DNA of 64,000 bases, taken from positions 9,413-73,412 of the forward strand of contig PS015109.1 in the NCBI GenBank assembly GCA_048213135.1, in the 5' to 3' direction. A program made the position numbers and the translations under genes. Positions within the stretch are counted from its first letter, which is position 1; each line of letters starts with the position of its first letter. The DNA comes from Reclinomonas americana ATCC 50394 (taxonomy: Eukaryota). Positions 1 through 64,000 of this stretch are shown in pieces. The notes under the pieces are model-generated. The model saw only the letters and a list, made by a program, of their open reading frames with translations, was not told the origin of the DNA and did no database searches.

Positions 1-98
1 GAGAGAGAGAGAGAGAGAGAGAGAGGAATGTATGAGTGAGAGAGAGTGATCACTCATCGACAAGCCGCTCACTCTCTCTCTCTCTCACCCTCACACAG

Positions 99-557
99 CC
101 TTCCGTGGAAGCCACGGCGAGGGCCCTCGTGCGCGCTTCACCTGTTGCGTGACGCACACTCACTTATGTCTCCCTCGCATCACACCGTCGCTCACATCGC
201 GATGCACACGCGAACGAAACAGCTGTGCCCGGTCGTGCCTACAATCGCTTCCTCGACAACCGCGCCACCCTCCGCGACGCGTACCTGCGTCACCTGCCCG
301 GCAAGCTGCGTCGCGAGGCCGTCTACCACGAGCTGTTTGAGCGCGACGCACGCCTGCGTGCTCGTCGCGATGGAGTGTCCGACGAGGACTTTGACACAGC
401 AGTGCCCGGATTCAGTGGCCACCGTCTTCGTCGCCACCGCCGCTTGTCGCACGCCGAGGCTCCGTCTGCGCGACAACTCGGCTGCGGCAATGGTGGGTGC
501 GACACACGTCGTCGGTGCGCCAATGAGCGTCGCCGTTGGCTCGCCAATGCGTGGTAG
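99..557 (+). CDS. Secreted Arg/His-rich protein, family B, copy 1 (5' exons lie outside the window); exons 99-143 and 223-557
   Basis: Near-identical to 3939-4710. The last exon encodes the same protein and ends CANERRRWLANAW*. Intron 144-222 is GTTGCG..AG. Confidence 0.8.
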
Positions 558-657
558 ATGATGAGTGTTGGTGGTAGATCGATATCAAAGTTTTGTTTGC
601 TTGTTGCCGTCCCTTTTCTTCAATGAAATTCAATCATGTTTTGCATCCACCCCTCGT

Positions 658-791
658 GGTGCCCGAGGCACACCGCGGCCCGCCCCACCCAAGCGGCCTC
701 ACGCCAGCCACACTCTGTTGCGCGGATCTCTTGCGGCGCGAAAGAGCGCTTTGACGAACAGCGTCGCCGGTGGTTGGCCGGTGCTTGGTGA
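658..791 (+). pseudogene. 3' remnant of the family-C gene; the 5' part is deleted
   Basis: Matches 5953-6097 (..EQRRRWLAGAW*) with small indels. It is joined at GGTG to sequence matching 4800-4813. Confidence 0.8.
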
Positions 792-1188
792 AGATCCTCG
801 AGGAAGTGTGTGAATTATGTTTTTCATTGTAGTTGCTGTTGCTGTTGTTGTTATCGCTGCTACACAAGTCTTGCTCGTGCCTGCTGCTCTCGGTAACTCG
901 GCTGTTTCTCCATGACCACATCACCGTCATGATCGTGCGCGATCGACAGCACTGCATTTTGCAACTGTTGGCACTTGCCCACGAACAGCAAGGCAGCAGT
1001 GTTGTCGTTGGACATGTCCATCATGTCAGACAAGCGCAAGCACAGTGGCATCGCTTCTTACTCAGTCCTGAACACGAGAAAACCGATGCAATGCAATGTA
1101 TGTGCTGCGTTCAGTTTCGCACGTTGCTCATCGAATTCACACTGGCTTTGTTTGTTTCTTTTGGTTCGACAGTGGAGAAGAGGAAACC

Positions 1189-1939
1189 ATGCGCACCACC
1201 ACCTGTGTCCTCGTGTTGACTCTCAGCCTGCTGGCGGTGGCCTCACAAGCCGCAAGTTGCGCGCGACTCATTCTTTGCAGCGAAACTGTGTGGTCCCTCT
1301 CTCTCACACTCGCGTACCATCCCCCACACACAGTCCTCCGCGGTCCTCGTGCCTATGACAACCGTAACCTCTCGGTCGCCCAGATCGAGAATCGACCAGG
1401 CGACAGTTGCGTGACCACACCAGCACAACACAACGCTGATGAGTGATATCAAAACTCATCGGTTTCGTACATCTGAACACATACACAGTTCGTCACGTCG
1501 AGCTCAACCAGGACCGCCACCCTGTCTGTTGCGTCCATACACCCATCGCAGGCACTGAATCCCTCTGCAGTCCACTCACCCTCCCACTCTCGCAGCGACA
1601 CCGACTCACCGCTTCCTCGATCGCGATGTGACTCTGGAGGAGATTTACCACCGCTCGCGCCGTGCCATTCGTGCGCTGCACGTGCAGGGTGAGCGTCTGC
1701 GCCACCAAGTGGCCGGCATCTCTCCGGCTGGCGACACGGACGCCATTCGTGCGGCGTGCCTGAGTGCGGAGCGTGCACTGGACGAGACGTGGGCGGCGGC
1801 ACGCGACGGCATTGTGCACAAGAGCATCGACGCTGGCCTGCCCAACGACGGCACCCTCACACACACGCTCGATGACAACCACCAGCGTGAGATCAGCCGC
1901 CTGCATGTGGCGTGTCAGCGTGCGCAGCACAGCTCGTAA
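1189..1939 (+). CDS. Secreted protein family A, member A1 (173 aa); exons 1189-1255, 1334-1405, 1489-1527, 1596-1939
   Basis: Signal peptide MRTTTCVLVLTLSLLAVASQA. The spliced frame is open. Motifs RGPRxYDNRNL, HRFLDRDVT and VACQR are shared with the paralogues. Confidence 0.85.
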
Positions 1940-2620
1940 TTTCCGAGAGACCAAGACCAAGAAGTGTGATGCAGTTTTGTCAATCGTCGTCGCGCCACAC
2001 ATGTGCCGCACAGCAGTAATGTACGTACTGGTAATAGCATACATCGCGGTGGAGGAGAGGAGGAGCGGAGGAGTAAGTGAGAGAGTGAGGGAAGCGCAGC
2101 AGAGAGAGTGAGAATGACAAGGGAGTGAGAGAGAGAGAGAGAGTGAGAGCGACACACACACACACACAGAGCGCGAGAGATGGAGGGAGAGAGATAGATG
2201 AGAGTGGTGCACTGGCAGCAGCCACGCGTGCACACTCACACTCACCACCAATTGCAAGCGATCGCGAGTGAGTGGACTGGTGACGAACTGTCAGCATCAG
2301 ACTCGAAATGTCACACTCCATCAGTCAGGAATGGACGCCTGAGAGGCTGCTCATGTAGCATTACCATTGCCATCTCTCTCTCTCCTCTCGTACATCTTCC
2401 TCGCGCCACAAAACCACGTGTTCGATATTTGAAATACTGGTGCATGTGCTGGAGAAGTTATCGTCGTCACTGCCGACTGCATGCCTTGATGACGGAGTCG
2501 ATCTAGTGCAGGCAACAACAGCAGTCTTAGCATTCAACACAGCCAACCATTGCGCAGCAGGTGAAAAGTGGACAGGTAAAACATGCGAATTCTGTTGTAC
2601 ACTTTCTAAAGCGCAGCTGT

Positions 2621-3309
2621 TCACGAGCTCTTCACGGCACGCTGGCAGGTGACGTGCAGGCGGCTGACCTCGCGCTGGAAGTCATTGTCCAGCGTGTGAG
2701 TCAGGCTGCCGTCGTTGGGCAGACCGGCGTCCTGGATCTTGCTGATAATGTTGCGGCGCTCGGCGGACCAGATGCCAGAGAGAGCGCGCTCGGCCTGCAG
2801 GCACACAGTGCGCACGGCATCGGTGTCACCGCGGATGCTCTTGTCGTTGGCCTTGGCGCGTCCCTTGTCGCCGGCAATGTGCAGGGCGCGAATGGCACGG
2901 CGAGTGCGGTGGTAGATCTCCTCAAGAGTCACGTCACGGTCGAGGTAGCGGTGGACAGGGTCAGCTGCAGCAGGCAAGAAGAGAGAGAGGTGTGAGTGGA
3001 GGTGGCGGGCAAGGGCAAAGGAGAGAGAAAGGCGAGGCAACGCAACAGACGGGGTGCTGGTTGAGGTTCAGTTCGTTGTGGCGAATGTCTCCGGGGCGGT
3101 TCTCAATGTCCTGCACCGACAGGTTGCGGTTGTCGTACGGACGAGGTCCACGAGTGACTGCGAGGGGTCACAAAGTGTGAGTGAGAGAGTGTGAGTGAGT
3201 GGAGGGAGACGGGGAGACGAGGGAGAACGGAACTGCCATCACCACGGGCACTGACGGTCACGGCCACGAGGCACAAGACCAGAGCAAAGACGAGAGTCGA
3301 GCGGATCAT
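2621..3309 (-). CDS. Secreted protein family A, member A2 (176 aa); exons 3309-3234, 3157-3047, 2964-2621
   Basis: Signal peptide MIRSTLVFALVLCLVAVTVSA, followed by RGPRPYDNRNL..HRYLDRDVTLEEIYHR..LHVTCQRA. Confidence 0.85.
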
Positions 3310-3938
3310 GGTAGTGTCTGGGTTGGGGCTGCTGGTCTGCGCTCGCAACACAAGGCTAAAGGCAAGTGATCACTTCCGGCTATTGGCAGGAATTGATCCG
3401 GACTATTCGCGCTGCGATGGTTGGACACAGCCGCCGTGTCCGAAATGTAAGCCGCTCGCTCTCTCACCTTGCATGCAAGCAGGCTAGCAGGCAAGAAGAC
3501 CACTGCTTCCATTCAGTGCTATCGCCATTGTCGATACAACCACTGTGCTGGTGCAGAGAGAGCAGAATCGTGTGCAAGCAGTTCCGGTTTTTCAGTGCAA
3601 GTGTGTTCGGTCCCATTATCGATCGAAGTCGAGACATGCGACCAGCCTCGCGTGCATCGTAGTGCGTGGTGGAACACTCGGGGGGATAGATGCACTTGTA
3701 CACGCAATCTTAATGATCTTTGTGCTTGACGTGACGGCCAAGCTGCGGAATGCGGACAACCATGTAGCCGGCAGAATCTGGGTCCAGATTTAACAGGAGA
3801 TGTGTCCATGCACCACCGCGTAGCTGCACGAAGGCAACACCACTTGTGTGCGAGAGGAAGAAATCCGATTCATTGTCACCTCTGAATCAAATTTGGAAAT
3901 ACTGGTTTTCTTTCAGTCGAAGAGTGAGCAAAGGAGGC

Positions 3939-4135
3939 ATGCGCGCTGTGTTGATCATCGCCGTGACTGTCTGCCTGTTGGCGGTGGTCGGGAGTGCTGC
4001 AAGTTGCGCGCACACACTCTGTCAGCTCGCCATCACCACAGCGCACTCACTTGCTTTTTCTCCTTGCGTGCAGTTCCTCGTCACCGACACAGGCGCAACT
4101 TTGTGAATCGTTGAGTATGCAAGAGAGAGAATGAT

Positions 4136-4166
<31 letters not shown>

Positions 4167-4710
4167 CAGAGAAAGACAGAGAGAGAGAGAGGAATGTATG
4201 AGTGAGAGAGAGTGCTCACTCATCGACAAGCTACTCACGCTCTCTCTCACCCTCACACAGCATTGCGTGGAAGCCACGGCGAGGGCCCTCGTGCGCGCTT
4301 CACCTGTTGCGTGACGCACACACACTTATGTCTCCCTCGCATCACACCGTCGCTCACATTGCGATGCATGCGCAGCTGTGCCCGGTCGTGCCTACAATCG
4401 CTTCCTCGACAATCGCGCCACCCTCCGCGATGCATACCTGCGTCACCTGCCTGGCAAGCTGCGTCGCGAGGCCGTCTACCACGAGCTGTTTGAGCGCGAC
4501 GCACGCCTGCGTGCTCGTCGCGATGGAGTGTCCGACGAGGACTTTGACACGGCAGTGCCCGGATTCAGTGGCCACCGTCTTCGTCGCCACCGCCGCTTGT
4601 CGCACGCCGAGGCTCCATCTGCGCGACAGCTCGGCTGCGGCAATGGTGGGTGCGACACACGTCGTCGGTGCGCCAATGAGCGTCGCCGTTGGCTCGCCAA
4701 TGCGTGGTAG
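3939..4710 (+). CDS. Secreted Arg/His-rich protein family B, copy 2 (159 aa); exons 3939-4002, 4074-4109, 4261-4305, 4376-4710
   Basis: Signal peptide MRAVLIIAVTVCLLAVVGSA. Three phase-1 GT-AG introns give an open frame. Confidence 0.85.
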
Positions 4711-5121
4711 ATGATGCGTGGTGGTGGTAGATTGATGTCAAAGTTTTGTTTGCTTGTTGCCGTCCCTTTTCTTCAATGAATTCAATCATGTTTTGCATCA
4801 ACCCCTCGTGGTGACACAACTGTGCGCATGCAAGTCGCATGCCAGCAAGCGATCAAGAACTTGAGGATCGCGAGCAGTTGCGAGAACACTCGTGCGCAAG
4901 GTGAACGAATCCTGGAAGAAAGTTGGGCACTCATGCCAGTCGATTTGTCCGCAGCGCACAGCAGGTGAGTGGTTATGTTCGCAGCGTGCAGCAGGTGAGT
5001 GTTCACAGCCGGCTCATGATATTGTCGTTTTGTTATTCGCGATTACGGTTACTGTAGTGTAATATGAAATACGTTTCGTGAGTTATTTCGGACGTGAGGA
5101 GAGAAGAAAAGGAGTCAAACC

Positions 5122-6097
5122 ATGCGGGTGCTTTCCGTGTCTCGAGTGCTCGTCTCATGTGTGCTGGTGGTGGTGGCGGTGATGGCGACCGTGACATGTG
5201 GTAAACGCAGCGCGTGCTGTTGCCTCTCACGCTGCTGCGCGGCGGTGACTCTGTGTGTGATTCTCACTCTCGTCCGATCTGCGCAGCCGCCCGTCCTCAT
5301 CAGCCACCGCCAGCAAACTTCCCTGCGCGCTTTCCCCAGTGTTGCGTTCCGCGCGCACGCACTCCGCAGCGCAGCGGTGTTTCACGCAGACTCACTCCCA
5401 CCATCGATCAGTTTTGCCACCGTTCGCCGACCATCGTCCCACATTCGGGCGTGGTATCCTGGATGCTCGCGTCCCCCAGTGTTGAGTGCTACTTCTCGTT
5501 CCTACTCCCTCTCTCCTCCTCCACTCTACTGCGCGTTCACAACACCACGCAGTCCTCCCGCCGTACATGCGCCCACAAGACATCAACGATTTTTCCTTCT
5601 TGAGTGACTTCGACGATCTCGACCACGACCGCTCGTACGCTGTGGGTTGCGTTGTGGCTGTGTGCACGTGTGGAGCACAGGATACTGTACGCTGTACCTC
5701 GTGTGCGCGAACTCTCATGCAACCTGCACGCACAGCATTGCCCGGACGCACGTACCCCCACTTGTTCCACACGCTACAGCACGATCTGATTGGCTTCTCG
5801 CCAGCCGCCGCCACCGCACACGTGCACGACAACCACCATCATGGCCACGGAGCTGCAGGTGTGACTCCCTTTGTGCGCGGCACTGGTGAGCGTGACGAGA
5901 TCTTCCGTGCCCGCCACGACATTGCAAATCTGCCTCCGGCAGACAAGAAGCCGGTGCCGAAGGCACACCGCGGACCCGCCCCACCCAAGCGGCCTCACGC
6001 CAAGCATCCTCTGTTGCGCGACGCACCGCGGTTCTCCTGCGGCGCGAACGAGCGCTGTGACGAACAGCGTCGCCGGTGGTTGGCCGGTGCTTGGTGA
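5122..6097 (+). CDS. Secreted Pro/His/Arg-rich protein C, related to family B (218 aa); exons 5122-5200, 5287-5340, 5412-5480, 5553-5645, 5736-6097
   Basis: Hydrophobic N-terminus and four phase-1 introns giving an open frame. It shares ARF, PGRxY and the C-terminal CxxxRRRWLAxAW* with family B. Confidence 0.8.
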
Positions 6098-6498
6098 TGA
6101 AGATCCTCGAGGAAGTGTGTGAATTATGTTTTGCATTGTAGTTGCTGTTGCTGTTGTTGTTATCGCTGCTACACCAGTCTTGCTCGTGCCTGCTCTTCTC
6201 GGTAACTCGGCTGTTTCTCCATGGCCACATCACCGTCATGATCGTGCGCGATCGACAGCACTGCATTTTGCAACTGTTGGCACTTGCCCACGAACAGCAA
6301 GGCAGCAGAGTTGTCGTTGGACATGTCCATCATGCCAGACCAGCGCAAGCACAATGGCATCACTTCTTACACAGTCCTGGACACGAGTAAACCAATGCAA
6401 TGCAATGTATGTGCTGCGTTCAGTTTCGCACGTTGCTCATCGAATTCACACTGGCTTTGTTGTTTGTCTTTTGGTTCGACAGTGGAGAAGAGGAAACC

Positions 6499-7246
6499 AT
6501 GCGCACCACCACCTGTGTCCTCGTGTTGACTCTCAGCCTGCTGGCGGTGGCCTCACAAGCCGCAAGTTGCGCGCGACTCATTCTTTGCAGCGAAACTGTG
6601 TGGTCCCTCTCTCTCACACTCGCGTACCATCCCCCACACACAGTCCTCCGCGGTCCTCGTGCCTATGACAACCGAAACCTCTCGGTCGCCCAGATCGAGA
6701 ACCGACCAGGCGACAGTTGCGTGACCATACCAGCACAACACAACGCGGAGTGATAACAAAACTCATCAGTTTCGTACATCTGAACACATACACAGTTCGT
6801 CACGTCGAGCTCAACCAGGACCGCCACCCTGTCTGTTGCGTCCATCCACCCATCGCAGGCTCTGAATCCCTCTGCAGTCCACTCACCCTCTCACTCCCGC
6901 AGCGACACCGACCCACCGCTTCCTCGATCGCGATGTGACTCTGGAGGAGATTTACCATCGCTCACGCCGTGCCATTCGTGCGCTGCACGTGCAGGGTGAG
7001 CGTCTGCGCCACCAAGTGGCCGGCATCTCTCCGGCTGGCGACACGGACGCCATTCGTGCGGCGTGCCTGAGTGCGGAGCGTGCACTGGACGAGACGTGGG
7101 CGGCGGCGCGTGACGGCATTGTGCACAAGAGCATCGACGCTGGCCTGCCCAACGACGGCACCCTCACACACACGCTCGATGACAACCACCAGCGCGAGAT
7201 CAGCCGCCTGCATGTGGCGTGCCAGCGCGCGCAGCACAGCTCGTAA
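6499..7246 (+). CDS. Secreted protein family A, member A3 (duplicate of A1, 4 exons)
   Basis: Same exon structure as A1. The last-exon protein is identical, with only synonymous changes seen. Confidence 0.85.
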
Positions 7247-8206
7247 CTTCCGAGAGATCAAGAAGTGTGATGCAGTGTGATGCAGTTTTGTCAATCGTCG
7301 CGCGCCAGACATGTGCCGCACAGCAGTAATGTACGTACTGGTAATAGCATCCATCGNNNNNNNNNNNNNNNNNNNNNNNNNNNNNNNNNNNNNNNNNNNN
7401 NNNNNNNNNNNNNNNNNNNNNNNNNNNNNNNNNNNNNNNNNNNNNNNNNNNNNNNNNNNNNNNNNNNNNNNNNNNNNNNNNNNNNNNNNNNNNNNNNNNN
7501 NNNNNNNNNNNNNNNNNNNNNNNNNNNNNNNNNNNNNNNNNNNNNNNNNNNNNNNNNNNNNNNNNNNNNNNNNNNNNNNNNNNNNNNNNNNNNNNNNNNN
7601 NNNNNNNNNNNNNNNNNNNNNNNNNNNNNNNNNNNNNNNNNNNNNNNNNNNNNNNNNNNNNNNNNNNNNNNNNNNNNNNNNNNNNNNNNNNNNNNNNNNN
7701 NNNNNNNNNNNNNNNNNNNNNNNNNNNNNNNNNNNNNNNNNNNNNNNNNNNNNNNNNNNNNNNNNNNNNNNNNNNNNNNNNNNNNNNNNNNNNNNNNNNN
7801 NNNNNNNNNNNNNNNNNNNNNNNNNNNNNNNNNNNNNNNNNNNNNNNNNNNNNNNNNNNNNNNNNNNNNNNNNNNNNNNNNNNNNNNNNNNNNNNNNNNN
7901 NNNNNNNNNNNNNNNNNNNNNNNNNNNNNNNNNNNNNNNNNNNNNNNNNNNNNNNNNNNNNNNNNNNNNNNNNNNNNNNNNNNNNNNNNNNNNNNNNNNN
8001 NNNNNNNNNNNNNNNNNNNNNNNNNNNNNNNNNNNNNNNNNNNNNNNNNNNNNNNNNNNNNNNNNNNNNNNNNNNNNNNNNNNNNNNNNNNNNNNNNNNN
8101 NNNNNNNNNNNNNNNNNNNNNNNNNNNNNNNNNNNNNNNNNNNNNNNNNNNNNAGAGCTCGAGTGAGGGAAGCGCGACAGATCTAGAGTGAGTGACAATG
8201 ACATGG

Positions 8207-8245
<39 letters not shown>

Positions 8246-8942
8246 CGGGATAGAGACGGAGGGAGAGAGAGAGAGATGAGAGTGGTGCACTGGCAGCAGC
8301 CACTCGTGTGCACTCACACTCACCACCGATTGCAAGCGAGTGAGTGGACTGGTGACGAACTGTCAGCATCAGACTCGAAATGCTGCACTCCATCAGTCAG
8401 GAATGGACGCCTGAGAGGCTGCTCATGTAGCATTACCATTACCATCTCTCTCTTCTCTCGTACATCTTCCTCGCGCCACAAAACCACGTGTTCGATATTT
8501 GAAATACTGGCGAAGACAACACCATCACCGCAGCGATATAACAAGCAGAAAGCGTGTCCTGACCGCTGAGTCCAACCACATACAGTCGCAGCATGTCTTC
8601 AGTGCGCAGCATGTGCGTGCCTGCGTTCGCGCTCGCGTCGTGACGAGTGGAGACCTCCAGAAGATTGTGGATGCACCACCACACAGCATGGGCCCTCCTC
8701 TCTCTCTCTCACCACGCATTCTATTAGGCCCCGCATAAGTGCATTTAATTCGCAGGAACGCCAAACAGCAAAACAGTGAACTCTACAGTACAACAACAGA
8801 TACCAAAAATCAGCGACATCATGCATGCGCATGCAGCAGTGTGGCAGATATGTGCGTGTGTGACACACACCAAAGTGTGCGTCAGGAGAAGGAGAGACAA
8901 AAAGAGAGATATCAAAACTCTCTCACTTCCTCTCTCGGAAAC

Positions 8943-9615
8943 TTACTGCTTCTTGTCGGTCTCCGAGCGCTGGCAAGCCACGGAAATGCGGCTCTGCTGG
9001 CGCTCGTAGTTGACGTTGAGCAGGTGAGTGAGGTCGGCAGCCACCGGCAGACCAGCCGCGGCAATCTTCTGCTCAATGCCCGTGCGCTCCTTGTTCCACG
9101 CGTTGCGCAGCTCGCGCTCCGCCTCTGTGCACAGAATGCGGAGGGCCGGCAGGTCACCGTGGAAGCGCGGAGCGCGGATGTTCTTGCGCAGCTTGTCGCC
9201 CACGTTGCGCAGAGTGCGGATGCCACGGCGAGTGCGGAAACCGATCTCAGTGAGCGTCACGTCGCGGTCGAGCAGGCGGTGCGAGTGAGGAGCTGCAAAG
9301 CAAAAACGGGACGGAAGTCAGCGAAACAGAGCATTGTCCCGAGTGGCGAGAGAAGGAGAGAAAAGAGTGGACTCAACTCGCCGGCCTCGCCTCCACCTCG
9401 GACAGCGGCAGGTTGCGGTTGTCGTACCAGCGCGGACCGCGGGTGACTGTTCTCACAGGAGAGAGAGATCGTTGGTGAGCACAATGGCCAGTGCGATTAG
9501 GATCGTGTATGCATGTGCATGCGCAACTGTTGTCAGCGGCGCTGGCGCACATCGCACACAGCAGCACGGCGGCCACGGCCACAAGGAGGAGAGACGAGGT
9601 CTTGACGATGGACAT
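8943..9615 (-). CDS. Secreted protein family A, divergent member A4 (168 aa); exons 9615-9528, 9446-9378, 9292-8943
   Basis: Signal peptide MSIVKTSSLLLVAVAAVLLCAMCASA, followed by RGPRWYDNRNL, HRLLDRDVT and ISVACQR. Confidence 0.85.
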
Positions 9616-10182
9616 GGTTGCAATCGGGCAAGTGGCCTTGGCTCGCAGACAATAGAAGAATTAATGTGTCCGAATCTGAAAGTGAGTTGGCGATCGCCCG
9701 CGTCCCACCTGCACATGCATATCGAGGAGGCCACTCAGACGCACACGGAGAGAGAGAGAGAAATGAAAGTGGCAGAGAGTGGGCAGGTGCTCGATGCAGC
9801 AGCAAAGAACAGGCTTTGAGCGCGCAGAAAAAACGGTTGCGAATTCTCGACTCGCTGCGAGAGCTCGACCTGGTTTCCGCCAACAGTTCGCCAAGATGCA
9901 CTTGTGCCGAATGACAACCAGCCGTGTGCATACCTGGATCAAGGCCAACTCGTGAGGCGCGGACGAGATGCAACATGCCTGGCACACATACACGAGAAAC
10001 AAAAGTTTGTCCGAACCGATATCTGTATCCCCGTAAAAGGAACAACAAAGGCCCGCTGCTCCCCTCTCCCCATCCATGTCACCGCTTTCGTTGCTGGTGT
10101 TGTCGTCTCTCCGCACACAGATAGCCTGGAGTGACTGCCAACGCACTTTTGTTGCTGACAGGACAGTCGACATCGACCTCGA

Positions 10183-10860
10183 ATGTGGCTTCTTGTGAGC
10201 GAAGCATGTCCACCCGACGTGCGCGACCTCTCGCTGCTGGATGGTAAACAACAAGACCACCTCCTTGTCCACCAACACGCACTCACTTACACTCACACAC
10301 AGCATCACACTATCTGTGTGCGTTCATCTGCAATCGCGCGTACACTGTCGGGCGCAATGGTGAGCTCTCTCTCTCTCTCACACACACGCACACTCTCTGA
10401 CTCACACACGCGCGCGCACACACACAGAGGAAAACAGCGACATCTTGCTGCAGAACGACAAGTCGATCTCACGGTATGAGTTGTCTCTCACTGGACCACA
10501 CTTTGACGACACACACACACACTCATGCATTATCACAGAGAGCACGCAAAGATCTCTGTTGAGATGCTCTCTGCAGACGAGCTGGTANNNNNNNNNNNNN
10601 NNNNNNNNNNNNNNNNNNNNNNNNNNNNNNNNNNNNNNNNNNNNNNNNNNNNNNNNNNNNNNNNNNNNNNNNNNNNNNNNNNNNNNNNNNNNNNNNNNNN
10701 NNNNNNNNNNNNNNNNNNNNNNNNNNNNNNNNNNNNNNNNNNNNNNNNNNNNNNNNNNNNNNNNNNNNNNNNNNNNNNNNNNNNNNNNNNNNNNNNNNNN
10801 NNNNNNNNNNNNNNNNNNNNNNNNNNNNNNNNNNNNNNNNNNNNNNNNNNNNNNNNNNNN

Positions 10861-10948
<88 letters not shown>

Positions 10949-13900
10949 CACATACTCAGGTCACCATTGTTGATTCATCTCGCTACGGGACCATTGTCGA
11001 CGGGAAAGCACTGCAGAGTGGATCGCGAGTGCAACTCGCCGACAATGCGCTGATCTTGTTTGGCAAGTTTGGGCACAGCTATCGGTGAGGGTGTGGCAAA
11101 GAGAGGTGCTCTCTTCCCCGTTCTCTTCTCCTCCCTCTCTGTCTTTCTTCCTTCTCTCATTCTCTTCCTCGCTCCCTTCCCTCTGTGTCTTACTTCCATT
11201 CCATCTATTATTCCTCTCCCTTTCCCCTTCCCTCTCCTCTCCGCTTTCCCCCACTACGTATTCACCACTTGTGTGGTGGCCCTGTCCATCTGCTTGGTCG
11301 GCGACTATTCCGATGGTGGTCTGAATGTCGACGTGTTTGCAGTCTGCGCTGGTTTCCGATCACGTTGAGTGTGTCTGTGAAGAAGAAGGTTTTGCGTTCG
11401 GAGGTGATGCCGGCTGCTGCTGTGTGTGGTAAGTACAGCGAATGGGGAAGAGAGGGACAACTCTTGCGCAGTCGACGATCTTCGTGGACGGTAATGTCGT
11501 TCGCACTCCCACTGTCGTTGGTCCTCGGTCGTTTCTCTTGCCCACACGCATTCTGTTCACCGAGCGCTATGTTCCCGCGCTCCGTCTTGCTTATGTCGCA
11601 CCCTTGCAGTCGTGTGTACTCGATGACTGAGTGACGGTTGTTGTCGCGATGTGTTCCCCGTGCTCCGTCTTTCTTATGTCGCACTCTCGCAGTTATGTGT
11701 GCTCGATGACTGAGTGAGAGTTGTTGTTGCGCTATGTTCCCCGTGCCCTCGCTGTTGTGTACACACGATGCTCGATTGTCTCTTTCGATCACCCAGCACC
11801 TCCTGTGTGAGAAAAGTCTTCGTCATCCTCCTGCACTCGGTGTGGACGAGAGTGCCAGTCGATTTTAACATTCTTCTCATTCCTCCCTCCCTCTCCCCCC
11901 CAACATGCACAGGCATTCCGCTGATCAAGAATCTCCGAGGTGATGTGGTGACCGCCACGCACTACGTGACAGACAAGATCACAGGCAGCGGGCCGTTGCG
12001 TGTGGATGCTTCACGTTACGGCTGCTCTTCTCCTGCTCACCGCTTGTCTCTCCCGTGTATGCGTGCAGTGACCTGAACGCCATGATGCACCTGCTGCCGA
12101 TTACATCGCCGCAGTGGGTTGTCGCCGTGGCGTCGCGGGCGTCGGTCATGTCGCCGCTGCCGTTCACCGGACTGTTCCGTGTGGCCGATGCAATCTGCGT
12201 TCACGAGCTCCTCCCTCCCCACCCACTCACTTTCATCGATGCAGACATGTGCCTCCCATCGACGACAGTATCAAGGAGATCGAGGGCGTCGACCTGACCC
12301 GCATCAACCTGTCGGTGCAGCCGTCACGCAAGCGCCTGTTTGAGGACACGGTGGTGGTGTTTTTCGACCGCCCGGAAGTTGCGAACCCAGGCACGCACAC
12401 GGTGCACGCGTTGTGTTCTTNNNNNNNNNNNNNNNNNNNNNNNNNNNNNNNNNNNNNNNNNNNNNNNNNNNNNNNNNNNNNNNNNNNNNNNNNNNNNNNN
12501 NNNNNNNNNNNNNNNNNNNNNNNNNNNNNNNNNNNNNNNNNNNNNNNNNNNNNNNNNNNNNNNNNNNNNNNNNNNNNNNNNNNNNNNNNNNNNNNNNNNN
12601 NNNNNNNNNNNNNNNNNNNNNNNNNNNNNNNNNNNNNNNNNNNNNNNNNNNNNNNNNNNNNNNNNNNNNNNNNNNNNNNNNNNNNNNNNNNNNNNNNNNN
12701 NNNNNNNNNNNNNNNNNNNNNNNNNNNNNNCTCCTCACACTTGTCCCCTTGCCTACAGTTCATCCAACTGAGCTCGCTGATCTACGCCGGCGCTGGTCTC
12801 GCACACGACGCCTCGTCGTGGCTGCTGGACGATGAGTTTATCCGGCAGTATCGCACCGCCATTATGATGGATCCCACGGAAGCCACGCTGCCCGACTACA
12901 TCACGGAGGACAGCCCCGAGTGGGAGGCCACCAGCAAACTAATGCTCGACAAGAGCGACTGGTTGCGCGACCACGGATTCCAGCTGTACACCGTTGCGTC
13001 TCTCTCGTTGTGACAGGGAGAGAGCATTCTTCAATCCCTTCCTTGATTCTTGCGGTGTGTGTGGAGACGATCGGTTGCTGAACACGCTCTCCCTTTGGGT
13101 GTTTTGACTCAGCACATGCTCAGTCCCTCTCATATCTCCTTATGTCTTGGGTATGTTGAACTTCTCAGCTGCCAAACTTGCTCGTCTCTCTCTTCTCTTA
13201 TGCTTTCCTTGTCTTGCTGACTGTCACCCTTCCTCCCCTTGTCTCCTTCCTTTCGTCTTGCAATATGTTGATCTATTCAGCAACCGAGCATGTTCTGTCT
13301 CTCTCTCTGGGGAGTGATTGTCTCGCTGACTGTCGTGCTCCCGTCCCCTTCCCCTTCCCCCCTTCCCCCCTTCCCATTCCCACTCGCCTACCCTCACCCT
13401 TCCCCCTTCCCCCTTCCCCCTTTCCCCTTCCCCCTTGCCGTCCCCCTCTCCACCTTCGCCTTCCCTGACCTCCCTTTCCCTGTTCGGCAGATCCAAGAGC
13501 TCACGCTCTGCATCATGTTCAACACACGTGACCGGTGGTTCTGTGAACCGCGCTCCATTCCACCCGAGCCGCCCGGTTTGTTAATTTGTGCATAATCGAG
13601 GCCTTTTCCCCTTGCTCACACTTGTCGGCGCAGTCCATCAACCGGTCGTCGTCACCGGGTCCTCCGCCGCGGCCGCGCTGTCGTCGCTCCTGGGTGGTGC
13701 CGCTGGTGGCGACGGTGACGAAGACAGTGACGACGCCTTTCGGTAACAACACAGTGTCACAAACCGTTCTCAAAATCGTGCGCCTCACACCGCGTGCCGT
13801 CTGCAGAGCAACCAGCGAGTTCATGCCATTGGTGATTCGCCGACCACCGGCACCGTCGGCCACCCACAACGTAGGGGCCGCCGTCGAGGGGCCAGATTTT

Positions 13901-14720
13901 CGACGCTTCAAGAAGGTGCGTTGCCCTGCCCTACTTGTGTCTCACATTGGCCGGCGACGCTTGACTCACCAGTTATCGTGTAGCAACGTGTGTTTGGCAA
14001 GTACGGCGGTGCCACGGAGGCACTGGTGGGGCGACGAGAGACCAATGAGCGACGACGACGAGTGGATGTGTGCCTGCCAACCGACGCTCGAGTGGCAGCA
14101 AATGGTGCGAACGGCGACGACGAGGACGAGGAATTCGAGTTTGACGATCGACAAGTCGAGTGTCTGTTTGGGCCCGCTGCGCCACGGGCTGGCTCGTTGC
14201 GTCTCTCACTTTCTCACTGCGCTGTGCCAGCAAACTTACTGCATCAGCAAGCAGCCAACGACCGTCACGTGCTGCCGCCAAGACCGCCAAACCCGCGAAG
14301 CGCGTTGCGAGTGCTGTGGACGACGGCGAAGACGACTACGACCTGGACGACTACGACGACGACGGTCGACCGAAGCGACAGGCACGTAAGCGCCGTGCAC
14401 CGGCAGCCGTGTCGTCCGACGAGTACGACGATGGCGACAATGACTCGGATCACAGCGTGTCCACCGCGCTTGGGCAGCTGCGGGAGCGTCCCAAAGTGCA
14501 GAGTACCATCTTTGGCACCAAGGTCGCCACCGCCGCTGCGCCGCCGGCCAAGGCACGCAAGACGGCGGAGAAGACCACTGCCACTGGTGGCAAGCGAGCC
14601 ACCGGAAAACGCGGTGGCAAGAAGGCTGCTGCTGCCGCCCCTGCCGCAGCGGCAAAAGACTTTGGCTCCAATCCCTTCTCGTTTGACAGTGCCGAGGAAG
14701 ACGACGACGATGGCGAGTAA
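10183..14720 (+). CDS. NBS1: Nibrin/NBS1 (FHA + tandem BRCT, Mre11-binding motif); multi-exon, spans gaps
   Basis: Starts MWLL. FHA segments ILLQNDKSISR and DSSRYGTIVDG..LFG. BRCT linker PPIDD..RKRLFED. DFRRFKK resembles the NFKKFKK Mre11-binding motif. Confidence 0.85.
11562..11775. repeat. Imperfect tandem repeat, ~85 bp unit x ~2.5, probably intronic in NBS1
   Basis: Repeated gcgctatgttccc..cttatgtcgcac..ctcgatgactgagtga. Confidence 0.7.
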
Positions 14721-14924
14721 ATCACAAAGACAATGACACAATGTGACAGTCCGCTCAACAAAGTCGACCTTGCCTGTTTAAGCGCTGGAGAGGGGGATTC
14801 GGCAACGGCTCGTAAAATCACAGAATACTACGGAATTTCACTGAAGAGAGAGAATGAGAGATTGAAAACAAGTGGCACTCACGACACCAGCGCGCGTGAG
14901 GCGATGTACAGACAACGATGACGA

Positions 14925-15289
14925 CTACTTTCGTCCTGAGACTCCACTCGGCCCGGCACCGCTGCCGCCTGCTGCTGCTGAAGACGGCTCCGATCCCCAC
15001 TCCACATAGCCAGGCGTCTCGGCGGCCTTGTACTCGTCGACCAGACTTTGCACGATTTCCCTGCGCGACGCAACAGGGTGGTGAGTGCTGCTGTCGCGTA
15101 TGCGGAGAGGATCATCACGTAAACCTTGACGAGTCGAACTCCTCGAGACCGTCGGAGAACATGTCCAGCGCCTGATAGTTGGCAAGGAAAGCACCCTTGC
15201 GACGCAGCTTGTCGTATTGATCCAGCGTGCGCGAGAACAACTGCTGAATGCTGGTGTGGTTGGCGAGCATCAGGCCGCTCACTCGATGC
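14925..15289 (-). CDS. TUBG: Gamma-tubulin, C-terminal exons
   Basis: [45 protein letters not shown]. Confidence 0.95.
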
Positions 15290-15343
15290 TGCGCGGGAGT
15301 GAGTAAGGACGAAAGAAGAATGTNNNNNNNNNNNNNNNNNNNN

Positions 15344-16213
15344 GGCATGGGCTCCTACCTGTTGGAGAAGCTGAACGATCGGTACCCCAAGAAGCTCATC
15401 CAGTCGTACTCGGTGTTCCCCAATCAGCTGGAGAGCAGCGATGTGGTCGTGCAGCCGTACAACTCCATTCTCACTCTCAAGCGTCTGGCCGCCAACGCTG
15501 ACTGCGTCGTTGCGTCGCGCGCGAAGCTGATTCCTTGCGCAGCAGCATTTCAACTCTAACACGCAATGTGTGCATAGGTGGTGCTGGACAACACTGCCCT
15601 CACGCGCATTGCCGTCGACCGTCTGCACTTGACAAACCCCACCTTTGGTCAGGTCAACTCGCTGGTCTCCACGGTCATGGCCGCCTCGACCACCACTCTG
15701 CGGTACCCTGGTGCGTGTGGAGGCTGAGAGAAAAAGGAGGGAGAGTGAGAGGAGACAGAAGATTGCTCACTTTCTTTTGTTATGATGCACAGGGTACATG
15801 AACAACGATCTGATTGGCCTGGTGGCCTCGCTGATCCCGACGCCACGGTGCCACTTCCTCATGACTGGCTACACTCCGCTGTCGATCGATCGCGACTCTT
15901 CGCAGCACGTGCGCAAGACGTCGGTGTTGGACGTCATGCGGCGCCTGCTGCAAACCAAGAACATCATGGTCTCGTGTTCCACACGCCGAGGGTAAGTTAT
16001 CTCTTGAAGGCTGCTTGTCCACGACAGTTGCTGACGCCTCCACGCAGCTGCTACATGTCGATTCTGAACATTATCCAAGGCGAAGTGGATCCAACACAAG
16101 TGCACAAGTCGCTGCAGCGCATTCGTGAACGCAAGCTGGCCACTTTCATCCCGTGGGGCCCGGCCTCGATTCAAGTCGCGCTCTCCAAGAAGTCGCCCTA
16201 CATTGAGACAGCA
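15344..16213 (+). CDS. TUBG: Gamma-tubulin, middle exons (inverted relative to the rest of the gene)
   Basis: [49 protein letters not shown]. Confidence 0.95.
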
Positions 16214-16326
16214 GTTGCGTCTCGCGCGCGGTGCCCGCNNNNNNNNNNNNNNNNNNNNNNNNNNNNNNNNNNNNNNNNNNNNNNNNNNNNNNNNNNNNNN
16301 NNNNNNNNNNNNNNNNNNNNNNNNNN

Positions 16327-16730
16327 AGAGCCTGTGCCGCCCGCAATGCCGTGGATCATCAGGAAGCCCTCGAGGGAATCACTGCCGTCGGCCTCGCGAT
16401 CAATCATCTCCATAATGTCCTCGTGCACCTTTTCCGCCTGCTCGAAACCTGCGGGAGGGGTAGGAGGGTGAGGGTGAGGGAGAAAGCGGGGAGGCAGGTG
16501 CGAGGTGAACGCACCAGAGCCCCAGTTGTTGCCGGCACCACCGCCCTCGGGTGAAATGTAGATGTTTTCCGGGTTGAACAGGTTGTGGTAGGTGCTGTTC
16601 TGGATGCCGTTGATGACCTGCGGGAAAGGAGTCGTGAGGCACTTGTCAGTGTGACAAGGAACAGAGAGCACGAAACTCGTGGTTCCAAATCGCACAGCAG
16701 AGCGCGGGGGATGTAGTGTTCGTCGTCGGC
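16327..16730 (-). CDS. TUBG: Gamma-tubulin, N-proximal exons (the first exons are missing, probably in a gap)
   Basis: [33 protein letters not shown]. Confidence 0.95.
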
Positions 16731-17525
16731 CTGCGGAGAGGTGAGGGTGAGGGAAAAGGAGAGGGAGAACGGAGAGGGAGGGAAAGAGAGTGGGTGTGTG
16801 TGAGAGAGAAAGAGAAGAGAAAGACACAGAAGCAGAGACAGAGAACAAGCGAAGTGCCAAAGAAAGACAGCAGAGAGCAGAAAGACGCAGTGTGCGCGTG
16901 CGTGAGAGAAAGAAAAAAGCAAGACACAGAAGGAATCGGATGAAGAAGAACGAAAAAGAGAAGAGAGGCAACAATACCAGGTTGAACGCATGAACAACGA
17001 AGCGTCAAGCACAGACAAAGAAAAAGCACATGCCACAAAAAGAGAGCAAAGAGCAGAAAGACATAGTGTGCGTTCGTGCGCTCGTGTGTGAGAGAAAGAA
17101 AAGAGAAAGAGGCACAAGGGGAAAACAAAGCCAAAAGAAAAGCACACGAGAGAGAGAGATGAAGAAAGACAACAAAGTAAACACAGAGAACAGAGAGTGC
17201 ATGAACAAGCAGAGTCAACAAGCAGCGCAAGCACACACAGAGAGAGAGAGAGAGATGAGGAAAGACAACAAAGTAAGCACAGAACAGAGAGCGCGTGAAC
17301 AAGGCAGCGTCAACAAGCAGCACAAACAGAGCGAAAGAGAGAGACGGGGAACAGAGCGCATAACAAGGACAACAGAGTTAACACAGATAATAGGTGGACT
17401 GCACAGGCAGCGTCAACAAACAAGTGAAGGGCCACACACACACACACACAAACACAAAGAACACGCGCAGAGAAAGAGAAGGGCACTAGAGAANNNNNNN
17501 NNNNNNNNNNNNNNNNNNNNNNNNN

Positions 17526-18122
17526 GATCGTGTGCAAATGACCAAAGGCCGACAGGCGTCGACCAAGGAGTGTGAGCCGTTCTTTGATGCCTTCAAGCAG
17601 TGCAAGAAGAAGGCGGTGAGTGGGAGAGAGAGAGAGAGAGAGAGAGAAGGGGGCAAAGGAGGGGAAGAGTGACTGAGGAAGAGTGATGCATTGTGATGAT
17701 CGGAAGATGCGACGAGAGGGAGATAGAGTGACTGTGTCTATCTTGCATACTGAGGAGCAAGAGGGACAGTGAGAGACTGAGAGGCTGAGAGCGAGAGAGA
17801 GGTAGGGACGGAGGCAGACAGACTGAGATAGGGACAAGTCCAGAAGAGAGGGCAAGAGGAAGAGTGTTGTCTTGCGATCGGAACGGCCACACGCACACAC
17901 ACGCACACACACACCAGCGCACGCAGACATACAGACTGATAACAATTGATCATTCTCGCTCAACTTTCACCTGTCTCCTCTCTCTCTCTCTCTTGTCTCT
18001 CGTCGCAGTTTGAGGATCGGAAGAGGCAACGAGAGGCACAACAAAAGCCAATGTTTGGCTTCTTGCAACGCAAGGAATCTCCGGCGCCGACAGCTCCTCC
18101 GGAGAGTGATCGCAGCAAGTGA
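17526..18122 (+). CDS. 3' part of a small CX9C (CHCH, COX23-like) protein
   Basis: CEPFFDAFKQCKKKA, then a GTGAGT..CAG intron, then FEDRKRQREAQQKPMFGF..*. The 5' end is in a gap. Confidence 0.55.
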
Positions 18123-18360
18123 GGAGTTTCGTTTTTCTTTTTTTTTAATCTCTCAGTGATAAAAAAGGAATGGCGAGTCGTTGAGTGCGGTGGTGGATCA
18201 GAGCACGACTCCGGCGGCGTCGAGATGCACAGGTGGTTCTGGGATCACTTCGCTGTCGGGCACCGGTTTGATCTGCAAGCGGGAGGTGTCAGAAGCAGCA
18301 ATGGTGCAAAGAAAGGAAGATGTCGAAGAGTCACTCGCTCTCTGTGCACACATGCGCACA

Positions 18361-18630
18361 GTGACGGGGAATAGCCTCGCTGAACACACACACATACACG
18401 CAAACACCGCCTTGCGTGCAATGGAGAACAACAGCTTCGCTGAATTTGCATTTGTGGGCGGGTAGCTCTCTCTCGCTTTCTTGCTCTCTCTCTCTTCACG
18501 CACACACGCAGTGGAGAACAACAGCCTCGCAGAAGTTGCATGAACACATACTCCGTCTGTGTCTGGCTGGCTGTCACGCACGAACACCGTGGACGCAGTG
18601 AAGGACAACAGCTTCGCTGAATTTGCCAGC
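18361..18630. repeat. Three to four degenerate ~30-bp direct repeats
   Basis: gagaacaacagcttcgctgaatttgc-like units at ~18361, 18421, 18511 and 18598. Confidence 0.6.
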
Positions 18631-18739
18631 GGGGGAATGTAACCTCCCCGCACTCTGCATGCACTCACACACTCACTCCCTCTCTCACTCCCTCTCTCAC
18701 TCCCTCTCTCACATACCCACTCACTCCCTCACTCGCTCC

Positions 18740-18788
<49 letters not shown>

Positions 18789-19642
18789 NNNNNNNNNNNN
18801 NNNNNNNNNNNNNNNNNNNNNNNNNNNNNNNNNNNNNNNNNNNNNNNNNNNNNNNNNNNNNNNNNNNNNNNNNNNNNNNNNNNNNNNNNNNNNNNNNNNN
18901 NNNNNNNNNNNNNNNNNNNNNNNNNNNNNNNNNNNNNNNNNNNNNNNNNNNNNNNNNNNNNNNNNNNNNNNNNNNNNNNNNNNNNNNNNNNNNNNNNNNN
19001 NNNNNNNNNNNNNNNNNNNNNNNNNNNNNNNNNNNNNNNNNNNNNNNNNNNNNNNNNNNNNNNNNNNNNNNNNNNNNNNNNNNNNNNNNNNNNNNNNNNN
19101 NNNNNNNNNNNNNNNNNNNNNNNNNNNNNNNNNNNNNNNNNNNNNNNNNNNNNNNNNNNNNNNNNNNNNNNNNNNNNNNNNNNNNNNNNNNNNNNNNNNN
19201 NNNNNNNNNNNNNNNNNNNNNNNNNNNNNNNNNNNNNNNNNNNNNNNNNNNNNNNNNNNNNNNNNNNNNNNNNNNNNNNNNNNNNNNNNNNNNNNNNNNN
19301 NNNNNNNNNNNNNNNNNNNNNNNNNNNNNNNNNNNNNNNNNNNNNNNNNNNNNNNNNNNNNNNNNNNNNNNNNNNNNNNNNNNNNNNNNNNNNNNNNNNN
19401 NNNNNNNNNNNNNNNNNNNNNNNNNNNNNNNNNNNNNNNNNNNNNNNNNNNNNNNNNNNNNNNNNNNNNNNNNNNNNNNNNNNNNNNNNNNNNNNNNNNN
19501 NNNNNNNNNNNNNNNNNNNNNNNNNNNNNNNNNNNNNNNNNNNNNNNNNNNNNNNNNNNNNNNNNNNNNNNNNNNNNNNNNNNNNNNNNNNNNNNNNNNN
19601 NNNNNNNNNNNNNNNNNNNNNNNNNNNNNNNNNNNNNNNNNN

Positions 19643-19679
<37 letters not shown>

Positions 19680-19730
19680 ACTCACACGTGCGCGCCAAAC
19701 TACAAACTCCGCTTCTCTTCCCCCAACTCA

Positions 19731-22700
19731 CCATGCAAACATACACCCACACCGCCAGCACCTGGTTGCGATACGCCTCCTGCGGTTGACAAGAGAGTGA
19801 GAAAACGCACGCATTCTTCGCACACTCCATCATGCGTACCAAGTGCACAGCAAAGCAAAACTGGACGTCCTTCGTTTTGTCTTCGTGAATGGGGTAGTTC
19901 TTCATGACCCACTGGAGAGGCAGAGAGGAGTGTCAGAATGAAATCCACACCGACCTTCCCTCTCATCAGCGCACCTTGCGAATGCGAATCTCATCATAAT
20001 ATGCAAAGCAGAATGCACGGCCCTCAAAATCGTGCCCCTTTGGCACCGCCTCTTGCAGCACACCCTTCCACGCATCGAGATCTGGTACACACACGAGCGT
20101 GAGAAGGAGGAGGCGATGCCAGCGAAGCCCTCATGCAGGAAACATCACACACCCCAATCCAAAATCTTGGTTCGAATGGAGCGCATCTCCTGCAACAAGT
20201 GCTTCCACTCAGCCGCCTGCTCCTTGGTGAGATTCTCACGCGGTAGCGCGGCGAGCTTTGCCTGGCACTCCTCCAGTTGCCTCTTTGGTTTCAGGCGATC
20301 CTCCGGAGCCATGACGCGCAATCTGTGGCACGCACGACGAGAAATAATGAGAGCGGAGAATGCAAAAGATTGGTCGGCGACGAGAACTCACTTTTCCATA
20401 ATGCGCAGGCCCTGTCGCAAGGTCTTGTTCAACTCCAAGAACAGCTTCGTCTCCAGATGGTACTTGTTGCGCCACACGAAATATGACACTGGAGAGAGAC
20501 GTGAGGAGTCTTGTCAACAAGAAAGAAGATTGTTTAGCGAACGCACATTGCAACTCCTTCTGGATGCAGTCCGTGTAGGAGCGAACGCGATATACAGGGA
20601 ATCGTGGTCGCAACGGAGTCTCGCGGTAGAAGGCCACAATGTGTCGCCGCAAGTGCGTCTGCAAATGGGCAGTCAGCAAGCTGGCAACGAGCATAATAAT
20701 ATTCATGCACGCGCTCAAACTTGATCATTCACTCCCCGCCTTTGCTCTCTCACTATCTATCGCTCTCACTAGCTTGTTCATTCACTGCCATTCTTCACAC
20801 ACGCCCCCTATTCGCCTCTCCTTCACTTCGCTCCATTCCGCGCGCTCACCTTCTCACCTCTGTCCCCTTTTCATCATTCCCTAACTCTCTCTCGTCGCTC
20901 AGCCACGCTCTCTCAGCTTCCATTTCTTTCTTCACGAATGTTCTTCCGTTTTCCCCCCTTTGCTTTCGTTGTACTTCTTGAGCTTACTTTCTCACCTCCC
21001 CGCCTCGCTCTTCTCTCAGCCTCACACGCACGCTCAGCACCTTCTCGTTCTTCACACTTCTTCCCATCCCTCCTCCTCCACTTCCGCTTCTCCCAACCTC
21101 CCCCTTCCCCCTCCCTTTCCCTCTATCCTCCCCTCCCCCTTCTTCCTCCTTCCCTCCCTTTCCCCCTTCTTCCCTATTCCGCCCCCGCACGCAACAAATC
21201 GCGGATCATCGGGGATGAACGGCACCCACCGCGCCTCATCCTCCAAATCGAACTTGATGTGGTTCGGTCGCTCTTCCTGCGCGTTCGCCCACAGATTCGT
21301 GTGGTTGAACACGACATAGATCTTGGCGTACGGCACCGGTACGTGCACCAGAGGCTCCTCCAAACCACCCGAGTGCGCTTGCAGTGTCTGCTCACAGCGG
21401 CGCGTGAGAAGAGTGCACACGAGGCGAGAAGCATGAGAGAGAGGGACTAACGTAGCGCCCATCAGAGCCGCGAGCAGTCACTGGCTTCACCACCGGTGCC
21501 GCACGGCCGACCATAATGTCGTCCTCGTTCAACTCGTCCGACAGCACCTCACGCATCTCCAAGTACATGTCACCGGGGAAGATGATCATGTCCTCGTCAC
21601 GCGCCTGAAACACACGTCGTATTAGACAGGGACAGTGAGTGGATGGGGGGAAAGGAAAAAAAGAACGCAACATATGCGACATCGGCATCGGCAGCCGCTG
21701 GAGATATCAACACGAGGGTCAGTAAAGCACATTCGCTACCACACACGTTCACATTGAGAGAGACACACCTTGCGTTTCCTCTTCAGTGGGCTTTTGTACA
21801 CCGACCCATCTCTCCGGAAGCTGCATTCAACAAAAGTGAGTCTTCTTTACCTTCCTGCGCAGACGCGCGCCAGACACACCAAATAGTGCTTGCCGCTCGA
21901 GGTCTCCCAGAAAATGACAGAACCGTCATCCTCGCGCGTCATCACCCACGTGTGCTCCACACCTGTCGAAGTTTCGCCAATACACAAATACGCCTCCACT
22001 CCGCGGTATCGCTCCAGACCCAGCATGAGATTGCACTATTGCTCAGGCGCATGAGGGGGATGCTGAATACAAAGCCACTCCCACCCCCTTCGAGGCACGC
22101 ACCATCAAAATCGCGTGATCCTCCGAATCGCCCTTGCGCTGATTCTGGAAGAACTCGGGCGTGGTCCAAATGTCGTCGTGCCCCGCAAAGATGTTCTCGT
22201 CCGTGTCCCACGTCATGAGGCTGATCATGCGTGCAATGATACGCGGCTCACGTGTGTCTGCGCCACGATTGACATGAGTGAACCGGAAAATCACACGAGG
22301 TGTTTGAACGATAGTGGCGACGGACCACGCGGGACCGGCAACTCCGGCGGCAACACGTACGACGGCAGGAAGCGGTCCATCAACTTCTCGTCCTTGCGCA
22401 CCACCGGGAAGCGCGCCGTAATGCCGCGCGTCTTCATCTCGGCGTGCCACGTCTTGTCGCGCTCCAGAATTTCCTCCGGCACCTTGTAGTGCGGGTCAAA
22501 GACTGGGTCGGGGTCGTCCTCAAAGTCGATGCGTGGACCAAGATCTGTGGCACGCCAATGGTCAGCAGCCAGGAGACAAGGGGGGGAAATACAAAATGAG
22601 TAGCACCTTGGATAAAGTAGGCGCTGAATGTGACTTTCTGGTCGGCCTCCGGATGGAACGGGTTGATGAGTTTCAGCGTGCCCTGGAACATGCGCGTGGT

Positions 22701-25700
22701 CTCGCCACTGCGCTCCGTGTACGCCGACTTGTTGGCCTTCAGAATGCTGGAGACAGCTGTGGTGATAACAAACAGAGAGCGTTGGTGAGATGATGCGACT
22801 GTTGATTTCCTCGCTGCCGCGACATATTATTACGCACATAACCGCACAGTGCCCAGCAAATCGTTGCCGTCCTTGTCCTCGTCAAACACCTCCACCTGAA
22901 TCTTGCCCTTGGACTTGAACTCCTCCGGTGACTTGTCGATAAAGAGCACAGGGAAGTACAGCTTGGTGTCGAAGCGCGGATCCAGCTTCTCCGTGATTGT
23001 CTGCGCAGTGGGATGAGCACAACTGTGCGGTGGAGTGTGACTCTTGCGTGGAGGACAGACGCAACTCTTGTGCGATACTGCATGCCGTCGTAGCTGACGA
23101 CGACAAACGCATCCGAGTACAACGAGGCGTCGGCCGCAATCAGATTCTGGCACGACTGAACGTGCACGGCGAGGTACGTGTGCCACGGCTTCAGCGTATC
23201 TGTGAAGCACAGTCAGTATTGCAGAAGTGTAGAACTCACGAGTTGGGAGTGGTGCGGGCGCAACAGAATTCGCCAGCCTGAATGTAGCGCGGACTCGACA
23301 GCAAGTTCACACTGCCCTGCAACACACCACCCGGTGTTCGTTTCCGACCCTCCACGTGCACTGCATGTATGTATGTGTGCATAAGGTGAGTGCGTGGAGT
23401 TTCGTAATGGCAGGGGACAGAGCGCGACGCACCAAGACGACATTGCAACATTTGCGTGTCCACCACACCACGCAGGGGCAGCAAACGCTCGCCAATCTTC
23501 ACATCGCGTGTGCGGTTCCAGTCAAACACCTGTACATCCAGATCCTCGTTCTCCAGCTCGCTCATGGTCCCGTAGTATGTCACCGAGCCCAACGTGTCCC
23601 ACACAGGCTCGCTGCGGTGCCACACAAGGTGAGTCGAACGTGTATGTCGCGCAAAGGCAGTCAACACACGACGCACGTTGTCTGATAAATCACTGGCGAC
23701 TGGAGGCCGCGGCCATAGAATCCACCCAGCTTCTTCCATTTCCTCCAGTCGCTGTCATGCAAGAAGTCAGCTCACATCGACAACAGCTGGTCGACACACA
23801 GATCCATCCACTCACCGCTTGATGACGAGCTTCACATACGGATCCGAGACCAACTCTGCCTGCCCCTCCTTCCGGTCGACACCGACAATCTCGCGACCGG
23901 TCCAATCGTCGAAACTCATCACAAACTGGAACATCTCCTGGAACATGATCTCAAAGTCGAGCTTCATCACGATCGGTGAGGAGGGGTGCGAGTCAAGGTG
24001 TGAGACGGAAGGGGAAGAGGAAGATGATGTCGATGATGGGAAATGAAGGATATCATTGCCGTCGCTGGCACCCGGTGGTGCGCGCAGCTCCACCGACTGC
24101 TGCACCTCGCCCGACGCAATGTCCACCAGCTTGGTGCGCGAGAAGCCCTTCAGTTNNNNNNNNNNNNNNNNNNNNAGGAGGAGGAGGAGGAAAATAAGGA
24201 CAGGAAGAGTGAGGAGCGAGACGAGTGCCTCTGTCTCTGTCCGAGTCTCTCCCTTTCACTCACTGGCTCGGTTTGTCAGTCTCGTACAAGACATGAACGG
24301 AGAGCAAAAACAGAGATGGGGAAGAAGTCAAGGAAGAGGGAGCAGCAGAGAGGAGGACGAGATGAATGCTGCTGTCTCTGTCCGAGTCTCTCCCTTCCAC
24401 CCCCTCACTGGCTCGTATTCTCAGTCTCGCTTAAGGCAGGCACGGCGAGCAAAACAGCGAGAGGAAAGAAGTAAGGAGAAGAGAGCCACAGAGAAGACAA
24501 CGAGATGCATACTTCTGTTTCTCCGCCTGTCTATGTGCTTGTCGTTGCACTTCTCTTCGCTCTCACTGTCTGTCAGTCTGCTTGTACATCTGCATGTGTC
24601 ACATGAGACAAGCACGGAGAGCAAGCAGGGAGTGAGGAGGAGGGAGGAAAAGAATGAGCACGGAGAAGACAGCGAGATACTGCTTCTCTCGGCTTGTCTG
24701 NNNNNNNNNNNNNNNNNNNNNNNNNNNNNNNNNNNNNNNNNNNNNNNNNNNNNNNNNNNTGCCTCTCTCCCTCCCTCCCTCTCTCTCCTTCCCCACTGCC
24801 TCCTCCACACAACTTGTGCCGATTGTCCTCGATACGGAAATCACCACCCATCGTGAACCGAATGTACGGACTCATGCTCTCGCGCAGACTGCGGAACTGA
24901 ATGTTGCGAATGATGCACTTGAAGAGGCGCTGCTTGGTGTCCTCGGCAGTCAACAGATCCTTCATTTGCTCCTTGGTCGGGCGAGACTGCGCGAGGTGGC
25001 CAGTGATGAGACATGACGCACGCACCCTGTAAGACTCAAACTCGCACGTTCTCTCTCACTCCACCAGTGGAGCACGCACACAATGCCTCGTACACACAGC
25101 GCATGACGCGAAATGCACACAAAGAACGCGCGAACAAAGGCGGAACACAGTTGCGGAGAAATGGCCACACACACTTTGACGACACTCACTCGCTCGCCCC
25201 CCGCAGCTCACAGCTCTCACTTGCGCGCACAGCAACGCACACACACGTACACCCACAATCACTCTTGCACACACAAGCGAGTGAGAGCGTGAGTGAGAGC
25301 GTGAGAGAGCGAGTGTGTCGAGAAAGTGTGTACGAGTTTGTCTGCATGAAAGTGCTCTCTCTCTCACACACACTCTCGCTCTCTCGCACACACACTTCTA
25401 CACATGCACACACGCACACACAAAAGCACACACTTTCACACACTTTCACACACTTCTCCCCCCTCGTCACTCACCAGCGGATCCAAATGCAACTCATCGA
25501 CCTCATCGACATCGCCTGCGCTCTCCCCGAGCACCACCGCACCATTGCCAGTGGCGTGAAAGTTCGAGACCTCACCATCGGCCTCCTCTCCATCGCCACT
25601 CAAGTCAATCACTGTGCGATATCCCGAGTCAGCCCGCGCAGGTGCTGCGCCTGAGCCTGAGCCTGCGGGTGTGTTGTTGCTCCTGGCTGCGTTGCTGCTT

Positions 25701-25840
25701 CCGACTTGCGTGGTGACGACGACGGGAGGAGCAGTTGTGCGTGAGTTGCTGCGTGGTGGAGCGGGTCCGTTGCTGCTGATCGGGCTGGCGAGTAGTGAGG
25801 TGTCGGGGCCGCCGGGTGAGGGCGGTGCAGCGGCGCTCAT
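19731..25840 (-). CDS. Multi-C2-domain protein with a CEP76/CC2D2A transglutaminase-like C-terminus (centriole/transition zone); last exon in a gap
   Basis: C2 motifs SDPYVK, VQVFDWN and VEVFDED. DIWTTPEFF..KGDSEDHAILM. C-terminal AYRNQVLAVWVYV. Confidence 0.8.
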
Positions 25841-26562
25841 TTGCTTGTGGCTGTGCAACACTTGGTGTTTGACTGCAAACAGACTTTCAGACACGGACAT
25901 GACGAAGTTCGGAAAATACTCATGAAGTTCCTGCAGCCTTCCTTTCTAGAGTGCTGTTCGCTGTGGTATAATACACCTTGCGACAATCATACTTGAGCTG
26001 TTTATATCTGTGCAACATTTGCACTCTTTACTCCCGACGTCCTTCGAATTCCGAATATTTATGTGCTGTTCCTCTCCATCTCCCGTCATGATCACCATGT
26101 TTGTAATCTCTTTGTGTCGCCTGATCATGCACACGTGCTTCCTCATCAACCCGGCAAAAATCAGCTGTGCCGTGGCCGTGCACTTGACCCTTGCACTCTT
26201 CACTCTTTCGTCGGTCCTACGCAACTAATTCCATCTCTAAGTTCGCCTTTGTTCTGTACCCAGCTGACCTATACCCTCGACATCGATCCTTCGCATATGA
26301 CTGCATCAACTCTCTCGCTCTCCGCGGTGGAGGTGGCAAGGCTGAAGTCTTTGGTAAGCCTGCTGCGGTCAGGTGCCAGCACCAAGCAAAACAGCCTCCC
26401 ACTCGCAGCTGCCTCTGCAAGAACCGCTGCCGGATCACCCTCTCATCCGAAGTCGAATCCCTGCGACCTCCACCACCAAGTCCACTCACCGGTTTCAGCC
26501 AATCCAGTTACAGAATGTATCAACGACCTTGAGCTTCTCGCCTCTGTGTTCTTGTCAGTTTC

Positions 26563-29500
26563 TCATCTATTCATTGCGACAATCGCCTGCGCAATCGCCG
26601 CGGAGGAGGTCTCGAGTCGGGCGCGCACGGCTGGCGGTACGGCGACCAGACCGTCGGTGGGCGACCAGTCGGTAAGCAGGCGCTGCTGCACACGTGTGCA
26701 GGCTTGCGTGAGGGCGGACGAGTGGTGGGGCGCTCTACACAGCAAGAGTGTGAGTCACTGAGTGCGTGTGACTGCATGATCTCTTGCACACAAACACACC
26801 TGAACCAGGCATTCCGCAAGACGGCACACACGACGTCGAGGATGGAGGCACAAATGGAAGGAGAGCGGTACTCGAGCAGCGGCAATAGTGCGTCGAGGAT
26901 TGCCTGCAACAATGAGTGAGAAGAAGACTCTTCCACGCACAGAGTCGGAAGATATACACACCTTCAGGTGACGCAGGCAACCTGCACCCAGCCAGTCCAA
27001 ACACGGCACCACTTCGTCGAGGTACAGCTGTGAATCGACAGCATGGCATCAGAACCACGTGTCACGCATTGAGGATCATCACCCACCAGCAGGCTCGACT
27101 CCTCGTTGGCATATCGCACTCCACGCAAACATTCGACCAGCAGCTGCGACACGCGAACCGATCGCACCTTGTTGTGCGGTAGCTTGCTCTCCACCGCTCG
27201 CACCGTGGCCCACAACGTCTGCATGCTCAACACCAGCAATTCGTCCATGTCGCGACAGCCGAGACACTTGATCAGCACCTGCGCCGAGAGAAATTTACGA
27301 AAGAGAAACACATCGCAGACGCCGTCACACCCACAGACGCACCTCCCACAAGCCCTCCACAAACCAAGTCACTTGCGCAGCCGGCAACTCCTTGACCACG
27401 TGTTGCAGGGCTCGCACGCCAAGCGTCTTGTTGACGGCCACGTGATCGCTGGCCAGTTTCAGTGCAAAGCCGACAAAGTTGGGATTCAGCAGCACCTCGG
27501 CCGCCGGGAACTGCATCAGTGGTGGTTATTTAGAAGACGCAAGCACACACAGAGAGAAAGATGGAGATGCGCACCTTGAACAAGCACACAAACTCGAGAA
27601 CAACAGAGGCCACCACTGCCGGCTGTTCGCGCCACGAGTTGCGCTCGTCCTGAAAGTAGGGCAGCAGCACCGCAAAGAGCGATTGCGCATACGCCTCGGG
27701 TTGGTGACCCCAGCGGCTGGTGAGCAGCGCCAACAGCTCCTCAGCTCGTTCGCGAATCTCCGCCGTCGTCCACGCCAGCTCACTCGATCTGCACATGAGG
27801 CACAGATGCAGTAGCGGCACACTGCTCTTGGCACTCGGGCGTGAGGTGGGGCACGCTTCGACACACGACACCGCAATGCTCAGCGCCGCTGGTGCAATCA
27901 CGCGCGTCGCCGCTTCGAATTCGCCACTGAAGCGGCCGGATCGTTGCAGACTGCTGACCACACACTCACAGGCTGCCGATGCCAATCGCATCACCAATGC
28001 CGATGTCGTCGTCTCCAGCGCCCCGTCGCGCACACCGATCGCGAGGGCACGAGCGAAGAATTCGATAGTGTGTATTGTTGGCGCAACATCGGCATCCACC
28101 TCCAGCGGTTCACCCGCCTTGATCGACTGCACGCAAACAAAGGGATAAGGGTCAACATCGCCGGAGACGATTTGTGATTGATTGCGGTCGTCGCACCTGC
28201 ACGAACGCCTCCAGTCGCTGCGTCGCCTGCTGCACGATGTCTCCAGCACGTACCGCATCCACGTCGACAATACCACAAAGTAATGACAGCACGCATCGTT
28301 CCAGCAGGGCCTTTGTGCTCCGCTGGTGCGCCACGCGGCACCACAAACGAGCTGCACGATGAAGACGGTGAGTCGAGGAGAAGCATCACGCAATCACAAA
28401 AACAAGTGACGCACCTAGCACGTCCAGCGCCTCCACAGTCTTGGACGATTCGGCGGCCAGAGTGCGAAAGCACGCACAAAACACCGCAGCCGCTCGCTCG
28501 CACTCCTCCACTCCTCTCTCCGCCTCCTGCACCACCTCTGCGTTCTCCTCCATCACCTCGCGCAGCACCGAGAGCAACGATTCGCGATGCGTATCACTGC
28601 GCAACCATGCGGACACAACGCTTGCACATTGCTGGCACAGATCGCTCGTCACTCCACTCAACAGCGCACCAACTGGCAACGCCGCAGCCAGCGAGAGTTG
28701 GGTGGCGACGACTCGGTACGCACTCGCACACTCATCGATCGCCGCCGGTCTGTCCACCAGCAGCTGCGACACCGTTTCACAGGCCACTTCCCACACCGTG
28801 TCGGCAGGAGGTGGCGATGCCAGCAGAGCTCGTGACACCAATCGCCAGCTCATTTCGGCCACCGCAGGCGACCACGCATCGTGCACAGCATGGCGCACCA
28901 CGCGCAACGCCAGTACACATTGCTGCTTCCTCCGCATGTCTATTTGTGCAAGCAGTGCACGCAGCATCACCTCGGCCACCGTCGACTCCCACCGCATCAC
29001 CTTCGGTGGCGCTGCGCTCAACTCTGCCAACATTGGCAACATAGTGTCCAACTGTCGCACCGCCAGCATGCAGAGCACACGCACGGCCACGACTGGCACT
29101 GCCGCGCGAGTGCCGACAAGCTCCGCAGCAGCAGCAGCAGCATCACCGCCGCACTCGACCAGCTGCTGCCTCATGGCCTCAGCTCCGTCATCATCGTCGA
29201 CATCACTCTCCGCACTCGCTTGCAGCGCAAGCAGCGTCGACACCAACTGCATCACCTGCGCCACGTAATGCTGCGTGTCGCCAAACCCACCTGGTGACAG
29301 CACCGATGCCGGCGACATGCGCACAAACGCCGGTGTGTTCCACGACGCGCCAACGACCAGCGATCCCATCAGCGATGCGGTGTAGCACCACAAAATCGAT
29401 GAAGAGTGGCGAGGCTGCTGTTGCAACAAGAGTGATGCTCCGCGCAGAGCGATCTGTGGGGAAGTAGCATGGGTGAGGGAAATGAGAGAGCTGGAGGAGA

Positions 29501-29650
29501 AGAGAGGAGAAGAGAGCGACCTGCAGCAAGAGTGTGCGTTTCGCATCGGGTCCGGCGAGCCACGCATCCCACGTGTGTCGCAGAAAGTGAATGCACTCTG
29601 GTGCGCTCTCGCAGCGACCTGAGCGATGCCAAAGTGAGGATAGAGGACAT
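26563..29650 (-). CDS. TTI2: TELO2-interacting protein 2 (HEAT repeats); boundaries approximate
   Basis: WREQPA..LASDHVAVNKTLGVRALQHVVKELP and LRNAWFR resemble TTI2 segments as I recall them (WKNNPA..DDYQTENKILGVHCLHHIV, HTWPR). Confidence 0.7.
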
Positions 29651-29723
29651 CGGAGAAAGGCGAGTGAAGACCTTTGGTGGTAGAGGTGAAAGAGCTCAGT
29701 CAGCCTGTTCTGATGACAGTCGT

Positions 29724-29774
<51 letters not shown>

Positions 29775-30011
29775 NNNNNNNNNNNNNNNNNNNNNNNNNN
29801 NNNNNNNNNNNNNNNNNNNNNNNNNNNNNNNNNNNNNNNNNNNNNNNNNNNNNNNNNNNNNNNNNNNNNNNNNNNNNNNNNNNNNNNNNNNNNNNNNNNN
29901 NNNNNNNNNNNNNNNNNNNNNNNNNNNNNNNNNNNNNNNNNNNNNNNNNNNNNNNNNNNNNNNNNNNNNNNNNNNNNNNNNNNNNNNNNNNNNNNNNNNN
30001 NNNNNNNNNNN

Positions 30012-30088
<77 letters not shown>

Positions 30089-30109
30089 AGAGGGGCCTCT
30101 CCTCTGCCT

Positions 30110-30720
30110 CTCATCGCTGTCTCTCACTGTTGCCTCTTACCTCCTCCTCCTCTCTGCCCCTCATCTCTTCCTTTCTCCTCACCTGTGCCACTCACTGTTG
30201 CCTCTTCCCTCCTCCTCTCCTCTGTGTTTATCACCTGTTGCTATCTCCACTGTGTCTCAGCTCTGCCTCTCAGCTCATTCTCCTCTCACCTCAGCCACTG
30301 TCTCTCTTCCCCCTGCCTCTCAGCACACCTTCTCCTCTCACCGGTGCCACTCACTGTTGCCTCTTCCCACCTCCTCCTTTCTCCCATCTCCTCTCACCTC
30401 TGCCACCGTCTCTCTTCCCCCTGCCTCTCAGCACACCTTCTTCTCTCACCTGTGCCACTCACTGTTGCCTCTTCCCTCCTCCTCTCCTCTCTACCTGTCC
30501 CCCATCTCGTTCTCCTCTATCTCCTCTGCCTCCTCCTCCACTGTCGCTCTCCCCTTGCCTCTTTAGCACCTTCCCCTCTCACCTCTTCCACTCGCTGTTG
30601 CCTCTTGCTTCGTCTGCTCCTCTCCTCTATGCTTCTCACCTCTGCTTCCTTCTCTTCATTGTTTCTCATCAGTGTCAGTCTTCTCTACCCACTGCATTTC
30701 ACTCTCTCCTCCACTGCCTC
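30110..30720. repeat. Pyrimidine-rich imperfect repeats in a GUF1 intron
   Basis: Recurrent ctcacctgtgccactcactgttgcctcttccc. Confidence 0.6.
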
Positions 30721-30812
30721 TCGCTGCCGTCCCTTCATTGCCTCTCCGTTGTCACCCATCTCGCTCCCTGCGCAGTCTCCCTTCCTTATCTCACTCTTCA
30801 TCTTATTTGCAG

Positions 30813-33380
30813 GCACCGTGGCTCCACAACAAGCACGACCACAGCTGCTAGACGGACTGCAAGTGGAACGCGAACGAGGCATCACAGTGAAGGCGCAGAC
30901 GGTGTCGATGTTGTATCGGCCCAAGGATAGCGAGTCGAAGCCGTTCATGTTGAATCTCATTGATACGCCGGTGCGCCTTACTCCTTCCCTCCTCCATCCG
31001 TGCGACCTTGGTTTCTCATCGGCTGTGAGGGTAGGGTCACGTGGATTTCACCTACGAAGTCAGTCGTTCGTTGAGCGCTTGTCAGGGCGCGCTGTTGTTG
31101 GTCGATGCCGGTCAGGTTCGCATGCTGTCTCTGTCTCTCTCTCACTCCCCATTCCTCCCTTCCCCTCCCTCCCTCCCTCCCCTTCCCTTCCCTGCTCCCC
31201 CTTCCCTTCTCCTTCCTCTCCTGCCCCCTCCCCTTCCCCTCCCTCCCTCTCCCTCCCTCCCCCTTCCCTCCTTCTCCTCCCTCTCCTTCCCCGCCTTCCA
31301 CCTCCTGACATGGCCGTTGCGCCACGGGTGCGCAGGGCGTGCAGGCGCAAACCTTCGCCAACATGCACCTGGCCATGGCGCAAAACTTGGAGCTCATCCC
31401 GCTGGTCACCAAGGTCGACATCATGGGTGCCGACGTGCCGCGTGCGGTGGCCGAGATGCAGAATGCCCTCGGGTTCTCGCCTGCCGATATCATACATGTG
31501 CGTTCGTTGCTGTGTTGCGTAGCCATGCATTCGCAATCACAGTGCTCACTGTCCCCACGGCGTCGCCAGACGTCGGCCAAGGTCGGCATCGGCATGGAGG
31601 ACGTGTTGGAGGCCATTATCAAGCGCATTCCTCCGTGCGTTTCGGCATGCATTTTTTCTCTGTCGATCTCTCTCTCTCAAGGCGTGCACACAGACCATCG
31701 GGTGTCGTCGAGGGACCGACACGCGCACTGGTGGTCGACTCGTGGTACAACGAGTACCGCGGTGTCATCTGTCTCATGTCGGTGGTGGATGGCATGCTGA
31801 GAAAAGGTACGCTGCTGCAGATTTGTTTCCATTTCCATACATGCGCTCACCATCGACAAAAAGGCGACAAGGTGGCCTCGCTTGCCAGCGATCGGTCGTA
31901 TGAGATCCTGGAACTCGGGCTGATGAATCCCATGCAACTCCTCCCCACAAAATCACTGTTGCGCGACGCTCTTCCCGCCCTCCTCCTTCCCCCCTTCTCG
32001 CCTCACCTCTTTCTCTCGCAGTCACACTGGCCAGGTCGGTTATGTGATCTGCGGCATGAAGAGTACGGTGGAGGCGCGTGTGGGCGACACGTTTGCCCTG
32101 CATCGCGATCACGCGCAGAGCAAGGTGCAGGCGCTGCCGGGCTTCCAGCCCGTGAAACCCATGGTGTACGCCGGTCTGTATCCCACCGACAGTGGCGAAT
32201 TCGAAAAGCTGGCCGACGCCGTGGCCAAGCTCACCGTCAACGACGCCAGTGTGCTGGTACAAAAGGAGTCGAGGTGCGTGCTGTCGGTGGGCGTGTCCTC
32301 CTCGCGCCTGGCTAATTATCGGCGGCAGCGACGCGCTCGGCCTCGGATTCCGCTGTGGCTTCCTCGGCCTCCTGCACATGGATGTGTTCCGGCAGAGACT
32401 CGAGCAGGAGTACGACATTTCTCTGATTGTCACTCCACCCACCGTGCCGTACCGAGGTCTGCGCACATCACCATCCCTTTTGCCTGCTGCTTGCCGCTCA
32501 TGTGTGTGCGCACACGCAGCCATCATGACGGACGGAACCACGCAATCGATCCACAATCCTGCTCTGTTTCCCAACGTGGCGCAGGTGGCATCGTTTGAGG
32601 AGCCGACGGTGCATGCTACCATTGTGACTCCCGATCATTTTGTGGGCGCTATTTTCGAATTGTGTCAGGACAAGCGCGGTGAGCAACTCGACTTCTCCAT
32701 GATTGGCGACAAGCGCGTACTGCTGCGCTACAAGCTGCCGCTGAGCGAAGTGATCACCGACTTTTTCGATCGACTCAAGAGCCTCACGCAAGGCTACGCC
32801 AGTTTTGATTACGAGGAGGCCGATTACCAGACGACCGATATTGTGAAGGTGGGAGCGCACTTTTCGTGCACAACCTTGCGACTTGCTTGTATTCCCACAC
32901 ACGCACGCACTTCCCAGCTGAGCATTCTACTCAACGGTGCTCCGGTCGATGCACTGTCGTGCATTCTGCACAAGAGTCGTGCACAGCAGACGGGACGCGA
33001 CATGGCCGTGCGACTGAAGGACGTTATTCCAAGGTGCACTTGAATCCCCCGCTCCATGCGCACTCTGTGCTTGTGTTCACTCGCTCGCAGACAACTGTTT
33101 GAGATTCCGATCCAGGCCGCCATCGGCTCCAAGGTGGTGGCGCGCGAGACGGTAAAGGCCGTGCGCAAGAATGTGACTGCCAAATGGTTTGCCTGCAGCT
33201 GTCAAACCTCTGCCGTATTCCTCTGACCACGCGCACACACACAGCTACGGCGGTGATTTCACGAGAAAACGCAAGCTGCTGGAGAAGCAAAAGGAGGGCA
33301 AAAAGCGCATGAAGCGCGTCGGCAATGTGGAACTCTCGCAAGAGGCCTTCTTTGCGGTTCTCGAACAGAAAAAGACGTGA
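30813..33380 (+). CDS. GUF1: Mitochondrial translation factor GUF1/LepA (EF4); 12 visible exons, 5' exons in a gap
   Basis: [61 protein letters not shown]. Confidence 0.97.
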
Positions 33381-33413
33381 GAAACAATGTACAATGCATT
33401 TCTGTTTTCATTC

Positions 33414-35129
33414 TCATCTCTTGCTGCGCGACGACTTGCCAAACCCGCCACCACGTTTGCCATCGCCGCCACCACGTTTTCCGTCGCCGCCATCCATCTT
33501 TCGACGACGCTTCATCGGCGGCCTGCTGCCGCGCTCTCCCTCCTCGTCCTCCTCTGCTCCTCCTTCGCCACCACTGCTGCTGTCGCCATCGGCGCCACCT
33601 TTGCCAAACGCAACCTTCTTCTTCCTGCCACCGTCCAAGTTCGCCTGCGCCTCTTGCATGGCGAACTCGTCGTGACGCTCACCACGGTCAGGGCGATCAC
33701 CGCCACGACCGGCACGATCGGGGCGACCTCCGAATCGATCGTCGCGTGTTCGCTTGCCGAGAATCTCCTCTCGCAAGCGAGGATCATTGGCCGCCTCACC
33801 CATCTCACGACGAAGCCACTCCTCGTCCTCGGCGTCCTGATCTGCCGCATCGTCTGTCACCGAGGTGTACGCCATATCTTGCGCATACTCGTCGTCCTCG
33901 TCACCGGAGCTCTTGCGAGCACCACCGCGACGCACTCCCGACCCACTTGCTCCANNNNNNNNNNNNNNNNNNNNTACTCGTCCTCCTCTCCCATCTCATC
34001 CTCCTCATCTCCATCGCCGTCCTCGCCTCCTTCCGCCTTTCTCTGTCCGCGCTTCTTCTTGTTGCTCTTCGCCTCCTCCTTGCGCTTGACGTTGGCGGCC
34101 TGCTCGGCCTTTCTCCGCTTCTTCTCCATCTCGCGCTTCTCACGCGCGGCCCTGAGGACGGCAACCTCCTCCGGCGANNNNNNNNNNNNNNNNNNNNCTT
34201 CATGACTGTCATTATGTAATGATACGTCAGCACACACATCTCCCCCACGTAGACCAGCAGCGCACGGCACGCAACTGTACTTGTGATACAGCACTTCTCC
34301 CTTGAAGAACGAGTCCTCGATTTTGGTGAGATGCAGACGCATGCGCGGACCCAGTTCACGCAGACGCACAGCCGTCTTGCTGTTGCGCGCTGTGCCAACA
34401 CCCGGGTACTCTTGCGGCAGCGAGACCTGCGAGTCGGGCGCATCCTCGGCCTCGCTGTCCGACAGATCCGCTCCGCCGCCCAGCACGTACTCACTGATAT
34501 CCTCCAAGCGCGACAGATCCGGCACGCGCGACTCAATCACTCGTCGCACGGTGCGCGACAGCACCATCGACTTGAGCTGGATGGCGTAGTGGCGGAACTC
34601 AATCGCGTCCGTGGCCGCATCGTACTGAAACAGCACCACTCGACGGCACTGTGCGATTTTGAGCTGCGCGCGCGTGCCATAATGTGTGAGGTGCGCGAAG
34701 AAACACAGAGCAGAGAGGGGAGGCCAATCAAAAGCGCACCTCGCGGACATTGATGGGTGGGAACATGCCGGCGAGAGTGGTGGTCACCAGCTTTGTGTGA
34801 CGGTCGCTCGCGGGGAAGTTGTTGAGCACAATCTAATGAACACAAAGTGGTTAGACGATGACAACGACAACAATGTACCAAAGAGGTACACACACACCAG
34901 TGGCGGCGTGAGGAAATCAATGCCCTGCGACAACTTGGGGTGCTTCTGCACCGAGATGATATCGCGTGTCAACGCATACGGCTCCACACGGAAGGTCAAC
35001 GTCGGTCCATGCGGCACACGGGCAACACTGCGTGGAGCACAAGAGCGAATGAGGAAGGGTGGGTGATACAGGAACAGGGGAAGAGGGAGAGGAGAGAGGG
35101 AAGGGTGGGGAGGGAGAGGGCAAAGGGGG

Positions 35130-35165
<36 letters not shown>

Positions 35166-35973
35166 AAGAGAGAGAGAGAGCGGATTGAGAGGCACGAGCG
35201 AAGGGAGAAGTACAGAGGAGAAACCGATGAGAGAGATGCAAACACAGAAGAGGAGGAATGCAGGAAAGAAGGTGCAGAAAGCGAGAAGGGCGGGAGCGCG
35301 AATAGAGAACGACCAACGAGAGCCAGATGAGAGAAAGGCAAATGCAGCAGACGAAGGAGAGAGAAGGGGGAGAGAAGGAGAAGAACACGGAGCGGGAGAG
35401 GAGACAAGTGACCAGTTGTCACGAAATCTGCTGAAGATGTCCGCTCACCGCAGATAGGTCGCCAGATCAGTGGCCGTCAGCACAGCAAAGTGCGTCACAC
35501 CCAACGGACCGGCAATGTTGACGAAATCACGCATGGTGTTCCGACGACGGACCTGCACACAGGAGGAAAAAAGTCAACATTGATTTCGTTCCAATGGCGA
35601 CTGAGACAGAGAAAGACACCAACCGTCAGCCGCGACGCAGTGTTGGGCTCAAACACACGGCGCAAATCCTGCGTGTGATTTTTTTGTGAGTACGTGCACA
35701 TTCACATGCACACCTGCACATGGCGCACACCACACTTTCTTCCTTCTCCCTTCTACTCTGTCTTTCTCTGTGCTCACCAACTCCAGCTGTTTCACCAGCA
35801 TGTTGACCTCGCCGCGGTGAAACACAAACGTGTGCGGAATGCCCTCCTCCGGCACCGGCTTCTTATGAGTGCGCTTCTTCTTCTGCTCACGCGCGCGCAT
35901 GCATGCAGGTGAGTGGACGATGAGTGGATGCACTGTTGAGGAGAGACACAGACGCAACTCGCTTGCCCGCCAT
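33414..35973 (-). CDS. PPAN: Peter Pan/SSF1 Brix-domain ribosome biogenesis protein
   Basis: KKRTH..PHTFVFHRG, DLRRVFEPNTA, PHGPTLTFRV, IEFRHYAI, VRLRELGPRMRLHLTKIE. Confidence 0.92.
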
Positions 35974-36184
35974 TGCGTGTGAGTGTTGGTGTGGACAAAT
36001 GCGACACAGGACACGCCAACGACAGCACGCGACGTTCCTGCCAACGAAATCGTTCGTGCACGCCCGTCGAGCGCTCTGACACTCTCCCCATCCCGCGCAC
36101 AAGCCTCGGACTTTTTCCGAATCTTGTTGTGTGCGTGTGCGCGTGTGTGCGTCTCTCTCTTTGTCTGCCTCGAGGGGGGGGTGG

Positions 36185-39100
36185 ATGAGCGTGGAGCAGA
36201 TGCAGACTGTGGATGTGCCCGACATTGACGACCGTCTCAATGGTCTCTTTGGAGGCCGCGGAGCACTTCAAGAGTTGCGCATCTCAACACATCAAACACA
36301 CACACGCGCGCGCCCGCTGTCTGTCTCTCTGACACCACGTGAGCGCAGTCAGAGCGCAGTTCAGGAGTGCTTCAAGGCGGTGACGGGCAAACAAGTGGCC
36401 TTTGACGACAAGTTGTTCGACACGCGGCCGCCCTCTGCTGAAGTCATCAGCGGCATCCGCCCAACCGCCGTGCAACCGTCTCGTGGCAGCACACTTCCGC
36501 CACCAGTTGCGACAACGCGTGCGCCCGCGGTGACGACGGGCATGTCGTCTGATCGCACTCTTGTCGCACCTTCCAAGTTGCGCGCGCGCACACACACACA
36601 CACACACGCAAACACGCACACACTTTACAGCGGCACACACACACATGCACACGTGCGCACACAACGACGACTTTCACTTGTCGTGGTGGAGAATGTTGCA
36701 ACCTACTTTTTTTTTCTGTTTGTTTGGTGCTCTCTCGCCGTCTCGCTGCGGCGCACCGAAAAAAGAAGACACGCATCCTTGTTTTTGTGTTATGCGTCGC
36801 GTCTTGTTGGTGCGTTGGCGCTCCATGCACCAAACTTCAACTGACGTGCAAGTCTGGATTCTCTTTCTGTGTGTGCCAGAGCGAAATCGACTCCTGCTCC
36901 GCTGCGTCCACCGGCGGTGGCGACTCCGCAGTTGCAGGCGCGGCGGCGGCAGTTGACGATGAATGTGAGTGATCTGGGCAGTGGATTCGGAGAGAGTGCC
37001 ACGTTGCCGAGTCCGTCGGTCATGAAGCGCGCGTTTGCCAATGATGACGAGTCGTTGTTGTCGCCGCTGACTCCGCTGGTGCGTTGCTCTTGATTGACTC
37101 CTCCCTGTGGTCTTTTGTGCTCTCCTGTTGTGCTCACATGCGTCGTCCGTGTGCAGCGCGATGCGCCTACGCGTCCGCGGCAGGTCAATGGTTCGTCGTC
37201 CAAGCCGCGAGCGGCTGCTCCGGCGAAACCGGCGGCGGCATCTGCGGCGTCCTCTGCGTCGACTGCTGCGGCGGCTGCGCCGCCGGCGGAACCGGCGGCG
37301 ACCGGCAGTAATGAGTCGTCTGACGAGGAGGAGGACGATGCCGACGATGACGAGGATGATTCGAGCAGCGAGGAGGACGATGATGATGATGACGAGGAGT
37401 CGAGCAGTGATGACGACGACGATGAAGAGGAGGAGGAGGAGGAGGACGAGGATAACGAGGACAGTAGGAAGGTAGTGGAAGCGGCGCCAGATGCGGCAGC
37501 AGTGTCAAGTGTGGCGGCGGCAGCGGAGGCGGAGGAGCCTGCTTTTGGTCTGATGCTGCCGCCGTCGCCGGTGCACGCGATAGGAGTGTTTGAACCTCCG
37601 CCGCCATCGGCACCAGAGCCACCACCACCACCACCTCCAGCACCAGCATCGGCGGCGGCACCGGCGGCGGCAGCTCAAAGGAAGAAAAAGTCGGTGACGA
37701 TTGCCCCTTCGGTGGCGCCAGATCCACCACCAAAGGCTGCGAAGGCGACCTCGAAATCTTCTTCTTCTTCTACTGCGGCGGCGGCGGCTGCTGCTGCTGC
37801 TGCTGCTGCTACGACGAAGCCGAAGAAGGGTGCGGCAGTGTCTCGAGACGTGCCGATGCGGAGTACTTTTGACGACGACGATGACGACGATGATGACAAC
37901 GTGGACGGCGGTGGTGAGGGAGCAAGACACGCTACTTCAAAGCAATCAAAGGCCGCTGCTGGTGCCGCCAGCGACGACGGTGCGGTGTCGAAGCGCAAGG
38001 GTGCGGCCAGTGCGCCATCGAAGACCGCGGGGGCGAAGCGCCGTTTCGATGACGATGCGGATGATGCCGTGCCGGCGACAGCAGCATCGTCCGCGAGAAA
38101 AGAGCAGGAGGATGGCGTGGCGATGGATGTGGAGGCTGGGGCGCAGCAGCGTTCTGGGCGACCGGTGTCAAAGCCACGAGTTGCGTTGTCAACGTACCAC
38201 TTCAAATGTGTGTTTTTTTGCTTGCTCACCTGGGACCACAGAAAGCGACGTCTGCCCCAGCGGAGGGGTCGGCAGGGGGTGCGACAACCACGAGTCCACC
38301 GCTGAAGTTGCAGAAGCGGAGCAAGGAGGAAACAGTCGCCAACGCATCGCCACCAATACTGCCACCATCGCGCAGCTCGAATTCGATTCTGCCGGCACCC
38401 ACCGGTGCCTCACCGCGTCTGATGCGAGGTTTGTGCAGCACTGCGGCTGTTGTGTGAAGAATCTGCTGGCCGACTCACTCTTTCGTGGGGTGTGCCTGCT
38501 GCAGCTCCGTCGGCGCACAGCTTGAATTCGGGAGGCAGCTCCGAGTCGCCACCCGAACCCGCGGCGCGCTCCGGCAGTCGTCGCGATTCCACGGCAGGTG
38601 CCTCCTCCTCTTCCTCGTCGTCGTCGTCAAGGCGACCTCCCGTGTCGACAACGACGCCGCCCACCAATGGAAACGGCAACGGCCACGGTGTGTTTGTTAT
38701 TGGGGACACGGTGGCAGAGTGTGTGGCTGAAACGAGATGTGCATCATTGCAGGTGGCTCTTCACAACCCTCCAGGTCGCCCGCCAATCGGTCACCGTCAC
38801 CCTCACGGCACGACAGAAGGCACTCGACGTCGAATGGGTACGTCTCATCTCTCGCAGCGACAATCATGATGATGATGATGACCGGGTGGCTGACACGCTC
38901 ATCGATCGCAGTCAACATCAACCGCATCGTGGCGATTCGTGGCGGTCAACCTCCACTGCTGCGAATGGCGGTGGCAGTGGCGGTGGCAGTGGTGGCAGCA
39001 GCAGCAGTGGTGGCTGGGACATGCCGCTGGCGACGAAAGCCTCGTGTGCCGAGGAGGCCACGCGGCTGAAGCGTGAAGCGGATCGTATGGTGTGTGTGCG

Positions 39101-39950
39101 TGTGCGTTGAGGGTGCTGGAGGATTGATTGCTCACATGGTGGCGATGTGAACAGGCCGAAACTGATCCAGCGGGCGCCTCTCGCAAGTACCTCTTTGCTG
39201 CGCTGTCGTGGCTGGAGAGTGCCGATCTGTGCGAGGTGAGTCGTGTGTGGCCGGTGTTTTTTGTGTGGGCTGTTGCTGAGCGATGTGCGTGTGTGTGCTC
39301 GTGCAGAACGACGTGGATGCGGCCAAGTTGTACGAGGAGTACGTGTTGTACTTTGACAACCGGAAGCAGTTTACGCAGCGACATGGCTTTGCGCATCACC
39401 AGTACCTGTGGAACGTGTGCATCACGATTTGCAACATTCTCATGGTGCGCAAGACACCGCTGCGAACACCGGTGGCATCTCTGGAGCGCGACCTGGATGC
39501 TGCAGTGAGGAGTACCGTGTCGCCATCGGATTCGGTGAGTTTGTTGTTGTCGTTGTTCTCGTTGTCGCAGCACAACTAAACACTTGGGTGTCATTCTCTC
39601 CTCTTTCTAAACAGGCGCCAGATAATGTGTTGCGTGCCTGCTGTTGGTGTTGTTGTTGGGGTGTTTTTGTGAACACGTGCTGACGACCATCGCCGCACAG
39701 TGTGCAAACGGCGTTGCGGAATGCCAAGCAGTTTGTGCTTCGCAACAAGCGACTGATGCTGGCCATGGATATCACCGCCGTGCTGGAGGATCGGCGGAAG
39801 AAGCTGCTCAGCGATTCCCACAGCGCGGAGTGGTCGTCGGCAGCGCGTGAGGAGTGGAGCCGCCCCACACCGATCGAGAGGGACTTTGTTCGCGTGCGCA
39901 ATGACCAAGTACGGTCGTATGTGCGCCGCTTGCTCGACATCCTCTCATGA
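36185..39950 (+). CDS. AF4/FMR2 (AFF/Lilli)-like or plant CWZF-like protein: long disordered region plus a helical C-terminal domain
   Basis: EEATRLKREADRM..KYLFAALSWLESA and a C-terminal VRSYVRRLLDIL. N-terminal DIDDRLNGLFG. Acidic/Ser/Pro low-complexity middle. Confidence 0.6.
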
Positions 39951-41134
39951 CATTTTGGTGTGGGCGTGTTGGACGAGGGGAGGGAGAGAGTGTGTGTATG
40001 GACTTGTTATGTGACCATGTGTATGTGTGTGTGGGTGGTGTCTTCCCGTTTTGTGTATGGTAACTTTGTTTGTGGTGTGGAAGGCAACAGAATAAGCAAT
40101 AGCAACAGAAGAAGCAGCAGCAGCAGCAGTGTGCGTCGTGTGTCGTTTGAGGTTTTGACCAGACACGCTGTCTCTGTGTGGGTCTGTTTTTTGGGGGAGG
40201 GAGTGATCGTTTGAGGGAGTGGAAGAAAACAGAAAGGGAACACGTTGAGCAATTCTCATGTTAACCGGTTAGTGCATTAAAACAAAAAAAAAATTGTCGT
40301 CTTGTTTGTGCTCTTCTCAAGCCGGTGGTGGTCCGTCTCCAAGAGGCGATCTGCAGCCACACAAGCGAGTCAGCCAACAATGCACGCGCAGCAGTGTAGA
40401 AAAGCAGTAGTGGAGTACACGGGGAGAGTGAGGAGGGGAGGGAGAGACATTCATCAGAAGGTCGTTGCGGTCTAATGCTGACGACACTAGTGATAAATCA
40501 ATCACGATTTTTCTGATGTCCCTATCATAAAACATCATCATCTGAATGCGCTCACAGCTCACGCAGTGGTGCTTGTGCAGCAAAGAAGAAGAAGGAATGT
40601 GTGGCGCACACAGAGGACCCCACTCACCATTTCATCATCGAAATCGCCTCCGCTCCTGCATCAACAAGGAGAGCACAGCAAGAGTGAGCGACAAGTGCAT
40701 GCCATTAGTCTCTCGTTTTCCCCTCGCTCTCTTTCATCATCATCCATCCTTCCATCCTTCCATTTTTCTTTCGTGCATCATACCTATCATATCAGAGGTC
40801 ATAGGCGAGTGGGCGTTTTTTTGCGTCGTTAGCCTCACCACCATACCATTGAGCTGAGTTGAGTTTAAATCACGCGCAACAAAAGTGGAAGGCGTGGAAG
40901 GATGGATGATGATGATGCTGACTCACTAACTCCCCCCTACTGTCTGTTGACGAGCCACTCACCAGCAGAAGGGAAGAGGGAAAAGTGCAAGTGTGCACAT
41001 GCACATGTGCATGGCATGTCGCGTTTCTTTTCTTGTTGCACGGCCGGGCGATTCTTGTCATCGCTGGTGCCACCGCGCATGAAGCAGCAGGTTGCAGGTG
41101 CAAGATGAAGAGTAGAGGGAGGAAGGAAGGGCGA

Positions 41135-42942
41135 TCACACGTTCATGGCGTGCGAGGAAAGTCGAAAAAGGGGGCCAAAAGGTGTGTGGGACAAGTCGCT
41201 GCAAAGGACACACCACTTGCAGGCAAACGTTCTCAAGGCCTCGCTAATGAATTCCCCTCGGAACTTGCCGCAGCACGATGGTCGACCTGTTACAGAGCTT
41301 CGCCGACCAAAATCCGTGACTTCGATCTCGGCAACGTCGAAACTACACACATTATTACTTTACAGAGCATCGCGCGGCGATGGCATTTTCTCGTATCGCG
41401 TATCTGACTCGCTGTACATGTCGCGCCCTGGGGTGGACGTTGGCGTTGATGAGGATTTGCCGTCACGCGGCGTCAGACGCACGACGACAGCACTGCTGTC
41501 TTGCCGCCCATCGACAAACAGCGTCGGTGCAAAAACCACGAGGAAAATGAGGACGCCACACTGCGTCGTCGTCATAATGTGTACCGACGAGTGTGAGTGG
41601 GCGCAGCGGTCACGATAAGCGAAACGGGTGTGCGTGCTGCGCACTCTCACAAACCTGGAAAACCACTTCCGACACGTACGCCAGGTTGCTGGCCACGGGA
41701 TGGCCGACGACCTGGAACGAGTACGCGACGAGCAACAAGGTGACGGTGGCGAAATATGGCAGCAGCACTAGCAGCGACTGTGTGTATGTGTGTGCGTGGG
41801 CAGTTTAGAGATGAGTGACTGAGTCAGGGAGTGCGCAACCGGAAGACGCAACTCTCCACAGCAGCGAGAACACGAGCGAGTTATTCGCACGCAGCCACAC
41901 GTACGTCTTGACGACCTCGACAATCACCGCACTCAGGCCGAGCACGAAGAGCCCCAGCAGCAGCATGAGCAGAATGACACCGGCGCGAGTGAGCGGACCG
42001 CACTCGAGAATGCCGGCAACGTGACACGGCTCGGGAGCAATCAGCAGCGCAATCATTAGGGCAATCATGGCCGCGATGGTGATCGCCATCAGCCACGGCA
42101 GCACCTGCATGCCGATGCGCAGACGAAGCCATCGCATGACGCGACTGAACTTTGATTCCCTCACAGGAATCACCGCTGAATCATGCTCCGGATCCGCCAG
42201 CTCGTCCCCGCCCACCAGCTTGTCGTTCAGCGACCCGCTGCCAACCTGCGGGTCTGACGAGCGCCGCTGTGCATACAGCTGCAACACAAGGCGATGAGAG
42301 AGAGAGAACGAACAGTGAAAGCACGCGACCACTGCCAACCTTTGCGTGCAGAAATTGGCGATTGATCACCGCCAGGCGCGTTCCCACATTCGCCCAGTGA
42401 ATCAGCGCGCCAAGGAACATGAGCATGTGTGCCATGAACCGAGTGACCACCAGCGCAGTCAACGTCGACAGCGCCACGTCCATGGTAAACGAGAAGTCGC
42501 TGTGACAACGATGAGATGAATGATCAATAGAGGAGTGCGAGGATGATGCGCCACACGCAACGAGAGCCACACAGCCAAGCTCAACACAGACCCCGTCAGT
42601 GCCAACACACGCATGACCTGGAACAACCACCACGAGAACATGGCTTTCCGTGTGGTCGACAATCGCCGATTGGCTGTCGCGGGTCCGGATGATGATGGCG
42701 ATGATGATCGCCACTGACATGACAACCACATGCACCTCCGCGCACAACATTGCTGGCGCATATACTCGGAGAAGCTCCACACGGCGAGCGGGATCGTCAA
42801 GCCATCGAGCAGCACATTCGGAATGCAAAAACCCCTGCTTGGAATATAATTATTACAGGTATACAAAGAAAAAACAATCGCGGCCAGCATAAAAACGCGC
42901 GTGCGCACGCAACTTGTACTGAGCGCACAGCGTCTCGCTCAT
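41135..42942 (-). CDS. Putative 7-transmembrane protein of unknown family; 3' end uncertain
   Basis: Starts MSETLCAQYK. Seven hydrophobic segments across spliced exons, then a polar tail. Confidence 0.55.
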
Positions 42943-43060
42943 GGTTGTTCGGCCGCAAAAGCCCGCAACACTGAGCGCGAAATATTGTCGCCGCCGATCG
43001 GCCGAGGCCAAAACACGTCATCACACAGTTATTGTCCCGGCTGACTTTTACACACAAGCG

Positions 43061-44922
43061 ATGGCAAAGTGAGTCGCTTCTCTTGTGTTGTGCATGTGTG
43101 TGCCTGTGCTTCTCTTGTGTGTGCTTCGTGCGTGTGAGATTCTTGGCGTGAGGACTGGGGGGGTGTTGTTCCGTGTGACCATTTCGCACTTGTCGCGCAA
43201 CTTGTCTCTGTCTTGTGCGTGTGCATGCGTGCATGTGCGTGTGCTTGTCGTCGTGCACTGGTGGTTTTGTGTCTGTGTGTGTGCGCGTCGTGTGTGTGTG
43301 TGTGTGTTGGAAGGGGCTGGCGTGCCGGAAGTGCGTGTTGTCATGTGCATGTGCACTTGCTCGCCCAGCGCAGTGCTCACGCAGATGATTTCCGTGCGTG
43401 TTTCCTTTGCATGCTTTCGGGCGTGCATGCGTGTGTGTATGTGTGTGTGTGTGTGCGGACGACACGCGTGTCCACGTCATTATGCCGTATTCTCCACTCT
43501 CTTGTCCGACTGTTGTGTTTTCCGGCACACTCTCCGCCCTCCTCTCTCTGCCTCAGCAGTCTCCTCTTCTCGCTATCTGCATGTGGATGTGTGAGCCTGG
43601 GTGTTGCACACCGCTTGCGTCAGCCCAGATGTATGACGTCAGACTTGCACTTGCAGGCGATTCCCTTCGATGCGCTGGGCACAGCGCAAGGATGTTGTGC
43701 TGGTGACTGTGGATCTGAGCGACACAACAAACGTGTCGGTGACCTTTGAGGAGAAGCACTTGTTGCGTAGCTCGTCCCTGTGTGCGCTGGTTGTGCAAGT
43801 CCTCGCGCTCATCTCCGCGCTCTTGCACTCAGCCACTTGACATGCAAGCGAGAGGACGTCGAGTACGACGCCCATGTGGACTTGTGGGCGGCGGTGGATC
43901 CGGCAGTGCGTCACGCGTTGCTGCTGCAGCTCTTTTTGCTGTTCTCGTTTACTGACACTTGTTGTGCAGGCATGCAAGTTTGATCGCAAGGCACGAAACA
44001 TTGGCATTCTGCTGACCAAGGCCGAGGCTGGCCCCTTCTGGGACAAGCTGCAAGCCGGCGGTCGCAACGCCAACATCTCAGTGGACTTTGAGCACTGGGT
44101 CGGTGCGTACGATCAACCACGAGTGTTCACTCACATGTGCACGTGATCTCTTCTTACGCGTATGAATTGCCACAGACGAGGACGAGGACGAGTTCCACAA
44201 GTCGGGTGCCGGCATGGGAGACTTTGACTTTGACGAGGGTGGCATGGGCGGCATGGGTGGCATGGGTGGTATGCCCGGCATGGGAGGCATGGGAGGCATG
44301 GGCGGCATGGGTGGCATGGGCGGCTTCCCCGGCATGGGCGGCATGGGCGGCATGGGCGGTGAGTGCACAGATGCAGTCTAGTTTTTCGCTTCATGCTCTC
44401 GCCTTCTTCTTCTTCTTCCTCCGTCTGGGTGCCCGGGTGCGCGTCAATCTCGCGGCATTTGTTGATGTCTGTCCGCTGTTGTGTTTTTTTGCTGTCGAAA
44501 GGCATGGGCGGCATGGGTGGAATGGGCGGCATGGGCGGCATGGACATGCAGGCCATGCTGGCGGCCATGCAAGCTCAAGGCGGCGCAGGAGGTTTTTTTA
44601 AAAAAACACGCACACGCACATCACTGCTCGTTTTGTGTTCCGCGATTTGCATTCTCACTCTGCGTGGTGTCTCTCGCGTATGACAGGATTTGGTGGCGAC
44701 GACGACGAAGTTGCGTCTCACTCTGTCTCTGCGTCGTTTGACTTTCGCGCGTCGCACTTGGTGTGCTGACCGTGATTACTGCAGGGCGACTCGGATGACG
44801 AAGAGGACGCGCTGGCCGATCTGGAGCCAAAGGCACACGAGTCCAAGGAAGTTGCGCTGTTGTGAGGTGCCCCCCCTTGTCTCCACTTTCCCTTGTTCCT
44901 CATTCCGTCTGCGCGACAGTGA
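43061..44922 (+). CDS. PTGES3: HSP90 co-chaperone p23/Sba1 (CS domain + GGM repeats); the stop is at 44865 if the last intron is not spliced
   Basis: PSMRWAQRKD, FWDKL, VDFEHWVDEDE, (GGM)n tail, DSDDEED. Confidence 0.9.
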
Positions 44923-45174
44923 GCGTGCCTTCTCGGAGATTTTCCCCTCCGCGTCACACGGAGATTGGCGACGACGAACTACGAGGATGATGACTTGAGA
45001 CTAGGCAGTATGACGGCGATGGGAGTGTGTGCTGTGCGTGTGGATTAGCGATGCGCGGTAGAGTGTGTTGGTTTGGTGCGGTTTGGAGTGAACAAAAAGG
45101 ATGATAGTTTCTCAACTCGCGCAGCAGTTTCGATGTGACGCTTCTTCACTCGCCTCTCATTCTACAATTTTGTG

Positions 45175-48547
<3,373 letters not shown>

Positions 48548-48615
48548 CCCTCGCAAGTCACACACAGAAGAGTCGTGATTTCGTCGATCCGATCACCCGC
48601 GCTTTCAGTGCGTTA

Positions 48616-51600
48616 ATGGCGTCATCATCGCTCGCTTCACCGCCCTCTGTGGTACAGTTCCACGAGGAAGGTAACACGTTGTTGTTGTCTCCCCCTACTT
48701 TCTCTGCCTCCTTCCACTGAGCATGTGTGTTCTTGTCGCGCGCGCGCGCAGCGTTTCGCGAGGCCGAAGAGTTTGGTGCGTTGATCCTGCGTTACCGCTC
48801 TTTCTCCTCGCATCGCACTCTGTGCTGAACGCTCCTGTGTGTGTGCGTGTCGCAGAGGACCTGCGCAAAGTGTTTGCTCGGGCCTGCGACACCACCGATG
48901 AGACGGGTGGCTTGACACGCATCAGTCGTCGAGTGTTCAAGCAGTCGATGATTGGCTGGCAGCTGGCGGCCGACACGACCGACGATCACAAGATGTTCGA
49001 GTCGATGTTCATGTCGCTGCTGAAGAATCGACCGAGTTGCGACACCCTTCCCTCGCACATCACCATTTGATTTCTTTGCGCTGACAACTGCGTGCAGGCT
49101 TCAAGTTCAAACACTTTGTGACGGCCATCAAGCAGTTGGTCGCTCGCAAGTACCCCGGTGTCGACATGGATATTGCATTCCGCGAGGTGCTGGTCACCAA
49201 CATTCTCAAGACGCTTGACGTCGACCAAGGTGACACGCCACACTTTTGTCCAATCCCGCCACATGTGCGCTCACCTCCACGGTGATACAGGCATTCCCGG
49301 TCACGACGATCCCGAGGTCCTGGATGTGCTCTCCGAGTACCGCCGCTGTCTTCGACGAGTTACTCCTGCGTGCGCCCCCTTGGCCACATTCGCCCTCTTG
49401 CCTCACGTGCATGCGCAGATCTTTGACGGCTACGCCGTCGACAACGTCGTCATACCGAACGCACAGTACGTGAACGACGGCGAGGACCGCGACTGGACGC
49501 CCGACATGTTCATGAAGTTCTGGAAGGACTTCAACGTCTTTCCTGGCCTGCTCTCCAAGTCCGAGCTGGCCAAGGTTCCTTCCAGCCGCTGTTGGCAGTG
49601 TGGATTCTCACTGACCGCGCTCTCCTTCACACAGGTGTGGAAGCTGGCCAATGTGGGCGACCAGTCCGACGACAACCCGTTCGAGCTCAGCTACGATGAG
49701 TTCACCGAGGCGTTTGCACGTGTGGCACTCTCCTCGTACACCACAGGTCCGCTCTCCAAGAAACACGTTGCGTTCTTAGGCGATTCACACACATCCCCTC
49801 CCTCGTGAGTCAAACTGACACTCTCTCGCGCTCGCACACAGGCCGAGAAACTGCCATACCAAAAAGTTCTGCTGCTCATCCAGTTCATCGACAAGACGTA
49901 CAAGCGTCTCACGGGCAAGGTATGCATGAGCGCCATGATTCGCCTTGCCTGTTCTCACGTGCGACTTGCATGCACAGGCAATGGACGAGGAGCGATTGCC
50001 AGTGGAGTCGAGCCTGTCTCGCGTACCCACAGTCACCAAGTTGGTCAGCGTGACAATCCTTCTTTTCACGTGCACGATGTGTTGTTGAAGTTGCTTTTCC
50101 TCACTTGGCTCTCCCTCCTTCAGTCTCCGGCCGCTGGTCCGTTCAGTGGCGGCTACCACGTGGTGGTAAGCGGACGCGGCTTTGACGTTCGGCGCATGGC
50201 ACAGCCCACCTGTCGTATCTTGTATCGGGAGACAGCCGGTGTGGTCACCGTTCCCGTGCGCGTCAACACCGACAGTGAAGCGCTCCTCGTGGTACGTGCT
50301 GATTGTGTCTGCGTTGTGCACGTCACTCGCTCTCCACTCACATCGCTGACTGTCTCACAGATACCACCCTGTGCTCAAGAGGGCCGAGTGAAGAACATGC
50401 TGACTCCGGCTACTGCGCTCTCCAGCCTCGCCACCCTTCGCATCCTCCGCGAAGAAGAGGCCAAACTCAGCTTCAGCAACGATGGCGCCACATTCGCCCT
50501 CGAGGAACTCATCTTTGCGTACCAAGGTGCGCCGAGCAAGCCCGCATAAATCATTTGCTTCTTGCTGTACAGATTCTCAACACACACAACGCAGAGGACA
50601 TTGGACCGCTGCACTTGACCACAGCCACGCTCAGTTGCGCCACCACTGCTGCTTTCTCACTCCTCCACTGCGCTCACCTGTTCTTGTGCATGCTCAGACG
50701 ACCTGCGAAAAACGTTTGTAATGCTCACCACACGCACCGATGCGTACAACTTTGACTTTCTCTTCGAGGATGGTTGGACGGCGTTCTGCGACGAACTGCT
50801 GCAGGTGCCACCCACCGACTGGACCCGCCGCTGCTTCAGCGAGTGTGGCAGCATTCACGAAAAGAGTTGCGCTTCCGAGTGTGTCCTGGACCGCGTGGCA
50901 CGTACACACGCGACCGCACCGCACGCACTGCTCATGGCCTCGCGCAGGTCCCAAGCGAGAAACTGCGCTATCGTTCACAGAATTCGTAGGGGCCACGGTG
51001 GCGCTGGTGTATCGCATTCAATTGCCGGCGCTGTCCGAACCGGACGTGACAGATGCCAATACCAGACTGCAGCAACTCGTGGACGAGGCACTGGGCTCGG
51101 CCATTGGTCGACTGGCAGTTGCGCAAGCACGCACACACACTCACACACACACACTACACGCAACTTTTGTGTGATCTAATGCCATGCGTGCGTCCAGGCC
51201 ACAAGCAAGGCGCGCGCTCGTCAAATCAAGCGGCAGCTCTTCGATCCATCCCAGTTGGGCCTGCTGCAGGAGCGCTCACTGGACGTGTACGTTGGTCCAT
51301 TAGTTGTGGGACGTATCACCGAAAAAGCCGGGGCTATGTCCGTCAGCTTCCGTCCCACTCCAGCCATCTCGTCGCACCCGTTTTTGCGCAAACCCCAGTT
51401 TCGTGCCATATTGTTATTTGTTTGCTTCTCGCCTGCCACCGACTTTGCCCCCCCACACGGCAGGCGATGGACAGTGGTCGTGTATGCGCCAGAGCACTTT
51501 CGCACGTTTGTGGAGGTGATTGAGAATGGCGAGACGTGGACCGATGCGATTCATCACATGTTGAGCCTCGGTTTCGACTTTGCGGCCCCGGAGGACGTGG

Positions 51601-52033
51601 AGTCTCGGTCACTCGTCGGCCGTTGCTGGCGGTGAGACTTACACAAGTTTTCTCCCTACTTTTTGTATGCGTCTCACCCGCGAATTCGAACAGGCTGTAT
51701 CGACAAAAGATGCTGCTCGGATGCTGCTGGGACTATCCCGGCAAGTTTGCCACTCTCGACTGGCAGCCGACTCCCATGCAACTGGATCATCCACGATGTA
51801 CAATGACCGTGTACACGCTCACCCACGTGGTGGACTCGGAGGTGAGAGGCGATGCTGCTGCTTGCTGCCTCGTTGCTTCCGCACCGCTCGCTGACCTCAT
51901 GCTGCAGAACGGGGAGACAGTGGCGCAACTGCTGACCGACATTTATCGCGTGTTCATCAAGTCGCCCTCCATTCGCGAGGTCCGAGACCTCTTGTCGCAG
52001 AGTGGAATCATGTGCAGAACGCACATCATGTAA
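48616..52033 (+). CDS. Uncharacterised protein with EF-hand/p25alpha-like helical regions and an IPT/TIG domain
   Basis: The spliced frame is open. ELSYDEFTEAFARVA, LSFTEFVGATVAL and SPAAGPFSGGYHVVVSGRGF..LSFSNDG. Confidence 0.6.
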
Positions 52034-52210
52034 AGAAGGCATACAAACACACGTCTTGTTGCGACTTTCATTACTATTCTTCTCGATCCACACACACACA
52101 CACACACACACACACAGCGGCGTGGGGAAAAACACACATACTATTCAAAGGTTATGTACACGAGGGGAGAGACGGGGTGGTGGTGGTGNNNNNNNNNNNN
52201 NNNNNNNNCC

Positions 52211-55200
52211 TCACAGCGTGCCGAGGAGCTTGGTGCCCTCGGGTGACGGACTGCGATCGCGCTCCGCCTCCCCAGTCTCGACAAAGGCGGCCTGCGTGCC
52301 GCGGGTCGGTGTGCGCGCAGCCCAGTTGCTGGGGCTGGCCTCGCCAGGCAGACGCGGCGGCGCCGCAGACGGCAGCGTTGGTGGCACATTGACCGAGAAC
52401 GAGGTGGGCGGCGATACAGCTGAGGGGCGGCGAGCGGCACGACGAGCTGCCAGTGTCGGCGGTGCGGCACCGACAGTGGGCGGCTCATCGCTGGCGACAG
52501 GCGCCATTGGTGCCGAGGGGCTCTCCAGATGATCGTCGTCACGTGGACTGCTCGAGTGCGTGCTCTCGCTGTCGTCGTTGGCCGCCGACGACCCAGACGG
52601 CTNNNNNNNNNNNNNNNNNNNNGACGCGCAACCAGCGGTTGCGACATGGCCTCAATGGCGGCGTCGCGGCGGTGATTGAGGAAGCGAGCGACCAGCACCA
52701 CGGCCAGCACGGCGACCAGCAGCACGCCGGCACCCGAGGTGGCGGCAATGATGATCACCGAGCGCTTGTTTGACGTGGTCGGGTACGTGGCTCCGCTGCC
52801 GGAGCTCGAGTTGCCATTGCCACCCGTGTCACTACCGCCAGGAGTCGGCGTCGGTGTGGGCGTCGGCGCCGGTGTCGATGGGTCGGCAGACGGAATTGGC
52901 GTGATAGTGTTGCTGGCACTGTCGGCGGTGGACGCGTCGCTAGTCGTATCCACGGTAGTGATGGACGCCTCGACGACGCTGAGGCCACCGAGGACCGGTG
53001 CAGGAGCCGCAAGCACGGCAGCGAGCTTGCTCGTAACCGCGTCGAGGTTCACCACAGGGCCGTCGCCCGAGCTACCAGTGTCGGCGGCAGGATCGGTGGC
53101 ACCAGTGAACTTGCTCGGCTGGCCCAGGTTGACAATGACAAAGTCGACGCTGAAGGCCGAGGCACGTGTCGTAATCGCGCGGGCACTGGTGGCGCTGGTG
53201 TTGCGAGTGACGCTGACAATCTTGATTGTACGCGGGTCAATGGCCAGCAGCGTGGCGACGTTACTGATGAATTGATCGGCTGTTCATGCAGTGCGCAGTG
53301 AGTCTCACAGGTGGCAACAGAGAGGACCGCAAGGGAAGAAGGCGGACGCACCGTAGAAATCGGAAGTGGTGAGCTGCAGCTTGACCGACACAAACACCGT
53401 GGACAGGATGCGCACGTAGATGTTTGGCGAGTCGCCACGAATGTTGACGGTAATTTGGCGCGTCGCCGGCGGTACTTCGTAGAAGTTGCTTCCACTCGGG
53501 TCCTGCCATCGGAGAGAGAGACAACAAGAGTGAGCGTGGATGACAGCAATTGATGTTATGACGACCACGAATTGACAAACCGTAAGTGCCGGCGCCTTGT
53601 TGGCAGTGTTGACCACGTTGCCGCCGGCCCACACTTGCAGCACAAACGGTCCAATATACGGCATAGTGTACATCAAGGCGTCGGTCTTGCGCACCGGGTT
53701 GAGCAGGTACACACGCAGATTGTTCGGGTTGGTGTTGGTGAACTCGAAGCGGTACGCCTTATTGACCTCCACAGCAAAGACTGCGAATACAACCGAGGGC
53801 GTGAGCACATCGGTGTCGCACACATGTCAACAACAAAACAGACGCACAGAAAGTGGACAGGCGGAGCAAGCTGGTGTGCACGCCGTTCCAGCGGTGATCC
53901 ATGGGACCTATTGTCGGACACACACACGAGCAGATGAGCATCAAAAAAAGAGAAGGCGCGTTTCAATCTCTTGCCACTCACCATTGACGTAGTAAGTGGT
54001 CTTGTACGGGCTGGTGATCTTCACCGGACCCAGACGACGCTCGTACGTGTCAGGATCCTTCGACTCGAGCACGGCCAGTGCCACCGGGAAGCGGTTGCAC
54101 TTGTAGGCGTTCCACTCGCGCACCAACGTGCAACGAGCGGGGTCCACCAGGCCGGGGTGGTTGGCAATCACCACCGCATCCACTGGCACGGCCGGCGCCA
54201 GCGACGTCGTCAGCATGGAGCCGTCCATGTCCTTGAAGAACACATGCTTGGGACGTAAGGGGGGAGCAAAAAAAGTATGATAAGTACCAAGGGTTGAAAA
54301 GAGAGGAAGCGAGACAACACAAGGACATATCATCGCAGTCCATGTCGACGCAGTCGGTCGGGTTCACCCAGGCCGGATCCGGCGGGTAAATGTGGAACTT
54401 GGAGCGCTCGTCCGTGTTGATCCACTTCATCGAGTACATGTGATGGCTGTGCTGCGCGTCGGGAGACTCTTGGTTGTTCTCAATTCCGGATGAGGTGATG
54501 TTGCAAGTGAGGCCGTTGTACGTGTAGTACCAGTCGGCGAGGGTGACGCCGCGGTATTCAACGAGGCCAGGCACAATCGGATCGCCCTTTGGCTTCCACC
54601 CTGCATTGATTATAAAAAAAAGCCACACGTGCGTCAGCACTACCAATGTTACCGACCGTAAAACATATTTCGACCCAGCGACGCAACATGGCAGATCCTT
54701 CTTGGCCGGCGGCATGTCCTTGCAATCCTCGGCAAACACGCTACCGTGGATACCGAGATTGTACGCACAGCTGTTGTCGCGCTGGCCGACGATGAGAATG
54801 TTCGAGAACATGCTCTTCTGATCCGAGCGTGCAGCCACTGAACCGCAATTGCCAGCGCCAATGCCGCGCGCGTTGTACGCCAGCACGGCCGTGTTGACCT
54901 CCAGATTGATCCAGTTGTACGTGTACACACCAAACTCATCATTGTCGAATGCAAGCGCGTTGTTGAGGCGACCGCAACCTACAGCGGAAAAGAAACGTGA
55001 GACATTCACACACACCGCGACAGAGTTATCAGTTTCCACCACAAAAGACGCAACGTTGGCCGTCGATTCCCCACAGGAAGATACCAAACTTGGCGCCGTG
55101 TGCCACCGGGTTGGTGACAAGAGTTGGCGTGCCAGAGCCGTCGCAGTTGGTGAGGACGGTGAGGATGCCGAAGTCGTCTGAGCCAGCCACACGGACATTG

Positions 55201-58200
55201 TCGAGAATGTTGCCGGCGACCTTGAAGTTTTCGACACCGGCGAGGATGTCGACCTGCTTCGCGTGCAGCGCAGGGCGCTTGGTCACGTCGAAAATGACGG
55301 TGCGGCTGATCAAGTTGCCGCCACCCATCAGGCGAATCGACGAGCGATACGAGCGGTACAGGACCGAGTTGGTGAGGTTGAGAGCGTTGGGAGTGTCCAC
55401 CCAAACGTTGACGCCCATGCCGTAGTCAAAGACGGTGCTGTTCACAGTGCTCATCTTCTCCTGGCCGGTGAAGTGCAAGCTGCGCAAGAAGAGAGAGATA
55501 CGGCGGTGAGCACGACCACCACCATCACCACGCATTTCACCGCCGATGCATCACTCACCAAGCACGCTCGCCGTCCATCTCACCGCAACCAGTGATGCGC
55601 ACATTGTTCAAGTCCACCTGACCCGACACCTTCTTGTTGAGGAGCCAGAAGGACGAGGTGCGGATGTGCACGCCTGGGACGACACGAAGAAAAGTCAGCG
55701 AAAAAAAAAAAAAGGAACGACAACGAGTGTGGCCCAAAGAAGTAACCTTGCCACGGATCGGCATTGCCGCGAATGCTGATGTTGCGGTCCAGCAGGGCCA
55801 CTTCGGTGCGCAGATCAACAGTCACACCGTCGACCACACGCTTGCTGCCGTAGTGCGTGTACGTCAGCGGCGCGTTGAGGGTGATCTTGCCGGCACCGTT
55901 GTTTGCGGTCACAGTGCGGGTCTCGGTCTGCGTGCGGTCGCGACCGGACGTGCCAATGACAATGCGCGAACCGACAGCCCAGTCAACATTGTCGGCCAAC
56001 GTGAGCAGGTTGGAGTTGGCGGGCGCATCAACGTTCAGCAGCGTCCACGGATGAGACGGCTGCTTGCCGTACAGGCGGAGAAGACCGGTCACCAAAATGT
56101 ACTTTGGTCCCAGGTCCAGCTGCTCCACAATCGGCAGCGGCGTGAACGTCTGGTTGTAGCCGTAGACGACGATTTCTGAGTTGAAGGTGTACGGGGCATC
56201 CTTGGAGCCGGCCGTCAACATGCCGCCACGAATGTAGATGCGCTGGCAGTTCAGTTGCACGTTCTTGTTGTCGAGGCGCAGCTCGCCGTCAATGACGAGG
56301 GCGCCGATCAGAGGAGTCACCGGCACATCCATCAACATGATCCAGTCACCAATAATGGTCACTATACACACACAGACGAAGCAAGTTTAGCGACGAAGAG
56401 GCATTTGCAACAAACCACCCACCCACACTCGAAGTTGCTCACCATCTTCACCGGCAACTGGCACAGCTCCGCTCGGCCACACCGTGGGATCCGACCAGCG
56501 CACAATGGTGGACGGCGTGCCAGGCGTTGTCGGCGCCTTGGCGCAGCCACTCTCAGGGCACTGCGAGGCACTCCAGGACATGCGGTTGAAAGCCTTGCCC
56601 CAGCCCGACGCGCGGGTGGCCAGATACGTCTTGTTCACCGTGTCGTTGCGGTAGTGGTAGAAGGTACCGAACGGAAGCGTGGGGTCACGAATGTTGTCAG
56701 GACCCGAGTCACCGTACACACGCGCACCGTTCACGTTCACCACAAAGTGATCGCGGTAGTCAAAGTACGGCCAGCGGAACGTCACCGTCTCGCGTGCCTG
56801 CGTACCGTCAATGCCCAGCAGCGACCAGTCGTTGTTGACGCTCGACAAGTCGGCGTTGCCGAGAACCTTGAGTGAGTACAAATTGTCGTTCATGGCCACA
56901 ATAATGGCAAAGCCGAACTGTGGGTTGCCGCCAAACTTCGGGAACGTGGTCTCGAGACCCGTCTCGTTGCCGTAGCGCATACTAGTGTTGTTGAGCAGCT
57001 TCACATTCAGCGGCTTGAACTGCAACGAGTAGCCTGGCTGAATGCCGTTGACTTCCACGCGTCGGAACACTGGTGGATGAAATTCAAGGGGCAAGGTGAG
57101 TGGTAAGCGAGGGCACAATAAGAGGGCAAGCGACGCAACAGAGCGAGCGGTCGCAAATGAGACCATCGTACATGTCGATGATAGAGGTGGAGGAGATGCA
57201 GCCAGGCACACGCAGATGATCCCACATGTGGAAGACCACAGACGGCTGGTAGTAGCCGGGAACCAGAGTGCCGTCGAGATCCTTCGCAATGTCCTTCTTC
57301 GTCCACCAGAACTGGATGCGCCTGGTGGTGTCGATGTAGGTGGTGTTGCGGAAGTAATGAGTGTGCGCGCCGGCCGTCTCCACCTTCTGCTGGTAGCACT
57401 CGGAGCATTGCGAAATGCACCCACGGTGGTGGAAACCAATGCAGGTCAGACCGTCAACGATGAAGTTCTCAGAATCAGGCGTGCGAATGCCGTTGGAGTC
57501 GGGACGGCGCGGATGGCCGCCGACAAAGTTGGGCGTCTCGTCCACAATGACCGCATTGACCAGAGCGGGGTTGCCGTAGGGCGCCTCATCGGTGGTCACG
57601 GCCTCCCAGCTGATCTTGAAGGCGTCGGCCAACTTGAAGTCGACGTACTTGACATCGCCCATGCGACCGGCCCAGAAGTTGTCTTGTCCGTTCTTGTAGC
57701 CCAACAAGCCCTACACAAACAAAGTGAGCACGCACGACACAGATGAATAAGCATCCTTTCCCCTCCGCGCCACCAACTGCACCTTGTAGACGGCCTGCAC
57801 GGTGGGGTTCGAGGAGAAGGAGTCGCCCTCCTGGCACGGCTTTAAGCGGGGGCGATGGCCGCGGTCGTCAATAAACACGCCAAACTGGCCGTTGGAGTGC
57901 ACGACGTTGTCCTCGTGCACACCAAGACGCTCGGCTTGCGGGCAAACTGTAGTGGTGGCCGATGGGCCGCCGGGATTGACCGGCAAGCGGTACCAGAAAC
58001 CGAATCGCTGCGAACCGGCGGCGTGGTTATTGCGGTGCTTGTTGTTCGGGTTGGTGACCCAGAAAATGGCCGGCTGGGTGTCGGTGTTTAGCGCCGAGGT
58101 GAGGTTGTACACGTTGATGCCGAGGTTGTGGTAGAAGTCGTTGTTCGTCTCAATGCCGTCCTCGATAAAGAAGGCGTGTCCGCGAATCGAGTACGCCACA

Positions 58201-61200
58201 TTGTTGTGCACGTTGACCGAGTGGCAACCGTGCGTGGTGATGGCACGCTGGTAGGTGTGGTGGATGGCACAGTTGCGAACGTACGATGCCGGCACCTCCC
58301 CCGTCATGTGCCAATGAATCGGGTAGCGAGCCAAGTTGAAGGCCTGGCCGGCGCGGCGGTACTCCACACCGTCAATGCGGGCAATGACCGGATCATTGGT
58401 GGCGACCGACTTGTCCTGGTTGTTGCTGGCAATGCCGGCCGGCAGGCCAGAGCGAGCATTAGAGCCGGCAAACAGCGTATGAACACCGTGCATGTCGTAG
58501 TCGGAGAAGTCGTCGTCGCCCTGGATGACAATGTTGCGCGACAGCAGGCCGACCTCGGCACGCATGTCAAAGTCAAAGCCTTCAATGTTGTCAATCTTGC
58601 CGTAGTGCCAGTTCAACAGCGGCTGGTCGAGTGTGATGTTGCGGCCGTCCGCAGACACCGCCACAATGTAGCGATCCTCGGCCTCCTTGTAGTCGTAACC
58701 AGACGGCGCAATGGCAATGCGCTCACCCGGCTGCCAGTCGGTGCTGTCCGCCACATGAATCCACGTCGCGTTGGGAGCGGCATTCTGCAAGGGGAAAGAA
58801 ATGAAAACAACAGGCAGAGTGAGTGACAGCGTGGAAACAGTGCATATTCATCACACACTGCTCACCATATCCAATTGCGTCCAGTATACGCTGCGAGGCG
58901 CACCATGCAAGTCAAGAATGCCATTCCACACACCAATGCACTTGGTGCCAAGAATCGGCAACTCAGCCGCACCGCGGCGGCCGTGTAGCGTAATGGTGGC
59001 CTTGTGCGTGTACGGCTTCGCCTCGGTACCGATCTCCAGACGACCGCTGTTGATGATGAGGTAGTTGGTGTCGAGGGTGAGCTCCGGCTTCGAGTCGTCG
59101 AAAACGAGGCGACCCGACACGCCCAAAAAGTACAAGAACGGCGGCGACACGTCCAGCAAGATGGTGCGCCCGGCCGGAATGAACACAGTGTCGTTCCACT
59201 GCGGCAGGGTGCCGTTGGGCCAGGTGGTCGGTGCCGACCACAGATCCATGTACGAGTAGGTGACGTTGGAAGGCCACACTCCGTTCTGCCCATCCACCGT
59301 GATGCTGCTGCCGTACGCAGCCTCCAGTGAACGCCAGCCGGTGGTGCACTCGAAGGAGGTGGGCGTCACCGTGGCAGCGTTGACCGTGCAGGCAGCACCG
59401 TCGAGCGAAACGGTAATCGCACCAGCAAAGTTGCGTCCAGAGACCGTGAGCACATCGCCACCGGCGGCAGAGCCGACCAGGGGAGAAATGCTCGACACGT
59501 AGGCCGTCTTGCTGGCGTCGTACAAGAAGGTGTCCGAGGCCGTGGCGTTGGTCTTGCCGACCACCACGCGCACTGGGCACGGGGCACCATCAGCCTGCTT
59601 GGCACGCTTGATGCCGCGCAGCTCAAGGCTGCCGACAGTGCTCCACGAGTTGCTGGCGCCGCGGTAGCGGAAGAAGCGGAAAGGAGTGGTGGGGATGTTC
59701 GTCGTCACCGTGGTCCAGCCATTGCCTGGCAGGCTCGGGACCTTGTACAGCAGTGTCCAGGTGGCTGCAGCGATGTTGTTCGTCGCCTCAAACACGCCAT
59801 TCGCCATGCGCGCCGTACCCGTGGCGGTGTCCGGTCGCGGACGGAAGCGGATCTGCGTCACAATGGCCTCATTCGCTTCGCCCATGTCCAAACCAACCCA
59901 GCCACCGGTGGCCTTGTTGGCCTCCCACGCCGTGTAAATATCGGCGTCGAATGCCAGCGACGGATCAATGTCGGAGTTGGCGGAGATGTAGTCGCCGCGC
60001 AGCACGTCCACACCGCCCAGGCCAAAGTTGTCAATGGCAAACTGGTTGACCAGCGGCGGCACACGGCAACGCAGTTCCGTGTACGTCTGCTTGGTGGGAG
60101 CGCAGTACATGCCGCACACCGTCATCGTCGACGAGGTGACCACAGCCAGCGGGTCAGTGTCGCCGGCCACTGGCGGGGTCGCCAGCGACGTACCAAATCC
60201 GGCACCGGTGATAATCATCTCGGCGCCACCAGCATACGAACCAGTGTTCGGGGTCACAGATGTGACAGTCAGCGGCACCGTGAAGCGGGAAAGCAGCAGC
60301 GTATCATCAAACACCGCCTTGCCGAGACCGTTGACTGTCACATACAGTTTGTAGCTACCAGCCGGTGTGGTACCGACCGTACACTTGGCTTGCGTGTCCG
60401 TGGCCTCCGTCACGACACAGCGCCGTCCACCAATCGACACCAACACCTTCGACGGATCGGTGCCAAAGTTGGTGCCAGTCAGCACCAGCTGGTCGCCGCT
60501 CTTACCGCTGCTGGGTGAGAAGGCCGTCACCGTGGGCGTGTGCAGTGCCGACGCATTGTACAAGCACCACTGGTACGAGTCAATCGTCATTTGCACGCAC
60601 ACAGGGTCGAGCTTCAGACCAGTCACCGTCTCCGTGCCGTTGACAACCTGGGTGGCGTTGACCATGGTGCAGTTGATGGGCAGCGTGCAGTTCCAGCCCA
60701 CCGAGTTGACCCACACGCGCGTGTCGCCATTGTCGTACTCTTGCGACGCGCGAGTCTCGCACACCACTTGAGTCTTGTTGGCGGTGATAACGTCGCAAGT
60801 GGTGTTGCCGAGCATGACCATGTTGTCGGCAATCACTGTGTCGAAGCCCTCGCCAATCATGGTGATGCGATTGCCGCCGGCGAGTGAGCCAAAGTTGGGC
60901 GAGAATTGGCGAATCTTGAGGCCGTAGGTGACACCAGCAGACGGCATGGAGGTCGCGTAACCGGCGCCGTCGACCAGCACCTTGACCAGCTGCGGCTCGG
61001 CCGTGGCCGTACCGTAGTCCACCGTGCAGTCGATGGTGGTCGGGCTCGAGTCGGTCACCGCGCACGGCACAGTGCCAATCCACACGTGGTTCTGCGCCAT
61101 CTGCGAGCCGAAAAGCGTGCCTCGCAAGCGGATCTGGTTTGTGCGGAACAAGTTGTTCTTGTCAATGTCGTGCAGGCCAATGACGGAGTTGACCTTGGGT

Positions 61201-64000
61201 GTGGCCGCCTCCGAGAAGCGATACGAACACGCGGGCGCACGGGCCGACGCTGGCACGAACGGCACAGGCGGTCCACCCACAGTGGTCGCCAAGGCCGCCA
61301 ACTCCGAAACCAGCTGGTCGGAGAAGACCGACGGCAGAGTCCACGTGCTGTCCTCGCTACTGACGTATGCGTAGGCAAAGCCACGGGAGCGCGCCAGATG
61401 CAGCGCGTCATCCATGGCCGCCGTCGACACCACTCCACTCAACGTGACTGCCACACGATCGGAGCCGTAGTCGGCCAGATACGAACGCAGCACAAACTTG
61501 CTTGGCGACGCAAAGTCGGCGTCGGAGCCATCAAAGGTGAGGAAGACGTCGGCGAGTCGCAGAGCCAGGAACTCCTCCGCCGGGGCGTCGCCGAAAGCCG
61601 CAGTCTTGGCAGCCAAGAGCGTGAAGCGCGGCACCGCGCGGACCACCTTGGCCACGCTGCGGTACAAGTCGAGCGCACTCAACGACGAGGCGTTCATGTC
61701 GGCAATGTAGATGCCGCCCAGCAGCGGATAGTTGTTCTTGTAAATGTTGATATCGGTGGTGATGTCGGCCAGCGTACGCAGCGCACCCTGGCTGGTGCGC
61801 GTGGAAATGTAGCCGAGCAGCAGCGCGCCACCGTCGGACAGCGTCTTCATGCCTTGCCTGTGGAGGGAAGAGGCAGGGTGGTGTCAGAGATGGGAGGAAG
61901 AGGAGGAGGAGAAGGGAGGCAATCAACGGGACGCACGAATAGTCGGTCGAAGGCTGAGTGCTGGCTCCGGGTCCAGTGGCCGTGGGGCGGATAATGGCCA
62001 CAGTCGGCACACCCTCCACCGCCAAGAAGCCCGTGCTGAGCCACATGCCGTACTGGTTGGCCAGCATCCACTTCGGGTACTGGTAGACAGGAACCAGTGC
62101 GCGCACCGGCACATACGGAGTCGCTGGCACCGGGGTGCTCAGCTTGGCCACCGCAGCAGCCAACTCGGCGAAACGCTTGGCCGACACCGCAAACGCGCCG
62201 TCGCCGTCGGTGACGTACAGCCAGCCGAGCGAGTACTGCACGGCGAGAGAAGCCGCACGGTTCACGTCGGCAGCTGTTGCCGGGGCTGAGTTGACAAAGG
62301 CCGCCAGGTGCTCGCGGTACTTGGAGGTGAACTGCGCCGGCTGCGTGCCAGTCACAAAGTTGGCGTACGAGTCGTCAAAGATGACGAAAATGTCGGCCGT
62401 CAGCTGACTCAGGTGAGCCGGCAGCAAGCCGGCCGCCGCGTCGGCCACATTGGCAATCGACAGGTCGAGGTTCGTGGAGGTGCGCACCAGCGCAGAGAGC
62501 GCCTGCAGGTACGAGACCGAGCCGGCCGCCGAGGCGTCGACGTTGTCATAGTAGACACCGAGTACGTTCCAGTTGGCATTCAGGCTGGTGATCAGCGCCT
62601 GCACGTCCGACTGTGCCACCGTGTTGCCGTTCGTGTCAATGCGCACTACCAGCTTGATGCCGGCACGCACAGCCAGACGAATGGCGTGCTCCCACAGGGG
62701 CGACGGCTTGGGCATGGCGGTAATGTCGGGGTTGATCACGGCAATGATCTCGGTCTCTGCGTTGCCGGCGCGGTCAATCAGCGACTGCCAGGAGGCTGAC
62801 AGCGCGCCATTGGCCTGGAGAGTCGGAGCTGCGGGAGAGGGAGAAGGAGGAGTTAAGCGACGCGCTATGGAAAAGTAGAAGTACCTCTTCTCTGGTCTCA
62901 CCTTCGAAGAGCGGCACGAGAATGCGGGTGACCGGAAGAATGCTGTTCACCGCCGGTGGTTGCACATTGGAGGCCGCCACATCGGCAACGAGTGCCGTCG
63001 CCAATGTGTTGTTGCCGTTGTGGGCGTCCGAGGTGACAAACACGTTGCCGATGCCAAGCTCGCGCGCCAGCGGCAGCGCATCCGACGTGGCAGTCGCAGA
63101 ACGCACCAAGGCAGCAAAGCGTGCCGGCGCGTAGTCGGCAAAGAAGCTCGGCGGCGTGTAGGACTTGAAGGTGTCGGCAGTGCCGTCAAACACGACAAAC
63201 TTGTCGGCGGTGGGATTGCGCAGGTGCGACTCGGCGAGACCCGAGGTGACTGCGTTGCCAATGACGGCGCAAGTGGCGCACGCCGTCTTGATATACGTGG
63301 TGAGCGCCAGCGCATCATCGTACGCCGCCGCAGAGGCGTCCAAGTTGTCCAAGTAGATGCCGTCCAGCGACGGAGACGCCAGCGACAGCCACGAGTCAAT
63401 GTCTTGCAGCACCAGGGTGTGGTTGCGAGCGCCGCCATTCGTGTCCACGTATCCGAGGATCGACACGCTGCCGTCGAGAGCCGCCAGCGCCGCGTTCCAG
63501 TCGGTGTTGTTGAAGAGTGCTGTCGGACCGTCGACCGGGTTCACAATGGCTGTCACAAGCGCGCCAGTCGCGGCATCAGCAGCCGCGGCCAGCGAGGTGA
63601 AGGCGTCGAGCGACACAGCCGGGTCGGCATCAATCGGCACCAACACGCTGGAGGTGAAGAACTTGCGGCTGCTGGCCAGCTTGTTGCCGTACGAGGCGTG
63701 CGCGACTTGAGCCGCCAGATGCGACGGCAGTTGCAAAAAGGCCGTACCCGAGGTCTCGCTGGTCACAAACACGTTGCCAATCTTGCGCGAGCGCGCCAGA
63801 TCGAGGGCGTGGCGCGCCTGACCAGCGTCGGCCGTCGAGTGCACAATGGCCGCGAAACGGTCCGACGCGAAGCCGTCCGCCAGACTCTGCTGCACCTGGA
63901 AGGTCTCCCAGGCGGCGGCAGTGCCCTGTTACAAAAAGAGACGGAATTTTCACCAGCAATGAGCAACAAGAAGGGAGAGAAGAGTGGACGGGGACGGTAG
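52211..64000 (-). CDS. Giant fibrocystin-L (PKHD1L1)-like type I membrane protein with N-terminal spherulin-4/GH135-like repeats; continues beyond the window
   Basis: TIG repeats (PNFGSLAGG, PNTGSYAGG), a discoidin-like domain, two G8 domains, LARYPIHWH, FFIEDGIE, beta-helix segments and a TM helix near 52700-52760. Confidence 0.9.

What the first reader, a model, noticed from the sequence alone, without database searches (positions are those of the whole stretch)
144..57139. A major second class of 5' splice site: GTTG(C/A)G donors, used when the exon does not end in G (+1-shifted register)
Seen: restoring reading frames gives donors GTTGCG or GTTGAG. Plus strand: 144, 1256, 1406, 1528, 4003, 4110, 4306, 5341, 5481, 5646, 11995, 12378, 12993, 15509, 16214, 31958, 36274, 43762, 44710, 44851, 49036, 49767, 50634, 50866, 51118. 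Minus strand: 3046, 9377, 9527, 23065, 34275, 35958, 42913, 45253, 46337, 54687, 55054, 57139. Only one of these 37 (5646) has G at exon position -1, while the ordinary donors (GTGCG, GTGAG, GTAAG, GTACG) mostly follow G. Both classes fit one word, G(G/T)TG(C/A)G, cut after the first G in G|GTGCG and before it in |GTTGCG. The junctions are anchored by conserved proteins (tubulin ADCV|VVLDN, GUF1 KSL|HTGQVG) and by paralogue A2, which lacks the 1406 intron and reads GAC ATT. Established: +1-shifted pairing to U1 is known for rare human atypical sites of the GUUAAGUA type (Roca and Krainer). Inference: here it is a mainstream class, implying an unusually flexible or variant U1/U6 recognition system, because position +5 is C/A and the G sits at +6.
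Basis: partly seen in the sequence, partly recalled or inferred. Interest (0 to 1): 0.9.

Follow-up and report, generated by a model that had tools for sequence, protein, structure and literature searches.

The report
One-base-shifted GTTGCG splice donors
In this piece of an unidentified GC-rich eukaryote, roughly a fifth to a quarter of the short introns begin with GTTGCG rather than the usual GTGCGT, and the flanking bases suggest the ordinary recognition signal is read one base out of step, which is rare in humans but looks routine here.

Summary
All 37 listed positions carry GTTGCG or GTTGAG. A gene parse started with no donor preference already made GTTGCG the commonest donor hexamer. Profiles of homologues for GUF1, gamma-tubulin and a CC2D2A-like gene, together with the GT-AG rule, fix 26 introns. 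Five of the 26 are of this type. A paralogue lacks exactly the 83 bases of one such intron.

The dependence on the last exon base is real. G at -1 occurs in 0 of 5 validated shifted donors against 17 of 21 others. Over all 139 motif copies it occurs in 1 of 45 donors against 18 of 94 non-donors.

Among GTT donors, G at +6 goes with a non-G at -1 and G at +5 goes with G at -1. So there is one word, G-(G/T)-T-N-N-G-T, cut before its first GT. This fits +1-shifted pairing to U1 and argues against a bulged U.

RNA data, the genome and the U1/U6 genes were not available. The U1 register and any "variant machinery" therefore remain inference. I rate this a new variant of a known kind, of moderate to high interest.

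The parts
1406..1488 (+). Shifted-class intron (a|GTTGCGT...CAG, 83 nt) in secreted-protein paralogue A1
   Evidence: The paralogue at 3350-2860 (-) lacks exactly these 83 nt and reads GAC ATT. Predicted by the parse.
15509..15577 (+). Shifted-class intron (c|GTTGCGT...TAG, 69 nt) in gamma-tubulin between ADCV and VVLDN
   Evidence: It is the only GT-AG pair among the six equally best 69-nt deletions. The rebuilt 221 aa align without gaps to P0053. 67 of 70 metagenome loci carrying the motif read it uninterrupted.
31958..32021 (+). Shifted-class intron (t|GTTGCGC...CAG, 64 nt) in GUF1/EF4
   Evidence: Best GT/GC-AG junction against a 42-sequence EF4 profile: 51.4 bits against 46.4 for the next candidate. 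Without the dinucleotide rule the position is fixed only to within a few nt.
23001..23065 (-). Shifted-class intron (a|GTTGCGT, 65 nt) inside a C2 domain of a CC2D2A-like gene
   Evidence: Best junction, 72.9 against 68.9 bits. Pfam C2 profile positions 2-40 and 43-85 lie on the two flanking exons.
23200..23264 (-).
   Evidence: Best junction even with no dinucleotide rule.
16618..16676 (-). Variant of the shifted class (a|GTTTCGT, 59 nt) in the gamma-tubulin N-terminal part
   Evidence: Best junction at 58.5 bits. It is the only GT-AG pair in the top-scoring set.
1256..1333 (+). Shifted-class intron (a|GTTGCGC, 78 nt), paralogue A1 intron 1. The homologous introns of the other paralogues start GTTCCG (3233, -) and GTTGCG (9527, -).
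1528..1595 (+). Shifted-class intron (t|GTTGCGT, 68 nt), paralogue A1 intron 3. The homologous introns are at 3046 (-), 6835 (+) and 9377 (-, GTTGAG).
   Evidence: The alignment shows the donor kept while the intron bodies diverged. The parse acceptor coincides with the branch+YAG signal.
54601..54687 (-). Shifted-class intron (t|GTTGCGT, 87 nt) in the fibrocystin-L-like giant gene
   Evidence: The parse acceptor coincides with the CTGAC...CAG signal. Homology is too weak at this junction.
54979..55054 (-). Shifted-class intron (c|GTTGCGT, 76 nt) in the same gene
57052..57139 (-). Shifted-class intron (t|GTTGCGT) in the same gene. The acceptor is uncertain: 70 nt to a CCAG after a CTCAC, or 88 nt. 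Both are in frame.
   Evidence: The profile match of the upstream exon ends at 57141.
49036..49097 (+). Shifted-class intron (a|GTTGCGA, 62 nt). Further ones in this gene are at 49767, 50634, 50866 and 51118.
   Evidence: ab initio only.
43762..43832 (+). Shifted-class intron (t|GTTGCGT, 71 nt) in a gene whose predicted product reads like a p23/CS-domain co-chaperone (my reading; no Pfam hit). A further one is at 44710-44784.
   Evidence: The short flanking exons gave no Pfam hit.
15711..15792 (+). Ordinary-class intron for comparison (g|GTGCGT, 82 nt), gamma-tubulin
31116..31335 (+). Ordinary-register GTT donor for comparison (g|GTTCGC): G at -1 goes with G at +5
5646..5656 (+). The single listed site with G at -1. 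The parse prefers the GT five bases downstream (c|GTTGTGG at 5651), which would again be a shifted-type donor with a non-G at -1.
   Evidence: The region has weak coding signal and the question is unresolved.

Best explanation
These are genuine U2-type GT-AG introns. They are short (median about 78 nt), with a CTSAY branch-like motif and a YAG acceptor.

The organism's 5' splice signal is one heptamer with fixed geometry, G-(G/T)-T-N-N-G-T. It is most likely docked by the 5' end of an ordinary U1 snRNA, with the two G's facing C9 and C4. The later catalytic machinery (U6, U5, Prp8) then cuts in front of the first GT in that word:
- If the second letter is G, the cut falls after the first G (G|GTGCGT, the canonical register).
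- If the second letter is T, the first G itself becomes intron base +1 (|GTTGCGT, a +1-shifted U1 register with one U:C mismatch).

What is shown: the junctions, the size of the class, the -1/+5/+6 dependence, and the one-base displacement of the flanks.

For: Junctions:
- Five shifted-type donors are fixed by homologue profiles plus the GT-AG rule, and one by exact intron absence in a paralogue.

Class size:
- 5 of 26 validated introns.
- 9 of 42 typical introns in the donor-agnostic pass, although the motif is only 139 of 8209 GT sites.
- 28 of 99 after iteration.

Base at -1:
- Validated set: G in 0 of 5 shifted against 17 of 21 others, p=0.002.
- Ab initio set: 0 of 28 against 19 of 29, p=4e-8.
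- All motif copies: 1 of 45 donors against 18 of 94 non-donors, p=0.007.

Coding-independent check (a downstream branch+YAG signal):
- Present at 51 of 115 motif copies with a non-G at -1.
- Present at 4 of 18 with G at -1.
- The background over all GT sites is 1826 of 7938.

Fixed spacing among the 43 GTT donors:
- G only at +6: 32 have a non-G at -1 and 1 has G. That one is a parse error, because homology puts the donor at t|GTGCGT, 22837.
- G only at +5: 4 of 4 have G at -1.

Displaced flanks:
- Position +7 of the shifted class (T19 C8 A1 G0) mirrors +6 of the ordinary class (T25 C3 A1 G0).
- Position -1 of the shifted class resembles ordinary -2.
- The likelihood gain for a one-base shift is +41.7 bits over six flank positions.

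Pairing to the U1 5' end as printed in PMC4856993:
- Shifted class: 6.4 pairs in the +1 register against 4.2 in the canonical register; 21 of 25 pair better when shifted.
- Ordinary class: 7.2 against 4.6.

Purifying selection: paralogous introns keep the GTTG(C/A)G or GTTCCG donor while their bodies have diverged.
Against: - No transcript evidence was available: no RNA run was listed.
- Only 64 kb could be examined, and paralogues inflate the counts. Three near-identical copies were dropped.
- The organism's own U1 and U6 are unknown. The pairing counts use the human U1 5' end.
- With no dinucleotide rule, homology fixes GUF1 intron 5 and the 23065 intron only to within 2-3 nt.
- The ab initio set contains errors. 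It missed 31958 and mis-set 15717, 22842 and 15130. Its iteration reinforces frequent hexamers.
- T at -1 is common (15 of 45), and this is not explained by pairing to U10.
- The exon-side match beyond -1 is weak.
Confidence: 0.6

Rival explanations
1. Bulged-U register. U1 pairs in the canonical register (G+1 with C8, U+2 with A7), one of the two U's at +2/+3 bulges out, and pairing resumes at G+4...G+6, U+7.
For: GTTGCGT equals GTGCGT with one extra T. A bulge +2/+3 register is listed for 68 human sites, 54 in the curated column (PMC4856993, Table 3 passage).
Against: This register leaves -1 facing C9, so G at -1 should be favoured as in ordinary donors (19 of 29; 17 of 21). It is instead almost absent: 0 of 28, 0 of 5 and 1 of 45. 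Position -1 alone favours the shift model by 36 bits.
Confidence: 0.1
2. A dedicated or variant U1. One form has A instead of C at position 8, giving a perfect shifted duplex. Another has a 5' end complementary to GUUGCG in the canonical register. Either would serve this class alongside a standard U1.
For: The class is large and its motif very uniform: +5 is C in 26 of 28 and +7 is T or C in 27 of 28. A dedicated reader would account for this. Nothing in the window excludes it.
Against: No snRNA gene lies in the window and no genome is held, so there is no positive evidence. One standard U1 already accounts for both classes through the shared G...G spacing. A canonical-register variant would not explain the loss of G at -1.
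Confidence: 0.12
3. Gene-model artefact. The true donors are nearby ordinary GT sites (for example the GT at +6/+7 of GTTGCGT), or the cut is G|TT with a shifted acceptor.
For: 19 of 28 shifted donors carry T at +7, which makes a second GT five bases downstream. Where exon 2 starts with G (10 of 28), a one-base slide gives the same mRNA.
Against: - 9 of 28 have no T at +7.
- The downstream GT is out of frame by 5 nt.
- The paralogue gap is exact to the base.
- 18 of 28 downstream exons do not start with G, so only GT...AG keeps the frame.
- Homologue profiles prefer the GTTGCG junction in 5 of 5 cases under the GT/GC-AG rule.
Confidence: 0.04
4. A recently spread intron family (introner-like element) that carries GTTGCG at its 5' end, so that the class reflects common descent and not recognition.
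For: The donor is uniform and the introns have similar lengths (mean 76 nt).
Against: All-against-all comparison of the 99 typical introns found similarity only between the A1 and A2 duplicate copies, plus short CA-repeat matches. Introns at homologous positions of old paralogues have diverged bodies but keep the donor.
Confidence: 0.03

Closest known systems
Human atypical 5' splice sites recognised by +1-shifted base-pairing to U1 (Roca & Krainer 2009, NSMB). I saw it only as reference 10 and in passages and Table 2 of Tan et al. 2016, PMC4856993. The 2009 paper itself is not held.
   Same: The GU is followed by a consensus displaced by one base (G at +6, U at +7). The intron's own G+1 takes the place of exon G-1 opposite C9. 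Cleavage stays at the GU.
   Different: In humans it is a rarity. All validated non-canonical registers together are 1.5% of 201,541 sites (PMC4856993 discussion passage). Here it is about 19-28% of introns in the window. The word is GUUGCGU, not the A-rich human type. No suppressor-U1 proof exists here.
Bulge +2/+3 register of U1 pairing (Roca et al. 2012; Tan et al. 2016, PMC4856993, Table 3 passage)
   Same: It uses the same letters: a GUU start with the rest of the consensus one base late.
   Different: It predicts G at -1, which is nearly absent here.
Highly constrained GTGCG(T/C) donors of small GC-rich green algae such as Ostreococcus
   Same: The ordinary class here has the same word, (G)|GTGCGT, with short introns and a CTSAC-type branch motif.
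   Different: That note does not mention a shifted GTTGCG class. The present organism is unidentified. It encodes CC2D2A-like and fibrocystin-L-like proteins (and the profile match). It is intron-rich.

Membership tests
U2-type GT-AG spliceosomal introns | GT...AG ends whose removal restores a conserved reading frame | tested here: met
   26 introns; exact intron absence in a paralogue.
U2-type GT-AG spliceosomal introns | Branch-point-like motif and a pyrimidine before AG near the 3' end | tested here: met
   CTSAY...YAG lies 45-135 nt downstream at 51 of 115 motif copies with a non-G at -1, against a 23% background. 25 of 28 shifted-class acceptors are CAG and 3 are TAG.
+1 shifted-register 5' splice sites | More base pairs to the U1 5' end in the +1 register than in the canonical one | tested here: met
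   6.4 against 4.2 pairs; 21 of 25 pair better when shifted. This used the human U1 5' end (PMC4856993), because the organism's own U1 is unknown.
+1 shifted-register 5' splice sites | Flanking consensus displaced by one base (G+6, T+7; -1 behaves like canonical -2) | tested here: met
+1 shifted-register 5' splice sites | Cleavage at the GU, one base upstream of the canonical-register junction | tested here: met
   (exact). (profiles plus the GT-AG rule). (18 of 28 downstream exons do not start with G).
+1 shifted-register 5' splice sites | Rescue of donor mutants by U1 suppressors designed for the shifted register only | not testable with these tools
   This needs a minigene or in vivo experiment.
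Bulge +2/+3 register | Exon positions keep canonical pairing, so G at -1 is favoured | tested here: not met
   G at -1 in 0 of 28, 0 of 5 and 1 of 45.
Introner-like intron families | Sequence similarity among intron bodies | tested here: not met
U12-type introns | Extended (G/A)TATCCTT donor | tested here: not met
   The donors read GTTG(C/A)G. The U12 motif is recalled from general knowledge.

The most novel reading that the evidence does not exclude
This lineage uses the +1-shifted U1 register as a routine, genome-wide second mode of 5' splice-site recognition, for a fifth or more of all introns. Natural selection has therefore kept thousands of sites in which the U1 docking register and the cleavage site are uncoupled by one base. 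It may be supported by a second U1 with an altered position 8, or by changes in U1C, U6 or Prp8 that tolerate the extra base between the GU and the U6 helix.
Probability: 0.45. Interest if true: 0.8.

Novelty: new variant of a known kind. Interest (0 to 1): 0.62.

Why it matters
Shifted U1 pairing is known from a small number of human sites and was proven one site at a time. An organism in which it serves a large share of introns would be a natural system for three questions:
- How the spliceosome passes a 5' splice site from U1 to U6 when the two registers differ.
- What fixes the cut site.
- How splice-site words evolve.

It also matters in practice. Gene finders trained on GTRAGT-type or GTGCGT-type donors will mis-annotate a fifth or more of the introns of this genome. 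My own parse mis-set several.

Tried and rejected
- RNA evidence: no RNA holder was listed for 48000-57500.
- Whole genome: none is held, so no genome-wide logos and no snRNA or splicing-factor inventory were possible.
- Rfam on the window: 0 hits at gathering score. At E<=1 there were only low-complexity miRNA look-alikes and weak C/D-box hits, and no U1, U5 or U6.
- Earlier notes of this scan: none for this genome or for look-alike stretches. A word search gave only the Ostreococcus lead.
I used single-exon references afterwards.
- Fibrocystin-L profile from 10 animal proteins: it matches the giant gene but not across the 57139, 55054 and 54687 junctions, so it gives no precise support there.
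- Pfam on the short exons of the p23-like gene, two of three eIF2B-like exons, and family A: no hits.
- Protein atlas on family A: only weak hits of 0.90 or below to bacterial 'hypothetical' clusters, which is uninformative.
- Metagenome scan for gamma-tubulin loci: 80 loci, the best 89% identical in the exon, no close relative, and none with a GTTGCG donor at this place. Relatives could therefore not be compared.
- No 100% identical annotated protein turned up, so the organism stays unidentified.
- A crude coding-context test had low sensitivity, although GTTGCG and GTGCGT were still its two top hexamers.
- Literature: full-text searches for 'GTTGCG' with 'splice site' (14 papers, 13 listed, none about donor classes), for 'GUUGCG' (279 papers, 15 listed, none relevant), and for 'shifted register'/'U1 snRNA'/'splice site' found no description of this class. 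I saw listings only, apart from passages of PMC4856993 and PMC13326754.
- Roca & Krainer 2009 and Roca et al. 2012 are not held. Supplements were not consulted.
Full report
What is there.

The window is 64 kb with about 57% G+C among called bases and 16 runs of N. It is rich in (GA)n and (CA)n repeats. It is densely packed with genes that carry many short introns. The mean hexamer count is 29.6. The 4th-order Markov expectations are 78.5 and 35.8, because the pentamers inside the motif are themselves enriched. The stretches after the 37 sites look like spliceosomal introns. They are G-poor, carry a CTCAC, CTGAC or ACTCAT motif, and end in CAG or TAG some 60-90 nt downstream.

Are they donors? 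Evidence without homology.

It uses codon log-odds, any GT as a donor and any AG as an acceptor.

- With a flat donor score, GTTGCG was already the commonest donor hexamer: 13 of 176 predicted introns, against GTGCGT 7 and GTGAGT 6.
- I then restricted that agnostic pass to typical introns (45-160 nt, YAG acceptor). Of 42, 9 were GTTG[CA]G and 6 were GT[GA][CA]G. Yet GTTG[CA]G makes up only 139 of 8209 GT sites in the window, against 806 for GT[GA][CA]G.
- I iterated the donor and acceptor tables, an intron composition model and the codon table. This gave 143 introns with a median of 78 nt: GTTGCG 34, GTGCGT 22, GTGAGT 8 and GTTGAG 3.
- Of those, 99 were typical: 28 shifted-class, 29 ordinary-class and 42 other.
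- The parser is imperfect. It missed 31958 and mis-set at least 15717, 22842 and 15130. Its iteration also reinforces frequent hexamers.
- 29 of the 37 listed sites were recovered, and 8 unlisted GTTG[CA]G donors were added.
- For 17 listed sites the frame-restoring acceptor coincides exactly with a CTSAY...YAG signal that the parser does not use.

Evidence with homology.

I built a profile from 42 EF4/LepA homologues. With the GT/GC-AG rule it fixes nine GUF1 introns. Intron 5 is t|GTTGCGCG at 31958, scoring 51.4 bits against 46.4 for the next candidate.

A profile of 37 gamma-tubulins fixes six introns:
- At 15509, six equally best 69-nt deletions exist, and only c|GTTGCGT...TAG is a GT-AG pair.
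- The rebuilt 221 residues align without gaps, at 90.5% identity, to a transcriptome-derived gamma-tubulin.
- Among 80 gamma-tubulin loci fetched from metagenomes, my pattern found the motif in 70. Of those, 67 read it uninterrupted and 3 have an intron two residues later.
- A variant donor, a|GTTTCGT at 16676 (-), is likewise the only GT-AG pair in the top set.

A profile of 11 homologues of a CC2D2A-like gene fixes 11 introns. Two are shifted-class: 23264 (unlisted) and 23065. The Pfam C2 profile runs 2-40 and 43-85 on the two exons flanking 23065.

Without any dinucleotide rule, homology places GUF1 intron 5 and the 23065 intron only to within 2-3 nt. At 23264 and 16676 the GT-AG pair is in the top set.

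The paralogue on the minus strand (3350-2860) lacks exactly the 83 nt from 1406 to 1488 and reads GAC ATT. A slide by one base in either direction creates a mismatch.

Taken together, 26 introns are fixed by homology, and five of them (19%) are of the shifted type.

The dependence on the last exon base.

- Validated set: G at -1 in 0 of 5 shifted-type donors against 17 of 21 others (Fisher p=0.002). The four ordinary donors without G at -1 all have a perfect GTGCGT.
- Ab initio set: 0 of 28 against 19 of 29 (p=4e-8).
- All 139 motif copies: G precedes 1 of 45 donors against 18 of 94 non-donors (p=0.007). So GGTTGCG is not rare as a word; it is just not used as a donor.
- A test that ignores coding looks for a downstream branch+YAG signal. 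It follows 51 of 115 motif copies with a non-G at -1 (21 of 35 with A) but only 4 of 18 with G. The rate at all GT sites is 1826 of 7938, and on the reverse complement of the motif it is 27 of 136.
- For the one listed exception (5646), the parser prefers the GT five bases downstream, c|GTTGTGG. That region is weakly coding and the question is unresolved.

One word, two cuts.

Among the 43 predicted GTT donors, 33 have G at +6 only, and 32 of these have a non-G at -1. The single exception is a parser error, because homology puts that donor at t|GTGCGT, 22837. The 4 with G at +5 only all have G at -1. The validated set shows the same pattern: g|GTTCGC and g|GTTTGC against t|GTTGCG, c|GTTGCG, a|GTTGCG and a|GTTTCG.

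The distance between an upstream G and a downstream G-T is therefore constant, and the cut falls before the first GT of G-(G/T)-T-N-N-G-T.

- Position +7 of the shifted class (T19 C8 A1 G0) mirrors +6 of the ordinary class (T25 C3 A1 G0).
- Scoring the six flank positions of 25 shifted donors (three duplicate copies dropped) with ordinary-class columns favours a one-base shift by 41.7 bits. Of that, 36.4 bits come from -1 and 6.8 from +7. Positions -3, +8 and +9 are neutral or slightly against.
- I used the U1 5' end as printed in Tan et al. 2016 (PMC4856993, Table 2 passage). Shifted donors form 6.4 pairs in the +1 register against 4.2 in the canonical register. Ordinary donors form 7.2 against 4.6.

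Mechanism and rivals.

The best reading is that a standard U1 docks on the common word. When the base opposite C8 is U, the GU that the catalytic core can use lies one base upstream, giving a +1-shifted U1 register.

- A bulged-U register uses the same letters but predicts G at -1, which is almost absent.
- A second or variant U1 cannot be excluded, because no snRNA gene is in the window.
- An artefact is unlikely. 9 of 28 shifted donors lack a T at +7, so they have no GT five bases on. That GT would in any case be out of frame. 18 of 28 downstream exons do not begin with G. The paralogue gap is exact.
- An introner-like family is excluded at the sensitivity. Only the A1 and A2 duplicates resemble each other.
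- Paralogous introns keep the donor while their bodies have diverged, which points to selection on the donor word.

Comparison with what is known.

Shifted and bulged U1 registers are established for human sites. All validated non-canonical registers together make up 1.5% of 201,541 human 5' splice sites, and the bulge +2/+3 class has 68 predicted sites (PMC4856993 passages). I could not read the 2009 paper that proved the shifted register, because it is not held. That its sites number in the tens is my recollection.

Here the same geometry would serve about 19% (validated), 21% (agnostic) or 28% (iterated) of introns in the window. Three full-text searches found no description of GTTGCG/GUUGCG donors. 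I saw listings only, and supplements are closed.

The organism could not be identified. No identical annotated protein was found. The nearest gamma-tubulin is 90.5% identical. A description in that organism's own literature therefore cannot be excluded.

Verdict.

The class, its size in this window, the -1 dependence and the one-word geometry are shown. I rate it a new variant of a known kind, with interest 0.62.

Noticed in passing
14982-16733: The gamma-tubulin gene is scrambled in the scaffold. Profile positions 54-148 lie on the minus strand (16733-16324), 147-367 on the plus strand (15341-16213), and 365-448 on the minus strand (15297-14982). The contig between the N runs at 15324-15343 and 16239-16326 is therefore probably inverted in the assembly. 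The donor at 16214 would then join across a gap to the exon at 15297.
   Followed up: partly
1-2000 (+), 2620-3350 (-), 4300-7250 (+), 8940-9650 (-): A family of at least four small genes whose predicted products start with a hydrophobic, signal-peptide-like stretch. They share the motifs RGPRxYDNRNL and HR(F/Y/L)LDRDVTLxEI and have no Pfam or atlas match. The 1186-1903 and 6491-7210 copies are near-identical, and the 144 and 4306 donor contexts match. One paralogue has lost the middle intron.
   Followed up: partly
52633-63928 (-): A giant gene of about 3,500 codons. Two Spherulin4 domains were detected at its N-terminal end, fused to a fibrocystin-L-like body with TIG, G8 and CEMIP beta-helix domains. 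The best relatives found are animal PKHD1L1 proteins, at about 37% identity over about 23% of the 981-aa query exon.
   Followed up: partly
3233 (-), 12174 (+), 16676 (-): Donors GTTCCGT (twice) and GTTTCGT show the same rule (non-G at -1, G at +6, T at +7). The shifted class is therefore broader than GTTG(C/A)G, more like GTTNNGT.
   Followed up: partly
31498, 31635 (+); 23676, 22837 (-): The four homology-fixed ordinary donors that lack G at -1 all have a perfect intronic GTGCGT, which suggests compensation between the exon and intron halves of the site.
   Followed up: no
40474-40547 (-): A weak C/D-box snoRNA-like match (snoMe28S-Cm2645, 34.5 bits against a gathering score of 48, E=0.003).
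   Followed up: no
44178-44590 (+): A long GGM/GGMGGM repeat region in the C-terminal half of a gene whose N-terminal part reads like a p23/CS-domain co-chaperone. That reading is mine; there was no Pfam hit.
   Followed up: no
19729-24974 (-): A CC2D2A-like gene with a C2 domain and a conserved C-terminal domain. Together with the fibrocystin-like gene, this suggests (from recalled roles of these families, not from a call) that the organism builds cilia or flagella.
   Followed up: partly
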